This document shows, one piece after another, positions 1 to 64,000 of a stretch of DNA of 64,000 bases. Position 1 is the first letter of the stretch. The number at the start of each line of letters is the position of its first letter. This DNA is from Amoebophrya sp. A120. Its lineage: Eukaryota; Protista; Dinoflagellata. The position numbers and the translations under genes were made by a program. The DNA is taken from positions 7,370,989 through 7,434,988 of the forward strand of contig CAJINV010000005.1 in the NCBI GenBank assembly GCA_905178155.1. Reading direction: 5' to 3'. The notes under the pieces were generated by a model. It did not search any database, was not told where the DNA came from, and saw only the letters and a program-made list of their open reading frames with translations.

Positions 1-106
1 AAATCTGTGATGCTAGGCCATGCTGCATTACAGGCATTATGTTTCATGTAAAATATGCATGACAAATCTTGCAATCTCCCAGACCCAGACATTTTTGCAT
101 TTGATA
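1..106. mobile_element. Introner family A (right end only)
   Basis: Ends CCAGACCCAGACATTTTTGCATTTGATA; truncated by window start. Confidence 0.85.
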
Positions 107-2319
107 CACCGTGACACTGTCGAAGTGGGACAAGAATGAGAAATTGTGGTGGAAAATCGTCTGTGGTTGCATCGTCTTTCTGGTGATTCTTATGTACGTG
201 TACGTCTGTTACCTGTATGAAATGCAAAAATGTCTGGGTCTGCAAACTTGTGATGCTAAAATGTGCATGATGAAAACACTTTCGAATGCAGTCTGGCATG
301 AGAACTTCCCAAAACGCTTTCTCATAGGCAATCCGCATGAGAAGCTGCGTTTTTGCATGACAAAAGAGGCTGCGACTTTTGTTCGTTATGCAATACAGAT
401 TTTCTAGGTATGGAAAGCTAGCATTACAAGTCCCAACCTTCCAGACCCAGACATTTTTACAATCCATAACCTGCACCCCTTGACGATGGCGCGGCTGGAG
501 CGGGAAGAGAAAGAGCAGGAGATGGCGCAGGCGGCCTCCGATTGGGCGAGCCACTACAACGTGCAACAGGCGGACTATACGTCGGCGCAAGGGGGGCTCT
601 TTGGCGTGACGCCGTCCGGCGGTTTGCCGAACAACCGGGGCACGCACGGGGGAGTGTGGGCCGGTCCTTCCTCTTTTCGCGGCACGGCGGCCGATATTCA
701 AGTAGAGAAAAAAACTGTCTTGGTACAAGTGTAGCTGGCCTGGGAATGATCGTGGCTACAGCATATATAAATTTGCTCTGCATGACAGAGAAATTATGTT
801 ATCCTGTCATGCGCCGCGCCTAGTATCAGTGAACGCACGTTCGTATGAAAGAAAGGAAGACTAGGACACTATGCCTGGCTTCTAGCATGACGAGTGATAT
901 ATTGTGTGAGTACAACGTGCGTATCATTCATTACAGACTTACACCCGACGCACAGTTTATTTTTTTTTTTTGCATAGCGATAGCTGGCAGCGGGCAGCCG
1001 TCCTGGGGCGGACCAAGCTCCTTCGCCGGAATATGACACCCTCAGAATGGAAATCCTCAAAGTGGAAATAATTTGTGATGCATGAAATGCGACACCAAAA
1101 AGACTGTATTGCAGAGAACGCAATGGAGGCCGACTACGGTGCTTTACGGGTTCAGAATTGGGCCGGTGATTAGCATGAGAGAATGGCACCCCTTTGCCTG
1201 ACTAGCATGAGAGACACATTTTGAGTGCCCGGGAAATTTGTCATGCGCCGACTACAAATGGTGCTCCAACTGGACTCGTTTTTTTGCATTACAAATTATT
1301 TTCACTTTGAGGATTTCCAACCTGAGGCTTTCATACGGAACGGCTCGGGGCGGTGGAGGGGACTGGTCCTCGTGGAACGGGGCCGGACAGTACGGCAGCG
1401 GCGCCGGGTATGCGAGTGTCAGGACTGAAATTGACAAAGTTGAAATAACTTGTAATGCATAAAATCGATACCAGTTGGAAGCCAAATTTCCAAGCGGTGC
1501 GTGACAAAGTTCACAACCGTCTAGTACATCCAGTTTGTCATGCTGTTCGGGCACAGGAGAGTGCTTTTGTCATGCTCCTTTAGCAGCTCTATCCCAAACC
1601 CTAAATAGGCTCACAATCTCCTGCCTTGCTTGCCATCCCGGCAAGACAGGCACTTCATGCCTTGCATTTTATGCATGGCAAATCATTTCAACTTTGACGA
1701 TTTCAGTCCTGACACTCCCATACCGGGCAACAAGGAAGTTGGAACGGGCAGTGGGGCGGCGCCGGACAGTCTTGGGACGGTGGAGGCCACGGAATGGCGG
1801 GCGGCGCGAGGCAATGGGAGTGGGGCGGCAGTGGCGCCTCATATGGTGCAGGGTACACCAGTAACGGGCAACAAGCGCGTTGTATGGAAGGGGGTCAAAA
1901 ACGAAATCGGCAAGGTTGAAATATTCTGTCATGTTGCGACGTGTTGAAATGGTAGGACTCCTACCATTTAAGAAGAAGACCGGCACTCCGTGGTCCTCCT
2001 AGGATCACGAAGTGTAGTCGGTCTTCTTGCACCAAGTGGGTTGGCATAATATGAGGCCGATTGTACTAAGCCTGTTCGAGGTAGTTCTTGGAGATATTAG
2101 AGCTGCGTAGGAGCATGAAATCAAAAGCCATCTTTTTTTCCCCGGAAGAGCGTGGGAAATTGGATTTAGGTGATCATGCCAAAATTTGTCATGCGCCGCT
2201 CGATTTTATGCATGGCAAATTACCATCTCAATGCTTTGGTCGATTTTGAACCTGGCCCTTCCATACCTTCTTGGAATCCCGACCCTCAAGTCTACGGCAA
2301 CTCGTCTTACAATTATTAA
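107..2319 (+). CDS. 5'-truncated gene; membrane protein with Gly/Trp-rich C-terminal tail (unknown function)
   Basis: Exons join in frame after removing elements at 216, 695, 1032, 1409 and 1883. Contains TM-like WWKIVCGCIVFLVILMYVYVCYL, then repeated WxGPSSF and G/W-rich sequence. Stop TAA at 2317-2319. Confidence 0.75.
216..468. mobile_element. Introner family A (TIR TATNAATGCAAAAATGTCTGGGTCTG)
   Basis: TSD ACCTG; near-identical to 9617-9869. Confidence 0.92.
695..982. mobile_element. Degenerate introner, family H-like
   Basis: TAT...ATA, TSD GCCGA/GCTGG, frame restored. Confidence 0.65.
1032..1335. mobile_element. Introner family C (TIR TATG..TCAG.ATTGAAATC..CAAAGTTGAAATAA)
   Basis: TSD CGGAA. 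Confidence 0.9.
1409..1722. mobile_element. Introner family C
   Basis: TSD CCGGG. Confidence 0.9.
1883..2265. mobile_element. Degenerate introner family C with internal hairpins
   Basis: TATGGAAGGG...CCCTTCCATA; TSD CGTTG/CCTTC. Confidence 0.75.
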
Positions 2320-4454
2320 CCGAGGTGGAGCCAGGGCCAGCAAAAAGGAAAAATCCAACTAGAAATAACCAAGTGTCCGAAATCGACAGCAAATTCATTG
2401 CGTTGACGCAAATCATATATCATTTTCGTTTTCCTCCTCTTTATTCGGCTTTCGTATGTTTTACTCGGCTTTCCCATTGACGCTGTACAAGCTGAGGTTT
2501 ATTTTACACTTGATTTTTTAAAAATACATTGACGGTATACTTTTTCATGTGAGCATTCGTTTTTTCAAGTTTTCAGTTGCCAGTTTCTCACTTATTTTTT
2601 TCTCACACATTCAAACATTTCGTATGTGTACATCAACATCTTCTTTGCAGTCTGTCAGCCTAGAAAATGAGTCTCTTGTTTCGAAACCAGCAGCAACGCG
2701 AGGGAGTTCTTGTGCCTCGTCCTGTACAAGAATTATGAAGTTTACAACTGTACAATTACACTTGAGAGGAAAAAGAACGAAAAGGTTGACTGTGGGTTGA
2801 GAAATTTTATTGGGGAATTGTACTATGTGAAAAACTTCTAGTAAAATTCTACGGTCTTATGTGGGGAACGAACGATTCTCACAGTCGCAGTCCACCATCG
2901 CGCCGCTGCGAGTGAGAACAACCTGGCTCCCCTCCGCCGGCGTGCTGCCATGGATCGTTCTCGTCGGTAGTTGGCTCTCCGTTTCTGTTTAGGAGCTTCG
3001 GCAAGTGTTCAACTTCGCAGGCACGTCCGGCGGGCTGGTCCAGAAATCTTTCACACACTAGTTTTCCGGACGTGGTAGATCGGCGAAAGCGGGAACTTTA
3101 ACTTCTACATCTACTACTGATGCCCCAGGAAGGAGGGTAATATCATTCTTATGGTCGCAGCTGCTGCTCTTGACGTTGAATCGATTGTTTCATCCCACGA
3201 TCTGGTTATTTTCACTTATTTCTCGCTTTATTGCAGGCTTTTTTCTCATTTCTTGTGTAGGCGAGTCTAGTACCCCCGGCGTGGCCCTTTGTTCAAAGAT
3301 GAAACGCAACAGAAGATCCGGTAGAAAACAAAACAAGTGCGCTCAGCTTTTCTTTCTTGTTCCACCAAGAAGATCTTTTGTAATGTTGTTGGCACTTTAA
3401 TATTTCTCGTACAGAGGCCAAAGTGATCCTACCGAGCTAGTAATCCTGGGCGGGACCATCATGAAATACAAATAAATGTAGTACGCAAAACATCTAGTGA
3501 TGTGCATTCCACATCTTCATTCAGCAAATTGGCTTGTAGTTGTACGACGCGAACCCGTAGACAGAGAAGTTCTTGCTTGGTCGTGGGCAGCAGCTCTATA
3601 GTCATTGCTATAGGTCTTCAACACCTGCAACATCTTCTCCATGACGAAGATCTTGATCTCAACATCTTTTTCCCCTCGCAGTAAATCAAAATAGAAAAAA
3701 TAAAAACACGTAAGCTCACCAAGTAGACCGCAGCGAAGATTGCTCGTCGAAAGAAGTTCCTGTGCATGATATGTAGTCTACTATGAGTTCTAGATCCTGC
3801 TCTACTTAAAAGCGATGTTTCTTGTCCCATTTGATTGCCGCAAATAACGCATGAAGCTGAAAATGCTAGTCAAGAACAAGATCATCATGGTGGTTGATTT
3901 TTGGTGCGGCTCTTGCATGTGATAAATTTTTTGCGTAGTTTCTCCGCCCGACTTCCTTTTGCAAAATAAACCAGAAACAAACTCGTACACAACTTTTACA
4001 GCGACATCAAAAATACGAATACCGGAAGGAGCGCCGCATGATCTATCTTTATTTTCGCCCTATTTATTGTTGCCACGGGCACGGCTTCACATATTGATAT
4101 TTTTGATGGTAGAAACAAAACCCCAGCACAAGCAAACACGCGTAGGTCGTACTTTCTAGTCCACATCAACAGCAGCTTCCGCACGACGACCTACTAGAAC
4201 TAGAATCAAATCAATCATGACCGCGACGACCGGAAACTGGTGAAGATTCTTCAACCAGTCATTCTCATTTATCAATAAATTCCGCAAAATAATCCGATGC
4301 TCGCCAGAACAAGTGGATCCTAGCTAAGAAGACCACAAGGACAAGCAGCACCCGTGTCGCGAGTAGAGGACCAGCAGCACTAGCAATTTCAATTTCTTTT
4401 CAAACCAGGCGAGGGCGACACAATAATAACACCTTCACCGTTCTCGATATCAAA

Positions 4455-7400
4455 ATGAACGCTCCGGGCGAAGATTCCTCTGAGTACGACTCCGATTCCG
4501 TCAGCGCTGGGGAAGTAGAAAAGAAGGAACAACAAGCGGGGACGAAAAAGGAATCCTCCTCTTCCTCGCCAGCGTCATCCCCGAAACAGAAGAGCTTGAA
4601 GCGGGCCCAGCCAACATATGAAAGGGGACAAGAAGAAATCAATGTCTCTGCACCAACTCATCTGCGTGTAGTTGATGTCGCGGCCAGAAGGAGAGCAATA
4701 CAAAAGTTATAAGTTTGAGTTTCTATTTTGATGTGATCATGCAAAATGCCAATCACCAGAGGGCATGATAGTACCAGCATCATGTGGTCCTGCGAATAAA
4801 TGTGCATCTGCATTATATATAGCCTATGAAAAATTTATAATTAAGTCGCTGTCGTTCAACAATCATTCAGAGGACAACCAGGTCGTTGGGGCTGACAAGT
4901 TATTCTTCTTGTCCACTTGCATACAACAGGAGAGCGCCTCTTACCCGACGAGGACGAGGAGAAAGAAGGTCCAGATGGAGCAGAAGCTGGCCAGGCAGTA
5001 CAACCGGGCCAAGATGAAGGCGAAAATGAGAAGAACGACAACGCCGGGGGAGCCGCGGGTGGTCCCGCCTCTTCCCGCGCGAATGGTTATGCGCACGAAG
5101 ACGAAAAGGACGAAAAGCAGAGAGAGCTGGAGCTCGAGGCGTACAAGAAGCGCAAGGTGCAGAAGGCTTCCGCTGCGGACTTGACGCGGACAGGCGGGAC
5201 GTATCTACCGCCGTTCATGCGGGCGCGGCTGGAAAAACAGATTGACGACGTGAACAGCCACGAGGGTCAAAGGAGGAGCTGGGAAGCGCTGAAGAAAAGT
5301 ATACGTTTTTGCTATGCAAATTCAAATAGTTTTACTTCATTTTCGACCATTCATTATCTGCATGACATGACGAAGGAACAGTGTAAATCTATTGCACAGA
5401 TGATTCTACTCTCCAAACTATACTACATCGCCTTCTTCCAGGTATCAACGGCTTGGTCAACAAGGTGAACACCTCGAACATAAAAAACATCGCCTGCGAA
5501 CTCTTTTTATCCACTGTGCACAGTTGCATTTGTCAGGGGGGCCGCGAGGGAATTACAATTAGATTGAGAATCCTTGCGGTCTTGAGAAACACGGAAGTTT
5601 GTGTTTCCTGGTAGAAGTTCTTGCTACACCCTGCCTGTCATGAGAATGAAGTTGACCACCTCGTCGTCCAGCACGTGACGTCCTCACGCTGCTTGGAAGG
5701 TGGATAGTACTACACTTCAGCTTGTACTAGTTGACAGGAACAAGATCTGTCATGCTAGGCGGGAGTAAAGACGAGTTTTCGAAATCGTAAGTGGACCTAA
5801 ATCTTTTGCTCAGTGCGCCACATTGACGAAAACTTGGACCTTTTATCAGATGAACCGCAAGAAGAACGACCCTGACATTTGTCATGCATTTTTCCCATCC
5901 ATACGCCGGCGAGAACCTGATGCGCGGAGAGGGGCTGTTTGCGCGAGCAATCATTCGAGCACAGATGGCGAGTCCCGGGTATTGATTGTGCTATTTCTGG
6001 TTTTTCTCGTCGAAAGGTTTTATTTATACATCTTCTGCTCGAGTTCATAGGTACAATACGATACAAAAAAAATACAACGAATCTTCCAGTCGTCGTGACA
6101 TTATGGTGCAGACATGCAATGTTTTGTAGGTGTCACGCAAATACGCACTTCTTCTTCGGATTCTTTTCGCTGAAAGAGACAAGATGCAGCAATCAAAGCA
6201 GGCAGATAAAAATAAAATTTTAAAATTTCGCGGATTCTGAAATTGCATAAAAATAAAATTTTGAAAATTCGCGGATTTTAGTGATTGATAAAAGCCAAAA
6301 TTTGCAATTTTGCGAATTTCGAATGGATGTCTTCGACGATGTAAAAGGTTTTCAAACAAATAAAAATAAAATTTTGAAATTTCGCAGCTGGTAAAAGATA
6401 ATTGATTTTATAAAAAGCGTCTAATGGTGAAACAACTGCTGCGGCATCCATATTCCCGTGCCGAGCAAGCTAGTGTAGGTGGATCACCACACCGTCGTGT
6501 ATGATGTTATTCACGAGGGTATGACAGCCCCTTCGTCCACATACGTTGTCGGCCTCAACTTTTCCCTCCTTTAAATGTCACTATATCGATCGGGTATAGG
6601 ATTATGCACGACCGTATCAAGTGCGCCCGAAAAGTTGTAATTGTGTGTTGTAGCGATATCGAGAACTTAGACAACATAAAATCACGGAACCAGCACCGAT
6701 GACTCTTCAAACTTCAAAAACTGCAGGTTCACACACATCTACGTGGCGCTACTCGCGGTGATAAACAGCAAGCTGCCCCGAGTTATGAAAAAGAAAAAAG
6801 GTCGTGGCGATTGTGATTGTGTGTGGCAGCAAAAGCGAAAGCTCGAGCTTGCAACAATGTCGTGGATAGATGTTTCAACTCCATTTATTGCGTCTTTCAT
6901 ATGCAAGACGCGTGTTTGTATGATGAGAAGATCTGCATCTGCGAAAAGTGCTTGCAAGTTGACTTGGAAGTGGAAAGCGTGTCGTGCGAAGATGAAAATC
7001 GCCCGAGCATTTGCATCAGTGCAGACTTCCACTCATGTTTACCGGTTTCATATTGTCATGCGAGTGAGCATCATCAAGGAAGCGAAGCAAATACAGAAAC
7101 TATTGTCACCTTCTTTTTCGTTTTCATACTTCTCGGACGGCTGACTATCACGCGGGTTATTTTGCAGTTCCGCCGGGCCTACAAGCGAAACGACAAGATC
7201 GTTGTCTCTGCGGTGTGCAAATTCATCGCCCACCTGGTGAACCAGTACATTGTGTCCCAGACGGTGGCGTTGGAGGTCTGCCTGCTTTTCTTCGAGGACC
7301 TGACCAACGACTCGGTGGAACTTTGCTGCGCGCTGATCCAAGACGTCGGCGCGTTTTTACTTGAGGAGGACCCAAAAGCGCTGGACTTCATCATGAACAA

Positions 7401-10400
7401 GCTGCGCATCGTGCTGCAGGAGGGAAAAATCGACGTGCGCGTGCAGTACATTGTGGAGCAACTACTCAAGACGAGAAAGGACCGGTTCGACCAGTTTCCG
7501 CCCATTATCAAGGAGCTGGACCTGATCGAGGACCTGGACCGAGTGCGACACGACGGATTTCAGATCGATGACGTGACCTTGCGTGCCCAGGAAATGCTCA
7601 ACATCTTTCAGAAGAAAGAACCGGCAGAGTACTGCTATTGTCTTTATTTTTATCCCGTTCTTTAGTTGTTTATTCCAATCGTCCGGCTTGGTCTACTTCG
7701 ACGAAGCAATCATATCTTCCCCTCCTTAGTGATATTCCAGACTGAAGAGTTTGCGATTTTGATTCACACGTTGATTGTAGAGCCACGGGGGAAAGATAAA
7801 TAAATCAAAAAGTTGTAGAGAAGAGACAAACTGTACAACTACGGAAAAATCAAAATCTGATTTACAGCTTCGAAGAAGAGGAGAAGAACTGGAAGGACAT
7901 TAGCAAAGAGATTCTCGGAGGTGACAGCGACAGCTCGTCGGGATCGGAGTCGAGCTCCGAAGACTCCGAGGCCGAGAAATCGGAGGAGCAGGTATCGAAT
8001 GTAAAAATGTCTGGGTCTGGAAGAATGTGAACTTGTCATGCAGGTTTTCCATGACCCTTGAGGTGTGGACTGCGGGACCTAGCATGACAGAGGCTGTGAG
8101 GTCTCTTTCGTGCCTATTCTGCATGAGAAACTGCCTTTAAACTTGTTCAAAAGTGGACCTCTTTTGGTAATCATGCAACACAGATTTTTGCATGATTCGG
8201 ATTTACCATGACAAGTTGCAATCTTCCAGACCCAGACATTTTTGCAATCCATAGCAGGTGACGGCAGACCAGCACCAGGAGAACCTGATGAACCAGAACA
8301 ACATCAAGGACTTGACCGAGCAGGATTTGTATGAACTGCAAAAGCATCGTACTAGTATGAATTGCATTACAAATTTCCTCAGCATGAGAAATAAAATTTG
8401 TAATGCGGATTTAACTTGACAAAGAAATTTGGAATGCATAAACGCAATTACTACGAGTACGATACTTTTGCACAGCATAATTTGGTGAACCTGCGCCGTA
8501 CCATCTACCTGACCATCCAGAACGCGCTTGGGTTCGAGGAGTGCGTGCACAAGATCATGCGGCTGAAAAACGTGGACGGATTGGAATACAACATTGCCCA
8601 GATGGTGCTGGACGCCGCGGCCATGGAAAAAACGTTTTCAGAGTTCCACGCAAAAGCGGCGGCGCGGCTGTGTGCCTTGCGGGAAGAATATAAGGCGGCG
8701 TACGAAAAACTTTTCGAGGAACAATTTGAGACGGTATAGTTAGTTTTACCTTGTGCAAAAGTATCGTACTCGTAACTCTTGCTTTTATTATGCGTTACAA
8801 ATATTTTTCTTAAAGGCAAATCCGCACTGCAAATTTAATTTGTAATGCTAAATGCAATTTGAAATATCCACCTAACCACAAACTTTATATCAGATCCACA
8901 ACCTGGAGACGCCAAAAGTCCGGTCGATTGCCAAATTCTTCGCCCTCCTCACCTACCACAACGCCATCTCCTGGGGGATCCTTGCGTACATTGTTTTGAC
9001 CCCCGAAGCGACCAATTCTACCATCCGAATTTTCGTCAAGTACTTCCTGCTGGATCTGTCGGAGAATGTTGGCGTGCGGGAACTGTACAAGAAACTCCAC
9101 TCCGGGGAGATGTCGTTGATCGTTGCGGGGATCTTTCCCCGCGATTCCATGAACAACATGCGGTTTTCCATCAACTACTTCACCGCAATTGGGCTTGGCG
9201 TTTTGGTAGAACCGTTGCGGGAGCACTTAACCAGGGTGCAGCAAGACGAGTACTCTGAGTAAAAACATCTCCACCCCAGAGTTGTCATGCAGATTTGCCA
9301 TTGGAGGAACATCTGTAATGCGCACCCCCTTGAGAGGCATTTCCAATTTGTAATGCTGTAAACAGGATAAGCGGATGGATTTGTGATGCGGTTGTCCTTG
9401 CTAACATGCACTACACTACGGACTGCAACTTGTCATGCGTGGCTGCCTAAACTTCTGGACTTGTGTTGCTAAGTTCCCAACTTGACTCTGGAGTGGGGAC
9501 GTTTTCACATATGATAACGAGCAGGAGAAAGCCATGAAGCAGTTCGAGATCGACATGCACCAGTTAGACAGCGACGGAAACGAGTCGAGTTCGTCGAGTA
9601 GTTCAAGCTCCTCTTCTATGAAGTGCAAAAATGTCTGGGTCTGGAAACTTGTGATGCTAAAATGTGCATGATGAAAACATTTCCGAACGCAGTCCGGCAT
9701 GACAACTTCCCAAAACGCTTTCTTATAGGCAATCCGCATGAGAAACTGCGTTTTTGCATGACAAAAGAGGGCGCGACTTTTGTTGATTATGCAATACAGA
9801 TTTTCTAGGTATGGAAAGCTAGCATCACAAGTTCCAACCTTCCAGACCCAGACACTTTTACAATCCATATCTTCCTCCAGCAGCAGCTCCTCCTCCGGGT
9901 CAGACTCCGACAGCAGCAGTAGCAGTATCAAAAGAAAAAATACCCCCACGACCCCGGGTGCTTCAAAAATTTGTGATGCAAAGTTTCCAAATGAAAACTT
10001 TTTGTATTGCATGGAAGGACTATGAATCTATCTGATGCAGAATTATCTAGGCGAGTAAGGCGTCTTTTCCATGACAGACCCGGCTGCTGCTGGGCTCTTG
10101 CGCAACACAAATTTTAGCTGTTTCGCATTGAAAATTTGTGATGCTGATATATGCAAGACAGGGAATGTTTCTAGTGGAAAGGTTTGCAAGACAAACTTGC
10201 CAAATTCCGAGGTGGGGGCATAATTTTTCATTGCGATAAGCAGCTCCTCTAGTTCATCCTCCAGTAGCAGCTCGAGTTCCGACTCCGGAGCTGCTAAGAA
10301 AAAGAAGAAACAAGCCGAAGCTGTGGCAAAGAAGGGGAAAAACAACAAGAAAGACGGTGGAAAAAAGATGAAAAAGCCTAAAACTAGCAAGGGAAGCGAC

Positions 10401-11570
10401 GACGCAGACGGCGGTGAGGACGCGGACAGCACAAAGGAACATGCGGGGAAGAAGAACAGGAAGGCGAAGGATAAGGCGGGTAGTAAGACTTCGAAAAAGG
10501 AATTACAAGCAAAAAAGAAAAAGAAAACTACATCCGCTTCCGGTGAAGAAGACGACCAAAATGTTGAAAAGGAATCCTCTGAACAACGGAAAGACGCTGA
10601 TGATGAAAACCAAAACAGTCGTGGCCGCAGCAAGGAGAAGAATGGCAAGAAGAAAAAAAACTCCGCAGCAGCATCGAAGGAAAATAACAAAGACCCCGCA
10701 GGGGGCGCGGGCGAAGGGAAGACGAAAAAGAAGAAAAAAGACAACCAGGACGACGATGGTGAAAATCATGTGGACGAGAAAAAAAAAGGTAAAAAGAAGA
10801 ACGGCGATAAGAAGAAGAAGAAAACCACGTCGAAAGCAGAACTGAATAAAACGGGTGCAGCTTCCAAGAAGAAGAGTAAGCAGAATTCCTCGTTCGAGGT
10901 AGACTTGGACAAGGATGAAGAGGACCTGGTTGCCAAGGACGAGAGACTAAAGAAAAAAGCGAAAGAGCTGGCCGAAAAGCGGCAAAGCGCCGCTGTGAAC
11001 GTGAAAGTAGAAACCAACATCAAACCGAAAAACACCGACGTGGGGCAGCTAAAAGTGCTGGCGAAAATTCAGAAAGAGGCGAAGCAAAAGCAGTTGGAAA
11101 AGGAAAAAACGGAGATGGAACAAAGAGCTGCAAAGATGAACAAGACAGCAAATTATACGAAGAACCGGCGCAGCAGAAGTCGTAGCGTGGATTCCCGACG
11201 CAGAGGTGCTCCTGCAAAGGGCCGCGCGGCGGCCGGAACTACAACCGGTAACAAAAACGGGACTACGAGGAGAAACGACTCCCGGTCACCTTCGCCGAAG
11301 AACGACATCAAGCGGGGAGGTGGACGGGCAAAACCAACACGGCAGGACTCTCGGAAAAGAGGCGGCGCTGCAGCAGTGAAGAAACGAGGAGACACCAGTC
11401 GCGACAGGAAGCCCGTGAAACTCAAGTCCACAAGGGGGCAAAACGATTCGCGAGAGCGGGGGGCCGGCGAAAAGAGGAAGAGCATCGACCCTCGGGATTT
11501 GCCCAAACCGCCGAAACGGAACAAGAACAGACGGGAAGTGGTCTCTGATGCATCTTCGCTTAGCCGGTGA
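4455..11570 (+). CDS. CWC22: Pre-mRNA splicing factor CWC22 (MIF4G + MA3 domains), ~1164 aa, 12 introns
   Basis: Family motifs RTGGTYLPPF, QRRSWEALKKSINGLVNKVN, ENLMRGEGLFARAIIRAQMASPGFT, LQFRRAYKRND, LVNLRRTIYLTI...FEECVHK, RFSINYFTAIGLG. Lys/Ser/Arg-rich tail. Spliced length 3495 nt, in frame. Confidence 0.95.
4617..4923. mobile_element. Introner, singleton family (TIR TATGAAAGGGGACAAGAAGAA)
   Basis: TSD CAACA; frame QPT-GERLL restored. Confidence 0.88.
5299..5441 (+). other. Canonical GT-AG intron (CWC22)
   Basis: GTATAC...TTCCAG; joins KKS-INGLVN. Confidence 0.85.
5508..5903. mobile_element. Degenerate introner
   Basis: TATCC...CCATA; TSD decayed, but removal plus 5 nt gives ELFCENL in CWC22. 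Confidence 0.65.
5979..6726 (+). other. Canonical GT-AG intron (CWC22) with internal AT-rich repeats
   Basis: GTATTG...CTGCAG; joins SPG-FTHIY. Confidence 0.85.
6784..7128. mobile_element. Degenerate introner (TIR TATGAAAAAGAAAAAAGG)
   Basis: Removal plus 5 nt restores SKLPRVGRL. Confidence 0.75.
7629..7867 (+). other. Canonical GT-AG intron (CWC22)
   Basis: GTACTG...TTACAG; joins to FEEEEKNWKDISKEILG. Confidence 0.85.
7993..8253. mobile_element. Introner family A
   Basis: TSD GCAGG (allows GT-AG). Confidence 0.92.
8330..8479. mobile_element. Introner family B (TIR TATGNANTGCAAAAG(C/T)ATCGTACT.GTA)
   Basis: TSD ATTTG. Confidence 0.92.
8734..8893 (+). other. GT-AG intron containing a family B remnant
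   Basis: GTATAG...TATCAG; TGTGCAAAAGTATCGTACTCGTA at 8752-8774. Confidence 0.82.
9251..9516. mobile_element. Introner family D (TIR TATCCTGAGTAAAAACGTCCCCAC)
   Basis: TSD ACGAG; left end TAC. Confidence 0.9.
9617..9869. mobile_element. Introner family A
   Basis: TSD TCTTC. Confidence 0.92.
9926..10238. mobile_element. Introner family G-like
   Basis: TSD AGCAG. Confidence 0.88.
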
Positions 11571-12853
11571 TGAGGAACCACATGGGATACATTTTTTAAT
11601 ATGTCGCGCTGGATAACGTGGATCATCTTCGTAAAAGAAGTACAACATACTGTAAGTAGTTCATGTGCGACTTACAATTCGAATTCTTTATCTTCGAAAA
11701 GAAAAATGTCAACTAGTTTCACAACTTGACCTTGTTGGTGCTCCTGCTTTCCAGCTTGTTCATCAAGTCTTGTCGGTGCAAAGACAGCACCTCTTGCACA
11801 TCATATAGAGGCACGCGGCCTACAACATTTGCCACATTTTTTGTAGCAAGTCCAAAATGATAAAATTGAATCTTTCACCAGGATGACGACGTCGAGAACA
11901 ATTTGATGAAATTTGTCGGAGGAATTTATACCATGTTGACCTCTTCTCAAAAATCATACGACTTGATGAACAGGCACAATTCTACGAACAGTACAACTTC
12001 ACGAAATTTTCTCAAAATTATGCGAAAAAGATTCTTTCGTCCCACCTCAAACAAACATATGAGGGGGCACTGTGTGTAGTAGCTATGTTGTTCTATTTGT
12101 TGGCCGATCCCAATCTTATGCTTCACGATGACCAGGCAAAAACATGATCACCTTTTTGCGGCGCGGGAGTTAGTTCTACCTTCACCACAAAAATTCTGGA
12201 GAGTCAGAAGTGCTTTGCTTTTCTTCTTGCGTCTTCTTCCCTTCCTGTTTTATCTGTAGATGGTGCAGAATGCAGATAAGCCCCAAATTCAAATACTTAC
12301 ACCATGACATGGGGCCTCGTACCACTGGAGATGACAAATACAACCTTCGGTGCTGAAGATGGTCCTCATCTTCCATATTCACTTCACCCAATGAAGGAGC
12401 AGGAGTTCCTCGTGTTGACATATGAGTTCTTTCGTGGGCGCCCCTGCTGTGCCGGTCATCTCTGCAGATCTTCATCCATGGTCCCTAAACAATCGAAATC
12501 CACATCGACGAGATCTTCTTCCGTGGTTTCTTGGTTTCTTCTTGTGCTTATCGAGTTGTACAAGTTTGCTCAGCTACAAGTTCTTCGTAAACAGAAACAT
12601 GTCAATAAAAGCAGTGGACGATCATGTGAACGTAAACGCCTATGTCTTGGGCGGCGGCGGCCTTGAAAAGACCGCAATATTCATTCAGATTCCATCCTGC
12701 CGACGGTAAAGAAAGAGATAGACATAGATACCGTGGCCCCGTCCCGGACCCGGGTGCAGCTAAAGAGATAAACCGCAGGCGAAGCAAAAGCTACTAGCTT
12801 TTCGCTTTCACTTACCACACAACGAAAAGAATGGACAAGAAAAGTTTAGGAAA

Positions 12854-15800
12854 ATGAGTGCTCGCACTGCAGCTTCATCCGCCGGCGCAGGTGCCAGCAG
12901 CGCAAAAATGTGGCATTATTGCTCTACAAAATCGTCCAACAGAAATAAATCACTTCTGAAAACGCTCCCGGTGAATCTGCAAAGGCAGGTGATGAGAGAC
13001 GTGTTGCGAAATAAACAAGTGGAATTTGCAGGAACAACACCGATATGCAATGCAAAAGCATCGTACTAGTGTAAATTGCAATACAAATTGGCTCAGCATT
13101 ACAAATTAAATTTGTAATGCGGATCTACCTTAAAAAAATTTGTAATGCATGCATAACTCCAATTACCATTAGTACGAGTACGATACTTTTGCAATGCATA
13201 ACCGAGTTGCAGTACAACGCGCAATATCAAATGGAAATATGTCTGGGTCTGGAAAGTTGGAACTTGTAATGCGTGTCTCTCATCTCAGGAAAATCTGTGG
13301 TGCATGAGCAGCAAATGGGCAGCTTTTCTTGTCATGCAAAAACGCAATTTGTATTTGTCATGCGTGTTAGGTATCAGGAGTCGGTTCGAAAGCTTGTCAT
13401 GCTTGGCTGCCATTGCAAGTGTTGCAATCATGCGCAAGTCAGCATCACAGATTTCCAGACCGAGACACATTTGCAGTTGACACGCAACACAAATTATGTT
13501 GCCACAGGTCGTGGACCAGCCGCGTCCGTTCTCCTGTCCGGACCGCTTGTGGTATGAGAGTGCACAATCACCCCCCTCCCCCTCATTTGTATGGCATGAA
13601 CAGCAATACAAACACGAGGAACAAATGGAGCCTGTGCATGACAAGTTTATGTGCCTAATGTGGTACTAGTATTTTTCTGGCTTCCGGTTCCGTAATTTGT
13701 GATGCACAATAGTGTCACAAGGGAACAACTGGAGTTGCGATTTTGCATGAGAGATGAGGACGAGGGGGAGTTCTTGTGCACTGTCATATGTGGACGAAGA
13801 AAGCCGGTTGCCCTCGCGGGTAACCCTGCAGGAGGCAAACTCCTTACAGGCTATCGAGAACGAATGGCGCATGGAATCACTATCCTGGGCCAGTAGCAGC
13901 GGCAAAATATCAAAGGCGATGAGTTCATCTTTGGGAGGAGCAAGAACTTCTTCATCTTCACAGTTGTGCACAACAAGTTCCAGCGTCGACCACGTCGAAG
14001 ATCATGCACAACGCCCGACCCTCTACCAGCAGCTCAACCACAATGGCAAGCAATTCCGCCCCAGTATCCCGCTCACGCGCGCCCAGGAAACGCAGCTCAT
14101 CGTGGACATTTTTCCCAACGAGTGCCCCTCCTTCCTGGAGAAGCGCAAGCGGTGCCACAAGCACCTGTGGGTTTGTTTGAAGCGCAGGCGGTTCCGGGAG
14201 TGTGCCTTCATCCTGGAGCAAATGCAGCTCCGGCAAATATGCATCGCAAAAGGATCACACTCGTACTGAAAATTCTTGCAATCGTGATGCATTGCAGACC
14301 TTTTTCTTAAGGTAAAAAAATGCTAAGGAAAGTTGTCATGCGAATCTTACTAGTGTAGTACAAGTACAAGTACGATACTTTTGCAATGCATAGCAGATTC
14401 CTTTCGACGAAATCAGCTATAATTTCGCGATTTACCTGCAGCTTTTGAACTATTCCTGCGTCGAACAGAATGTCTGTAGCTCCGAGCCGTCGTCAGCGCG
14501 CGGAACAGGAGCACCAGGTAGTACAACGAAAAGCGCACTATCAACAACGTCGATGCCCCCAAAGCGCCCGTCCTACGCCTCGCGGTTGAATCGGAACGAG
14601 TCGTCTGTCATTGACGCGAAAAACCATTTGCTACTGGAAAATATCGCACGAACAAAGTGTTTCACTGTAACGATTTTGCAAGTCCTGGATCACAAGTTCG
14701 TTACACATGACAAAGAAAATTTGCCATGCGAGACTCCTAAAATAAAAGGGAAAACACGGCTGAAAATCCCTTGTCTTGGTTGTATGTGTAGCAAGACAAA
14801 TGCTTCTGTGTTCCATTTTTTGCATCACAAGTTTACACTGCAGAAACAGTTTTTTCTTTCGATAGAAAACCGCAGGAAAGCGGTAGCGAATTCCTTCGCG
14901 TTTCTCACCCAGATGCGGTCGGAAAACATCTACCACTATCCTCTGCAAAAGTATCGTACTCGTAGTAATTGCAGTCATGCATTACAAATCTTTTTCTTGA
15001 GGCAAATGCGCATTACGAATTCCATATCTGATGCTAAGAAAATTTGTAATGCAATTTATCCTAGTATGATGCTTTTGCAGTTCATAACCACCCAACGCTG
15101 CTGATATCCGACGCTGCAGAAGTCCTCTCGCTGCACCCGCTATACTAATTACTGATAAAAGAATTCTGATTGACAAAACTCAAATTGCCAAGTCCTCGTC
15201 GGACCAGCACGGCAAGCAAACTCCACCTTTCATGTTGCTGCGCAGATTTCTTTTTATGAATATGCGATCTGTATATTAACCTGTAATGAGGTAGAGGTGC
15301 TCCTTTTGCAACCATGCATAGCTGAGGCTGCACGCGAATTTTCTGAGCGCCTACGAAGAGTTGGTGTGTGTGAACGCATATGCTTTGCAAGAGTATCGTA
15401 CTCGTACTCATTGCAGTCATGCACTACAAACCTTTTTCTTAAGGTAAATCCGCTTGACAAATTCCATTCCTCATGCTGAGGAAATTTGTCATGCGATTTG
15501 TGCTAGTACGATGCTTTTGCAGTTCATAACGCGACCCCGAACGAGGAAAACTTACGCAAGGTGGTGAAATATCAACTGCAAAAATGTCTGGGTCTGGAAG
15601 AATGCAAGTTTGTCATGCTTGTCTGGCATGACTCGAGAATCTGTGTTGCATAGGCACGAAGAGGCCCTCTTACCTGTCATGCAAAAACGCAGTTTGCCAT
15701 GCGGAATACGTAAGACATGGGAGCCAAAAAATTTGTCATGCATAGCTGCGTATTGCAGTGCGTCTCCCTTTCACTTTTAGCATTACAAGTTTCCAGACCC

Positions 15801-17362
15801 AGACATTTTTGCAATCCATATGAAAACTTTCTGGGAGATAGCGCTCTCGTTCAAAAAGAGGCGGATCCGAGCGCTGAAGGTATGAACTGCAAAAGTATCG
15901 TACTCGTATAAATGCATTACAAATTTCCTCCGCATGAGAAAGAAAATTTGTAATGCGGATTGACCTTAAGCAAAGGATTTGTAATGCATGATTGCAATAC
16001 GAGTACGATACTTTTGCACAGGATAGAAGGAGAGAATTCGCAACGGAGAATGCGCGGATATGGCATTCTCAACTGTTACATTCTTCACTGAAGCATGAAT
16101 TTGCGATGCAAGAACCGCAAAAGCCAAAGGGGGAAGGTTGCACCTGTTCCTTTAGGTGCTGCCTAGCCCTTCGCAGATTTGTCATGTGAAGCAGCTTGAT
16201 CGTGTGCATGATGTTGGGAAATTTTGCATTACAAATGTTTGTAATGCTTGAGAATGTAACGTTTGAAAACCCCATAACGGGCGAGGTGCGGGAAAGGGTG
16301 GGTCTAGTAGACCACGACGAGATATGCAAGGCAAAAGCATCGCGCTAGTAGGAATCGCACCACAAATTCGGTCAGCATGACAAATGGAATTTGTCATGCT
16401 GTTTTGCCTTGGGATGGAGATTTGTAAATGCATGTCTGCAATTACTACGAGTGCGATGCTTTTGCACAGGATACGAGACGGCACAGACCCAGGAGACTCT
16501 CAAGGCGCAAACTTCGTGGAGTAGCAGCGTCGAAGCTGCTGGACGGCGCACAGGAAGTCATAGTACTTCCGAGCCAGAGGAGGTTGTAGCAGGACTTCGG
16601 GGCGGGGTTGTACTACGGAAGCCAGCAATCTTGTTGGATAGCAAAGTCGTGTCTCCTCTTCACTCCAGCAGTGCTGACGGTGGCGGAAATGGGCATCAAC
16701 AATGCGCCAAGATGAACGCGTCCTCCGCCGCCACGGATCATCTTGATTTCGGGCGGTCGTTGTTCCCTGGAGTTGGTAAAGACCCGGACGGCGAGGTCGA
16801 AGCAGCTGACCACGACGAGCAGGATCGAAGTGAGTCGGCTGATGAATCCTTCAGCGAAAAAAGAACTGGCGATGAACAAATTTTCTCGGTTATCCTATGT
16901 AAAAACGTCCCCACGCACGTCATATTCAAGCTGGGAAGTCTGCAACACAAATCCCCAACTTTTGGGAGTTCTCCATGACAAGTTTCGATCTGCAGTGTAG
17001 TGCTGGGTAGCAAGGAAAGCCGCACGAGAAAGCCACTTTCTCATCCTGTTTACAGCATTACAAGTGCCAAAACTACACGACTGGAAACGCGTCTCATGGA
17101 GATGCGCATTACAAATGTTTCTGTCATTGCGCATTTGCATGACAACGCTGGGGTGGGAACGTTTTTACATATGATATCGGCCTCATGGTTGTCCACGTCC
17201 GCCACACCACGCCCCGGCGACGCATATCTGACAGAAGACGCGGGTAGTTGTACCATCGCAGGCATGAGGATGAGCTCAACCTCAACAGCAGCCGTCTGCA
17301 GAAGGGGAAAAGTGGTCTTGTCAAAGGAGACGGGAAAATTGGAATACCAAATTATTTCTTGA
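12854..17362 (+). CDS. Hypothetical protein with PPR-like helical repeats, ~615 aa, 13 introner introns
   Basis: In frame after element removal (1848 nt). RRRFRECAFILEQMQLRQIPFDEISYNFAI resembles a PPR motif, as does AFAFLTQMRSENI-type sequence. Confidence 0.7.
13044..13200. mobile_element. Introner family B
   Basis: TSD ACCGA. Confidence 0.92.
13225..13482. mobile_element. Introner family A
   Basis: TSD CGCAA; right end ACA variant. Confidence 0.9.
13553..13788. mobile_element. Introner family E (TIR TATGA(A/G)AGTGCACAA..CCCC)
   Basis: TSD TGTGG. Confidence 0.92.
14238..14392. mobile_element. Introner family B
   Basis: TSD GCAAA/GCAGA. Confidence 0.88.
14642..14864. mobile_element. Introner family H (TIR TATC(A/G)CA.GAAAAA.GTGTT)
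   Basis: TSD GAAAA. Confidence 0.88.
14937..15086. mobile_element. Introner family B
   Basis: TSD ACCAC. Confidence 0.92.
15105..15320. mobile_element. Introner, singleton family
   Basis: TATCCG...TGCATA; TSD GCTGA; frame HPTLL-RLHANF. Confidence 0.82.
15379..15528. mobile_element. Introner family B
   Basis: TSD ACGCA/ACGCG. Confidence 0.9.
15570..15820. mobile_element. Introner family A
   Basis: TSD TGAAA. Confidence 0.92.
15881..16025. mobile_element. Introner family B
   Basis: TSD GAAGG. Confidence 0.92.
16059..16276. mobile_element. Introner family F (TIR TATGGCGTTCTCAA..GTTACATTCT)
   Basis: TSD GCGGA/ACGGG. Confidence 0.88.
16323..16473. mobile_element. Introner family B
   Basis: TSD CGAGA. 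Confidence 0.92.
16891..17176. mobile_element. Introner family D
   Basis: TSD TCGGT/TCGGC. Confidence 0.9.
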
Positions 17363-19441
17363 CAAAAAATATAATGCGCCGGTTTTATGCTATGCAAAAA
17401 TGTCTGCTGATCGTTTCCGTCAACTACATAATTGTGTATGACAAGAAGAAAGCGAACAAAAGCGCATTTTTTTCTTCGTAAAAAAGAAGGAAGCATCAGC
17501 TTAGCCTACTGCCTCCCGAAGGCTGCAAAAAGCTAAAGCATCGCCATCGGTTTGTTTGCTCGTTCGTTCGCCTCCAACATCGCAGCAACGTCTTATTTCG
17601 ATTCGGTTTCTGCTCTTTTTGCAGAATTTCCACAAATAAAGTAGATTGTGAACTGAGCTGGCCAGCACACGACCGGATTTTTGATCGATGTAGTCGGTTG
17701 TCTGCACCAGCCAAGGATTTATTTTGTCGGTCGTTGTAGAAGTTGTACTCCGCCAAATTATGTATTCTGTGTGGTCCGTCACCGTCTCTCGATGTCGGTA
17801 GATTTTTCATTTCGTACAACAAGCTGCAAAGAGAAAGAGGACGCGCATGGAAGTATGCACTTTTTGTCGTTCATCTCCCGACGTACTACAATGCCGGATT
17901 TTCATCGTTCACTCATTGTCATTTCGGTCGTTCAGCTGCATTCAATTCGGTAGTACTACCGTACAAATTTGCGTACTATAATCGTGCAAGTTGTTATTCG
18001 TCGTGACGAGGAATTCTATATACAGATGTGGTGGCGGAGGTGGCCTGATGACTGAGTAAAAAAGCGTCTGGTGCAGCTTCACGGTGTACTACAATCGAAG
18101 GCAATTGCCTGCATGTGCATGCAGCCATGCACATACTTGCTTCCCTTTGCCTTTGCGCTTTTAGCTCTTGCGCCCGAGATTCAGTACGAGTATTGAAGTA
18201 GACAGGTGGTCGTGCAGCTCATCAGGCACTGCTGGTTGTACTAGTGGAAGCTAGTGGGAAAAACCTACAACTTCTAGTAGTAGTAACTCTAGGTGGACGA
18301 GTGGACCATAATGTATGATGCGCACAACTACCACTTTAACACCCAAGTAGAGTCACAAGCTGGACTTCTGAAATTAGTCGCCCAGTGCACGACGTGCACA
18401 AAAAAGGACGCGCGCTAGTTGTGCCTTTTGAAGAAGCAACGGAAATATAATAGACTTGAAGATGGCAGTAATCAGTCAGGACACCTTCGCCGCTTGCTGT
18501 AGCAAGCCCTGCGGCAGACGATGGCGAAACGATCACAAAATCAGCTGCTGCCACGAAATTCGATGCATTGAATACCAATCGTCGTGCTGATATAGACACT
18601 GTCGGTGAAGAAAAGTGATGCTGATAAAAAACGCTCCATCTCTATCCCCCCACTTTCCCACTCAGGATCCCATTTAACTATGTTGTATCTCGATATTTCT
18701 GAAGATTTTGGTTTTTTCTATTTGATTTCCTGCGCATATACTTTCTACATTTTGTTCAACACGGCGAGACTACTAAGACAACTAGAGTTGTGAAGATGTT
18801 ATGAGTTTATAATTTTCATCCCGGAGTAGATCAAATAATTAGCCTTGGTGTGTCATTTATTTTCGCAGTCGCAGTGCCACCACCATCACGACCATCAACC
18901 CGAACGTAACAACCTGAACTCGCGCTCGCCAGCACCGAAAACGACCAACGGAGCAGCATAAGAATCTCGATCTCTCCAATAATCACAGTACAACGACAGG
19001 ACCTCCGCAGCTTGTACGACACTGCTCGGAGAGCAGTGCACAAGAAATATAAGTGGAATCCCTGACGCGGGGAAGAAATCACGTCCTCGTGCGGATTCAT
19101 CACGGTGGAGTCGCAACTACAAGTTGTGGCCCTCGATGCGTGACAACGAAGTAGAACACCTGCAACTTCCACGTCGCAAATCCACTACGTTGTCCATCCA
19201 ACTTCGAAAAGTTTATGATGCGGGCTCGGAGATGAGGATGAAGTTGAACATGAAGATGAAGAACCAGTGGCAGGAACATCAAGAACATGTGGACCACGGT
19301 CGTGGCCTAATTCGCGGTTCTTGGTAGACGAGAGTGAGAAGTGTACTGGGTTGTTCTGCAAACAAAACCTTTAATTATTCTATCTCCTGATATGTTCACC
19401 ATCTCCTCCTCGTCGACCACAAGTTTAGTACACTACAAAGT

Positions 19442-22400
19442 ATGTCGGCCTCCTTCCCGAAACCGAATCGCAGCAAAGGACACCCGCCTCAGGTGCACAA
19501 CTTTTACCCAGGCACGGTGCTGGGTGGTGGAACAGCGCCACCACCACACGGTGCCGGGTCCACCCCAACATCGGGGAACAACACTATAGCTTCACCGAAA
19601 ACATCAATAATATTGGGCGAAGGTGTAGTAGGTGTTGGTCCTGGTCCTGGTCAGAAGCAGAAGACGGCTGAAAAATTATCGAAGCAGGTCGCGAACATCA
19701 AACAAGGTGAAAACAAGAAGAGGAACCTAGCCGCCAGTAGCACGGCGTCTTTCCCGTCTTCTGCTTTTCCCGAAGTAAATCAAGCTCAAGCTTCTTCATC
19801 CGAAATAAGTAGGTCAGAGTACAACAACATCAACTCGAACGCGATAATATCCGGCAGCAACTACAACAACAGCATCGGCCAGCAGGTGCCACCGAGCCAA
19901 TCATCGTACGGAGCAGGAGCTAGCTCGTCTATTGTCTATGGCCCGCCGTCTAGTCAACATTCTGGCGTCGGAGTAGGAGGTGGTCCAGCGGGGGCTCCAC
20001 CTATAATTCTTGCGGGCTACGATTCCAATATAAGTAGTTACGGGCGGCGGGCGGGGCAGGAACACCACAAGAGCGGCAGCATGAACAAACGAACGGTAAA
20101 CTACAAAGGAGGTACGAGTACTACGACTAGCGCAGGAGCAGGAACAACTACTACAACATCGGGCGGCGGGTTACTGCAAAAGGCCTCAACAGGCGACTTC
20201 GGTTCTTCGTCTTCAGGAATAAACAAAAGCGCGCCTTCTTTACCTTCTTCGTCCGCGGTGGCTGCTAGTACAACTGGAGACACTGGGTCGTCGGAATTTA
20301 TTATGTCAACTGGCGTAGTTGGTCCAGCTCCAGCGAACCTTCACAACTACAACGGCGCAAGCGGCCCCAGTATGATATTAACGACAGCAGCACCACAGCA
20401 AGACCAAAGATATTACAACTACAGTGGCACGACAAACAGCGACAAGACAGCAGCCGCCAGGCAGTCGGCTGCGCAGAGCACGGGAGCCGCGAGTTGGTCT
20501 TATCACGGAGGGGTTCATACAGCTTATGACGAGAATGAGGACGCTGCTGGAGAACAAGATCTAGAGGACAAGCAGCAATCTGGACTTGTGTTCTACAGTA
20601 CTGCGAACGATCAGACTAGTAACACACAACTAGGGCCATCTCTATCAACTACAGACCATCTGCACAACATCTCGTCCGGGTTGGCAAAAAATTCCTCTAG
20701 AATAGACAACAACTTTCAGCTTGTTCACAATTTATCCGCCGAGCAGGAACAAACAGCGCAAGATGAACCACAGCTGTTGATGATTCCCGAGCCCTCTACC
20801 GCTCCCTACTCGCAGTGGGGGGATAATTTCGATCTTCTTCACGACAGGGACACGACGAATAACAGTAGTGGGATCTACTCAACATCTGGACGACCAGAAG
20901 CCTTGATGTTGTCCTCGGCCACGTCGAGCGCGGCTTTTTACCCGGCGGCGAATCATGTGCAGCAGCATGTGCTGGTAAAGAAGCAATTTCAACATCCTGC
21001 AGCAGGAGCTGTGCCCGGAGGTGGAGTGGGAGCTGCTACTGGTACTGCTCCTGCCGGTAATTTCGCGTACCACTACGGACCGCCGTCTTCCCCCATGTCC
21101 ATGAATTACACAGCGCTGCAGCAACAACGGCATCTTCGTGCTGCAGGAACTTCTTTTACCGCTGGCAAAAAGCTGAAGCAGACGAGATTCAACAACTATT
21201 CCGTCGCCAGCGCCCTATCCGCGGCCGGGGAGGGGAGTGTGAGCGAAGAAAGCCTGCTGAATGGGGTCGCTGTGCCTTCCTCTCCCTCCGGCGAGCAGAT
21301 GATGATGTTGAGGGGACAGAATAATTACAACAATCATGCGCCACAGACCGCGACGAGTCCTCAGAGTGGTCCTCGTTCTACGAACAAAAGCCAAAACTCC
21401 ACCATCCCCTCGAGTCTGAGCATATCAAATGCAAAAATGTCTGGGTCTGGAAGAGCAAGAGTCCGAAATTTCCTATGCTGTTTTTGCATGACACAGAATG
21501 TCTGTCATGGAAGCCCTAGCATTACAGATCTTTAGAGGCCTTCCTGATACCTATTCCCCATGACAAATGCCCTCCACGCGTAGCACAAACCGGACTCCTT
21601 TTGCTGGTCATGCAATACAGAACTTTTTAGAGTCCAAAGTTAGCATCACAAGTTCCAACCTTCCAGACCCAGACATTTTTTGCAATGCATAGAGCAGCGG
21701 GCAGAGCAATCTGGCGTCGGGAGCCAGCAGTGGTGCGCCGACCTCCGGGGCAGCTGGTGCACGGGGAGGACAACATCGTCTACACCAGAAACAAGTTTTT
21801 CCCACCAACGGCCCTGATTTGTTCGGACTGAACAACTCGCAGCCGCAGACCGGGGGACACCAGTTTTCCGCCAAGGCGCTGCGGCATTTTTACGACATAT
21901 CAAGTGCAAACATTTCTGGGTCTGGAAGAGTGGAACTTGTAATGCTGTCTGCGGATTCTATGAATATTTGTGTTGCAGCATGAGCAGCAAGAGGAGTCCA
22001 GTTCTTGGCCCGCGGAGCGGGCATTTCTCATGCGCAATTAGCATCAAGAAGCTCTCAAAAAATCTGTAATGCTAGCGCCAGCATCACGGACCTCACGGGT
22101 CATGCAAAATGTGCATGACAAGCCACGACTCTTCCAGACCCAGACATTTTTGCATTTGATACGACACGTGGGGAGACAAAATCCTGTTCAGCCAAAATTC
22201 CGGGTACAACGAGCGGAACCAGTATTTGCTACTGCAGACCATGTATGCATTGCAAAAGTAACGTTCTTACTAGTATAAATTGCAATACAAATTCCATCAG
22301 CATGAGAAATAAAATTTGTCATGCGGATTCACTTTAAGAAAGAAACTTGTAATGTATGACTGCAATTAGATACTACGAATACGATACTTTTGCACAGGAT

Positions 22401-25400
22401 ACCATGTACCCGTCCAACCTTCTGAAATCCCCGCAGTTTTCCCAGAACACGCCCTTCTCCGGGCTGGCGCAGTGGTACATGAACGCGGATATGCCGGCGG
22501 CGTTCGACGGAACTAACGCGAGCTCGATGCGGATTACGGTGGAGCTCCTTCACCACATGCGATTCTCGCAGGAGCTCCTGGTCTCCAAACAGGCGGTGTA
22601 TGAGAAGTTGAACGAACTAGAGCGATTGTCGAAGCTGCGGAACTATGGATTGCAAATATGTCTGGGTCTGGAAGAGTGCAAGTTTGTCATGCTTGTCTGG
22701 CATGACAGAAGAGTTTGTGATGCGTGTCGAAGAAGAGACCCTCTTGTTGCTTGTCATGCAATAAAACGCAACTTGTCACACGGAAAGCGCAACACTAAGC
22801 AGCGCAAATATTTTTCATGCTTGGCTGTGCATTGCAGAGCATTCACTATTCACAACTCAGCATTACAAGTTTCCAGACCCAGACATATTTGCATTTGATA
22901 GCAACTACGGGTACTGGCGCGAACCCATCGCACTGGAGCCGTGGATGCTCCGTGGGGTGGATTTCGATGTCAAAAACGCCGCCTTAATGCCCAAGTACGA
23001 CCGGGACTACACGAACATCAATCGAACGTCCGTCCAGCTTTTCTACATGGTCTCCCAGATCCTCCGCACGGAGTTTCTGAAGGTTGCGGAGCCGAGCTCA
23101 GGGGATATCTTGGAAGCGGCGCGGCACGTCATCGAAAATCCGGACGCGCTGAACCAGCAACAGCTGAAGCTCGCGACGAAAAAGGCGCAACCAATGATCG
23201 GGGCCTTATTGAACAAACAGTGGATGCGACTCGACCCCCTCTGGCAGCTGCAGTGCTACCATTTTTACAGCTCTCTGCCCACGACGGACAAGATCAAGCA
23301 GCTGAAACGGGAGAACAAATGCACTGAAGAAGACCAGTGGAGAAAAGCGCACCGGTGGCGCATGTTGACCTCCTGTGTCTACAAGTGCGTGAACAACGCG
23401 GATTTCCGGTTGAACGACTTGCAGCAGTGCGGCATCATCGAAGCTCTGGCGCGGGAAACGCAGCTGCCCGGGGAAGGGGAGGCGCTGGCGCAAGAGTTCA
23501 ACCGCTATTATAACAGGAATAGTGCAGGGGGTGATGCTGGTGATCATTATGACCACCAGCAGTATGCGACGAAATCTAGGCAGTCTATGTTCCGGAAGAT
23601 GATGCAATTCAGAATCTCGCCGCAACAGGTAGCGGCAGGTGGTACGACGACGACTTATGGAAACAAAGGTGGCGGCGCTGGTGCTGCAACTTCAGACCCG
23701 ACGTCGAAAAAGGTCTACAACATCATCTCCATTGATGATTTTTACAAGGCGGCTTGTTCCGCGTCCCGGCTCACCGACGCGTTTGAAGCGGGCGCCAATC
23801 GGAGTCGCATCCACAAAATGATGGCTTTGTCGGAGAAAGAGCTGAAGACGTCCATGAAGTACTCCATGCAGCAGCAGCAGTACATTCACCAAACTTCTTC
23901 CAACAGCTACAACCCGAAGCACGAGTGCAAGTTCTTGTCAGACGGCGGAGCGTCCACGCCGGACCACGGCAAAGCTCTCTTCGACAGCGTGCAAATCCTC
24001 ACGTACGACGCCGAGTCTAACCGCGTGAATTTAAACCCGATTTTCGGCGACGCGCTGGGTGCGGGTTGCGACAACAACCTCCAGATCAACAACTTCCAGG
24101 TGTTACGGCTCTATAACAGCAGCTCTGCGCTGACAAATGCCGCTGATTCTTCCCTGCACCAAAACGAGAAACTGTTCGTCTCTTTCGTGTATCAAATGTA
24201 AAAATGTCTGGGTCTGGAAACTTGTGATGCAGGGTGGGGTCTCATGATGAGGCCACAATTGCTGGCCCAGCATGACATGTTCCTGAGCTTCTACGTGTTG
24301 CCTATTCTGCATGACAAACTGCGTTTCTGCATCACAGAAAAGTGGGGCTCTTGGGTAACGTGCATGACAGATTTAAGAGTCATGCCAGACAAGCATGACA
24401 AACATGCATTCTTCCAGACCCAGACATTTTTGCATTTGATATCGTGACGGTCCGCGACCAGGCCCCGCCGGAGGGGTGTGGGATGTGGTATTACGTCACT
24501 TACTATCAAATGCAGATATGTCTGAGTCTGGATGAGAATGGAAATGTTTGTCATGCGTTTTGTGAATGACACAGATGGTCTTTAATGCGCGCAACAGCAT
24601 TACAGGTTTTGCGCAGGCCTTTTGATGCCTGTTTCGCATGAGAAATTTCCTGCTTGCGTAGCAAAAGACGGGCAGCTTTTGGCGTTCAAGCAACACAAAT
24701 TCATGGGTTGTCCAGACCATGCATCACAAGTTGGAACTCGTCTTCCAGACACAGACATGTTTGCGGTTGATACTTACGTCTGGGTGATGCAGCACCGGCT
24801 AATCCAGAAATTCATGAAGTGGGTGGGGCAATCGCCGATCCGCTGCTGTCCGCTGAGCTCGCGACAGCGGACGGTGAATAACGTATTTGTCTATGGGCTG
24901 AGCGGGCTCTTGACGTTAGGAGAGATCACCGGCATTCTGTTCGGGCTGTACTTCATGTTTCAAGAGTGCATGCCCGAGGCAGAGGCCTTGGAGGCGTGGC
25001 TGATCGTGATTTACATCGTGTCCGGTTTGGCGGTGTTGACCGGCATCATGGTGGTTTCCTTCTGTCTAGTCAGCCGAAGAGGCGGGATGCACTCCAGTGA
25101 CCCGGTGACCCAAATGATCGACGTGCTGTATTCTGGTAGTCAGTTCGGCTTCAAAATGGTCGCGAACTCGGATGCGATCGCCGCCGCAATTCGCTTAACG
25201 CACAAGTACCACGGGATGCAAAACATGATGGATTCTCATCTCTCGATCGAGAACTCGGAGTTGCTCGGAATCGATCCCCGCAGGCCGAACCCGTATTGGG
25301 TGGAAGCGATCTTCAACCCAATCACCGGCTTTTTCGAGTGCGAATTCGAGTATGACGGGAAAATCTCCACGTTCGCCTTCTGGCCGACGCTAACGGGATA

Positions 25401-28400
25401 CAGTCTGCGAAACATGGTTTCCACCGACGTGTTTCTGGCCAGGGAAGACATGCTGGCAACACCTGTACACCATCACGCACCTCACCAGCCGGCGAAGCAG
25501 AGCTCCCAGCTGGGAGCTGCACCTTCACATCAGGCAGTGGGGACGATGCCGCATGCGCAACCGCAACAAGAAGGCCTTTCAACACAAAAACCCACGAGGC
25601 CGCACGACACCGAGAAACAGCAAATCGACCAGGGTCAGCGAGAGATGCCCACCAAGGATCACGACGGATATATTGTAGAGAACGACAATTCCATGGAGGC
25701 CATGATGGGGTATTTCTTAGACAACCAGTATGGATTGCAAATATGTCTGGGTCTGGAAAGTTGGAACTTGTATTGCTGCTCTTACATTCCTGTGAAATCT
25801 GTACTGCGTGACCATAACAAAAGTCGCAGCCTCTACTCTTGTCATACGCGAACGCAGCCTCTCATGCGGACTGCGTATGAGAACAAAACGTTCTGCAAAC
25901 TTGTCATGCTTTCCTGCATAAGGAAGGGCTCTCTACTTGATGCACATTTTAGCATCAGAAATTTCCAGTAGACCCTGAAATATTTGCATTTGATAACCAC
26001 GAGGACGAAGCGATTCACACGGGGAAACAGAAGGTTGAAACCCTTATGGTCGACGACCCAGATCTCGCGATGAAACACTTGAAAGCGGGCGGAGATGAGG
26101 ACTTCGCCTCACTAAACAACTTCGGTGCAGCTGGTGGTCTTGCTATCAATCCAACAGAGATCAGTAGGTTCAACATGCGGCGCATGGCGAGTTCGATGCG
26201 GTTCACGACGCAGCCAACGCGGGCCATGACAACTAGGAGCTCGCTGGACAGAAATAGTAACGGGTCTTCGGTTGATGTACCAGCATCTACCGCAGATAAT
26301 ATGTTTCTCCCTGCAGTCCCAGAAGGGGAATACGAAAGACCGCTGACCATGCGAGGAGATTCGACAAGACGAGAAAGCGCTGGGGGCTTACTGCAGTCTT
26401 CGCGCCGAGGAGGAGGAGGGTCTATTTCTACTAGGAACTACCCTGCAAGAAGTAGGAGTGGCGCTACTTCTAGGTTTTCATCTTCCTCAGGAGCCCTGCA
26501 AGAAGACGCTCTTTACGACCACGGGAAACGCCCGAATCAGTCCTGGTTCCAGCACTTCTACTCCGCTCTGCAGGCCCGGAGCACCGCCATCCAACTAGAG
26601 CAAGAGGCGGCGACTCCCGCGACCATTACGGATTACAGCTCCAACAGCAGCGAATACTCCGCTTCGGGGGTCTTGGAAAGAGCGGGGTATGGGCGGTTGT
26701 CGTCGTCTACAGCGACAGGTACTTCTGCTTCCAGCGCCGCATCGGCCTCCGCCTCAGAGGCAGACTTTAACAGTAGGTCTTATCAGAACTACCAGCAGAA
26801 CTTCTACCCTTACTCCTCTCCTCTCAACGACGGGACCACGACCAGTTTCCGGCCGAGTTGGCACGACCATTATGAAACCGTAGAAGAATACGATGCGGAT
26901 CAGGGCTGGTATAGTGATGCGTATGCAGCTGCCACTGGCACTGACTACGCTTACCCTTATGACGCCGCCGCGGGGGGGTACGACGAAACCTATCATTACC
27001 AAGGCAGCGACAGAAGAAGTCCTTCCAGTATGAACAGAAGAAACAAGGGTTTTTTCGCGGCTCTGTTCGAGAAAACCTGGGCGACAGTGGAGGAGTACAC
27101 AAATTTGACGGGAAGTAGAGGAACAGGAAGAACAAGGACAGGGGCGGCCTATCAACGCGATGAATATACTAATCAGGACCTCCACCGCCAAATAGCAGAC
27201 CAAAAATCTTCTTTTGTTGATCCAGGTCAACATCATCAACACCAGCGGTACTATAACACTTACGAGGACTACGGATCCTATGCAGATGTCGAAGAGGATG
27301 AAAGCGAGGAGCACAGCCCGTATCAAATGCAAAAATGTCTTGGTCTGGAAGATTGCGAGATTTGTCATGCTTGTCTGGCATGACCAAAAAGTTTGTGATG
27401 CATGTCTAAGAAGAGACCCTTTTGCCTGTCACGCAAAAACGCAGTTTGTCACGCGAAAAACGCAACACAAAGAAGCGCAGATATTTCTCATGCTTGGCTG
27501 TGCATTACAGAGCATTCACTATTCCCAACGCAGCACTACAAGTTTCCAGACCCAGTCATTTTTGCATTTGATAGCCCCTTTATTTTCGCCACGGGCCAGA
27601 ACGTCCGCTATCTCGCAGCAGCCGGCGGTGGTGGAGCTGCCGCTGTCGAAAAACTTGCTGCAGGAGAAAAGAAGAGAGCTGCTCGCGCCGCCCCTGCATC
27701 GCCGGTGGTCCCTCCGCCCGAGGAGGGTTCCGCCGGTGGTGCGTTGTCGATCGTGGCAGGTGGGGGCGGAAGTAAAAATGCCGTTGGAGCTGCTTCGGGT
27801 CAGGAGGGAGAAGACGCCCATAACGTGACGCCGCCTGCACCACCGGGACAAATACCTGCGAATGCAGCTCCGAAGAAAAAGCTGAAAGCTTCCGGCATCC
27901 GAAAGGGGACGAAAACGGAGGTGAGCCCTTACAGATTAGCGGAAAGTAATCAGCAGATATCAAATGCAAAAATGTCTGGGTCTGGAGGGTTGGAACTTGT
28001 GATGCTAACTTTGGACTCTAAAAGCATCTGCATTGCATGACCGGCAAGAGGAGTCTAGTTTGTGCTACGCAGGGAGGGCTGCATTTGTCATGCGGAGTAG
28101 GCATCAAAGCCCTCTAAAAATTTGTGATGCTAGGCCGTGCATTACACACATCCGGGGTCATACAAAATATGCATGACAAACCCGGCAACATTCGAGACCC
28201 AGACATTTTTGCACTTGATAGCAAAGTTCTTCTATCAATCCAAACCCGAACACGGCGCAGGGCGCGAAAGCAGCAAGCTATGCAACTGTCAGGATTGAAA
28301 TCGTCAAAGTTGAAATAGTTTATCATGCATAAAATGCGACGCAGAAACTACCTGTCTTGCAGAGTAGGCAAGGAAGGCAGATTGTAAGCCTGTTGCGGGG

Positions 28401-31400
28401 TAGAAATAGAGCTGGTAAAGTAGCATGACAAAAGGCGTCTTCCTGACCTAAACAGCATGACAAACTGGGCTTCGGCTCTACTAAAATTTGTCATCCGCCG
28501 CTTGGAAATTAGGCTTCCAACTGGTATCGGTTTTAGGCATTACAAGTTATTTCGACTTTGTCGATTTCAACTCTGACACATCCATACAAGCACGGTCAAG
28601 GCTAGTACTAAAACTGTGGCACGGGGGCGGGCGAAGAAGAAGGGCGGGGTGAAGGGCGCTACTCCGTCAATGTTGAGCAACAACAGTAGAAACGTCGAAC
28701 AGTCGAACTATAGTAACTTATCCGACCACTCCGATGTTGCGAGTCAACCGTCTACTGGGGGCAACGACCGAAACGCCCGGTCCCTGTCACAAAAGAGCAG
28801 CTCTTCTAGTCAGGAAGAGGAGGGACAGGCTAAGAAGAAAAATGCTTCTCATAGTAGTAGAGCTGCGCCGGGGGCGGTTGAGAATAAAACTTCGCAGGCT
28901 TCCACTTCTTCCCAGCAACAGCAGTCTGCTTCTCGCGGTCACTCAACTGCGAAGGAGGTGATGAATAACATTCAGGAACGGCGGGAGAATTTGGAAGCCC
29001 GGTCCCAGTTCAACCCGTTGAAAGCCAAAGCAAGTCAGAAGTACACCGCAAAAGCGGTGACCGCGATCATTTTCGTCTCCGGGTTCGCAGACCACAACGG
29101 CGCGGTGCAAGAGGGATTGGACATGTTCTGGCACCTGTTCCGGTTGAAACAGTCGTTGGAGTACTTGTATCCGGACCACAAGCATTTGATCTACGTGAGG
29201 ATATCAACTGTAAAAGTGTCTGGGTCTGGAAGGATGTCACTTGTGATGCGCATTTCAGAACACAGAAAAATCTCTCATGCATAGGTAGCAAAAGCTGCCT
29301 AGTTTCTGTCACCAAACTGGGGCGACATTTGTCATGCGGATTTGGCATTGCGGAAGCTTCTCGAAACCTGTGATGCTAGAGCTTCCATGCCAGACCTTCT
29401 CTGTCATGCAAAAATAGCATGACTCTTCCAGACCCAGACATTTTTGCATTTGATAGAGGAGGTTTGAGAACCACTTCGACATTGTGGATTTCTTCGATTT
29501 ATGCATTGCAAAAGCTTATCATACTAGTTCAAATTCCATTACAAATTTGCTCAGCATGACAAAGGAATTTGCAGTGCTGTTTTGGCTTTACAAGGGAGAT
29601 TTGTCATGCCTAGCTGCAATTTGTAGTACGACTACGAGTCTGAAGATACTTTTGCAATGCATACGATTTCCAGAGAACGGGGATGAAGGTCTTGAAGAAC
29701 CTCGTGTGGTTCGAGCTGCGGATGCACGGGCACCCAGACATATGAAATGGCACAGCTTTCGTCCCTCCCCCTCAACATTTGTCATGCAAAATACCCAAAA
29801 ATCCACCCTTTGCCTCTTGGCACTGTTTGCATCACAAGTTCTGGTAGCTGCCCAAATAGCACTACACTCCAGCGCATCAAATTTGTCATGCAAAACCGGC
29901 TTTACTTTGTTTTGTTTCCTTAATTACTTAATACATACATACAAATGATGATGATGATGCTTAAGTTATGGCTGATTCTTATTGTTTTATTTTTCATTAA
30001 GAGGCCTTCCTCGCCACCCGGACGTCCTGCCGGTAGACCACCAATGTCATGCAAAACCGGCATTCTTGCTGATGCTTGTATTGCTGTCCATGCAGTATAC
30101 AAATGAGGGGGAGAGATAGTTGTGCACTCTCATAAGATATGATGAAAACGAGTCGGGTGTTGGAATTAGAGGATATGATTATCCCCTTCGAAATGAGCCG
30201 CAACGCGGTGAGAGCCCCTTTGGGTATCCTCTGCAAAAGTATCGTACTCGTATTGCAATCGTGCATTACAAATTTTTTTATCTAGGTAAATCAGCATTAC
30301 AAATTTACTTTCTCATGCCTGGGAAATTTGTCATGCATCTATACAAGTACGATGCTTTTGCATTGCATATTGGGCGGCTTACCGCAGTGCTGCCAACGGT
30401 GTTGCGCCCCCCGGAAGCCGAAACCCGCGATATCCAAGGCCAAGCCGCAGGGCGGGGCCGGAGCCGCGCCCATGTTCCACCACGGGCCGAAAATGGCGAA
30501 TTTTTTGCGGAAGATGGACGCCATGGACTTGTACGAAAGCAAGAAAGACGACGCTACGGGGACAAAACTCCAAATAGAGGAAAAAAGACATAACAAGGGT
30601 GTAGTAGGCGATAGAAAGAGCTCGAGAACAGACCGTTGGTCGGTGTCCGACCATATAAGGCACTCGTTGACTGGCTTAACCCCGGAAGAGGCGGCGCGGA
30701 GGGAAAAGGAGAACTTTGTAAATCGGAAAATTGATAAAAATTGGCAGCCCGAGGTGAAAACCTACACGTGGTGCTGTTGTCTGAAAGGGAGAAACAGACG
30801 CTACCACCCCTTCGCCGAAGCCTTGGCGGAACAGCAAATCGCAATTCCGACCATGCAAAAGCAACACAGCTACCGGATAGAAGAGTCGGTGGTTTACAGG
30901 TTGCATTCGTCCATCCTCAACGGCAGAACATCCGATTTCGCGCCGGACAGAGACACGAGGTCAACGATGAACCCGAATTACAATTCCGCGCCAAGTGTAA
31001 TGCAGCAACAGCAACACGAGGGCAAACAGGCTTTCGACAACCGGCATGCGGACGTGATTGACCCGACGAGTGAGGCGTTTGAATCGGACGAATTCTGGTT
31101 CGTCCGAGTTGTTATGAAATGCAAAAGCCTCGTTCTAGTAGTAATCGCATTACAAATTTGCTCAGCATGACCAATGGCATTTCTGATGCTGCTTTACCTT
31201 GAAAAAAGAGATTTGTCATGCATAAATGCGATTACTACGAGTGCGATACTTTTGCACAGGATAGGTGTGATTCTCCTGTCCAAATGTAGCAGCCCCGACT
31301 ACCCGCTGACCATCTACAACATGAGTTGCGAGGTGGGAAAAGACCCCCAGAACGGGATCGCGATGAACATGATGAAATTGTTCCAGTCGCTAAATAAAGT

Positions 31401-32428
31401 GAAGAAAGTTCCCATCCAAATGTTCGCCGCCCGGGAGTCTATCGCACCGAGAATGCCAACAGATTTACCCGTTCCCGTTTTAGAATTCGAAACGGGATTA
31501 GATGACGGGAGCGAAGAACTACGGGCGAGCCAAATCGCCGCGGCGAATTATATGAACGCTAGGGCAACTGCTGGGGGAGGGGGTCCTCAAGGTGGTCAAC
31601 GGCCTGCTCCGACTGCAGTGCACAAAAACCCCTACAAATTCGTGGTGAAAAATGCGTTCGCGAGGAATCCGAAGCAGATCAAGAAAAACATCAAGACTTT
31701 GAGTGGAATGAATGTTGCTAACGGGCAGGCAAGCAATGGTGCTAGTAATCCTTCCTCGCGCAGCATCTACGAGCGGTTTACGAATTACGAGTCCATCGAT
31801 GCAGACGTGAAGGATTTTGACTACTTGTTGACTCGGTACTTGTATCAACTGCAAATATGTCTGGGTCTGGGAGAACGGAACTTGTGATGCTGCATCTGGA
31901 TTGCAAAAAATCTGTATTGCAGGAGCAGCAGAGTGAATGTATTTTTTGCTGCGCGGACAGGGCATTTGTCATGCGGAATAGGTATCAAGAAGCCTTCAAA
32001 AAATCTGTGATGCTAGGGCATGCATCACAGACATCGTGGCTCATGCAAAACGTGCGTGACAAGTCTCGGAATTTTCTAGACCCAGACGTATTTGCGATGG
32101 ATAACTTGATCAACGATCAGAATGAGATGGACTACCATTACTGCCGGCATTATCAACTGCAAAAATGTCTGGGTCTGGAAGACTCATGCTGTTTTTGCAT
32201 GACACAGAAGGTCTGGCATGGAAGCTCTAGCATCACAGGTTTCGAGAAGCCTCCGCCATGCCGAATCCGCATGACAAATCCCCCATTTTGTTGACAGAAA
32301 GCGGGCAGCTTTTGCTACCTATGCATGACAGATTTTTCTGTGTTCTGAGATGCGCATCACAAGTTCTGACTCTTCCAGACCCAGACACTTTTGCAATCCA
32401 TAGGCATGTGGAAGTCGTCCCGACGTAG
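19442..32428 (+). CDS. Very large hypothetical membrane protein, ~2906 aa, 17 introner introns
   Basis: Single frame after removing 17 elements plus one TSD each (8721 nt). Two TM-like segments at about 24880-25075. Long low-complexity regions. Stop TAG at 32426-32428. Start codon not certain. Confidence 0.75.
21423..21691. mobile_element. Introner family A
   Basis: TSD GAGCA. Confidence 0.92.
21898..22161. mobile_element. Introner family A
   Basis: TSD CGACA. Confidence 0.92.
22244..22401. mobile_element. Introner family B
   Basis: TSD CCATG. Confidence 0.92.
22644..22900. mobile_element. Introner family A
   Basis: TSD GGAAC/GCAAC. Confidence 0.9.
24190..24441. mobile_element. Introner family A
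   Basis: TSD TCGTG. Confidence 0.92.
24504..24772. mobile_element. Introner family A
   Basis: TSD CTTAC. Confidence 0.9.
25729..25995. mobile_element. Introner family A (opposite orientation to 216-468)
   Basis: TSD ACCAG/ACCAC. Confidence 0.9.
27321..27573. mobile_element. Introner family A
   Basis: TSD GCCCG/GCCCC; close relative of 22644-22900. Confidence 0.9.
27958..28220. mobile_element. Introner family A
   Basis: TSD GCAGA/GCAAA. Confidence 0.9.
28279..28586. mobile_element. Introner family C
   Basis: TSD CAAGC. Confidence 0.92.
29202..29455. mobile_element. Introner family A
   Basis: TSD GAGGA. Confidence 0.92.
29500..29663. mobile_element. Introner family B
   Basis: TSD CGATT. 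Confidence 0.92.
29741..30134. mobile_element. Introner family E carrying a nested insertion
   Basis: TSD AGACA/AGATA. Confidence 0.88.
29901..30044 (-). mobile_element. Probable 5'-truncated retro-insertion nested in an introner
   Basis: Flanked by 17-bp direct repeat TGTCATGCAAAACCGGC; A-rich 3' end on the minus strand. Confidence 0.6.
30225..30369. mobile_element. Introner family B
   Basis: TSD TTGGG. Confidence 0.92.
31113..31263. mobile_element. Introner family B
   Basis: TSD GTTGT/GGTGT. Confidence 0.9.
31843..32103. mobile_element. Introner family A
   Basis: TSD ACTTG. Confidence 0.92.
32151..32402. mobile_element. Introner family A (opposite orientation to 29202-29455)
   Basis: TSD GGCAT. 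Confidence 0.92.
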
Positions 32429-34085
32429 AGGTAGAAGACGACCGCGTGCTCCTGGTGGTGATCGAAATAGCAAATTCATGTTCGGAAGTAGAACAGAACT
32501 TTCACGACCTGGAACAACTCCACATGGGCGACAAGAAAAATCGAATTGGGTACCATAGCAGTACAAGAAGAAGAAGAAGAAGAAGTAGAACGCGACATAA
32601 TAAATTTTCTCACTCTAGTACTGTAAACACGCAGGAGAAGTATACCGCAATCTAAATCTTCGCAACATAGTAAAACCAAAGGAAAAGCGCTTCTGACGAT
32701 TGCGCATGAACAATTATCTCGTCCCTAATTATCGTTTATGTACAATTCATTTCGAGAAGATATCTTATACGCACAGAAGACACACACATACTTACACATT
32801 TTTTCAGTTTTATCGAGATTGTGCGTCAGCACGTCTTGTTTGAACATGTAGCGACCTCCCCTGAAGAATTTGAGAAATGGAAGGACCTAGATTCATTTTC
32901 TCTCTAGGACTACATGCGCAGACGTTTTCGTTTTCCTATACTACACAACTTTTCGTTAGTCATGCAAGATCGAGGACCTCAAGAACAGCTACACAGCGCT
33001 CGCACAGCAGCTACATAGCATGGAAGAGTTTTTCCCCTTATAATTTACTTCATTTGACAAGCATAAACTACAGGCACTTGAGAATAGGCGTCGTTGTCGA
33101 ATGCGGGCGCCCAAGAGCACATGCGTGGATGTTGCTGTGTTCATTGCCGATAATCATGATCAAGATCTTTGTGTAATTGCGGTTACACGCAACATCAAGC
33201 TGCTGATGTTGACATCAAGGTAAAGATCAACTGCAAGTAGAGGACCACGCGGTTTAGGTTTGTCACGATCCAGAATCAAGCACTACGCATTGTTTTGGAG
33301 AAGAAGTAGAAGAGGGCTGCGCTTTCTAGGGTTGGTTTACCAAAGTAGATCCATAGCACCATTCCCATCTTTCCGATTTCTAACTGGGAGTAGTCAACAT
33401 ACTTACAGCAACGGAGAGCCAGGATCTTGACTCTCTTAGTTCGGATGGACGAGGTGAAGATGTCGATCATCATGATCTAGTTATCTGTCTAGCAGCTCCT
33501 CTGAAGATCTAGAAAGCCTGCGGTCAAGGAAAAAGTTGTCATGTTGGAGGTAAGTAGTGCAAGAGATTTTTGTGTACTTATCAATCTGTGTTTACGACGT
33601 AGTGCTAGAACTTCATGTAGACTTTCTGATCGTGCGCACTCACGCTCAGGATCGAAGCACTATCGATCATGTGGTGCAGTAGAAAAAACGCAATCATTTT
33701 TTCCATCTTGTTCGCAAACACAATATTTTGAAGATACGTCAGCGCCACTACTTAGCGTATATCTGTTTTGATTCCACCGCCTTATAGGACAGCATGGACA
33801 GGAACAGATTTCAACATTTACATTTCCCAAGTACGGAGCGCTTTTGTTACTTTCAATATTGAATGATCGACAGCATTTTTTCTCGAATAGCACTTTTAGT
33901 ACGAATTCTGAAAAAGTTTTTCACACGACCGTGGAGACATTTCCTGGTCCGGCGGAAAACGTTCGTTATTACTCGGAAAGAAGGACTTCTACCAGGTCCA
34001 GGACATAAGTTTCCTTTACCAGCAACTACTTCTTTTTTCAAAAAATAAAAACTTCCACAACGTACTATCAATCTCCACAACTACG

Positions 34086-37000
34086 ATGATTCCATCCACA
34101 CCCTTATTTGCCGCGGGGCGGCCACAGTCGCTGGCGGTATCAGCAGCCCTGCTCCTTTCTGCATTTCTTGCGAGCAGGCCGGTTCTCGGAGCTAGCAGTA
34201 GTAGAACAGAAGGTGGTGGTGGTGGTGTCAATATGCTCCCGCCGCAGCCACAGTTCCCCACGACCACGACGCCGGCGACGAGATTCTACAAGCCGCACAC
34301 CTTTGAGAAGCGAGAGACGGGTTTTCGCGCTGGGAGTTTTGCTAGCAGGGGCCCTTCGACGCAGTTCACAACTCTGACCGGAGCGACTGGTGCACCGAAC
34401 AAGCGTAAGAAGTACTACTCACACATGTATGCCGCCGTGGATAATTTTGCTACGTTCTCTAGTACGCCCGGACTTGCCTTGAACGGTGCTAGCATCCACT
34501 TTACGCTGCGACTGAAGGAGAAAGACAGCTGGCGGCAGTCAAAGAAGGCGAAGGCTTCTTCTATGAGTGACTGCAGAAATTATGAAGCCGGAGGAAGTGG
34601 AAGTACTGGTTCTGCTGGCCCTGGCGCGCCTTCGTGGTCTTCTTCTCTCATCGAAGATGAAGCTCAGGCCCGCCTCGGTCAAAAATCTCGCCCGATCAGG
34701 CGACAACGCGGGGAGTTAGAGGCAATGTCTGATCTGTTGGAGGCCGCGAGGGTGAAAAAGCCGCGACTTTTTAGCGTCGCGGAGCGGGTACAGAAGATTG
34801 AGGAAGGCAGGACTGCAGCACCAGCAGCAGCAGCTTCAACCCACAAGCGGAAAGCCTCTCCAACTTCTCTTGAACAAGCCTCATCGAGTGCTGGCACTAG
34901 TAGCTTGCGGCAAAAAATACAAGACGTGTCCGAAGAAGCAGGGACGAGCGCGGCCACAACATCGTCCTCTCCTCGCTTGACGCCTGACGCAAAGCGCCGG
35001 AAACTGTTTGACTCTGAAGCGCCGGCGTGGTCCACTAGTAGCGGCACCGGGAATAAAGAGGAAGACAAGAGGACGGTCACAAATTCAATCCTTAGGTCCG
35101 CACCGGACTTACGGACCACCCGGCCGGGTGGTCCTTAGGTCCGGTGCCCCAAAAGTTCCGTTACGTAACTTCACAAGCTGCAGCAGCTGAGTCGGCAGAA
35201 CCCTTACACGAGATTCTGCAGGTTATCCATTTTTTGATACTGTAAAAATATCTAGTTTTAAGATTAAGAATTAATTAATTCGTCGCCGGAGTGTGTGTGT
35301 CGAAGCCGGCGTCTCCATGTGGTGTCGGGGCGGATTCGGAGAGGCGCGGCGCCGATGTGGATTCTCCGCGACAGGCGACGGCGGTGGGACGGAAGACGCG
35401 CGACACAGATAGCTGGAGAGGTTGACTTTCGGGCCACACAGGAAGACGGGCTGGACATTTTCGGGCCACACAGGAGGATAGTGGTCCCCGACTTTATCCA
35501 ATACACACACGTAGCAGCAGATAATTTATGTCAACACAGGCAGTCCTGGAATTAATTAATTAACTTAGAAACTAAGTTTCTAAGTTAATTAATTAATTCC
35601 CAGAGCATGTATATGTCAAAAGCATCCCTGGCTTCTTTTTATTTTTTTTGTATCCTTTTTGTTTTTTCTTTACATTTTTGCTTTTTTTTGCTTTTTTGTT
35701 TTGTTTTTTCTTTTTGGATTCTTTTTTTTTTTTTAGAAGCCAGGGATGCTTTTGACATATACATGCTCTGGGAATTAATTAATTAACTTAGAAACTTAGT
35801 TTCTAAGTTAATTAATTAATTCCAGGACTGCCTGTGTTGACATAAATTATCTGCTGCTACGTGTGTGTATTGGATAAAGTCGGGGACCACTATCCTCCTG
35901 TGTGGCCCGAAAATGTCCAGCCCGTCTTCCTGTGTGGCCCGAAAGTCAACCTCTCCAGCTATCTGTGTCGCGCGTCTTCCGTCCCACCGCCGTCGCCTGT
36001 CGCGGAGAATCCACATCGGCGCCGCGCCTCTCCGAATCCGCCCCGACACCACATGGAGACGCCGGCTTCGACACACACACTCCGGCGACGAATTAATTAA
36101 TTCTTAATCTTAAAACTAGATATTTTTACAGCCCCCATTTTTTGCATGGAGGGGCGGCTCTATGCCATAGGCTGTTCTGATGTAGCGCAAAAAGTTTCTT
36201 TATGTGCACTAGGAAGGACTTCCTATTTGATTTCTGAAGCTATTTCGAAAGCTTCGCTTTTGATTTTGCATTGCAGTGAATTCGCCTTCCGCTAAAAACG
36301 TCACCCGTTGGCCGACGTCGTTCGCGAAGGCACGACACCGACGTCGTTCGCGCAGGCACAGCCACAATCGTATCGGGAACGGCGCTGACGCTGCGCCGGC
36401 TGATTTTCTTGCGGCGCCGTTCCCGATACGATTGTGGCTGTGCCTGCGCGAGCGACGTCGGTGTGTCTGCACGTCGGCGTGCCTGCGCGAACGACGTCGG
36501 CCAACTGGTGACGTTCCGCTAATACAGAAACTCAAACCGCAGCAAATGCATACACTGCAACGCAAAAACAAAAGTGGCGAAGCTCGTTAAATAGCTTCAT
36601 AAATCAAATTGGCATAGGCTCGCCCCTTCATGCAGAAAATGAATAACATGCAGAATCTCGCGTAAGATTTCTGCCGTCAGGGTGGGACTCAGCTGCTGCA
36701 GATTGTGAGTGAAGTTGCGTAAAGTAACTTTTGGGGCACCGGACCTAAGTACCACCCGGCCGGGTGGTCCGTAAGTCCGGTGCGGACCTAAGGATTGAAT
36801 TTGTGACCGTCCTCCAATCCGATGAAGAGGAGAAAAACAAGCCAACACCAAGCACTCACACTCCAGATACCGCAACGCATTCGGACGACCTCTCATCATA
36901 GTACCGGACAGCCTGCATTCATGATCTCGTCGGGGTCATCTTCCACTTCTCCTGCCAGCTTTCTTCTGTGCGAAGGAGAACAAGAAGACGATACTTCTCG

Positions 37001-39019
37001 AGACCGGGATTTCTATTTGTTCGACTACCGCGTTGACATCGGCGAGAAAATCAAGAAGCCAACCATTGTTATGAAATGCAAAAGCATCGTACTAGTAGAA
37101 ATCGCATTGCAAATCAGCATTAGCTGAAATGGAATTTGTAATGTGGTTTTACCTTCATAGAAAGCCTTGTAATGCATGACTGCGATTAGTGCGAGTGCCG
37201 ATACTTTTGCAATGCATAATTGTGTACGATTGGCGAAACACCGTCGCGGAAAAATTTTTCCAGACGGCGCTCCTCGAAGATGTCGAACGGAGAAAGGAGC
37301 AGATTAAAACCTGGCTGAGGAAGCGGCCGAACATAATGGAGGTCAGCTTCGACAAAACTCCGGGAAGAAATCTACTTTCAAACGGGTTGGCCGTTTTCCA
37401 GGAAAAGCCACAGACGGTTGAAGTTCTTGCTGAAGGCCAGGAAGCTTGTAAGGCGAGCGGTTCTCTCTCGGGTGTTGAAACAAAGACTCTTGTGCAGCAG
37501 GAAACCGTCTCGGTTTCATTCGATGTTCCTGCTGACAAAAAAGAAGGTTCTTCATCATCCGGTCGCGCTGCAACTCCTGCTGCCAAGAATGGTATTGACG
37601 ATAATTACCTCTCCAAAAAAGTGTTTCGTTTGGTGCTGGAATACCCAGCGAATTTTGACCACCACCGTTACGAGGTAGAGTACACCGTGACAGCTGGTGG
37701 GACCATCATGAACCTTCACGGCGATCAGCTCGGTACTTCAGCACCTTCCGCTGTGCTGGCTACTCCCGAGGCCATGGGCGCAACAAGTGCAGACGTTACA
37801 CCTCGTCCTTCATTCGGTGCTAAAACCAGCACGGCCGACGTTTATTTCATGCCCACGTCATCTCGTTGGTCCTTTATCCTTTTGACCTCCGCTGCTCGGA
37901 ATAAAATGGGAGTTAGCGAGACAGGAGACGATCCTTCAAGCCCCTCTTCCCTCCGCGCCAGAATCGTCGGGCCGCAACGCCGCAAAGATAGGTACCTGCC
38001 GACCGCGCTATTTGACGAGGAAACGGCTTGGTCGGTCGTGAACACAAAGAGAGCGGCTTCTAGTACTCCTGCCCATGGACGACCTCCACGGGTAGCAGCT
38101 GCGCCAGGACGAGCTATGGTGGTGTCAGGATTGAAATCGTCAAAGTTGAAATAATTTGCCATGCATAAAATGGATGCCAGTTGAAGCCCAGTTTCCAATT
38201 GGCGCATGACAAATTTGGGTAGAACCCAGATCCAGGTTGTCAGGCTGTTCGGGTAAAGACGACGCCTTTTGTCATGCTACTTTAGCAGCTCTTGTTCTAC
38301 CCCTCAACAGGCTTGCAATCTGCCTCCCTTGCGTCCTCTGCAATAGAGACGGTTTCTGCGTTGCACTTTATGCATGACAAACTCTTTCAACTTTGTCGAT
38401 TTCAATCCTGACGCTTCCATACGAGCGACTTCTTGGTTACAGGACGTCGGGGACGAACAAGAAACCATGCCGATTTTGGAATATGGCGCTCTCAACTGTT
38501 ACATTCTCAGCTGTTTCGTGAATTTGTCATGCAAAAACAGCGAATAGGGAAAGGGGAAAGCTTGCAAGTCTCGCATCACAAATTTGGCACGGATTCAGAT
38601 GCTGTCTAGCCCTTCGATAATTTGTCATGCGAAGCAGCTTGATCGGCTTGCGGCTCATGGTCATTTTGCATGACAAATCATGTAACAGCTGAGAATGTAA
38701 CGCTTGAAAACGCCATATGGAAAGCCAGCTTTTTCTGTTTGACTTTCGAGCAGGTAGTACAAGAACTCCGACGGAGATGAAAAATAAAATGCCGCTCGTA
38801 GCCCGGGTGCTTACCAGTGCGGGGCTGATCAACGGGGCCATTGCCGCGTCGGAGATTATGCAAGAACAGGGAAGGAAAGCCGAAGAGCGCGGGAGAAACC
38901 TTTTTAAATTTTTAGCACCGGGAGTCGGCCTGTCGGGGTTGTTCGTAGCAGACGAAATGGAGAACCAGATGGCAAAAGCGAAAGCGGGTCAACCTGTTCT
39001 TGAGGACCCAGCTGCATAA
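34086..39019 (+). CDS. Hypothetical protein with signal-peptide-like N-terminus, ~825 aa; interrupted by a 1.75-kb composite transposon and 3 introners
   Basis: N-terminus MIPSTPLFAAGRPQSLAVSAALLLSAFLASRPVLG. Frame restored (EED-NPMKRRKT) on removing 35069-36814 plus CAA. Spliced length 2478 nt. Confidence 0.65.
35240..36131. repeat. Foldback element: 397-bp inverted arms with 98-bp T-rich spacer
   Basis: Arms 35240-35636 and 35735-36131 (mirror ORFs in the track); CCATTTTTTG repeated 3 nt outside each arm. Confidence 0.9.
36297..36515. mobile_element. GC-rich hairpin MITE
   Basis: AACGTCACC...GGTGACGTT; near-palindromic throughout; flanks CCGCTAAA/CCGCTAAT. Confidence 0.65.
37070..37218. 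mobile_element. Introner family B
   Basis: TSD ATTGT. Confidence 0.92.
38115..38421. mobile_element. Introner family C
   Basis: TSD CGAGC. Confidence 0.92.
38482..38717. mobile_element. Introner family F
   Basis: TSD TGGAA. Confidence 0.92.
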
Positions 39020-40087
39020 GACGAGCGGATGTTTACCGTTTTTCTTGCCCGGCGTGAAACCAGATGAAACTTTCCGGTAGCAAGCTAAAAACGACAACCA
39101 CAAGTACAACTGAGGCGCTTCAACGAGCAGCATGCACGCACTTGTACTATGATCAATCAAGAAGATCACTTTTATTCGCATGTATATGTACACCCACCAC
39201 GTTCTACTTCTTTGTCTTTCAGCTATTCATTGTTCTGTTCCCTAGCTAGTCTTTCACCGCATTCCAGATCAATGTATGATTTGTACAATTCATAATACCC
39301 GCAATATTTTTATAGACTCGAATAGAAGAAGGAAAACAAAAATACGCGTCACGACCGTCTGGTGCAGCCGTGTCGTGAATGGAAAATTAAAAAGCGTTCA
39401 ATTGGATGAAGCCGCACCATGATTTTGATTTCTCAAGCATAAAACTTCTACTCCATCCGTAATATGCGGCGATTCGTAAACGAAAACGCACTTTTGAAAC
39501 GAGAATACCAAGAAACTGAAACTGCAGGCTCGCCCTGCAACTTCGAGCGCAGCTGCAAATGCTAGGAAAAAACTCTCAGATCCTGGCTTTCTTCATTCTC
39601 TACTACCGGTGGTTCAGTTTTTTTCGTTCCCGTTTTTATCAGACCGTGATTCTGTATGTGCTGAAACTGGCTCGGAACTGTTGAACACAAGTTTTGCAGC
39701 TTTTCCCCTTCGTTTTCTATCTCTATTTTCTCTTCCTGTGAAGGAACTTGGAATTACTTTGGAGATGACCTATTGATGATCCGCGTCATCTGAATCGTCT
39801 TTCTATGCTCGTTTGAATTGGTCGTGGTAGCTCTGTGTACTTGAACCTGTTAGTTATGGTTTCTTGTCGTCTTGATGCTAGCGTAGTAGATACAGCCAAA
39901 GCCGATTGCGTCGTCACGGACGAAGATGTTTCAGAAGTTCCTGAACAATTGGATGGCACCAGAGATGAAACAGTCATGTGTGGTCTGAAACGACTCATAT
40001 CTTTTGCTCTCTCTCCTGCAGCGAGAAGTTTGTAGCCCTAGTCACAGTAGATTCATCATCGCCAGCTAAACCTAAAGTAAGAAAAAA

Positions 40088-43000
40088 ATGCAGGACCCCG
40101 CTGCACAGCACCCCCAGCAGCAGTCCACCAGCACCTCTCTCAAGGAGCTCTGTCGGGACTTTTTCGTCGAAGAGCTCCTCAGGAAAACCATTTCCCTCTC
40201 CGGAGGAGGTGATGGCCGTTCTCAACATATGCACTGCAAATATGTCTTTTGGGTCCTTAAGGATGTACGGTTTGTCATGCTTGTGTGGCATGAGTGAAGA
40301 GTTTGTGATGCGTGTCCAAGAAGAGACTTTCTTTCTATATGCAAAGACTCAGTCTATCATGCGGAGAGCGCAACTACACGAGACCGCGCAAATATTTCTC
40401 ACCGTGCTTGGCTATGCATTACAGATCATTTCACTATTCACAATTCAGCATTGCAAGTTTCCAGACACAGACATATTTGCAATGCATAAAGCAGGGTAAT
40501 TCGCCACAGGGACGAGAGCAGTTCGAGGGCGGAGTAGATTCTATCAAAAGGAAATATCCCCCCTCCCCATATCGGAACGACGTTTCTGATGCTGGATTTG
40601 CGTACACAAATCAGGTCTGTCTTGCTGGAGAGGACTGCAGGCATATGCCAAGCCTGAGTCGAGAGGTTTGGACGTAGGCGACTAGCATGACAGATGTCGG
40701 CTCTGTAAGCCCAACAGCATCACAAGCCGCCTGCATAATGCTGCCGACTCTCTGGCTTTGTCTTCTTGCAAGACAAACGCGATTTGTGACCTCAAATCAC
40801 CAACACAAATGTTCGGAGTCATACCTTTTCAATATGGGGAGGGGGGATTTTGCCTCACAATAGATTCGCCGCAGTCACCAACGGTAGATGTTGCCAAAAA
40901 TCTAAATGCGGCGGACACTCAAAACAAATTCCTGGTGATCTGCGACCAGTGCGGTTTGCGCGTTTTGAACAGCATCTGCAGGTTGTCCGACCTCTACGAA
41001 ACCGGGGTAACCGCGGTAGAAGCGCTGGAGTCGAAGGATAGGCAACCTATTCCGTCGTTGGATGGGGTGTATTTTATCGACCCGGAGGATGCCGATAGCG
41101 TCGGGATTTTGCTGAAGCAGGTACTATGTAGTGCGGGTAAGTTTTGACGACCGGCGCTGTCTTGAAGATAGTGATCCTGGTCATCTACGATTCATCTTTG
41201 TGAGACAGTGTAACAATCAAAGCCAAACAAGAAAAATCTCCCAAATACATAGCTGGTCGACTACTAATTGTCCCTGCTTCTTCTCAGGAGGGAGGTGGAC
41301 TCTGCGTCTGCTACAGTAACAGTGGGATTCTATGCCAATATGATGTAGCTGCCATAATTTGCAAACTTCAGGACTTTCCCATCCCGACCGCCGCTGCGCC
41401 CGACCCAGTCGCCAATCTCGCCGGTAACACGAATCCAATGTCGCTCTCCGCCGCAACAGCAGCATTGAAATCGAAACTGCCGAAGACAAGTTCGCAACAG
41501 AAGGAGCAGATCCAGCATGACAACGTGCATCTTTTCTTCACCCGGAAATGCCCCGATGAAGTCCTCCGAGAACTTTCCCGGCACCCGCTGCTCGCCCCGA
41601 GGATAAGAAACGTCGTGGAGATCCCTTTGGGTCAGTTCCAACTCTTCCACAAAAACGTGTTTCACTTGGATTTATCCGGCGGGCTGCGAAATCCGAAACT
41701 GTTTTCCGCGAATTTTCTGCAAAACAGCAACACAAATGCAGCAAATAATCGGGACTCGTTTGGGAATCTGAAAAACTGGAGCAAGGACACTCGGGGGAGG
41801 ATTCTGTCAGACAAAGGCTCGAGCTCTGCCAGCTCGCCGGTCGGAGAGAACTACGATGGAGTAGACAACAACGGCACACAGCCTCATGAGGATGAAAATG
41901 TCCGGAACGGTACTATCAAATGCAAATATGTCTGGGTCTGGAACAGTGGAACTCGTGATGCGTGTCTTGCATTCCTGGAAAATCTGGGTTGCATGAGCAG
42001 CAAAAGAGGAACTTCCTTCGTGGTCATGCAGAAATGCAATTTGTGATGCGTGCTAGGCATCAGCAGGCGCGTCAAAAACTTGGCATGCTCGGCTGCCATT
42101 GCAAGCAATTCAATCATGCTCAATTCAGCATCATAGGTTTCCAGACCCAGACATATCTGCAATGCATAGGTACCGCTTTGACGCAGCGATCACTTTCTCT
42201 CCTGCCCAACGTCAACCACTTCTACCCGAGGTTTGCCAGGCTGCACGACACGGTCGCAGGCCTGTATCAGCTGTGCAAAGTGCTGAGCTACAACGGTGGT
42301 ACGACTGGGGGTGCCGCCGGTGGTATAATACCAGGGCAACAAAATCGCGCAGGTTCCTGCTCCTTCGACCTGGATATCCGGTTCCAAAAGGATTCCATCG
42401 GTATACGCATTGCAAATATTTCTGGGTCTGGAAGAATGCAAACTTGTGATGCGCATTTCACAACACATAAAAATCTCTCATGCATAGGCAGCAAAAGCTG
42501 CCCACTTTCTGTCACCAAAGCCGGGCATTTGTGATGCAGATTCGGCATTGCGGAAGCTTCTCGAAACCTGTGATGCTAGAGCTTCCATGCCAGACCTTTT
42601 GTGCAATGCAAAAGCAGCACGACTCTTCCAGACCCAGACACTTTTGCCTTTGATAGGGTAACATGTGCTACAACTTGGCACGAAAGCTGATTCAGGAACA
42701 CAACTATCCTGTGCAAAAGCATCGCACTCGTACTAATCACAGTCATGCAAGACAAGTTTCTTTTTCAAGCTAAATCAGCATGACAAATTCCATTCCTCAT
42801 GCTGAGCTCATTTGTATTGCAATACTACGAGTGCGATAATTTTGCAGTTCATAACAACCGAAATTTCTCCAGCGGGGGAGCAGGTTCTAGTAGTAGAGGC
42901 CGGGCGTCGTCTGACCCGAGGGGCCAGGCGTCTTCGATGGGTGGTGGTATGAACAGGCGGGGTAGAGAGACAGGTGGCGGCGCCGGAGCAGGTTTGGTAT

Positions 43001-46000
43001 CTTCTGCTGGAAAGAAAGTGGAGATTCTAATTTTAGAACGTGCCTTTATGGGTGTGTCAGGATTGTAATCGATAAAGTTGGAATAATCTGTGATGCATAA
43101 AATGCAAGGCACGAAGTGACTGTCTTGCAGGGATTGCAAGTGAGGCCGATTGTGAGCCTGTTTCGGGTTTTGGATAGAGCTGCTAAAGTAGCATGACAAA
43201 GGATGCCTTCTTTATTCGCTAAACAGCATGACAAATTGGATTATGATGGCATCAACATTTGTCATGCGTCGCTTGAAAATTGGGATAGCAACTGGTATCG
43301 GTCTTATGCATCACAAATTTGTCAACCTTGTCAGTTTCAATCCTGACAGTTCCATAGTTTTTGATCTCCCGGCCTGCTTCGTCCACGAGTACACGTATGA
43401 AGTATGAAGTGCAAATGTGTGTACGTCTGGGTCAGGAATCTTGTGATGCTGAAACTCGCATTGCAGAGTAGCCGCATGTACGGCATAAGAGCGTAAGAGG
43501 TTGTTTTGCGAGGCCTAGGGGTAGTGCCGGATCATTCGCAAAACGCATGACAAACTGACACTGGGTTTCACAGCATGACAAGAGAACTAGCCAATCGCAT
43601 TTATGCATCACAAATCCTTGTTGCCCTTGACATCTTGCATCACAAATTCAGACACAGACGTATTTGCGATGCATACGAAGCCCTGGTCTACGATGTTTTG
43701 GACGACGCCATGGAGCAGTCGGCGAACAACCTGAGCTACATATCGCAAGAAAAAATCTCTCTCTGTAAACTTGTGATGCAGAAAGTGCATCACTAGGCTG
43801 TTTGTCTTGGTACACATGCGAGACACTTGATGTGCAGCTGTGTTTTGTATTTGTTCCCGTAGGAACCACTAAAATGGGCCGTCTTTTTTCTTGTCATGTG
43901 CTGTAGCGAAGAACTTGTCTTGCAAAACCTGCAAAGTCCTATAGGGTGAAGCACTTTTTTCGTGCGATACCACGCGAAGTATGGGCTGAATATTGAAACA
44001 GGAGTGATAAACACCACCACAGCCGCATCCTCCGCTACTTCAGGGACATCAAATCATGCAAGTACGGAACAGCACGTTTTAGCGGACGATTTATGGGAAC
44101 AGTTAAAAGCGCAGCACTTCGTGGACGCGCAGAGCTACGTTTTGACCCAAGCCGGGAAGCTATCGGAGCAGTTTGGTGGGCTCGCACAGTTGGAAAAGCA
44201 AGGTAGAGTTAGTTGGTTTCATGTCTAACGTACAACTCTGCACAATGACTAGTAACAGCAGGTTGCGATCTTGGTGATAATTGCAGCTGGTCCTCCTGCG
44301 GTGGCGCCTTCGTTGCATATGCATTTATTCGCAAGATATAAAAAGTACGGCACTGTGTACTAAGTAATGGTTGATCAACATCAAAAAGTTATCAGGTGGG
44401 CAACAGCTTTCCACGGAGGCCCTTGCGCAGATGGTAAGAGAGCGACCACAGTACCAGGAATTGCTGCGCAAATACCACTTTCACGTGGACCTATTCGAAA
44501 AAGCCGCTTACCAGCTGAACGAGGATAAACTGATGGGCACCTCCAGCAACCAGCAAATGAATAACAACGCCTCGGTATCCTGACAAAAAACGTCCCCACA
44601 CCAGAGTCAAGATGGCCAATCTGCTAGACAAATCAACCAGCTGCGGTTGCTGCGCATGACAAGTTTGGCCTCATAGTGTAATCCTATTGAGCTAGCTCCA
44701 GCAGCATGACAGATCTAGCCTACCATGCTGGTGCGAGCGTCGCAAATTGCGAAACACGACTAGGAAACGCCTCTCATGGGGCTCGACATGAGAAATATTT
44801 TTTGCCATGCAGATTGCCATACCATTTTTACCCAGAATACTCGGCGATCCCGATCGAGCTCTGCGTGTTCGAACAAGATTTAGCGACGGGGGTGGACCTA
44901 TCAAGTGCAAAAATGTCTGGGTCTGGAAGATTGCAAGGTTTGTCATGCACGTTTTGCATGACCCAAGATGTCTGTGATGTATGCCACAGCATCACAGATT
45001 TTTTGCGGGCATCTTGATGCCTATCCCGCATGAGAAATGCCCTCTCCGCGGAGCTAAAACTGCACGCCTCTTGCTGCTCATGCAATACAGATTTTTTTAG
45101 ATTCCAAAAATTGCATAAGAGCGGGGTAACAAATGACCCGTTAACTCGCACCCGCGAGTTAGCCGGCCGCCCGGCCGGCCGGACGGTTAACTCGCGGTTA
45201 GCAGTGTAGACATATCGAAAGGTGGCGCGAATCTAACCCGAAGCTTTCGCCAATCCTCAATCCAGCGCGCTGATTGAGAATTTTTTTATCGTGCTTATTT
45301 ATAAACGAAATCGATTGCAAAACACGGCGGAAAAACCGTAACAGGCTTCATTTTTTGCAATTCGAAACGAGGAAAGTTTTTCATGCGTCAGCAGCGTAAA
45401 GCGTCGCTATCATTGCAGTTCATCTAGCGAACGCTGAGAGAGGGCGAGCTAAACTCCGCCTGCGATCTGGCGCTTGTTTAAATCGCCATGTTATAGCGGT
45501 GACGCAATAAAATTCTCAATCAGCATGCTCGAATGAGGATTGGCGAGCACTTCGGGTTAGATTTGTGCCACCTTTCGACTTGTCTACACTTCTAACCGCG
45601 AGTTAACCGTCCGGCCGGCCGGGCGGACGGCTAACTCGCGGGTGCGAGTTAACGGGTCATTTGTTACCCCGCTCTAACAAGTTGCATTCTTCCAGACCCA
45701 GACAATTTTGCAATCCATAGGACCGCGAGGGCCGGGAGATGAAAGTGCTGCGGTTTAACAGTTTGTTACAACAGATTCTGAACAACTCCGCTTCGAGCAG
45801 CTACAGCTCGGACCCGAACTTTATCCCGATGGAAACGAAAGTCCGGCTTTTGTTGTTGTATTTCTCAGTATGAAAGTGCACAACTCCCCCTCCCCCTCAC
45901 TTGTATTGCATGAACAGCAATACAAGCGTCAGCAAGAACACAGGTTTTGCATGACAAATTTATTTGGACAGGCGTGTAGTGCAGCTATTTGGGCTGCCAG

Positions 46001-47606
46001 AACTTGTCATGTAAACAGTGCCATCAAGAGCTTGCCCAGGCGTAAATTAGGTATTTTGCATGAGAAATGAGAACGAGGGGGAGTTGTGCACTCTCATACT
46101 CAGTGATCGGAAACGTCCCGGATTCTAGTAGAAGACAACTGTTGGACGCTGCGCGGTTGACAAACACCGAACAACAAATGGTGTTGAGTTTGATGGAGAT
46201 GGCCAATTCGAGCAACGTGAACAACTCTGCTGCAATGGCACAGCAACAGAACGCGAAGCAGAGCCAAAATGCGCCGTTTCACCGGTCTAGCGCGAAGGAG
46301 GTGAAGAAATACAAGCAGATCGCAAAATCTATCACAGGAAAAAGTGTTAACCTTAACGAAATTTGTGATGCAGTCATGTATCAGAAAAGGTGGTCAAATT
46401 TGTATTGCATAGCATGCACTGTAGGAAAAAATTGTCATGCATAACCGCAATCTCCGAATAAAACCGTTAACGTTAACACTTTTCCTTCCAATAAAATCTG
46501 CCCGGTTTGACATGACGAGATTCGAGCCGAGAGTGAAGGATTTTGCGGAAACCTTGATCAACAATCAGCTGGACAATTTACTGGATGCCAACGGTGGGGA
46601 AATCTTCGCTTCCATGTCATCTACAGGAAACAATACTTCGAAGAGCAGATCTACTGCGACGGGAGTAGATGAAAATACCGGGACATCCAACCACCTGAAA
46701 ACGGTCGAAACCGCATTGGACCAGGTAGACGTTACCTCCTGGTCGTTTGGCGGAGGTTCTGGGGGGTTGGGGGCGACTCCGGGGAGGGCGAGCCAGATGA
46801 ATAAACCGCCAAGCAACAGGAACAATCAAGACCAAGTCGCAAGAGCCTCCGCGGCAACCACTTCCCCCGAAAGGGGGAGGAAAAGGTTTGGGTCTGCCGG
46901 CGGAATCTTCAGAGGTGGAGGCACGGCGGGAAGTTATAACGACGCAACAGGAACAAGTACCGCTTCTGCGTCGAACCAACGGCGGGATATTATTGTCTTC
47001 ATTATCGGCGGGATTACGCTGTCGGAGATCCGGGAACTGGAGAAGATACAAGAGTCCAATGCGAACGTAAATTTGCTCATCTATGGCGTTCTCAAACGCT
47101 ACATTCTCAACTGTTACATGAATTTGTAATGCAAGACTGGCACAGGTAAGACAGAGAATCTTGCGCGTCTTGCATTACAGGTTTGGTGCGGACTACAGTG
47201 CTATTTAGCCCTCCGAGAATTTGTCATGCGAAGCAGCTTGATCGTCTGGCGGGTCATGGTAATTTTGCATGAAAAATCAGGTAACAGTTGAGAATGTAAC
47301 GTTTGAGAACCCCATATCATCGGCGGCTCGCAGGTTCTGACGCCGAAGAAGATGTTGCAGTTCTTGAAAGAAGAGCATGAGATGCTTGGTGGAGGAGCTG
47401 GCGGCCATGACAACGACCAGGATGGAGGTTTTTATAATCCACCGGGAAGAAGTGGTCCTGGGATGGGCGGTGGAGTCAGCAACAACTATGGCAGAAACAA
47501 CAACGGAAAGAACGGCAGGAATAGCGATCGGAATGTGTATGGTGCCAGCATGTACGATCGTGGCGGGGGTGGAATGACGCGGGGAGGAGGCGGGAATTAT
47601 GTGTAA
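40088..47606 (+). CDS. Sec1/Munc18 (SM) family vesicle-fusion protein, ~1081 aa, 15 introns
   Basis: Motifs KFLVICDQCGLRVLNSICRLSDLYETGVTAVE...RQPIPSLDGVYFIDP, ILILERAFDL...HEYTYEALVYDVL, DDLWEQLK, PQYQELLRKYHFH, EQDLATGVD, IIVFIIGGITLSEIR...IGGSQVLTP. Spliced length 3246 nt. Confidence 0.93.
40228..40488. mobile_element. Introner family A (diverged)
   Basis: TSD CAACA/AAGCA. Confidence 0.85.
40542..40862. mobile_element. Introner family G (TIR TATCAAAAGGAAA.ATCCCCC.TCCCCATAT)
   Basis: TSD GATTC; close relative of 53464-53787. Confidence 0.92.
41121..41371 (+). other. Canonical GT-AG intron (Sec1 gene)
   Basis: GTACTA...CTTCAG giving LLKQ-DFP; an alternative in-frame AG exists at 41287. 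Confidence 0.7.
41914..42168. mobile_element. Introner family A
   Basis: TSD GGTAC (allows GT-AG). Confidence 0.92.
42404..42655. mobile_element. Introner family A
   Basis: TSD CGGTA/GGGTA; left end TAC. Confidence 0.88.
42705..42853. mobile_element. Introner family B
   Basis: TSD ACAAC. Confidence 0.92.
43047..43356. mobile_element. Introner family C
   Basis: TSD GCCTT/GTTTT; splits the Sec1 LER-AFDL motif. Confidence 0.9.
43403..43675. mobile_element. Introner, family A-like
   Basis: TSD TGAAG/CGAAG; splits HEYTYE-AL. Confidence 0.9.
43741..43969. mobile_element. Introner family H
   Basis: TSD CTACA/CCACG. Confidence 0.82.
44203..44395 (+). other. Canonical GT-AG intron (Sec1 gene)
   Basis: GTAGAG...TATCAG; joins KQ-GGQQLS. 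Confidence 0.8.
44576..44839. mobile_element. Introner family D
   Basis: TSD CTCGG. Confidence 0.9.
44899..45719. mobile_element. Introner family A carrying a nested MITE
   Basis: TSD GGACC; 262 bp without the insert. Confidence 0.9.
45119..45674. mobile_element. PIF/Harbinger-like MITE
   Basis: ~165-bp TIR starting GAGCGGGGTAACAAATGACCCG; TSD TAA. Confidence 0.88.
45869..46098. mobile_element. Introner family E
   Basis: TSD CTCAG. Confidence 0.92.
46330..46493. mobile_element. Introner family H
   Basis: TSD AAATC. Confidence 0.9.
47082..47316. mobile_element. Introner family F
   Basis: TSD TCATC. Confidence 0.92.
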
Positions 47607-48699
47607 TAGTTGGGTTTTTTCGTGTCATGATCCCAGGAACCAGATCCAGATGATTGAACATATATAAGCGACAGGAGTGCTGGTCCACGTGGACAGCATT
47701 GCAACTGCAGGGACGAGAGTCGACGCCTTACAGAAACGAATGAACACGACAGAAATGAATGAACACGACAGGTTGCGCTACGTTGTACAACTATGAGAAT
47801 CTTCTTCACGAGCATGTGCTGCAATTATGCAATGGTCACCAGTGACCTTGACCGACGCGGCAGAAATACACCACGTCGTCAACCAATTTTGTACACTTTC
47901 GTAGCACCGCGAAGTTATCAGCAATTAGTCACTACGAAGGACACCGCGAGGACTCCTGAAAAAAAACGGCGTCTATTCCTTCTCTATCGTATCACTCGTT
48001 GAGGTAGCTGAGGGAACTGCGGAGAGAGAGAACTACTAGAGGAAAATGAGAGACAGACAAGACATACAGCTCGTAGTTTCTTGATTCGAATCTAACCTTC
48101 GTTCGAAATCGTCGTAATAACACTCGTAAATACCACCAGCAGTAGCACGTGGATTCGAATTTTCGTGCACTTTTTCCACAGACAAAAATCATTCGTGCAG
48201 ATGAAAATTTGTCGCTTCGTGCTGTTCGTCTCATTCGTGCGATAAGAGCGATCGTCTTCAATCGCAACTTCTTATGCAGCACATGTATTGATACCATCGC
48301 GTCTTTTCGTGGAGGTGTTGCTCGCACATTTGTTTGAGGAGGAAAGGATCGATCCCTATTGTTTGCTTTTTTGAAATTGAAAACCAGGGCCCTAATACAG
48401 GAATTTCAGTTTATTTCGACGTCAAATACCTCCTGCGCGTGGTGTTCTTACTTTTGTTCTTTCCAGAGTTCTTGATCTGCCCTGGCGGTAGCATCTTGAC
48501 TCTGAGCCATAGGACCTTTCTAGTTTGAACTTTCTACTTTCTCGTCTTTCAGAAGGAGAAGTCTAGTGCAGTGCATAAAAGTTAAACTACAACTTGATTC
48601 GTGGTAAACACGGCTTGACTGCTTATTTTCGCAAGTAAATGTTGTAAAACTTGAACAGCCTCGTCCCGACCCCTAGTACTCGTTGAACAATAAACCAAG

Positions 48700-51600
48700 A
48701 TGCTAGCGAAACTGCAAAAGTCCCTGACCCGCGGGGGGTCCTCACGCTCCACCTCTCCAGCCAATAGTACCAAGTCCCCCAAGCACCACCAGCATGACAG
48801 CTTTAGTAACCAGCCCGACAGCCAGCAAACCACGCGGCCGGGGTATCCTGAGTAAAAACGTCCCCACACCAGAGTTGTCATGCAAATCTGCATGCCAAAA
48901 AAGTTTAAGTTTCTCATGCTGAGCCCCATGAAAGGCATTTTCTAATCGTGTTTTGGGATTTGTGATGCTATAATCAGCATGATATACTAGATCTGTGATG
49001 CTGCTGAACTACCTAAACAGGATTACATTACAAGGACAAACTTGTCATGCGAAACAGCCAAAGCTGGTTGATTTGTCTAGCAGATTTACCATCTTGACTC
49101 TGGTGTGGGGACGTTTTTACTCAGCATACGGGGTCGCCCGGCCTGGATTCGCTCGCGGACTCGGAATATGCATTACAAAAGTATCGTGCGCGTATAAAAA
49201 ATGCATCACAAATTTCCTCAGCATGAGCAATAAAATTTGTAATGCGGATTCAGCTTGTTGAAAACAAGATTTGTATTTTGCATGTTTGCAATTACTACGA
49301 GCACGATAGTACTTTTGCACAGTATACGGAAGTCAATCAGCCCCAGCCGGTTTCGGACATGCCGCCGAAGTACAACAGTAAGAAGCCGGAAACACAGCAG
49401 CAGATTGAAATCGAAAATAGAAAACAGGAATACATCAAGCCGCAGGTTTGTTTCAACTTCTACCACGGATCGGAACCGACGAAAAAGGTATCAAATGCAA
49501 ATGTGTCTGGGTCTGGAAGGTTGTCATGCATCTTCAGGATCACACGAATGCTCTGGAATGCACGAAAGCGCATGACAGATCATGCAAGAACTTCGTAATG
49601 CCTGTTTCGCATGAGAACTTTGCCCTGTTCCTAGAAAGAAGAGAAGGACTTTTGGCGTTCACGCAACACAGACTCCTCTACGATCCAGACTTGGCATGAC
49701 AAGTTCCAGACCCAGACATATTTGCAATGCATAGAAGGTGTTCCACCACATTTTCGACTTGGAGCACGAGATGCTATGAAAGTGCACAACTGCCCTTGCT
49801 CCCCCTCATTTGTATTGCATGAACAGCAACACAAGCGTCAGACAGAATACAGGTTTTGCATGACAAATTTGGACAGGAGTGTAGTTCTATTGGGGCAGCT
49901 GCTGCCAGAACTTGTCATGCATAATAGTGGCAGGAGGCAATGCGTAAACTAGGTATTTTGCATGAGAAATGAGAACGAGGGGGAGTTCTGCACTTTCATA
50001 GATGCTGACCAGAATTCAGAAGCTGACCAAGCCGAAGGAGTTGACGGCCCGGGAACGGCGGAACAACTTGAGGTTCGCAGAATTAACCACGAAAATGCAC
50101 AACCAGCTGGAGACGATCGATAAAAACAAGGAGATGCTGAAGAAGGTGATGACGGAATCCGATGAGGAGCGGATGGCCAAGGAAGACGTGAAATCGAAAG
50201 AGGAACTGGAGATGGAGAAGAGATTACGAAACGCGTCGAAGGACAAGGACGGGCAGATCGTGACGATCGACGAGGTATCCAATGCAAATATGTCTGGGTC
50301 TAGAAGAGTCATGCTGCTTTTGCATGACACAGAAGGTCTGGCGTGGAAGCTCTAGCATCACAGGTTTCGAGAAGCTTCGGCGCTGCCGAATCCGCATGAC
50401 AAAGGCGCTATTTTAGTGACAAAAAGTGAGCAGCTTTTGCTGCCTGTGCATGAGAGATTTTTATGTGTTGTGAAATGCGCATCACAAGTCTGCATTCATC
50501 TTCTACGACCCAGACACTTTTGCATTTGATACGAGGAGGAGGAGCTGGACAACGAGAACGAAGCGAACAACGACGGGAAAGTGTTGCAGAAACACGTCGG
50601 GTATCCACAATAAATTTCCCGTACACGACTTACAATTGCGGTCTCTGCATGACAAAACTTGGCTTCGATCCTAGTTTAGCATGACAAGTTTTTGGTGAAA
50701 TTTGTAATGCAGCTTGTACATTTACGGTAAATTTGTCTTGCATATCGGGTTGACCTACGAAGACGTGAAGTTGGTTCTCGCGCGGCATTTGAAACGACCG
50801 GTAGGTATCCTGAGTAAAAACGTCCCCACACCAGAGACAGAGTCAAGATGGGGATTTTGCAACACAAACCTATAGAGCTTTGGACGTCACGCATGACAAG
50901 TTGTCGCATTCCATAGTGTACTAGTGCAGGTTTTAGCAGGTGCAGCCGCATCACAGATCCATCTGCCTGTCCTGTCCACGGCATCAAAAATTCCAAAACA
51001 CGATTAGAATGCGCATCACAAATGTCCTCGTCAATGCAAACCTGCATGACAAGAACTCTGGGGTGGGGACGTTTTTCCTGAGGATAGTCGGGACGGTGTT
51101 TTTATCCATGATGGAGGCGAAGGATGTGGACAAATTAGTGGAGGTGGAAGATGACAAAATGACGGACCCGAAGGAAAAACAAGCGAAAATTGACGCAGAA
51201 ATCGCAGCGAAGGCGAAAGCAGGGTATAGTAATAGTTCTTGTGATTGATAGTTGTTGATGTTATTTTTTTGATATGCGAAATTATTGGTATGATAGAGAT
51301 AGACGGCGAGGAGCTGCTTCTTTATCTTTCGTTTGATGAGATGCAACAACCGCAAGTTCTTTAAGGAACTGTCGAACATCAAAGTCAAAATCCTAAACTA
51401 TGGCGTTCTCAAATGTTACATTCTCAACTGTTACATGATTTGTCATGCAAAAACACCATCACTCTTAACACGATCAAGCCTTCTCCGCATGACAACTTCT
51501 TGACGCGCTAGATAGCATTACAATCTGTCCCAAACCTGTAATGCAAAAGGCGCAACATTTTCCCTTTCACTTTTGCCATTCTTGCATTACAAACTTCATG

Positions 51601-54600
51601 TAACAGTTGAGAATGTAACGTTTGAGAACGCCATATTAAACCACAGTTCCCCCCTGACCGCCAAAGCCAAGTCCAAGACCGGCGCAGCCAAAGCGGCCTT
51701 CGCCTCCAATATCACAGGAAAAAAGTGTTACAGTTGTTACACACTCGTTGCAATTTCAGCATCACAAAGTTGCTCTGCATAGCAACAAAAACTTGTGATG
51801 CGCAGACTGTAAAGGAAAACACTAAAACGCACCATGAAGTAAGGCTGGAGAGCATTTCCTGCATGACAGAGGTTGTCTGTCTTGCTGGTCTTGCATCAGA
51901 GGGATAGCTGTAACACTTTTTTCCTGCGATATCCAAGCCGAAGATGTCAATGCTGTCCCGGATGCGCACCACGGTCGCGGGGAAGCTGATGGGCCCGGCC
52001 GCGATGAAAGAAAACGACTTAACCTACATATTGTCCTTCCCGATCTCCCGAATAAAATCCGGCGAGAAAAAGCGGTACGCCCCGTTGCACTTCGAGCGGT
52101 GTATGCGGCAGGGGTACGCGATCGACATTCCGAAACTTTCCGCCGAGCGCATCACCCGAGCGGATAACAAGACCATCCTTTCCTTCGGATCCCCACGGGA
52201 GAAATCGAAGCGGGCGAACCGGCTCGAGGGGTTTGAGAAGTACAAAGAGGGAGAATTGTACTTCATCGCGGAGATGGGGGCGAAGTATTACGCGAAACCT
52301 TTGACCAATTTCGAGAAAACGAAGCACTTCTGGAACTTCGACATAATTGCGGAAACGGCGAAAACCAACGTGAAACAGAGGTTTGAACCGGGGGTGATCG
52401 AGGAATTGTCGAAGAAGATGGCGTTGCTTGCGAAGAAGAACAAATCCGTTCCATTGGCGGAAAAAAGGAAACCGAAGACCGGATTGCGCACGATGGATTA
52501 CCAATGTTCCGTGCCGTTAGCGGAGCGAAGAGAATCGGAGTTGACGGAATCGGAATACAGTGAGATATGAATTGCAAAAGTATCCTACTAGTAGTCATTG
52601 CAATACAAATTTCCTCCGCATGATAGCTGGAATCATTTATCATGCTGTTTTACCTTAGGGGCAAGATTTGTCATGCCTAATTGCAATTCGTACGAGTGCG
52701 ATACTTTTGCACAGGATATGAGACCGACTCGGACGATTCCATTTTGTCGCCCGAAGAGATCTATCAAATGCAAAAATGTCTGGGTCTGGAAGATTCTTAC
52801 ATTTGTCATGCATGGCTGACATGACTCGAGACTCTGTGATGCAGGGGCACGAAAAGGCTCGCCTATCTGTCATGTAAAAATGTTGTTTCTCATGCGGAAT
52901 ACGCAACACATAGCAGCTCAAAAAGTTGTCATGCTTGGCTGCGTATTGCAGTCCGGCTATCATCCGCTTTTAGCATTATAAGTTTCCAGACCCAGACTAC
53001 ATTTTTGCATTTGATAAGATCCGGCAAAGGCAGTTGTACAAAGTTCCGAAGAAAAAGAAAGAGGAAGTTGAGGAACCGTTGCGGAAAAAACCGAAAATCC
53101 CGACGTTTTACATCACATTCGGGATTCGGGAGCGGTTCACTCTGGATAAGGAAATCGACGCTTCGAAACGGATATGCAATGCAAAAGTGTAAAGTGCTTG
53201 CTCCTCGTATATTTTTGAATTGCATGCGCGCATGACAAACCCGCTCCTGATGCTGAATCAGCGTGACAAATTCCATCTGTCATGCTGAGCTGATTTGTAA
53301 TGCAGTTACCACTACAACGAGGACCACTAGAAGCACGATAATACTTTTGCACAGCATAGCGCAAACCGGGCGTGAAAGAGATGATGCTGCACTGGCTCGA
53401 AAACCGGTTGGCGAACAAAATCACCGACATCGACGACGAAGCTTCCGGTTACCCCGCATTTGCTATCAAAAGGAAAAATCCCCCCTCCCCATATCGGCAT
53501 GAAGTTTCTGATGCTGGATTTGCGTACACAAATCAGGTCTGTCTTGCTGGAGAGGACTGCAGGCATATGCCAACACTGAGGCGGGTGGTTTTGACGTAGG
53601 CGACTAGCATGTCAAATGTCTATGGTGTAAGCCCGATAGCATCACAAACCGCCTGCATAATGCGGCGGACTCTCTGGCTTTGCCTTCGTGCAAGACAGAG
53701 GGGGTTTGTCGTGGCGACCAATCTGCATCACAAATTTTCGGGCGGATGCGCTTTCAATATGGGGAGGGGGGATTTTTTGTCACAATATTTGCCGGTCCGG
53801 AAGGGTATGCGGAGTGGGAGTTGATGCGGCAGATCCGGAAGAGGTGTAGCGACATGTTATGCATTGCAAAGCAATCGTATTCGTACCACTAGTATAAATT
53901 GCATTACAAATTGACTTAGCCTTAGAAATTGACTTTGTAATCATGCGGATTTGCCTTAAGAGAAAGATTTGTAATGCGGAAACGCCATTGGTACGAGTAC
54001 GATGATTTTACGATGCATACATGTACTTTCACAACAAATCCGACGTGGAATTATTGGAGAAGATCCACAACTCCGCGAAGTCCTTGGAAATCTCCTGGAT
54101 GTTCCTCTGTATGAGGGAGTACGAGACCCGGGTGTTTGGCTTCCGCACCCCGCGGTTTGAAATCGAAAGACGAATCGCCAAAGCGAAGATGGAAGAGGAG
54201 GAACGAGAACGGAAGAAAGCAGAAGCGGCGAAGAAAGCGGAAGAAGAGCGGAAAATGGCGATCATCCGGGGGGACATTCCGCCAACACCAGTGGCTGTTT
54301 CCAAAACAAAATCATCTTCCGCTGCGGTAGTGCCAATTACCGGAGTTTCGACCGATTCGCTAGGAGTTGGTGCTGTTTCTGCAGCAGTTGCAATCGCGTT
54401 CGGGACACCAGCAGCTTCATCGAGGCAAAATTCGTCGCGTGCGAGCTCCCGGAGGTACACGAGCACGGTGGGTGTGCAGGACATCTTAGGAGATGGCGGC
54501 ACAGAATCTTCGTCCGTAGCCAGCTCCCGGGGGGACAACAGGATCGAGCTTAAAAAACTGGCAGAAGTTGATGGCTTGATTCAAACCTTGACCCAGAAGC

Positions 54601-57600
54601 TCTGCTACGACACAGCGAATGGGGATGTGCCCGGGGAAGAAAAACTGGACGAAGCAACGGCGCGGCTAGGAGGGGGAATAGATAACGCAAAAAACAAAAC
54701 TTCTGAAGACGGTAAGGAACAGCAACAAACCACCAACGAGCTGCAGTTTTCTAACCTTTTGGAAGAAAACTTGATTAAGTTAGACATACAAAACGAACAT
54801 AATAGTGGAGAACGACTACCAAAAGAGGAAACAAAAACGGGTCCGCCACCACCGGTACCAGCAGCAGCACCGGGTGACGTTGTACTTGTAGCAGAGAAGA
54901 ATAAAGACACGACCACCTCTACCCCAGCCGTTGTTCCAGAAGTCCCTACCCTCAACATTCCGGACCCAAATACGCCAGCACCAGCAACCCAACAGCAACC
55001 ACAACCTGGCGCACCAGCAACCACACTCACCGTATTTGCAACCGCTCCCGTCCCCAAGCCCAAGCCTCCCTCCCTCGGCACGGGGTTTGGGAACTTCGCG
55101 GGTAATCTTCTCGCCGGGGCGAAACAGCAAACTTTAGGAGAAATTGTCGTGCAGGATGAGCAGATGGACCATAAATTGTGCAATTTAGAGTTTCGCGAAT
55201 ACCCGGACAAGTACACGTTTTTTACGACCCACTACATCTCCTTGACTTTCCAAAACGAGCCGATGTTTCCGCAAATGTTCCTCGCGTTTTTCTTGCACGA
55301 ATACGGAAATTTGAAAATCGAGATTGAGAAGAACTGGCTCCCCAACTTTCGCGTGATGCCGGACGCAAAGAAGTATTTGGAGAAGCTCGAGGAAGAGAAA
55401 ATCCAGTTGGAATTGAAAAAATCCGAGCACAGCCGGGATTTTCACGCACTCAGTACTGAGGAGCTGTTGAAGATGAAAAAAGAAGGGCTGGGAATCGCGG
55501 AAATGCGGCAAAAACGGGTGGTGGAGGTGGATTTCATGCGGAAGCAAAAGTTGGACAAGATGGCGAAGCAGTTTGTCGCGGTCGAAAAGCGGAGGGAGCT
55601 ACAACAGCAGAGAAGCCGATCTACCTCGAAGGACCGAGATTCCTCGATCGGCGCAAGCAGTCTGGCGTCGCCCAAAGCCGGGAGTAAACAACCGCCCGGG
55701 GTGCACTTCCAAGACCAGAAGGGGAGACAGGGTGGTGCTGCTTCACCGAAGGTTTTATCCCGACCGGGCTCTGCGAGCAGTGTTTCAAGACCGGGATCGG
55801 CGGCTTCAGACGCTGGGGTCGGAAAGAGCTCCAGGGGCAGTCTTGGAGGTGCGGGAAATCAACAAGTGAAGCACGCGGCGACGATGCCTGCGTCGCTAGG
55901 CGGAGCAGGCACAACTTCTAAATCCGCAGGCATAAGCGGAAAGGCAGCGCAGATTGGCGGTACGCCGATCGGGTTGCAAGAGAAGCCGAAAGAGGAATCC
56001 GGTTCGGGAAGCGCAGCTTCTTCCGCTGCGGATGATGAGGAAAATGAATTGGGGAAAATCGAAGAAGAAAACGGGACTGCTGGGGATGCGGAAAAGGAAG
56101 GAGAAGCCGCAGGAGGTCCATCTGGAATAAAAGCCGCTGCTGGGACTTCTCCTGGCAAAGCTGGGACAAAGGCTGCTGCGAAGGCAAAGGGAAAGGCGAA
56201 AGCCGGACCTGCTGCTGGACCAAGTGCGAAAGCAACTGCAGCAACCGGTGCAGCTAGTCCTGCGAAAGCCGCGGCCACAAGTAGCGGAAAAGCCAGCGCT
56301 GGCGCCCCGAAGCAGAAGGCCAAGGCGAAACAGCAGGCGGCAGAAAGCAAATCTGGTCCTGCGAACAAACAGGCGGCTGCACTGGAAAAAGAGGAAGGAG
56401 GTGCAGCTGCTGCACCGGGCAGCGGCTCCCCGGCAGGCTCACGGAAATCCACCCCCAACAAGTCAGGCTCTGCTGCCAGTTCAAAATCCCAATCCAGGTC
56501 TGGGTCGGCCACCAGTCAGACTGGTAATATTGGCGGTTTGGACACGAAACCGAGTGGAGAACAGGATGACAGACTTGCGATGGAGATTTCCGGGCAATTT
56601 GGGTCTGTCGAGGAAGTTTCAATCAAACTCGACGAATTGAAAGACAAATCGTTAGACGATGACGGAAATGCAGATAAATCCTCCAACGCATCTAACCTCT
56701 CCGGCCTTTCTTCCGGTTCGTCTGCGAAAGCGAAGCCAAAAATTGCACCGAGGCGAACCGCGACGCGCGTCCAGCGTGGCGGCACAACGGTGTTTATCCC
56801 GAGTTCAAGCTCTGAGTCGTCCTCCGGCTCGGATTCTGATTCCGATAGCGACAAGAGTAGCAAATCGAGCAAGGGGTTTGTGCGTTCCTCGGATAGCGAC
56901 CAGAGTGAGGACGATAGTAAGAACGCGAAAAAGGATAAGAAGAAAAAGGACAAAGAAGGGACTTCATCTTCCGCGGAGGAAAATAAACCAGCACCAGAGG
57001 AGCTCGAATACAGTGATACTGACGGAGAAACCGACCTGTACGCGACCACCAGCTTCCGACAGAAGAAGATCATTCGAAGGAGATTGCTCTACATGTGCAA
57101 GTTAAAGCACCGCGAGTTTTTCGAGAAATTGGCGATTATGCTGAACTTTTCCAGCACGAAATGGTGCTTGCGGGAGTTGTATGCATTGCAAAAACATCGT
57201 ACTAGTAGTACTCGCATCACAGATTTGCTCGGCATGACAAATGGAATTTCTCATGCTGATTTACCTTGAAAAAGAGATTTGTCATGCATAGATGCGATTA
57301 TTACGAGTGCGATACTTTTGCAATGCATAAGTTGTTCAAGATCTACTGCGGGGTGTCCATTCTGGTCCGGAACCGCGGGCGGGACAACGTGATCCAGGAC
57401 AGTTTTCTCGACGAGCGGACCAGCTGGTGGAAGCTTCTGTTGAGGGAAATCATCGAAGTCCTCTGGTACAGCTTGCCCCCGCAGGACGCGGCAGATTTCG
57501 TCGACAACGAAAATTACCTCCTGTGCTCCCCCTTCTTCACGATTAAGCTAGCGAAGAAGTGCTTCGAACTAATTCCGACCTTTACCTGGGCCGACAACGA

Positions 57601-59901
57601 GTGGAAGGGCAAGATCATGCAGAAAATCATCCTGCGGGTGGCGATATGCATTGCAAAAGTTTCGTACTCGTATTAGTAATCGCAGTCATGCATTACAAAT
57701 CTTTCTATCAAGGTAAAACCGCATTACAAATTCCATTTCTAATGCTGAGCAAGTTTGTAATGTGATTTCCACTTCTAGTACGTTGCTTTTGCATTTCATA
57801 AGCGAAGTCGAGCACGAGGTCGATCACCGGAAATGTTCCGCAAGTCGTTTCCGCCGGCACGGGGAACAAAGGAGCGAAGACTATGAACTGCAAAAGTATC
57901 GCACTCGTACGAATTGCATTTATGCATTGCAAATTTCTTTTTCAAGCTAAATCAGCATGACAAATTTCATTTGCCATGCTGAGCTAATTTGTATTGCATG
58001 CAATACTACGAAAAATACCACGGTTGCTTTTGAAGTGCATAAAGACTTCTGCGCAGCAAGTTAGGGCGAAACAGGCGGAACAGAGACTGAAGCTGAACAA
58101 GCAAAACCTCGTATCCTGAGTAAAAACGTCCGCACCCCAAAGCTGTCGTGCAAATGTGCAACGACAGGAACATTTGTAATGCGCAGCTACATGAGAGGCA
58201 TATCCATTCGTGTATTGGGATTTGTAATGCGGTAAACAGGATGAGAAAATGGCTTTGTCATGCAGCTTCCCTTGACAACCACAGCTACACTGCAGAGGGA
58301 AACTTGTCATGCGCAACTCCCAAAACTTGGAGATTTGTGTTGCTACATTCCCAACTTGACTATGGGGTGGGGACGTTTTTGCTTAGGATACTTCAGGCAC
58401 AGCGAACAGACCCCGATCATGAAAACGCTCGTCGACTCGCCGACCGGGTGGCTGTTTTACTCCATGTGGGCGAAGTTACCCGATGAGGAGCCGTTTACGG
58501 TAGACTGGAAAATAGAAACCGAGGAACTCGCGATGCGCATCATTCAACCGCAGAGCCAGCACTGGAAACTGAACGAGATGTATCAGAGCGGCAAGATACA
58601 AGTCCCCGATCACAAAGACCCGGAGAAGAGAGCAGCTTCAGGTCATTCTCTGGACAGTACCGGAAGCTTTGGCGCGGGGTTTCTGCAGCAATTGGAGCAG
58701 ATCGCGGAAGAGCAGAAGCCGAAAGCCGTGGCAGCGGGGGAAGAACAAACCCCAGTTGCAAAGGCAGCTGGTGCGGCGCCACCTACCGGCGAAAAAGGAG
58801 ATCAGGAACAATCTCCAGCGCCTCCGACCACGCTCACTTCCCCGGGCGGGATGCACGATAACGTGAAGATCTACTACATTCCACCAGGCCGGGAATTCGA
58901 CGACGTGCCGTGGTATCTCGAAGGGCAGGTGGAGAAGAAGAAAAAGGCCGCGTCCAAAGACGACGTGCAGAAGGAACTCGCGCGGGCGAATATCATTTGT
59001 AAAAACGTCCCCACCCCAGAGTTGTAATGCAAATCTGCATGCTGAAAATATTTCTTATGCGGAGACCCATGAGAAGCAGTTTCTGTTTCCAGTCGTGGTT
59101 TGGAACAGTCATGCTCAAAGCAGCATGATGTGCTAGATCTGTGATGCTGCAGCTTAACTAGCAGCTAAACAGGACTACACTACGGGGCAAAACTTGTCAT
59201 GCGCAGCAGCCAAAGCTTGTCGATTTGTCTTGCAGATTTCCCAACTTGACTATGGAGTGGAGATGTTTTTACAAATGATAGCGAAGCAGAAGGAGGAAAA
59301 CCGGCTGGCGCGGATCAAGTACTGGGAGGATAAAAAGCAGGCGGAGGAGGAGCAGAAGCGGCTGTACCGGGAAAAGATGAAGAAGGTGCAGGAACTGCAG
59401 TTATGGATTGCAAAAGTGTCTGGGTCTGGAAGGTTGGAACTTGTGATGCTGCATTTGGATTCCAAAAAAGCTTGTATTGCATGAGCAGCAAAGAGAATGC
59501 AATTTTTGCAACGCAGAGAGGACATTTGTCATGCGGACTAGGCATCAAGATGCCCTCAAAAAATCTGTGATGCTAGGGCATGCATCACAGACATCATGGG
59601 TCATGGAAAACCTGCATGACAAGTCTCAGAATCTTCCAGACCCAGACATTTTTACAATCCATAGCAGTACATCGCGTACAAGTGGCACGAGATGGGGAAA
59701 ACGCAGCCGAAGAGCAACCCGTACGACACAAGTTTGAAAAAGTACGAGCAGGAGCTGCCACTGCAACTGGAGCTGAAGGAGTTGAAGGAGCGCACCATTC
59801 GAAACGACAAGGGGCTGTTGCGGGAAAGCGGGGATTTGAGCCCGATGCGGCGAAAAATCCTCGAAGACGCCCTGGCCGGGGATCGGGTGAAGAAGCAATA
59901 G
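48700..59901 (+). CDS. Large hypothetical coiled-coil/low-complexity protein, ~2196 aa, 21 introns
   Basis: ATG at 48700. Continuous frame after removing 20 elements and one 78-nt intron (6591 nt). Stop TAG at 59899-59901. Confidence 0.75.
48844..49128. mobile_element. Introner family D
   Basis: TSD CGGGG. Confidence 0.92.
49167..49326. mobile_element. Introner family B
   Basis: TSD CGGAA. Confidence 0.9.
49489..49733. mobile_element. Introner family A
   Basis: TSD AAAGG/GAAGG. Confidence 0.9.
49775..50000. mobile_element. Introner family E
   Basis: TSD GATGC. Confidence 0.92.
50276..50531. mobile_element. Introner family A
   Basis: TSD CGAGG. Confidence 0.92.
50602..50744. mobile_element. 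Introner, singleton family (TATCCACAATAAATTTCCCGTA)
   Basis: TSD TCGGG. Confidence 0.88.
50806..51086. mobile_element. Introner family D
   Basis: TSD GTAGG/GTCGG. Confidence 0.9.
51224..51302 (+). other. Short AT-rich intron, boundaries ambiguous
   Basis: Frame requires removing 78 nt (GT..TA or TA..AG) or an upstream GC donor. Confidence 0.55.
51399..51635. mobile_element. Introner family F with 6-bp TSD
   Basis: TSD CTAAAC/TTAAAC. Confidence 0.88.
51710..51931. mobile_element. Introner family H
   Basis: TSD TCCAA. Confidence 0.92.
52566..52718. mobile_element. Introner family B
   Basis: TSD TGAGA. Confidence 0.92.
52762..53016. mobile_element. Introner family A
   Basis: TSD AGATC. Confidence 0.92.
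53173..53358. mobile_element. Introner family B
   Basis: TSD ACGGA/GCGCA. Confidence 0.86.
53464..53787. mobile_element. Introner family G
   Basis: TSD TTTGC. Confidence 0.92.
53858..54019. mobile_element. Introner family B
   Basis: TSD CATGT. Confidence 0.9.
57180..57329. mobile_element. Introner family B
   Basis: TSD AGTTG. Confidence 0.92.
57645..57800. mobile_element. Introner family B
   Basis: TSD GGCGA/AGCGA. Confidence 0.9.
57882..58041. mobile_element. Introner family B
   Basis: TSD AAGAC. Confidence 0.9.
58112..58390. mobile_element. Introner family D
   Basis: TSD CCTCG/CTTCA. Confidence 0.88.
58991..59280. mobile_element. Introner family D
   Basis: TSD GCGAA. Confidence 0.92.
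59402..59663. mobile_element. Introner family A
   Basis: TSD GCAGT. Confidence 0.92.
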
Positions 59902-61128
59902 GTGGTGGAATTTGTTTTATACTTATTTCATGGTGGTCCTCGTTGTCTAGCATGTTGCGCATGAGAAGAAACTCTACAACTGCAAGGTGGAGCTGCTGCA
60001 GCTGCCGCGTCCTAATGTGGTAGTCGTGGTGAAAATTACGTATAACACGAACTGTTATTTTTGTACGATGTAAGTTTCTACTTTTCTTGTGGTACGAAAA
60101 TGATCTTCCTGTGCTACAATGTACAACAACTCGGAGAAGTTTAAGTTTGTGGAGCCGTAATTGCAAAGAACACAATAAATCCGAAACTCGTATAAACTAC
60201 TGCTTTTGTCTCGCTCTCGTCCTTTTCGGGGCAGCACGTAGAATTCAAAACAAAACTATGACTTTGACGCACGGAAAATGAACTCCGCTTGCTACTTGTA
60301 TGATTCTTGTTTCGCTCTGTGACATCGACGACGCTCTAGTGTGTGTGTAAGAATTGTGGACATTATTGTACCATGGTCATCCTCATCTGTTCTTGTTGTC
60401 ATCCTCATCTCGTCTTGGGTGGATGTGGCACAGCAGAAAGATTGCCCGTCCAACCGATCGTGGTCCTGTACGCGCAATTTTGTCAACACAGTGCGCTTCA
60501 TTGTTCAAAGTAGGAGCAGAAAGACGAGCACGCGCTCTCTTTCTCTCCGCGCCACGAATTGCTCGCCCAAGCTGAGGGCGCCGGTCGGTAGTTCTTCGTG
60601 TAGGAGAAGTCACTAGCTCATTGCTTTAATCTATTAAAAACACGACAGGCGGGTTACAGCGCATAATTCTGAACTTGATTCAGCTCAGAGAAGTTGGCGG
60701 GCTTTCTCCCTAGGCTGCTAATTTTGCAGCAGCACGAGTGATGTTCTCTTTTCTGTATGGCAGACGTAATATTTGTATTTCATCGTCAGCAACCTCCACC
60801 TCATCCGCTACTTGTAGACGTGGAAAAAAATTCCACCTCGCTTGAATAGTACGACCTCCCCCCCGAGCGCATGAGTATTACCATTAAGTTGTGCAGATGA
60901 AGTACTTTAGTTCTTTCCTCGAGTGATTGCAAAGTGTGACCACCTCCATCTGATTTGCACGACCCCTATTTCGCCTGTCCTTCATCAAGTAGAGTACAAA
61001 CAGAACAGTTTATGTTGCTCCGCTAGTCCTCGTACATCACGTAAGAAGTAGAAGTTAGTATGTAGAACCAACTTCTCTATCAAGCAAATACAAATCACCG
61101 ACATCTATCTTTTGAAGAAAATCAAACC

Positions 61129-62203
61129 ATGACCCAGTTACAGGCTTCTTCAGGTTTCAGCGATGATGACTGGGGCGCCTTTGAGTCCTCACCGCCCGTG
61201 CATCGGGGAGAGGTTCTCCAACCCCAACCAGGGTCAACGTCGTCAGGACCAGGGGGCGCGACGAGTTCCTCTTCGTCTACTTCTGCTAGGAAGATGCAGC
61301 CACCCGCAGTGCTGAAAGTAGACAACGGGACGCTCGACGCGTTATTCTATAACGAGCACCAGCACAGTCGTGGGAAAATATCAAATTCTGCTGGTCCTCT
61401 AGATGAATTACTTGACCATGATCACTCAGGCCGCGGGTCCTCGACTGCAAAAATGATACCTGGAGGAGGTGCAGGCGTGCGTCAGATGAATGAAGCCGCC
61501 ACTGTGCTCGAGGATCACGAGAAACACACGATTACCGTGTACTACAAGGGAGAGAAAAACATCGTCACCTGGTACGCGGACGGCACCATGAGCATATGAG
61601 AGTGCAACTGCACATCAACTACTCCCCCTCGGCCCGCGTTCAAAAGAACGCATGAACAGCAACACAAACAACGAGGGAAATGTGGCTTCCGCATGACAAA
61701 TAAGCTTCTGGAGGTGCACACGGACGGTAGTACTGTTTGAGTTCGTTTCAAGTAAATCTGTCATGCAGGAGAGACAGCCTGATGGAAAGACGCGGACTTG
61801 GTATTTTGCATGACAAAGGCGGAGGTGGAGTTGTTGTGCACTTTCATAGAGCAAGCGCGACATCCAGGAGGCCATACTCTGTGCCTGCGACGCGATCATC
61901 GATGGTGGATTTGTGTTGCGAGAGATGCAAATGAAACATGCCGACGGCAGTCAAAAATGCATGACAAAAAATCATACGAGTGAGACAATAACAACCGTGG
62001 ACGACCTGTTGGGAGACCACGACGGGCCAACTACGCAGACCACTTCCCATCAAGCCGCTTCCGGTAGTACACCAGGCGCAGCAGATTCGACGACATCCGC
62101 AAATAATGACGACGAGTCACAGTTCACACTGACGGACCAAATCCTGGAGTGGGAACAGTTTGACCAGCTTAAACACAATTCCGTCTACCTCCTGCAGCCC
62201 GGT
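61129..62203 (+). CDS. 5' part of a hypothetical gene, presumably continuing beyond the window
   Basis: Exons 61129-61594 and 61854-62203 join in frame (GTMS-KRDIQEAILCACDAIIDGGFVLREM). A family C element then begins at 62204. Confidence 0.65.
61595..61848. mobile_element. Introner family E
   Basis: TSD GAGCA. Confidence 0.9.
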
Positions 62204-64000
62204 TATGGAAGCGTCAGGTTTGAAATCAACAAAGTTGAATAAATGTATGACCGGGCACGCGTGGTCTTGCGAGCCTGTGAGTCAAGGCCGACAGTGGTCG
62301 GTCTATATTTTATGAGCGGGCTCAACCCGCCCATCACGGTAACCAAAACCTGAGTAGCATGAATATGAACCAGGCAGGGGCGCAGTTTTGCGTTGATTTT
62401 CCTGCTCTGTGTTTGACATGCTGGGTTTTCAGGGACTTGCGCCCCTGCCGATGGTAGCTTGATTGTGATTCGCCGAGGGTGATTAGAGCTGCTATTTTGC
62501 TCTGCCTTAGGCCGATTTATTTCCTCCTGATTTCTCCAGTTCTGGAGAGGGAGAGTTTATTTTCAATCCTAGTTTCGGATTATGATTGGTCTCCCCTGAT
62601 TTCTCTCGTTCCGGAGAGGGGGAGAGAGTTTATTTCCAGTCCTAGCTTCGGGCTAGGTTGGATTTCTCCTGATTTCTCCCGTTCCGGAGAGGGAGAGTGG
62701 TTTTATTTCCAGTCCTAGTTTCGGGCTAGGTTGGACTTCTCCTGATTTCTCCCGTTCCGGAGAGGGAGAGTGGTTTTATTTCCAGTCCTAGTTTCGGGCT
62801 AGGTTGGATTTCTCCTGATTTCTCCCGTTCCGGAGAGGGAGAGTGGTTTTATTTCCAGTCCTAGTTTCGGGCTAGGTTGGACTTCTCCTGATTTCTCCCG
62901 TTCCGGAGAGGGAGAGTGGTTTTATTTCCAGTCCTAGTTTCGGGCTAGGTTGGACTTCTCCTATTTTCTCCCGTTCCGGAGAGGGAGAGTGATTTTATTT
63001 CCAGTCCTGGTTTCGGACTAGGTTGGATTTCTCCTGTTTTCTCCCGTTCCGGAGAGGGAGAATTGAGTTTATTTCCGGTCCTAGTTTCGGTCTAGGTTGG
63101 AGTTCTCCAGATTTCTCCCGTTCCGGAGAAGGAGAGTGATTTTGTTTCCAGTCCTAGAAGTTTCGGGCTTGTTTGGATTTCTCGTGATTTCTCCCGGTTT
63201 GGAGAAGAAGGATTTGAGTTCCCGTCCTAGCTTCGGACTACGTTTGATTTCTCCTGTTTATTTTCCCCCGATCTGGAGAAGGGACATTTATTTTCAGTCC
63301 GAGTTGCGGACTATGTCGGATTTGTGCGGTTTTCTCCCGTTTCTGGAGAGGGAGAATGTAACTCCGGTCCTAGTTCCGGACTAACTATGTTGGGCGTCTT
63401 CTATTTTCTCCAATTTTGGAGCGGGGGGCTTCGCCCTAAGTCCGGGGGTTTGAAGTATGCCCCAGATTTCTAGTTTCCAGCTCGAGGGAGGGAGGCTCCG
63501 TCCTGTTTCGGATGATTTCTTTGCGAGTGGCCTCCTATTCCCCCCTTGCGAGGAGAGAGTAGGGAATCCATTTCCCCTTCGGGGTCGATTTTGTTTGATT
63601 TTCGCATCCGTTTGTGATGGCGGAGTGAGTCTCTGCTTGATTTCGCATTTTTATTTGCCGCGCTTTCCCCGTACAAATCGGAGTATCCCCCTTGTGTCTC
63701 TCAGCGAGCGTGTTTCAGTCCTGTTGTTAGTCGGGCTTGGAGCAGTTTATCGCCACACATCTCTCGTGCTGGTGAGGGAGCATCGGCCGCGTTTATGCCG
63801 TTTCTTCGGGGGCTTCTCCACTCTCCCCGCTCGGGGAGTGGGTTTCTCTTGGATTTCCACTTGTGAGGGCAAGAAGTCTATTGCCCCAGGTTCTCCCGGG
63901 TGCGGAGAAGGATTTCAGGGTCTAGCTGCAGGCTGCTTTTCTGCTCTAATTTCCGGCTTCTGCCGGCTTTGGTTTTCTTGTGGGTCTCACTTTATTACTC
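62204..64000. mobile_element. Family C left TIR interrupted at ~62244 by a larger unidentified insertion running off the window
   Basis: TATGGAAGCGTCAGGTTTGAAATCAACAAAGTTGAATAA followed by unrelated sequence beginning TGTATGACC. Confidence 0.6.
62505..63440. repeat. 73-bp tandem repeat, ~12 copies, homogeneous centre and decayed edges
   Basis: CCTAG anchor recurs at 62568, 62641, 62714, 62787, 62860, 62933, 63006 (as CCTGG), 63080, 63153, 63226. Confidence 0.92.

Follow-up and report, generated by a model that had tools for sequence, protein, structure and literature searches.

How are the genes of this locus expressed when short mobile elements interrupt every one of them and few of these interruptions can be given GT-AG ends? 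We analysed a stretch of 64,000 nucleotides of Amoebophrya sp. A120 (the window). The elements are the introner elements, or non-canonical introns, of this strain, and the phenomenon, including the TAT start and the 5-bp repeats, has already been published (Farhat et al. 2021, PMC7789003). What is probably new is the position proposed for the cut, which lies one base outside the left end of the element and four bases outside its right end.

Elements and flanking repeats

The window contains 80 complete TAT...ATA elements, which interrupt all eight genes, and two partial ones (Table 1), in line with the approximately 82 mini-transposons of a preliminary description made from the sequence. The complete elements, taken from a hand-curated list, are 143-821 nt long (median 253) and represent 31% of the window. 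Their left end is TAT in 78 cases and TAC in two, while their right end is ATA in 79 and ACA in one. A perfect 5-bp direct repeat flanks 55 of the 80, so that our recount agrees with the earlier one, and the imperfect repeats have one (14 elements), two (nine), three (one) or four (one) mismatches. The length of the repeat is exactly 5 bp (55/80 at 5 bp, 0/80 at 3, 4 and 6-9 bp); in a wider set, a 5-bp repeat was found for 314 of 414 elements in loci and a 6-bp repeat for none. A mechanical rule detected 48 pairs of TIRs whose flanking 5-bp repeat was perfect, as against none in 10 of 10 shuffles, so that the elements are not a product of chance.

The elements are short, have TIRs and a TSD of fixed length, and occur in many copies and in either orientation, as MITEs do; they are miniature elements of the DNA-transposon type, lying inside exons between 5-bp direct repeats. 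Clustering of 392 elements gave 63 clusters, the largest with 103 members, and an adenine was present at positions 11-13 in 84-94% of these elements. The removal signal is symmetric, because families sit in both orientations (57 to 46, for example). Six longer copies were found in 128 loci, one of them with a 415-codon frame that had no Pfam or atlas match, and no transposase was found for the elements in these loci.

The results showed that GT-AG ends are achievable, in some register, for only five of the 80 elements (7993, 15881, 41914, 49489 and 50276), which bears out the earlier statement that few repeats can supply them and leads us to reject canonical U2 introns. When GC-AG, GA-AG and AT-AC ends were counted too, 13 of 79 elements could form such ends.

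Table 1. Features of the window and limits set on the cut by individual elements
Feature	Position	Strand	Remarks
Partial element, right end only	1..106	+	cut by window start
g1, Gly-rich gene, partial or short	107..2318	+	frame test uninformative
g1 elements	216-468, 695-982, 1032-1335, 1409-1722, 1883-2265	+	216-468 lies before first ATG, frame open
g2, CWC22 (MIF4G + MA3)	4455..11570	+	
g2 elements	4617-4923, 5508-5903, 6784-7128, 7993-8253, 8330-8479, 9251-9516, 9617-9869, 9926-10238	+	
g2 GT-AG introns	5299-5441, 5979-6726, 7629-7867, 8734-8893	+	
g3, 615 aa	12854..17362	+	no Pfam family; spliced model has the same sequence as A120 annotation P0063
g3 elements	13044-13200, 13225-13482, 13553-13788, 14238-14392, 14642-14864, 14937-15086, 15105-15320, 15379-15528, 15570-15820, 15881-16025, 16059-16276, 16323-16473, 16891-17176	+	
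g4	19391..32428	+	no Pfam family; 2,923-codon open frame once elements removed
g4 elements	21423-21691, 21898-22161, 22244-22401, 22644-22900, 24190-24441, 24504-24772, 25729-25995, 27321-27573, 27958-28220, 28279-28586, 29202-29455, 29500-29663, 29741-30134, 30225-30369, 31113-31263, 31843-32103, 32151-32402	+	
g5	34086..39019	+	no Pfam family
g5 elements	37070-37218, 38115-38421, 38482-38717	+	
Different-class element, 1,746 bp	35069-36814	+	splits g5
g6, Sec1 family, 1081 aa	40088..47606	+	spliced model has the same sequence as A120 annotation P0060
g6 elements	40228-40488, 40542-40862, 41914-42168, 42404-42655, 42705-42853, 43047-43356, 43403-43675, 43741-43969, 44576-44839, 44899-45719, 45869-46098, 46330-46493, 47082-47316	+	
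g6 GT-AG introns	41121-41371, 44203-44395	+	
g7, about 2,175 aa	48700..59901	+	no Pfam family
g7 elements	48844-49128, 49167-49326, 49489-49733, 49775-50000, 50276-50531, 50602-50744, 50806-51086, 51399-51635, 51710-51931, 52566-52718, 52762-53016, 53173-53358, 53464-53787, 53858-54019, 57180-57329, 57645-57800, 57882-58041, 58112-58390, 58991-59280, 59402-59663	+	
g7 GT-AG intron	starts 51224	+	acceptor uncertain
g8, partial	61129..62203	+	
g8 element	61595-61848	+	
Partial element, left end only	62204..62243	+	no partner end found
Limit on cut, g2, CTTTT/CGCCG	5508-5903		conserved F (50/59 homologs and P0068) needs at least 3 left-copy bases
Limit on cut, g2, CGAGT/CTTCT	6784-7128		V, not L, needs at least 4 left-copy bases
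Limit on cut, g3, GCGGA/ACGGG	16059-16276		1-4 left-copy bases, per P0063
Limit on cut, g3, TCGGT/TCGGC	16891-17176		at most 4 left-copy bases, per P0063
Limit on cut, g6, CAACA/AAGCA	40228-40488		at least 1 left-copy base, per P0060
Limit on cut, g6, TAC start, CGGTA/GGGTA	42404-42655		at least 1 left-copy base, per P0060
Limit on cut, g6, GCCTT/GTTTT	43047-43356		at least 2 left-copy bases, per P0060
Limit on cut, g6, CTACA/CCACG	43741-43969		2-4 left-copy bases; sole RNA-based constraint; P0060 concurs
Limit on cut, g7, exception	51399-51635		element + 5 nt leaves stop unless at most 1 left-copy base

Removal of the elements

Two Sec1 elements were found to be skipped exactly, together with one repeat copy, by contigs that are likely to derive from RNA: 169 nt (164 + 5) at element 46330-46493 and 240 nt (235 + 5) at element 47082-47316. 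These are 2/2 element junctions among the joints listed, 15 of 1,157, in one run. The same run also skips a canonical GT-AG intron and has zero depth between genes at 48004-48670, while contigs of a DNA-like run keep the elements with both flanks at a depth of 41-47 (43184-44615 and 46071-47108, for example). Raw reads numbered 88 and 6, and none of them fell on exons. Excision from the DNA, as with the internal eliminated sequences of ciliates, would yield element-free templates and would suit both the anatomy of a transposon and the exact loss of one repeat copy; rare excised DNA could have been missed, since few joints are listed and contigs lose rare forms. However, the intact DNA-like contigs, and the fact that the run lacking the elements also lacks a GT-AG intron and depth at 48004-48670, make this explanation hardly credible.

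Cutting out each element with 5 nt left no internal stop in seven of the eight genes, whereas other removal lengths, not differing by three, left 4-70 stops in seven of the eight, g1 being uninformative. Retention would be expected to shift the frame at 57 of the 80 elements. The spliced models of Sec1 and g3 are identical to the annotated A120 proteins over 1081/1081 and 615/615 residues, respectively. Together with the skips of 169 and 240 nt, these identities support the precise removal without GT-AG that had been proposed, and the Sec1 motifs are restored as it had been described. The claim that six complete models come out in frame holds with two provisos: g7 is cleared of its last stop, at 51399, only by taking out 6 nt or shifting the cut there, and the 1,746-bp element of a different class must also leave g5. 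For CWC22, comparison with homologs suggests that the motifs are restored as claimed, and the argument built on this gene is one from homology. Removal of the elements thus restores the message that preceded insertion, as seen at two junctions and implied elsewhere by the frames and the annotated proteins.

Hairpins with a short direct repeat are a known substrate for jumps of reverse transcriptase, and the elements have this structure; the skips could then be artefacts of cDNA synthesis, and the genes dead or read by ribosome hopping. The g7 exons between 54007 and 57341 had zero depth in the single likely-RNA run compared, as such an explanation would predict. It is nevertheless very improbable. 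Genes with 13-17 elements retain an open frame throughout, with all three phases represented, and conserved Sec1 and CWC22 motifs bridge the junctions and agree in protein comparisons with A25 and other orthologs. Moreover, exonic elements keep their ends, while one end is missing from a remnant within GT-AG intron 8734-8893.

Position of the cut within the repeat

The register was defined as the number of bases taken from the left repeat copy, and nine mismatched repeats were informative about it (Table 1). Register 4 was admitted by eight of the nine elements, and registers 3, 2, 1, 5 and 0 by seven, six, five, five and two, respectively. The chance that eight independent random cuts all admit register 4 is 0.021 when the ninth element is excluded. 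A single register, N1-TAT...ATA-N4, is therefore likely, with one base removed before TAT and four after ATA; it is graded only as likely because one constraint is RNA-based (at 43741-43969, where the downstream piece of a likely-RNA contig begins at 43972 with no other letters) and one separates register 4 from register 3. The latter is element 6784-7128, at which the residue is valine or isoleucine in 50 of 59 homologs, leucine in eight of 59, and valine in the 74%-identical P0068.

Register 3 is contradicted at that site only, where leucine does occur among the homologs. Five of the constraints depend on annotated proteins, which may have been built with a different rule for junctions. A codon-likelihood test over the repeat mismatches gave no signal.

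Element 51399-51635 conflicts with the register unless 6 nt are removed. If one extra base is allowed past the right end, its repeat becomes perfect, and the best codon score is obtained by taking out 6 nt (10.3 versus 2.0), so that it is better read as a candidate variant with one more base in the 3' spacer than as a register conflict. This element would also fit an alignment on the repeat, and nine sites are a small sample; removal from the RNA might thus proceed with a cut anywhere in the repeat, or be guided by the identity of its copies. We consider this improbable, since one register is common to eight of nine elements and since the 5-nt geometry still restores conserved CWC22 motifs where the copies differ at 4/5 and 3/5 positions, which shows that identity between the copies is not required.

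With one base before TAT, the intron would start with N-T-A-(T/C), resembling the GTAT/GTAC donors of the host except that its end bases are free. Comparison under this register gave N-TAT in 78/80 and N-TAC in 2/80 elements; the seven ordinary GT-AG introns of the window all start with GTA, followed by T in four, C in two and G in one. Thymine is second in 18/18 "predominant" non-canonical pairs of Table S4 of Farhat et al. 2021 (PMC7789003), and in strain A25, according to the same paper, the repeat begins with TTA and introns with TT, so that both strains would read N-T-A. In that table, A-N, which is the mirror register, likewise closes 8/9 of the A120 pairs, so that the table could reflect an artefact of placement.

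Executor of the removal

The removal is independent of GT-AG, as had been claimed, but this need not mean that signals or a spliceosome are absent, since the thymine (+2) and adenine (+3) of the host donor would be retained in the likely register. We tentatively prefer removal by the host's own spliceosome, in a relaxed form guided by the end-to-end hairpin predicted for the elements (median folding z -7.1; z < -2 in 70/74). Elements would insert as DNA through a putative transposase, and any insertion would be silent since the spacers of N1-TAT...ATA-N4 sum to the repeat length. TAT would provide +2 to +4 of the donor. The hairpin would join both ends and use distance to place the acceptor, and the first and last intron bases would be disregarded. 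Such terminal bases are normally required by the spliceosome. In favour of this mechanism, the ends of the elements are conserved, and the changes in the 20 altered ends found among 370 perfect-repeat elements tend to be placed differently on the two sides: 6/8 of the 5' changes are at the third base, and 9/12 of the 3' changes affect the two outermost bases (Fisher p 0.065, or 0.050 once three poorly oriented elements were dropped). Fritillaria provides a spliceosomal precedent for the removal of non-GT-AG introns (PMC11282704, PMC13326754), and the inventory of Farhat et al. 2021 (PMC7789003) has 83 of 89 spliceosomal proteins in Amoebophrya, with U1 not detected.

Several observations speak against the spliceosome. 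The repeats have no preference for its end bases: among 292 perfect repeats, guanine at position 5 was not preferred (87 observed, 89 expected) and AG at positions 3-4 occurred 33 times against 24.5 expected (p 0.09), and repeat mismatches did not drift to G or AG (7 versus 8 and 4 versus 6). The 3' ATA is conserved as strongly as the 5' TAT (2 and 1 changes per 240 sites each, about 12 being expected from repeat decay), so that donor mimicry is insufficient by itself, and a stable stem would conceal the donor. TAT may also be a heritage of the transposase, since TA..TA ends are native to IS3EU/GingerRoot (PMC10045372).

A dedicated non-spliceosomal system is possible but less probable than the relaxed spliceosome. 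A nuclease would use the foot of the TAT/ATA stem as its reference and cleave at a distance of 1 nt on the upstream side and 4 nt on the downstream side, and the exons would then be joined by a ligase; nuclease and ligase have been proposed for the nonconventional introns of Euglena. Immaterial first and last bases, ends conserved alike and a strong symmetric hairpin in either orientation all suit such a system, the Euglena code has a strict 5' spacer and allows one extra 3' base, as at 51399, and Euglena introns depart as circles without lariats (PMC11282704). However, some of the end changes (TAC, TAA, TAG, ACA, AGA, AAA) disrupt terminal pairs without compensation. Positions 4-8 formed 670 pairs, which does not exceed the number obtained after shuffling the partners (729 +/- 13), and the conserved bases would correspond to the host donor, as they apparently do in both strains although the repeats of these differ. 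Moreover, the organisation is described as common to 15% of A120 canonical introns, whereas Euglena hybrids are described as rare.

Relation to known systems

The A120 introners of Farhat et al. 2021 (PMC7789003) share with our elements the host, the TAT-start repeats, a length of about 240 nt and the hairpin. The TAT start with an A-run about seven bases on, the direct repeat, the repeated families and the removal from RNA without GT-AG were all found here. Farhat et al. give direct repeats of 3-5 nt (5 bp in the Fig. S19 legend) and RNA-seq support for the removal of introns that are 65% non-canonical, and their account leaves the mechanism open, as the preliminary description had noted. It has the border as unknown or variable, with no clear signature, whereas we propose or count a single register, a likeness to the donor at T+2/A+3, placement in both orientations, conservation of the ends and an exon-only location.

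Nonconventional introns of Euglena (N3-CAG...CTG-N5; Nomura et al. 2025, PMC12501133) are similar in that their ends are inverted, their direct repeats can slide, their spacers are fixed but unequal, with the 5' one strict and the 3' one looser, and an origin from MITEs is suspected; excised circles are reported for them. They differ from our elements, which have TAT...ATA with spacers that are likely 1 and 4 in an unrelated lineage, and they require a purine at the start of the next exon, where no base preference was seen in A120. Since CAG...CTG with 3- and 5-nt spacers is absent, the elements work alike but are not euglenid nonconventional introns.

Ginger transposons end in TG..CA. Among integrase-type DNA transposons, IS3EU/GingerRoot have TA..TA termini like our elements, but their duplication is usually 6 bp (PMC10045372), a length found in 0/80 and 0/414 elements here; a 4-5-bp duplication is that of Ginger2. 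In Fritillaria borealis (PMC11282704; Soo et al. 2026, PMC13326754), TIR/TSD-derived introns likewise predominate, and their non-GT-AG ends do not prevent their removal, but AG-AC and AG-AT are dominant end pairs there, U1 is kept and a duplicated U2AF is used, whereas end bases are free in A120. The introners of Aureococcus, Micromonas and Symbiodinium (Gozashti 2022, PMC9860276; Gozashti 2025, PMC12130899) are also non-autonomous DNA transposons; they give rise to introns without altering the length of the mRNA, and their splice sites may lie within the duplication. They bring along or recruit genuine GT/GC/GA and AG sites, while 75/80 elements here cannot form GT-AG.

Significance

A fixed ruler code, N1-TAT...ATA-N4, probably removes any TAT-ended transposon seamlessly, needing only the thymine at +2 and the adenine at +3 and ignoring both terminal bases. 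Its executor would be a spliceosome without the G-G end rule and U1 or an undescribed nuclease-ligase, and with the N3...N5 of Euglena it would represent a recurring solution in unrelated lineages. The question of cutting concerns tens of thousands of Amoebophrya introns, and mismatched repeats make the border a matter of counting, which RNA-seq data already in existence could resolve across the genome. If the register is fixed, it indicates where lariats or circles should be sought and which bases to mutate. If the spliceosome is responsible, it works without end bases considered near-essential; if not, an alveolate has a second general nuclear splicing system. Either way, the code would explain how a transposon can fill coding exons at small cost.

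Genes of the window and their elements

Element termini were located by an inverted-repeat score and a library of ends and were then curated by hand. Complete elements number 80 in the window, with lengths of 143-821 nt, and a further two are partial; all eight genes, which lie on the + strand, are interrupted, as the preliminary description had claimed. Its figure of 55 elements with a perfect 5-bp flanking repeat was reproduced by our recount (55 of 80); a mechanical rule returned 48 such pairs, versus none in 10 of 10 shuffles. Seventy-nine elements are located within coding sequence and one 5' of the first ATG of g1, and coding sequence makes up only ~66% of the non-element DNA of the window. 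No complete element was found in the GT-AG introns or the intergenic DNA of the window. Among the 74 elements folded (six long ones of the 80 were left aside), 70 fold far better than shuffles.

The earlier claim that the complete gene models come out in frame stood in so far as seven of the eight genes were fully open after excision of each element with 5 nt, of seven GT-AG introns and of one foreign 1,746-bp element; however, g7 retained one stop, and the foreign element also has to be removed. GT-AG ends are achievable for 5 of the 80 elements, in agreement with the claim that few flanking repeats allow them. Internal exons between elements go down to 13 and 19 nt, and the end of g8 is not visible. 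Six of the eight genes were without a Pfam match in the scan of their exons or proteins, from which g1 was left out.

Two elements with GAG...CTC ends were also present (table). The core of the one in g5 is a perfect 397-nt inverted repeat, its ends are neither TAT/ATA nor GT-AG, and the g5 frame reopens when it is removed with 3 nt; it represents a null allele or else a second class of spliced element. The annotated Sec1 protein joins correctly across the whole 821-nt introner that carries the other.

Positions of the GAG...CTC elements and of further features in the window
Feature	Position	Location	Description
Nested palindromic element	35069-36814	within g5 coding sequence	1,746 bp; 106-nt arms (GAG...CTC), 3-bp repeat
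GAG...CTC element	~45119-45675	nested in introner 44899-45719	TAA repeat
Decayed or single element end	17386	after the stop of g3	
Decayed or single element end	8734-8893	inside this GT-AG intron	
Decayed or single element end	5299-5441	inside this GT-AG intron	
Tandem array	62524-63355	downstream of truncated element at 62204	period ~73, 11.4 copies

Identity of the elements and further copies

A Sec1 exon used as query returned a protein of Amoebophrya sp. A120 at 100% identity, an A25 ortholog and one further protein. The spliced Sec1 model (g6) is identical to this A120 protein (1081/1081 residues) and the spliced g3 model to a second one (615/615). No A120 CWC22 protein was among the matches of the protein searches with CWC22. 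In passages of Farhat et al. 2021 (PMC7789003), the inverted repeats of A120 begin with TAT, the direct repeats are of 3-5 nt and hairpins are formed; 65% of introns are non-canonical, U1 was not detected and the border is termed 'unknown'. The elements of the window are this published system, which bears out the earlier claim that such introners had already been described in Amoebophrya.

Searching one other assembly with a 28-base end motif gave at least 128 loci, with 414 distinct elements among the matches listed, 314 of them with a perfect 5-bp repeat. Eleven of the 414 lacked flanks and 90 of the other 403 were not confidently oriented; 313 were oriented with a codon model that, on the window genes on which it was trained, gave the right strand in 66/66 cases and the right phase in 65/66 at the threshold used. 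Element 216 was excluded from the 79 phased window elements. Element families occur in both orientations. The motif TGTVATGC or its complement is present in 386 of 392 elements, at a density of 11.9 per kb compared with 0.14 in coding sequence. It may be a transposase-binding site or carry a branch adenosine, for which the A in GCATBACA, 40-59 nt from the 3' end, is a candidate. None of the 128 listed loci overlaps the genes of the window, so that no empty sites were obtained. The search for an autonomous element returned one 2,459-bp copy (positions 476-2934 of locus L038) with a perfect 5-bp repeat and a 2.2-kb insert within one end; its 415-codon open frame, which had no Pfam or atlas match, is possibly cargo or an unrecognised mobile gene.

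Removal at the RNA level

The read evidence spans window positions 40000-59990 in 4 of the 10 listed runs, the junctions of CWC22 (g2), g1, g3, g4, g5 and g8 lying outside, and 15 of 1,157 joints are listed, mostly from a DNA-like run. The preliminary description had called for RNA-derived sequence over the elements. Among the joints listed, contigs of run X3 lack 169 nt where Sec1 has an element of 164 nt (46330-46493) and 240 nt where it has one of 235 nt (47082-47316), in both cases exactly the element plus one repeat, and three further piece ends coincide with element edges. This run skips a 193-nt GT-AG intron and gives no depth over intergenic DNA; it therefore behaves as RNA, as its automatic typing also guessed, no run listed as carrying the sequence being recorded as RNA. 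Contigs of the DNA-like run X5 traverse elements with both flanks at a depth of 41-47, the contrast between RNA and DNA being that of one run for each. Removal from the RNA has good support, and we consider it very probable.

DNA excision was rejected since the X5 contigs, from one run, keep the elements, a result compatible with rare element-free DNA. Cryptic GT-AG splicing elsewhere was rejected in view of the exact skips and the protein identity, and U12 introns because the minor spliceosome was not found according to passages of Farhat et al. (PMC7789003); ribosome hopping was rejected.

Two raw-read RNA runs, with 88 and 6 reads and none on exons, were uninformative. At window positions 52762-52795, raw RNA run X8 has 69 reads, covering both strands, in which an element end is joined to one flank that belongs elsewhere. 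This run has no reads on window exons, and the source of these junction reads is either DNA or an element that is unspliced at another locus.

Register of the cut

The cut is unplaceable when the two repeat copies are identical and becomes placeable when they are mismatched. If k counts the repeat bases that derive from the left copy, RNA restricts k to 2-4 for element 43741. Annotated proteins gave at least 1 for elements 40228 and 42404, at least 2 for 43047, 1-4 for 16059 and at most 4 for 16891. CWC22 homologs gave at least 3 for element 5508 (F in 50/59) and at least 4 for element 6784 (V/I in 50/59, L in 8/59; V in a relative of 74% identity). These eight elements are all satisfied by k=4 alone, k=3 failing one. 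The ninth informative element, 51399, requires a k of at most 1 or else the loss of 6 nt. Its two repeat copies match perfectly once one extra base is allowed past the right end, and a 6-nt loss outscores a 5-nt one. The acceptor of the g7 GT-AG intron (51224-51398) is ambiguous, and its choice decides between 5 and 6 nt lost at this element. In all, 25 elements are mismatched; in the remaining 16, the mismatch is synonymous or falls where neither RNA nor protein bears on it.

A fixed register N1-TAT...ATA-N4 (k=4), compatible with 8 of the 9 informative elements, is thus likely. Copies differing at 3-4 of the 5 bases keep the geometry, which indicates that repeat identity is not required. Codon likelihood did not polarise the mismatches (at positions 1-5 the left base was favoured in 11/23, 15/29, 6/16, 9/20 and 14/27), and stop codons were informative in only three cases, one of them probably miscalled.

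Under k=4, introns likely start with N-TAT or N-TAC and end four free bases past ATA. The canonical donors of the window are GTAT (4), GTAC (2) and GTAG (1), one of them RNA-verified and two within the protein-verified Sec1 model. In altered ends, 5' changes affect mostly the third base and 3' changes the outer two, a weak trend (p 0.05-0.065). Table S4 of Farhat et al. (PMC7789003), as far as its predominant pairs go, gives 18 with T second in every one. The nine A120 pairs account for 19.4% of elements with k=4, 12.8% with k=1 and <5% in other registers; since k=1 mirrors k=4, junction placement could generate the pattern of this table. The phases of the repeat start are uneven (170, 118 and 104, p 1e-4), so that phase 0 would be the commonest under k=4.

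Origin and candidate catalysts

The inverted ends, the exact duplication length and the presence of both orientations suggest that the elements would have inserted as DNA. Their ends are similar to those given for IS3EU/GingerRoot in part of PMC10045372, but the 5-bp length differs.

We propose a relaxed spliceosome as the catalyst, which appears somewhat the likelier candidate because the conserved bases would be donor +2/+3 in both strains and because Fritillaria offers a precedent. No enrichment of G at +1 or of AG at the intron end was found, which argues against a plain spliceosome. A hairpin nuclease-ligase is a less probable catalyst, and has a precedent in the introns of Euglena. The section of PMC12501133 on these introns gives the code N3-CAG...CTG-N5, in which the 5' spacer is strict and the 3' side accepts one additional base, the machinery being unknown. 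In our own reading, the two spacers would total 8, a frequent duplication length.

In literature lying largely outside the subscription journals, no publication was found that settles the register or demonstrates lariats in Amoebophrya, and PMC12787238 and PMC12621601, as far as covered, contributed no information on register. The N-T-A pattern may already be visible in the logos of Fig. 3 and in Figs. S19-S25 of Farhat et al. (PMC7789003). The finding is real and striking, and it is published; what is contributed here is a specific cut code, which is cheaply testable.

Follow-up and report, generated by a model that had tools for sequence, protein, structure and literature searches.

The window analysed here, a 64,000-nucleotide stretch of the Amoebophrya sp. 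A120 genome, holds several host genes, and all genes found in it lie on the + strand (Table 1). One is a CWC22 homologue with MIF4G and MA3 domains, whose closest matches are about 50% identical; among its 88 matches, the named ones are mostly alveolates and none is named Amoebophrya. Another belongs to the Sec1 family, and two further host frames emerge only once inserted sequences are removed, the longer of which gave no Pfam match in the seven exon pieces scanned. These genes are interrupted by 75 elements of 143–394 bp, one of which holds a nested insert.

The elements were called by a motif-blind search for TAT..ATA ends, a 5-bp duplication and end complementarity. It returned 68 candidates, of which four were dropped (three wrong registers, one tandem repeat) and 64 kept; 11 were added by hand, including 49167-49326, found via leftover motifs. 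The terminal letters are nearly invariant over the 150 ends (T 1.00, A 0.99, T 0.99), A prevails at end positions 11–14 (0.79, 0.86, 0.92, 0.76), and the resulting TAT[C/G]..AAA ends are common to the families; the inner terminal inverted repeat (TIR) is conserved separately within each family and differs between families. The 5-bp target duplication is perfect in 54/75 elements and has at most one mismatch in 68/75, figures partly built into the search, and a sixth base agrees about as often as chance would give (21 of 75 on the left, 16 on the right).

Reading frames lengthen again once the elements are cut out. The frame is open across the junction in 70/75 cases when length plus 5 is removed and in 69/75 with length plus 2, against just 36–37/75 for control removals of +3, +4 and +6, and the restored frames contain 74 of the 75 copies. 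GT..AG is possible at -1/+1 in only 5/75. The sequence suggests that the elements are introns spliced from RNA, mostly at non-canonical junctions.

Table 1. Host genes, element families and individual copies, by position in the window
Feature	Position	Strand	Remarks
75 TAT...ATA elements with 5-bp target duplications	216..61848	.	called on ends and duplication; motif GCAT[G/T/C]ACAA(AT) in both orientations
Family A, 25 copies, ~245-273 bp	9617..9869 (example)	.	sites 33-, 81+, 120+, 140+, 206+ (element positions); starts 216, 7993, 9617, 13225, 15570, 21423, 21898, 22644, 24190, 24504, 25729, 27321, 27958, 29202, 31843, 32151, 40228, 41914, 42404, 43403, 44899, 49489, 50276, 52762, 59402
Family B, 20 copies, 145-186 bp	15881..16025 (example)	.	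end sites inward-pointing, reverse of family A; starts 8330, 13044, 14238, 14937, 15379, 15881, 16323, 22244, 29500, 30225, 31113, 37070, 42705, 49167, 52566, 53173, 53858, 57180, 57645, 57882
Family C, 7 copies, 264-290 bp	50806..51086 (example)	.	starts 9251, 16891, 44576, 48844, 50806, 58112, 58991
Family D, 5 copies	45869..46098 (example)	.	starts 13553, 29741, 45869, 49775, 61595
Family E, 4 copies	38482..38717 (example)	.	starts 16059, 38482, 47082, 51399
Family F, 5 copies	28279..28586 (example)	.	starts 1032, 1409, 28279, 38115, 43047
Family G	53464..53787 (example)	.	starts 40542, 53464; G-like 9926
H-like copies	51710..51931 (example)	.	starts 14642, 43741, 46330, 51710
Single copy I	50602-50744	.
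Single copy J	4617-4923	.	zero exact motif
Old element, TAT..ATA ends, decayed TIR	5508..5903	.	1 exact + 2 near sites; splits CWC22 MIF4G domain (homologue residues 16-40 before, 42-65 after)
Old element	6784..7128	.	one site in 345 bp; splits CWC22 MIF4G domain (homologue residues 65-83 before, 83-248 after)
Negative control: different long-TIR insert	45118..45675	.	inside family A copy 44899-45719; 0 exact motif, one near site
CWC22 (MIF4G + MA3) host gene	4293..11567 (approximate)	+
Host frame	19391..32425	+	2,923 codons after removing 16 elements
Sec1 family host gene	40076..47603 (approximate)	+	13 elements
Host frame	51397..59898	+	1,867 codons after removing 12 elements

Judged by sequence, the elements appear to be the introners published for Amoebophrya A120, of which about 30,000 in some 1,950 families are reported in PMC7789003. 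As described in that study and in Gozashti et al. 2025 (PMC12130899), introner ends read TAT, seven looser bases and at least three A, like those of the window, and 3–5 nt direct repeats, predicted non-canonical junctions and co-oriented genes are likewise shared. The 'TIR DNA, Unknown' A120 families of 149, 209, 214–227, 252–261, 278, 305 and 319–322 bp match families B, H, D, A, C, F and G, respectively (among 32 of the 58 A120 rows). The introner elements themselves are already known; the conserved, spaced motif within them appears to be new. The published descriptions, in their accessible sections, mention neither an internal motif nor a rule of spacing nor any uniform 5-bp duplication; the motif is unreported in the portions of the A120 introner literature found (PMC7789003, PMC12130899), and no motif or TIR string turned up in the 12 of 14 PMC12130899 supplement files that were searched.

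A conserved motif within divergent families

The sequence-only reading, that one motif is shared by the element families and rare elsewhere, was confirmed: 192 of 200 exact GCAT[GTC]A[CG]AA sites lie inside elements (17,566 bp, 10.9/kb) and 8 in the 46,434 bp outside (0.17/kb), 5 of these 8 falling in copies now truncated, decayed or intron-converted (57, 2186, 5879, 7053, 8840). The 74 elements then called contained 189 sites, compared with 2.7 ± 1.8, and never more than 8, in 100 dinucleotide shuffles of them. Window counts on the +/- strands are 41/52 for GCATGACAA, 21/21 for GCATTACAA, 17/24 for GCATCACAA and 13/6 for GCATGAGAA, and GCATAACAA, with A at the free position, does not occur in the window. 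'Saturates' proved an overstatement, since most elements carry two or three exact copies (0 in 1 element, 1 in 11, 2 in 25, 3 in 24, 4 in 11, 5 in 3); allowing at most one mismatch gives 320 interior sites in the window elements. At least one site was present in all 274 simple elements called in metagenome loci, including families absent from the window, and 130 such loci show the same overall picture. The three ordinary GT-AG-type introns scanned contain no site.

The description of the families as unrelated holds from copy to copy, the best cross-family alignment with motif and ends masked scoring 37 against a shuffle maximum of 40 (3000 shuffles), but not fully at the level of consensus sequences, where 5/87 cross-family pairs exceed z>4 (H/N/O, F/G, C/H) and 7/87 beat all 60 shuffles. 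The motif is neither the mark of one recent lineage aligning end to end nor equally common outside elements. Within subfamilies (180 copies, 12 clusters), deviation from consensus is 4.1% at the fixed motif positions, 4.9% in the inner TIR and 12.7% in the other interior, with the free fifth motif position, an internal control, at 13.4%; the fixed letters evolve about threefold slower than adjoining sequence. Substitutions private to single copies occur in the motif at about 0.55–0.6 of the interior rate, so selection may also act after insertion. Fading of the motif was claimed for decayed copies and is seen in those named, at 695 (0 exact, 3 near sites), 5508 and 6784 (Table 1), but not as a general trend: exact-site density does not fall with duplication mismatch (0.98, 0.89 and 1.09 per 100 nt in 288, 52 and 7 copies). 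Duplication mismatch proved uninformative about age, the 29 mismatched copies showing no greater internal divergence than the 211 with perfect duplications. Median nearest-neighbour identity among copies is 89%.

Placement, spacing and orientation of sites

A site lies 30–48 nt from the element end at 123/150 ends, against 46 under random placement (maximum 62). The first-site-to-end distances cluster at 31–36 and 39–46, with no helical phase evident by inspection. Same-direction pairs 31–33 bp apart are present in a mean of 6.8 of the 12 merged groups versus 3.7 at random (P 0.002); 31–33 bp corresponds to three helical turns. Family E lacks these pairs and has divergent pairs at 46–50 bp in 4/4 copies, five family C copies carry sites in a single orientation (3 antisense, 2 sense), and families G and F have near-identical site positions despite different TIRs. 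F and G retain their site spacing although the intervening sequence can hardly be aligned.

A general 10.5-bp helical phase reaches P 0.04–0.06 with related families merged, and P 0.13–0.15 without the 31–33 bp pairs. The merged test replaces a strong phase signal (0 of 200–240 shuffles) that was dropped because related families had been counted separately. When the phase was fitted on the remaining groups (10.25–10.5 bp, offset 4), it held in held-out A (0.35), B (0.43), F/G (0.38) and H/N/O (0.40) and failed in C (0.07), D (0.05) and E (-0.04). An alternative 16–17 bp lattice fits about equally well, and the frequent 18, 39 and 49 bp intervals do not match the helical phase. The idea of array binding along one helix face is suggestive only.

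Sites are split 160/160 between strands in the window and 393/421 when oriented loci are included. Most elements have at least one sense copy; all sites point one way in 26/189 oriented elements (10 sense, 16 antisense), and in 11 elements of the window.

Candidate functions of the motif

Subterminal transposase-binding repeats are carried by hAT and CACTA elements, and two of the corresponding features are present here: a multi-copy motif just inside both TIRs (at the 123 ends above), conserved at 4.1% versus 12.7%. We put at somewhat better than even odds, about 0.55, the prediction that the motif is a double-stranded-DNA site for one protein that assembles on the element and aids its mobilisation; protein binding, the DNA level and the mobilisation purpose are what we infer from these patterns. 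The binder could be the DNA-binding domain shared by a transposase clade, or a host partner; once bound, it would bring the element's two ends together for transposition, and catalysis would fall to an integrase-like DDE enzyme. The proposal that one protein recognises all families gains indirect support from the common termini, duplication length, conserved motif and spacings, but the protein itself was not found. Its transposase-site version fits best, though not specifically as a single transposase: with the inner TIR conserved family by family, a set of related transposases with one subterminal specificity fits as well, as does a host partner. A family-specific conserved inner TIR is not obviously needed by a single transposase, which counts against that version.

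The closest known parallel is the Emigrant MITE, whose TIRs and, cooperatively, subterminal repeats are bound by Lemi1 proteins (PMC1636448). Elements of that type, as presented there, resemble those of the window in having a repeated motif inside the TIRs, in both orientations, conserved relative to flanks, in non-autonomous copies. The window motif, a putative binding site, differs in recurring across a dozen families whose inner TIRs are not alike, in being spread over the whole element and in standing at fixed spacings. Among integrase-like DNA transposons, Ginger elements have TGT termini. As to termini and duplications, PMC10045372 gives IS3EU/GingerRoot TA..TA termini with a TIR, like the TAT..ATA of the window, and duplications usually of 6 bp versus 5 bp here, and gives Ginger2 4–5 bp duplications. 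In PMC12130899, Ginger termini are stated, for family 38, to differ from these elements, and Copia-like ORFs are described in one TIR-bearing A120 introner family.

Against the mobilisation reading stands that neither a transposase or integrase nor an autonomous copy was found in the window or loci. Pfam searches detected no transposase or integrase in 31 window exon pieces and no transposase in 147 of 165 metagenome-loci ORFs (at least 200 codons). No autonomous copy appeared in the window and loci, a sample of well under 1% of a genome, and inspection of the 93 element ends left unpaired in the loci revealed no obvious long coding element. Viral contigs were scanned for two motifs 20–24 bases apart; 88 of the 120 loci had just two matching sites, and the six richest, which were inspected, were low-complexity or tandem repeats and were rejected.

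Instead of serving mobilisation, the sites might be recognised after insertion by a sequence-specific host DNA-binding protein that flags the element in chromatin, so that it is removed co-transcriptionally or tolerated; the families would have converged on the motif since flagged copies do no harm. We regard this as unlikely, though worth tentative consideration: strand symmetry is equally compatible with it, sites occur throughout the element, beyond the ends, 74/75 copies sit within restored reading frames, private substitutions are depleted in the motif, and U1 was undetected in A25 or A120 (PMC7789003). Yet CWC22, a core splicing gene, has retained its old copies with 3 and 1 sites as well as copy J, which lacks an exact site, the three ordinary introns manage without a site, and private changes include unsampled mobile-lineage history, given the 89% nearest-neighbour identity. 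Still more doubtful is a combined version in which one host-encoded, sequence-specific protein on helically spaced arrays would license TIR-divergent introners in their thousands, both folding the small elements so that a shared integrase-like enzyme can transpose them and flagging them in chromatin for transcript removal, in a lineage in which U1 went undetected.

Readings at the RNA level fare worse. An RNA-binding splicing factor, or U2 using it as a branch site, might read GCAUNACAA in pre-mRNA, since nearly every copy has to leave the mRNA and most elements offer a sense copy; the motif core also resembles the U-N-A-C core of the branch site consensus. The RNA-binding branch of the sequence-only reading nevertheless found no support, and we hold it improbable: sites split evenly between strands though all genes found are on +, 16 oriented elements have antisense sites only, the 3' end of family B carries antisense sites, and a free-position A, the form that would pair best with standard U2, occurs 0 times. 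The suggested internal stems, in which opposite-facing copies would extend the terminal hairpin, found no support either and strike us as very improbable. In-register pairing with another site is predicted at probability >0.5 for 130/320 sites, a count that has no shuffled control, and any word present in inverted copies would do the same. The free base is complementary in 42/112 outer site pairs, the 37.5% chance level (G-U 3 vs A-C 3), and in 10/34 pairs at 46–50 bp, 11 window elements have one-way sites only, and the commonest spacing joins same-direction sites, which are unable to pair. TIR positions 15–24 show no excess of G-U over A-C (64 vs 62), and Rfam gave 0 window matches at the gathering threshold. 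Nor do we give much credence to the motif as a functionless relic of one ancient ancestor. The common termini and the faint consensus kinship of H/N/O, F/G and C/H, with the 7/87 pairs above, speak for descent, but the fixed positions are conserved threefold as the fifth drifts freely, and F and G hold their site spacing across barely alignable sequence; ancestry may account for the motif's origin, not its maintenance.

Spread without a detected transposase and removal without U1 were posed as questions for A120 introners in PMC7789003, where Farhat et al. 2021 report no transposase in A120 and argue against general mobilisation by one. A universal motif is an argument for one machinery across introner families, and it sets a likely DNA-level signal apart from the splicing signal. 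A conserved word with a spacing rule provides both a pull-down bait and a signature for locating the autonomous element.

The motif and the elements that carry it

The 75 elements were delineated by a search blind to the motif, in which 64 of 68 candidates were kept and 11 were added by hand. With almost no exceptions, they start with TAT, end with ATA and carry an A-run at positions 11–14, and their 5-bp target duplication is perfect in 54 copies and has at most one mismatch in 68. The same anatomy is given for Amoebophrya A120 introners in PMC7789003, and the family lengths agree with those among 32 of the 58 A120 rows of PMC12130899, so that an Amoebophrya is the probable source of the window. 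The elements themselves are already known; the motif appears to be new. Across 320 interior sites (at most one mismatch), its consensus reads GCAT(G/C/T)ACAA with an A and a T directly after it, and the fifth position is never A. The sequence-only reading that it is concentrated in elements and rare outside is borne out, as 192 of 200 exact copies lie within elements where shuffles expect about three. No exact site occurs in the nested long-TIR insert, in the large element with inverted repeats or in any of three introns of ordinary type. We found no published description of the motif in literature text or supplements, although one could still stand in figures 4, S19, S24 and S25 of Farhat et al., Roy et al. 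(2023) as printed in the journal, preprint supplements, theses or PMC9860276. The accessible portions of PMC11282704 and PMC11453091 do not describe it, and those of bioRxiv 10.1101/2020.10.14.339549 do not mention Amoebophrya.

A scan of metagenome contigs that took the end of family A as its query, and is biased to that family, yielded at least 130 loci (379 kb); the 80 loci listed are all JACKZZ01 contigs. The 130 loci contain at least 289 distinct elements of families A–H and new families. Called elements, 74.7 kb in all, hold 775 motifs, and another 386 fall in the remaining 304.7 kb, where the strict caller misses copies. Every one of 274 simple elements has at least one site. Because families are common to both, this set is not fully independent of the window.

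Features of the window and of metagenome loci (L numbers)
Feature	Position	Description
Minimal family K, 109–112 bp	L007:4805-4913, L016:1008-1119, L034:2636-2747, L078:618-726	Two TIRs and only two same-direction sites, 32–35 bp apart
CWC22 gene (splicing factor)	window 4293-11567	At least eight TAT...ATA elements inside, old and young
GT-AG intron of CWC22	window 8734-8893	Keeps a recognisable end of family B, plus two motif sites; apparently an introner turned canonical intron
Nested inverted-repeat structure	window 35084-36813	Unrelated to TAT elements; no motif; appears to split a frame (33912-35135, resuming 36807)
Perfect 397-nt inverted repeat within that structure	window 35240-35636 / 35735-36131	More arms at 35193/36633 and 36335-36464
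558-bp element	window 45118-45675	170-nt arms; nested in a copy of family A; another type of transposon, with an introner as its target
Tandem array	window ~62500-63450	Unit ~65–70 bp; decay toward window end; no motif

Family kinship and site spacing

Once the ends and the motifs are masked, clustering groups the copies by family, and all cross-family pairs fall at or below the shuffle maximum. Among 87 cross-family pairs of consensuses, five have z > 4 and seven exceed all 60 shuffles (H/N/O, F/G, C/H); no partner was found at this level for A, B, D, E or K. The families are therefore not one recent lineage, with deep kinship for some, and the earlier description of them as unrelated stands from copy to copy but not for a few pairs of consensuses.

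A site lies 30–48 nt from 123 of 150 element ends (46 at random); in most families it faces outward, in family B inward. Spacing peaks at 31–33 bp for same-direction pairs (63 pairs), at 46–50 and 16–17 bp for divergent pairs, and at 16, 34, 47 and 65 bp for convergent pairs. The three-turn spacing of same-direction sites is established: the 31–33 bp peak occurs in 8.7 of 14 groups when one random copy per group is drawn (random 4.0, maximum 7), and in 6.8 of 12 groups when related families are merged (random 3.7, P 0.002). General helical phasing is suggestive. A single-face model (period 10.25–10.5 bp, offset ~4) lies above all shuffles with families counted separately, but P is 0.04–0.06 once related families are merged and 0.13–0.15 once the 31–33 pairs are removed as well; on held-out groups, it works for A, B, F/G, H/N/O, I and K, and its prediction fails in C, D, E, M, P and Q. 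These phase tests exclude two insert-bearing window copies and the single copy J. Family A lengths in the window and loci peak at 251–253 and 261–262 bp, about one helical turn apart, which was traced largely to an 8–9 bp difference beside one TIR.

Host genes and the level of recognition

The window is eukaryotic, and all host frames recovered in it are on the + strand. Pfam identifies a Sec1 gene and CWC22, the latter with MIF4G and MA3 domains. The piece of CWC22 matches CWC22 chains of solved structure and is ~50% identical to database homologues, the best named ones being mostly alveolates. Excising each element with one duplication places 74 of 75 junctions within frames of at least 100 codons, among them one of 2,923 codons over 16 elements and one of 1,867 codons over 12. 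Frames are open at 70 of 75 junctions for a cut of length+5 and at 69 for length+2, vs only 36–37 for frame-shifting cuts. The length+2 cut, which takes the element and one flanking base on each side, leaves one codon more and keeps the frame like length+5. A duplication with G as both its first and its last base would give a GT..AG junction, as in five of 75 elements.

The MIF4G domain of CWC22 is interrupted by two old copies with three sites and one site, and both have to be removed from the mRNA if CWC22 is functional. Sites divide evenly between strands (160/160). In the 189 elements of assignable transcription direction (75 in the window, 114 of 274 in the loci), all sites run one way in 26, 16 antisense and 10 sense; family C has eight copies in one orientation and six in the other. 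Free-base complementarity between partner sites is not above chance, and G-U is not favoured over A-C in either the motif or the TIR. Together, the old CWC22 copies, the even split, the one-way elements and the missing pairing signals point to recognition of double-stranded DNA, and lend no support to either an RNA-binding factor marking elements for excision or internal stems between opposite orientations, as had been proposed. Predicted folding pairs 130 of 320 sites, as expected of any inverted word, a figure obtained without a control.

A candidate role in pairing element ends

We favour, at a probability of roughly 0.55, a putative single protein that would occupy the motif arrays on elements of 110–330 bp and help pair their two ends, so that an enzyme recognising TAT ends would cut out and insert the element, leaving the 5-bp duplications. 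As a class, subterminal binding repeats are already on record (PMC1636448). The family-specific inner TIRs hint at either a set of related enzymes or an additional contact. An integrase-like catalyst is a lead only, by analogy: IS3EU shares TA..TA ends with the window elements, but its duplications are usually 6 bp rather than 5 bp (PMC10045372), and in one A120 family the TIRs flank Copia-like ORFs (PMC12130899). Pfam found no gene for such an enzyme in window exon pieces or loci ORFs.

The main rival, a host DNA-binding protein acting on the motif after insertion, seems to us unlikely. In 12 subfamilies (180 copies), differences from consensus amount to 4.1% at fixed motif positions and 4.9% in the inner TIR, vs 12.7% in the other interior and 13.4% at the free fifth position. 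Depletion of changes private to single copies is less strong but still present (2.1% in the motif vs 3.5% in the interior in one analysis, 1.8% vs 3.3% in another), and does not tell whether selection acts while elements transpose or once they have inserted. Minimal family K is the natural smallest probe for binding.

Follow-up and report, generated by a model that had tools for sequence, protein, structure and literature searches.

Miniature transposons in exons of Amoebophrya sp. A120 and their removal in either orientation

Described introners and the elements of the window

Introners of Amoebophrya A120 were described previously (PMC7789003) as beginning with TAT, seven variable bases and then AAA, between direct repeats of 3-5 nt; in that work the mean length of non-canonical introns is 240 nt, genes are co-oriented, and a hairpin model has already been drawn. 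The same study found U2, U4, U5 and U6 and most spliceosomal proteins in A120, while U1 was not found. How tens of thousands of Amoebophrya non-canonical introns are removed is stated to be open (PMC7789003, PMC11282704). In Polarella glacialis, transposons with terminal inverted repeats (TIR) and target duplications (TSD) give introns in either orientation (10.1101/2020.10.14.339549), and introners of either orientation are known from Aureococcus, as cited in the consulted part of that work; splicing in either orientation is therefore not itself new. Introns of Fritillaria borealis are also MITE-derived with TIR and TSD and are removed by an adapted spliceosome (PMC11282704). Euglenid nonconventional introns, in the sections of PMC12501133 and PMC11282704 that treat them, have a MITE-like origin, inverted ends and TSD-like repeats, lack GT-AG and a pyrimidine tract, keep fixed spacers from a paired motif, and are excised as circles.

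We analyzed a stretch of 64,000 nt of the A120 genome (the window). A scan for TIR and TSD returned 84 candidates, against 1, 0, 0, 0 and 0 across five Markov shuffles, and 75 TAT…ATA miniature transposons with 5-bp TSDs were hand-picked from the scan. Elements start with TAT in 73 of 75 cases, and A occupies TIR positions 11-13 in 59-68 of the 75; minority families, such as that of 28279, lack the A run. The TSD is perfect in most window copies and in 277 of 337 elements of related loci, where the scan tolerated at most two mismatches. The elements are short, have TIRs and TSDs, lack coding capacity, occur in many copies and show insertion polymorphism (one related locus, L101, is filled where the window has an empty site, TGGTT near 10927), and they are best read as miniature inverted-repeat DNA transposons sitting in exons in either direction.

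Judged by sequence anatomy, these elements match the published A120 introners, with the same TAT, seven variable nt and at least three A, direct repeats, and exonic families with non-canonical ends; co-oriented genes are a further shared trait. With such elements and a hairpin model for them already published (PMC7789003), and introners of either orientation described as well (10.1101/2020.10.14.339549), the idea of the preliminary description, that one element works as an intron in either orientation, is less new than was assumed. PMC7789003 treats where splicing falls with respect to the hairpin as variable and unknown, whereas the window elements appear to share one register; element orientation goes unmentioned in the searched text of that paper. 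The A120 rows consulted in Dataset file 8 of PMC12130899 (22 of 58 rows) give mixed TSD lengths and mechanisms, in contrast to the 5-bp TSDs here. No autonomous element or cognate DDE transposase was found in the window and related loci, where four long TIR elements occur, the longest of which, by eye, resembles a nested non-coding insertion; Rfam gave 0 matches. According to the consulted part of PMC10045372, integrase-type transposases produce 4-6 bp TSDs, and IS3EU/GingerRoot DDE transposons share TA…TA termini with TIRs but usually have a 6-bp TSD rather than 5 bp.

Opposite orientations and removal with one target duplication

The copies at 29202 and 42404 had been described as reverse complements of those at 32151 and 50276 (Table 1), and alignment bore this out, with 194 of 269 columns invariant and a mean column identity of 90%. 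The copies at 216 and 9617 are likewise inverted relative to 25729, as stated before; aligned with the reverse complement, in a set that also took in elements 13225 and 41914, mean column identity was 79%. A palindromic interior was rejected as the source of this result: aligned to its own reverse complement a copy reaches a score of about 0, whereas copies in the other orientation give 270-298. In none of the families was there a bias in orientation (smallest p 0.069 across 254 elements). In Polarella, by contrast, classes 6, 8 and 10 favor a single orientation, and class 12 functions in one orientation only.

Table 1. Coordinates of introners, host frames and canonical introns in the window (orientation P or M for elements, strand for genes and introns; k, number of TSD bases before the junction)
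Feature	Position	Orientation or strand	TSD (left/right)	Remarks
Family A introner	29202..29455	M	GAGGA (29197-29201, 29456-29460)	predicted intron 29201-29459; removal from contig piece arithmetic, no listed joint
Subfamily of 29202	32151..32402	P	GGCAT	predicted intron 32150-32406; listed joint 32145>32403 skips 257 = 252+5
Subfamily of 29202	42404..42655	M	CGGTA/GGGTA	in Sec1 gene; removal predicted
Subfamily of 29202	50276..50531	P	CGAGG	GT…AG by chance at predicted junction; removal from piece arithmetic (two likely-RNA runs)
Family A introner	216..468	P		host strand weakly supported; removal predicted
Family A introner	9617..9869	P		in CWC22-like (MIF4G+MA3) gene; removal predicted
Family A introner	25729..25995	M	ACCAG/ACCAC	k<=4
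Family A introner	27321..27573		GCCCG/GCCCC	k<=4
Family A introner	27958..28220		GCAGA/GCAAA	k>=4
394-nt introner	29741..30134		AGACA/AGATA	k>=4
Family B introner	53173..53358		ACGGA/GCGCA	k>=4
Family E introner	58112..58390	opposite to 50806	CCTCG/CTTCA	2<=k<=4
Family E introner	50806..51086		GTAGG/GTCGG	k>=3
Host frame, 2923 aa	19391..32425	+		17 introners, mixed orientations; 714 aa unspliced
Host frame, 2164 aa	48694..59898	+		introners and one canonical intron
Sec1/Munc18-family gene interrupted by introners	40076..47603	+		Pfam Sec1 on 4/6 pieces tested, profile order kept
Canonical intron GTATAG…CACAG	51224..51646	+		skipped by contigs; contains introner 51399-51635
Canonical intron GTATAG…ATCAG	8734..8893	+		from frame join; CCTAAC and decayed family B element inside

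In two long contig-covered genes all 30 of 30 elements were removed as the element plus 5 nt, that is, with exactly one TSD. Fourteen of these removals are listed joints, two come from directly adjacent pieces and 14 were obtained by piece arithmetic; the skipping contigs are probably RNA, the run type being a guess. By orientation, the contig-removed elements divide into 8+5 for family A, 6+5 for family B and 1+1 for family E, and both orientations are removed precisely even within one likely-RNA contig, which agrees with the central claim of the preliminary description. For the gene at 48694-59898, removals were read from contig pieces and not from the joint list, where a DNA-like run contributes repeat-derived joints. 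This run retains the elements and reads into that at 50276. Twelve elements at 13044-17176 have no joint among those listed, at low depth, and are evidence neither way. Three raw RNA runs placed 4, 0 and 1 reads, too few for strand or efficiency, and one further run had no long piece over 50150-58600.

An open frame was obtained only after deleting the element plus 2, 5 or 8 nt, of which plus 5 is singled out by the TSD and the contigs. The earlier claim that all copies restore frame holds for the element plus one TSD and fails for the element alone; at 32151 it is a weak test, as the frame runs to 2964 aa even when the element is kept. All hosts had also been placed on the + strand, and this stood for 9617, with Pfam MIF4G and MA3 upstream, and for 42404, with Sec1 segments in order, while 216 has only a 123-aa ORF. 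By this domain pair the host of 9617 is a CWC22-like gene. Pfam searches gave no match on six exon pieces of the 2923-aa frame or on one further, longer piece of the Sec1/Munc18-family gene. Canonical introns here begin with GTATAG, GTATAG and GTAAGT, and a fourth, GTATAC, was seen by eye at about 5299.

The junction and its surroundings

Imperfect TSDs limit where the cut can fall. The cut after the fourth TSD base (k=4) is the sole junction permitted by all 21 joints checked, 10 of which are informative (probability of such agreement 0.034 were every intron free in its choice); the register comes from 10 introns with one contig each, and k could differ among introns. From the ten imperfect TSDs we infer a single junction, exon NNNN|N-TATS…SATA-NNNN|N exon, at which U at +2 is the only constant base. 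Attempts to polarize TSD mismatches by A/T bias failed (20 vs 22 at positions 1-4, 6 vs 1 at position 5). A fixed cut point for such introners was not found in the literature searched. In Table S4 of PMC7789003 the nine commonest A120 non-canonical types all begin with NT, a pattern that may partly come from mapper placement of ambiguous junctions.

At k=4, G|G occurs 43 times against 21.9 expected with codon phase matched (p 3e-5, 256 tests), and its mirror CC 20 times against 15.3; AG|G is found at 15 of 269 junctions and its mirror CCT at 3. This (A)G|G enrichment is confined to the sense direction and is present in both data sets, while for AG at TSD positions 3-4 taken by itself, matching of codon phase leaves only a weak signal (33 vs 22.4, p 0.026). 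Phase 0 accounts for 131 of 269 junctions (p 4e-7). G at +1 is not enriched (p 0.18), the base after the junction can be any of the four, GT starts (90/269) are no more frequent than background, and GT…AG ends number 13 of 269. An equally strong signal that the proposed junction does not account for, and that counts against it, is a depletion of AA at a distance of two bases beyond the TSD (6 vs 22.9).

These junctions can be set against those of the described systems. The NNAG|G geometry is shared by class 12 of Polarella, whose TSD also measures 5 nt. According to the consulted accounts, the TSD or element end of Polarella and Aureococcus introners has to provide G(T/C/A) and AG, whereas the window TSD is nearly free. 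Fritillaria introns have restricted ends (AG-AC, AG-AT) after an exonic TAC, unlike the window elements (PMC11282704). As a set, the introners show neither the GT/GC…AG ends of U2-type introns nor, near the 3' end, a branch-point consensus or a pyrimidine tract. The euglenid arrangement in the consulted sources, CAG/CTG at +4..6 and -8..-6 with spacers of 3 nt and 5-6 nt and a purine after the junction, is also absent from the window elements, which have TAT/ATA, spacers of 1 nt and 4 nt, and U+2.

Possible routes of removal

We consider it likely, if only modestly so, that a relaxed spliceosome finds its 5' site in the terminal repeat and removes the element with one TSD. The last TSD base and the terminal TAT(G/C) would form N-U-A-U-S as the 5' splice site, which repeats the canonical GTAT start of this genome except that +1 is free, and direction would be irrelevant because either element end supplies this site. 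The 3' cut would fall 4 nt past the distal ATA at a distance measured from the terminal repeat, while AG, pyrimidine tracts and consensus branch points would play no part in placing it; the repeat may be held near the 5' end via pairing of TIR positions 9-25 or via a protein on the repeat. Given how few introns are GT…AG and that GT starts stay at background, such a spliceosome would have to work with almost no regard for G+1 and AG. Recognition had been ascribed earlier to symmetric features, and of these the identical ends stood: over TIR positions 5-16 the two ends of the elements cannot be told apart statistically (position 4, p 0.038). A stricter form is put forward tentatively, namely a direction-blind splicing code in which a U1-less spliceosome needs only U+2 and the terminal repeat, takes that repeat as the reference for both cuts (1 nt ahead of TAT and 4 nt beyond ATA), and makes no use of G+1, AG, a pyrimidine tract or a branch consensus.

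A non-spliceosomal, structure-guided nuclease and ligase, as proposed for euglenid nonconventional introns, seems to us an unlikely route, though one with several points in its favor. Here the TIR stem would join the ends, and the cuts would lie at fixed distances, 1 nt ahead of the repeat and 4 nt beyond it. A long terminal stem is predicted to fold in both orientations (z -6.1 and -5.2), neither a branch signal nor a pyrimidine signal is seen, U1 has not turned up in A120, and the fixed spacers and free end dinucleotides resemble the Euglena pattern N3CDG…CH'GN5-6|R in the consulted part of PMC12501133. However, TIR mismatches show no excess of G·U over A·C (231 vs 242), sense and antisense strands fold equally (p 0.25 and 0.61), and TIR positions 4-8 are frayed, paired in 62% of cells against 87% at positions 9-25, with no covariation between ends (p 0.48). 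U+2, the GTAT-like start, the sense-only (A)G|G and the phase-0 excess are, moreover, spliceosomal traits. The data lend no support to RNA-level selection on the stem, or to the role in recognition once given to it; a long redundant stem could hide such selection, and the modeled terminal stem is possible but unproven.

It is improbable that the spliceosome works here with ordinary strand-specific signals, each strand having its own branch point, such as ATGAC/ATTAC in GCATNACAA, so that end symmetry would matter only for the 5' site. This motif contains a TRAC-like core, is found in many copies at 30-44 nt from the 3' end and occurs at least once in forward direction in 116 of 121 family A copies, and a degenerate branch A, invisible in these data, is possible. 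Yet the elements at 29202 and 58112 lack a forward motif even at one mismatch and are still removed, and family B motifs near the ends face the opposite way. In keeping with the preliminary description, the data show no strand-specific branch-point or pyrimidine signal: close to the 3' end CTRAY occurs in 24 sense versus 28 antisense cases of 269, and the pyrimidine fraction is 0.53 vs 0.54. Given 1720 tests, no strand-asymmetric k-mer was convincing (best GGAGAG, 17 vs 1, p 1e-4).

The motif GCATNACAA had been taken for a two-orientation signal, which its counts in the focal family contradict (29202, 0 forward and 4 reverse; 32151, 5 forward and 0 reverse), and it was rejected as a symmetric splice signal on these counts. 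Because it is one-directional there and both orientations are nonetheless removed, it is unlikely to be the splicing signal. Its spacing of 31-33 nt in 209 of 681 gaps points to a double-stranded DNA site, and the array is most likely a putative DNA-binding site for the mobilizing machinery.

That the skipped forms are DNA without elements (empty alleles of another strain, or DNA-level excision) is highly improbable: an empty site would likewise show loss of the element and one TSD, an empty/filled pair is known (near 10927 and L101) and the run type is guessed, but the contigs concerned also leave out the canonical GT-AG intron 51224-51646, all listed exon pieces show zero differences, the contigs begin at 18712 with 17648-18311 uncovered, junctions combine left and right TSD copies, and the DNA-like run reads through element ends.

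A single register predicts the junction base of a lariat or circle, names the nucleotides to mutate and would allow annotated splice sites to be corrected. If a spliceosome can do without G+1 and the 3' AG while still needing U+2, this shows which contacts of the catalytic center are dispensable. If the direction-blind code is true, any exonic insertion, whichever way it points and whatever, with few exceptions, its target, would be a perfect intron on landing, and splicing of every such insertion regardless of direction or target would explain how transposons came to fill 28.5% of the window at little cost.

Removal of the elements in both orientations

The elements, introners with TAT…ATA ends and 5-bp target site duplications (TSDs), are named here by window start coordinate. 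In sequencing run X3, two contigs reach from 18712 to where the long gene ends and contain 14 listed joints, each skipping an element plus one TSD copy (element+5); removal of 28279, 29202 and 29500 was derived from exact piece arithmetic. A 7.3-kb contig from X4 and X5, which are one sample, omits 13 further elements together with the canonical intron 51224-51646. Within contig-covered genes 30 of 30 elements are removed, and 12 further elements in the first contig-compared stretch, for which no joint is displayed, fall outside this count. Removed elements in the two orientations number 8 and 5 in family A, 6 and 5 in family B, and 1 and 1 in family E. The RNA status of these runs is an automatic guess ("RNA?"); the contigs behave as transcripts, since their listed exon pieces show zero differences, a GT-AG intron is skipped and 17648-18311 is uncovered. 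They may share a culture with the window, and as contigs they are informative on neither strand nor efficiency. Contigs from the DNA-like run X1 continue through the element ends, and it is hardly credible that the elements are absent at the DNA level, with no splicing involved. Elements in both orientations are removed precisely with one TSD copy; intron function in either orientation had been claimed in the preliminary description.

When each of its 17 elements is removed with one TSD, 19391-32425 encodes 2923 aa, versus 714 aa unspliced; the same operation gives 2164 aa for 48694-59898. Element+5 lengths are spread over 0, 1 and 2 modulo 3 (23, 25 and 27 elements), so the elements are not tolerated as coding sequence. 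The earlier statement that all copies restore frame held for 29202, 25729, 50276, 42404 and 9617, retention of any of which truncates the frame; 32151 is a weak test of it, since it can be retained without truncation because it is the last element of its gene. All window elements were taken as residing in + strand genes. This placement is supported by Pfam MIF4G and MA3 domains upstream of 9617, by Pfam Sec1 segments in order around 42404, and by automatic strand calls for 62 window elements (53 +, 0 -, 9 without a call), but only weakly for the gene at 216. The MIF4G and MA3 gene (4293-11567), which we take to be the likely spliceosomal factor CWC22, is itself interrupted by several introners. 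Excising the whole 821-nt introner 44899-45719, which carries a nested unrelated element (45118-45675, 170-nt inverted arms, 92%), restores the Sec1 frame.

Identity, orientation and structure of the elements

The four focal copies form a single subfamily that occurs in two orientations. When 32151-32402 and 50276-50531 are reverse-complemented, they align with 29202-29455 and 42404-42655 with a mean column identity of 90%. The second reported inversion was also recovered, 216-468 and 9617-9869 aligning with the reverse complement of 25729-25995 at 79% in an alignment that also took in copies 13225 and 41914. Element interiors are directional, with self reverse complements scoring ~0 versus 270-298 for opposite-orientation copies. 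A scan for TA(T/C)…(A/G)TA ends flanked by a 5-nt repeat found 84 candidates in the window, versus 0-1 in five shuffles. Hand curation, in which nested or weak candidates were dropped and 13225 and 53173 added, gave a catalogue of 75 elements occupying 28.5% of the window; a few additional degenerate elements lie outside it. Their anatomy is that of miniature inverted-repeat transposons. Metagenome locus L101, from a 95% identical relative, carries a family A element at 86-330 with the expected 5-nt duplication, and the window counterpart near 10927, in the CWC22-like gene, is empty, which shows insertion by transposition.

Other repeats were also observed. An intergenic 397-nt perfect inverted repeat with a 98-nt T-rich loop (35240-36131) is either a foldback element of recent origin or an artefact of the assembly, and 62474-63383 is a T-rich tandem array with a 73-nt unit. 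Metagenome locus L024 holds a 1104-nt element (505-1608) whose termini are TAT…ATA and whose interior is repetitive and GC-rich; by eye it looks like a nested insertion rather than a transposase gene.

A single metagenome scan that used the end of family A yielded at least 171 loci. The listed loci held at least 337 unique elements, of which 196 were strand-assigned by ORF and codon model and 141 dropped; 73 window elements were added, with 51399 left out as intronic and 44899 as nested. Ten families took in 254 of these 269 elements, with orientation ratios of 71:50, 24:22, 9:8, 6:9, 9:5, 4:9, 6:6, 4:2, 1:4 and 3:2. No orientation bias was found in these families across the window and listed loci, with no p below 0.069.

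Recognition had been ascribed to symmetric features. The base profiles of the two ends are the same at positions 5-16, so the end signal is symmetric as proposed. No branch consensus or pyrimidine tract favouring the sense strand was found in the elements, and the use of ordinary strand-specific branch points is improbable. The proposed terminal stem folds in either orientation (z -6.1 and -5.2), with a weak covariation excess at positions 9-16 among 25 family A window copies (p 0.03), but these copies show no covariation at positions 4-8 (p 0.48), and 270 sense-oriented elements show no excess of G·U-type over A·C-type mismatches (231 vs 242). Pairing in the latter set is 62% at positions 4-8 and 87% at 9-25, and the outer 7 nt of the 32151 fold are unpaired. 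The stem may or may not contribute to removal. Removal by a euglenid-like structure-guided enzyme appears rather unlikely. The suggested two-orientation motif did not hold up: GCATNACAA has a single direction in the focal subfamily, and in family E it is mostly one-directional. Elements contain 168 of its 176 exact matches, and it is common to otherwise unrelated families in the window and loci. Its neighbours lie 31-33 nt apart, about three helical turns, in 209 of 681 gaps, a putative double-stranded DNA binding array; spacings of 39 and 18-20 nt are also seen in the window and loci.

Position of the cuts

Perfect TSDs hide the junction, while imperfect TSDs constrain k, the number of TSD bases from the left copy.

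Constraints on k from imperfect TSDs compared with contigs
Element	Required k
27958	at least 4
29741	at least 4
53173	at least 4
25729	at most 4
27321	at most 4
58112	at most 4
50806	at least 3
22644	at least 2
31113	at least 2
57645	at least 1

The sole value common to these ten introns is k=4, and the probability of agreeing on any one k under free choice per intron is 0.034. We infer a single register, with the intron N-TATS…SATA-NNNN. Independent support comes from the k=4 junctions, where, once codon phase is matched, G|G occurs 43 times against 21.9 expected (p 3e-5 among 256 tests) and its mirror CC 20 times against 15.3. AG|G occurs 15 times there and its mirror 3 times. The G|G and AG|G pattern is present in both data sets, 131 of 269 junctions are in phase 0, and window canonical introns start GTATAG, GTATAG and GTAAGT. 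Table S4, in the accessible part of PMC7789003, gives NT starts in 9/9 of the commonest A120 non-canonical types and TT in 9/9 A25 types, although mapper bias may contribute to the NT pattern. Counting against the register, no G+1 enrichment was found among 270 elements (90/270), AG alone is weak at the junction (p 0.026), and AA is depleted two bases beyond the TSD (6 vs 22.9, window and listed loci). At insertion sites in the window and listed loci, GA is enriched immediately before the TSD (43 vs 26.3).

Elements also occur within canonical introns. Introner 51399-51635 lies in 51224-51646, 11 nt ahead of the AG and at a CTAAAC resembling a branch site, with a decayed TSD (TAAAC/TTAAA), a possible intron-in-intron. 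In the canonical GT-AG intron 8734-8893, which has CCTAAC, a decayed family B element starts at 8747; here an introner apparently became, or was absorbed by, an ordinary intron.

Removal mechanism and relation to earlier work

U+2, a proto-splice AG|G and a phase-0 bias are traits of spliceosomal introns, and we lean towards removal by a relaxed U2/U5/U6 spliceosome. Whichever element end is upstream would provide the 5' site, N-UAUS, and the 3' cut would be measured from the distal repeat. More tentatively, a U1-less spliceosome might read a direction-blind code, needing only U+2 and the terminal repeat and measuring both cuts from the repeat.

In its accessible part, PMC7789003 describes A120 introners with TAT+7+AAA ends and 3-5 nt direct repeats, offers a hairpin model for them, reports no U1, and terms the splice position variable. 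The portion of 10.1101/2020.10.14.339549 available to us reports that Polarella classes 1, 2, 3, 6, 7, 8 and 10 create introns in either orientation and cites the same for Aureococcus. As both the elements and either-orientation introners were known, intron function in either orientation is not by itself new. From similarly partial sources, the method of PMC9860276 permits opposite-orientation pairs, PMC12130899 lists mixed TSDs and mechanisms among 22 of 58 A120 rows of its file 8, and comparator systems were drawn from PMC11282704, PMC12501133, PMC10045372, PMC8469720 and PMC12621601. Neither orientation independence nor a fixed register was found stated in the Amoebophrya literature searched. 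The original observation is real and is confirmed beyond the evidence first offered for it; as far as our searches reach, unbiased, nearly signal-free removal in a fixed register is new. A fixed register would make the question of Amoebophrya splicing testable.

Follow-up and report, generated by a model that had tools for sequence, protein, structure and literature searches.

Transposons inserted in maize exons (Ds/dSpm) are spliced imperfectly, with some host sequence lost or gained, via GT-AG sites in or near the element. In Amoebophrya sp. A120, the source strain of the DNA described here, more than 60 % of introns are non-canonical, and the introners of this genome carry inverted repeat (IR) motifs beginning with TAT, with direct repeats of 3–5 nt at the cut (PMC7789003). 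The IRs lie within 1–5 nt of the cut (PMC7789003, Fig. S23 legend). Spliceosome parts are mostly retained in A120, whereas U1 snRNA was undetected, and the removal mechanism for non-canonical introns is given as open (PMC7789003). The gene models of the strain were made from transcript alignments (PMC7789003). Introns of this sort are restricted to part of the genus Amoebophrya (PMC12005148). Diverse TIR transposons make A120 introns, and some introners remove host amino acids (PMC12130899). Dataset S2 of that study lists 58 A120 introner families, 0 of the 58 with PIF-Harbinger as the final class (PMC12130899). Family fam38 has a 5-bp TSD and TA/TA ends, and fam65, classed as a Mutator family and of 4 copies, has an 8–9-bp TSD and GG/CC ends and is annotated as introns with non-canonical 3′ sites (PMC12130899). 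Tourist-like MITEs (PIF/Harbinger, mPing) have a 3-bp TSD and excise precisely (PMC4561436).

The window, meaning the whole 64-kb stretch of DNA analysed, is rich in resident introners. TAT...ATA elements that have both a 5-bp repeat and a terminal IR of at least 11/20 number 56 there; shuffled versions (n=10) contained 0–3. Of 51 introner candidates from a stricter scan of the window, a GT/GC/GA-AG reading is possible for 6; thus, AG is unnecessary in the A120 genome. A GT...AG stretch at 8735-8893 resembles a canonical intron and shares an IR with the introner at 8330-8479, and may therefore be a decayed introner. Additionally, a stop-free frame of 1087 codons with strong A skew extends over 54006-57269; an introner scan inside it found none.

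The gene at 34086-39019 is interrupted by an element of 1746 nt (35069-36814) that starts with GAGGAC and ends with GTCCTC. CAA is duplicated on either side as its 3-bp TSD (35066-35068 and 36815-36817). The TIR arms (35069-35174 and 36709-36814) are 106 nt long and 96 % complementary, or about 180 nt long at 86 % if extended. Without its inserts, this outer element is a near-perfect hairpin of 377 nt. The first-pass annotation, made on the letters of the window, had reported a GAG...CTC element with long TIRs and a CAA duplication within the gene, all of which was confirmed. It had also described a three-layer composite; the composite is indeed nested three deep, but consists of four pieces, a TAT...ATA insert having been missed. 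The parts are as follows.

35069..35174, no strand assigned: left TIR of the outer element, containing a 48-nt palindrome (35100-35147)
36709..36814, no strand assigned: right TIR of the outer element, joined to the downstream exon in a DNA-type contig (36785-37096)
35237..36134, no strand assigned: foldback insert, 898 nt, with the 10-bp repeat CCATTTTTTG at 35227-35236 and 36135-36144
36161..36616, no strand assigned: TAT...ATA introner-like insert that occupies the tip of the outer hairpin, with the 5-bp repeat GGCTC at 36156-36160 and 36617-36621
36296..36513, no strand assigned: hairpin MITE inside the insert 36161-36616, with the 9-bp repeat TTCCGCTAA at 36287-36295 and 36514-36522

The inner arms of the foldback insert (35240-35636 and 35735-36131) are 397 nt long and 100 % complementary, with a T-rich spacer between them. 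The foldback previously placed at 35240-36131 corresponds to these perfect arms, but the insertion unit is 35237-36134, and its 10-bp repeat has the length of a Mutator-like TSD. The terminal 3 bases are unpaired (ATA versus CCC), though the 397 nt inside are perfect, and each arm holds a 53-nt AT-rich palindrome. The introner-like insert has a weak terminal IR (12/20). The IR arms of the MITE lie at 36297-36334 and 36478-36515, with a 2-nt overlap with the right 9-bp repeat; a hairpin MITE had been given as 36297-36515, and it is present, but as a unit of 36296-36513 inside the unreported introner-like piece. The longest stop-free stretch of the element in all six frames is 125 codons, so it is taken to encode no transposase. 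A search of Rfam over 34900-37000 gave 0 matches.

The host gene encodes an orphan protein of 816 aa (P0001, CAD7951986.1 / GSA120T00013392001.1). If the element is retained, the host frame stops after residue 350. Excision with one CAA (1749 nt) gives ...EEDNPMKRRKT..., as the first-pass annotation had read, in an open frame of 825 aa to the stop at 39019. The transcript form is a different one. Its joint, 35050|36827, lacks 1776 nt, namely the element and 30 nt of flank, in frame; both copies of CAA and 24 further bases are removed with the element, and nine codons (NKEEDNPMK) are missing from the resulting 816-aa product. The segment can be cut in three equivalent ways (GA..AA, AA..AG and AT..GA), none of which combines a GT, GC or GA donor with an AG acceptor as U2-type introns do. 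The gene is laid out as follows.

34086..35050, + strand: exon 1, coding part; the boundary may slide to 35052 (GA common to both sides)
35051..36826, + strand: segment absent from the transcript, the element with 18 nt upstream and 12 nt downstream
35051..35068, + strand: lost upstream host flank, including the left CAA (35066-35068)
36815..36826, + strand: lost downstream host flank, the right CAA and 9 nt of host sequence
36827..37064, + strand: exon 2, in record 9 of run X3 with 0 other letters
37070..37218, no strand assigned: ordinary TAT...ATA introner with the repeat ATTGT; exactly 5 nt are removed along with it
37219..38108, + strand: exon 3, in an X3 contig
38115..38421, no strand assigned: ordinary introner, repeat CGAGC
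38421..38476, + strand: putative exon 4, 56 nt, placed from the 56 letters of record 9 that separate two mapped pieces; the total of 1768 agrees
38482..38717, no strand assigned: ordinary introner, repeat TGGAA
38718..39019, + strand: exon 5, ending at the stop; its transcript contig continues to 39301

Three other joints disagree with the transcript letters and were rejected: removal of 1749 nt by precise excision, of 1777 nt as a GA-AG intron, and of 1769 nt through a jump at the repeat AAGAGGA (7 nt). The public gene model CAD7951986.1 already annotates the element as an intron; it is identical letter for letter to the 816-aa model and differs from the 825-aa precise model. This agreement may not be independent of the transcript contigs, since the public models were built from transcript alignments. 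The A120 model itself was the sole match in a search for homologues of the N-terminal 322 aa, and a full-length HMMER search found the same A120 protein alone and no orthologue showing the nine residues to be ancestral. Pfam returned nothing above the cut-off for the host protein (best E 0.14).

Evidence for the joint comes from a comparison of four sequencing runs (X1, X3, X9 and X10) of 11 listed, over 36132-44800; X9 and X10, with 4 and 6 reads over this region, are uninformative. Run X3 carries no RNA label on its record and is classed as RNA from its behaviour, as its contigs are without introners and depth is absent between genes. Record 9 of X3 (1768 nt, depth 116.6, 0 other letters) spans 36827-37064, 37219-38108 and 38718-39301. 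Ahead of 36827, an additional X3 contig carries a loose end at least 255 letters long, whose 30 printed letters are those of 35021-35050; the transcript form thus joins 35050 to 36827. The left junction is known through this loose end alone, as the run comparison began at 36132, and the joint is a single junction taken from contigs and not from reads. Contigs drop rare forms, such that a precise form at low level, or an uncommon deletion allele, could go unseen. Depth of X3 is 0 over 36132-36709 (two bins, the interior of the element) and over 39311-40177 (three bins). In the DNA-type run X1, which like X3 is from its own sample and study, a single unbroken contig (36785-37096, depth 43.3) runs out of the right TIR and on into exon 2. 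Depth of X1 is 42–47 at six other unique pieces and 31.2 at a seventh. As this contig is unbroken and at single-copy depth, X1 does not show the branching that an empty or deleted allele should cause at this site. Another X3 contig carries the outer TIR end at 36815 followed by a different flank starting with CTA, which suggests that the outer-element family has another copy, at least partly present in X3.

The open, spliced transcript of X3 and its zero depth over 36132-36709 speak against a recent knockout, one of two outcomes that the first-pass annotation had offered. The other was an excision system that accepts any TIR and TSD structure and removes it precisely, and this also fails in its precision, given that the joint takes 27 nt beyond the precise cut. 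The proposal of RNA evidence across 35068/36815 was borne out insofar as the element is skipped, but the joint lies at 35050|36827 and not at the element ends. Likewise, an unrelated transposon would be neutralized, as had been suggested, in the sense that the transcript contigs skip it; this would hold if removal is at the RNA level.

Ordinary introners nearby serve as controls. All three in the host gene (3/3) fit removal with one repeat, and the X3 joint 41908|42169 likewise fits the element plus one repeat. The neighbouring Sec1-family gene (40088-47603; 1081 aa, PF00995) has 15 introns in the window, of which 13 are TAT...ATA introns, while the two without TAT...ATA (41121-41371 and 44205-44397) allow GT-AG. 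By its annotated model, 12 of the 13 TAT...ATA introns remove the element and exactly 5 nt. The exception, intron 42402-42655 (257 nt, TAT...ATA, IR 8/20), is without a 5-bp repeat and removes 3 nt. Such a constant addition of 5 nt is informative, because selection for frame alone would equally permit 2 or 8. Four of the 12 (40228-40488, 43047-43356, 43403-43675 and 43741-43969) have flanks mismatched at 1–2 positions; a perfect repeat is thus unnecessary. For introner 43741-43969 the protein permits just 1–3 nt to be removed upstream. Introner 44899-45719 contains the following feature.

45119..45674, no strand assigned: second GAG...CTC element, 556 nt, TAA duplication, 169-nt TIRs (92 %)

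The public model removes this 826-nt intron with exactly 5 nt, so length or an inner hairpin alone does not spoil precision. The inner palindrome of the second element lies at the same distance from its end as in the outer element 35069-36814. BLAST between the two GAG...CTC elements of the window found no similarity.

Like the A120 introners, the outer element is hairpin-ended, exonic, without GT-AG and absent from transcripts (PMC7789003 for the introners). Introner IRs start with TAT and lie 1–5 nt from the cut, whereas the outer element has GAG...CTC ends and TIRs of more than 100 nt, and is cut 16–18 and 12–14 nt outside its IR (PMC7789003 for the introners). The 1776-nt segment also exceeds the 40–1000 nt intron analysis window of that study (PMC7789003). 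A CAA repeat is present, yet it does not overlap the cuts as introner repeats do, and TAT...ATA within the composite is confined to the nested piece 36161-36616. Since these two defining features of introners fail, the outer element is not filed as one, though it works like one. As with Ds/dSpm in maize, an exonic transposon is absent from RNA together with some host sequence; the maize insertions use ordinary GT-AG, and none fits here. Family fam65 is, similarly to the outer element, a TIR element of another superfamily within the A120 genome, and provides a precedent for foreign TIR elements as A120 introns (PMC12130899). No statement on imprecise, flank-eating junctions in A120 was found in the text of PMC12130899. 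A literature search that covered few subscription papers retrieved none on imprecise removal of a foreign transposon in Amoebophrya, which is weak evidence.

That the superfamily of the outer element differs from that of the introners, as previously proposed, is supported by termini and TSD length. PIF/Harbinger TSDs are typically TAA/TTA; the duplications or flanks in question are CAA at the outer element, CTA at the other copy (one side) and TAA at the second GAG...CTC family. Sola3, with GAG ends and a TTAA target, was rejected for the outer element because no 4-bp duplication fits. Like Tourist-like MITEs, the outer element is non-autonomous and has TIRs, a 3-bp TSD and a core below 500 bp (377 nt), but its core is wholly one palindrome, unlike theirs (PMC4561436). 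Classification relies either on 11 terminal nt shared with an element already classified or on an autonomous partner with ORF1 and transposase (PMC4455052). The outer element is plausibly a Harbinger-like candidate.

The reading we favour, with moderate confidence, is that the non-canonical intron machinery of A120 removes the element from RNA at cryptic in-frame positions. The main alternative, though an unlikely one, is an event in DNA: a transposase would have excised the element in the lineage that supplied the RNA, after which end joining, using GA as a 2-nt microhomology, deleted the 30-nt flank in frame and left the assembled insertion allele silent or a knockout. It would suit the origin of the DNA and RNA runs in different samples, and short microhomology deletions are typical of end joining (PMC4561436). 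The local elements are young, given that the foldback arms are complementary at 397/397 positions, which also suits recent excision. However, a 2-nt microhomology is frequent by chance (338/1560 possible junctions), and the X1 contig 36785-37096 is unbranched at single-copy depth. Given the precise DNA excision described for Harbinger-type elements (PMC4561436), a 30-nt footprint in DNA is also less expected, and a revertant produced by precise excision would likewise be in frame. The break of X3 record 9 exactly at 36827 suggests, additionally, a second and perhaps unspliced predecessor in the RNA. Were excision from DNA true, the locus would be a mere transposon footprint.

We consider it improbable that the ordinary spliceosome acts here through cryptic sites, with the hairpin hiding the element, the first AG used as acceptor and a poor AA donor (intron 35052-36827). 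The AG at 36826-36827 is the first downstream of the right TIR, and most spliceosome parts are present in A120 (PMC7789003), but AATAAAG is unlike GTA, the donor of both canonical introns of the Sec1-family model, the acceptor AAG has no pyrimidine run directly ahead of it, and a GA-AG intron would be 1777 nt long, contradicting the letters; nor is AG required in this genome, as the 6/51 introner candidates readable as GT/GC/GA-AG indicate. It is still much harder to credit an artefact, whether a reverse transcriptase jump over a very stable hairpin or a joint made by the assembler. Such reverse transcriptase artefacts are on record (PMC8240250, PMC2923612), and the missing segment has a folding energy of −0.81 kcal/mol per base, compared with values between −0.29 and −0.41 in three ordinary introners. 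The joint, however, is in frame and ignores both the 3-nt CAA at the stem base and the nearby 7-nt AAGAGGA repeat, and a retained element should have left pieces in X3 where depth is 0 (36132-36709). The faintest prospect of all is that the element inserted into a tiny intron that was already there, or into an old introner relic, such that the 27 nt were never coding. TAA...ATG ends at 5-nt spacing and the nesting within an introner seen at 45119-45674 would suit this, but the relic would be just 22 nt long, its would-be repeats GGGAA and AAGAG agree at 2/5 positions, and the 27 nt are open as NKEEDNPMK, completing a KRRK motif that resembles another at residue 303.

If the element is removed from RNA by the non-canonical intron machinery, the paired TIR stem may bring both exon ends together, and the cut would not be guided by the 3-bp duplication. 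A machinery presumably set for a 5-bp duplication would, in cutting at the stem base, take out 1751 nt and cause a frameshift; it may be the in-frame product, lacking 1776 nt, that accumulates. Speculatively, the cuts could be measured from the TAA at 35054 and the ATG at 36822-36824, each differing by a single letter from TAT or ATA, with a span equal to 1776 minus 5 nt. The TA at 35054 is the sole one within 29 nt upstream of the stem. This post hoc match lacks statistical significance: with a 3-nt matrix, 57 of the 370 junctions in frame score equally well (18–78/370 over eight settings). Regarding flank pairing past the TIR stem, no extended or strong stem was found. In a wider version, structure would guide cutting by the A120 system, a fixed ruler of 5 nt starting from TA-like ends would set the position, and any long foreign hairpin would be a substrate; this is put forward tentatively, as a possibility that we think somewhat doubtful. 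The 5 nt would match the duplication of the resident introners, and foreign hairpins would be cut by sliding to the nearest TA-like letters.

What is new here is the imprecise in-frame junction; the intron annotation and A120 biology of this kind were already known. The junction argues against precision guided by the duplication. Cut sites are hard to read from ordinary introners, whose junctions are blurred by the repeats. A foreign transposon whose duplication is 3 bp offers a naturally varied substrate, which separates recognition of the hairpin, recognition of the duplication and measuring from TAT/ATA ends. Introners with mismatched flanks, together with RNA reads, could likewise fix the true cut sites in A120. 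The junction constrains the unexplained removal of tens of thousands of A120 introns without splice signals (PMC7789003). If the 5-nt ruler is real, every TIR transposon would be a potential A120 intron that deletes a few codons, and a cause would be supplied for the fast protein change reported in the A120 genome.
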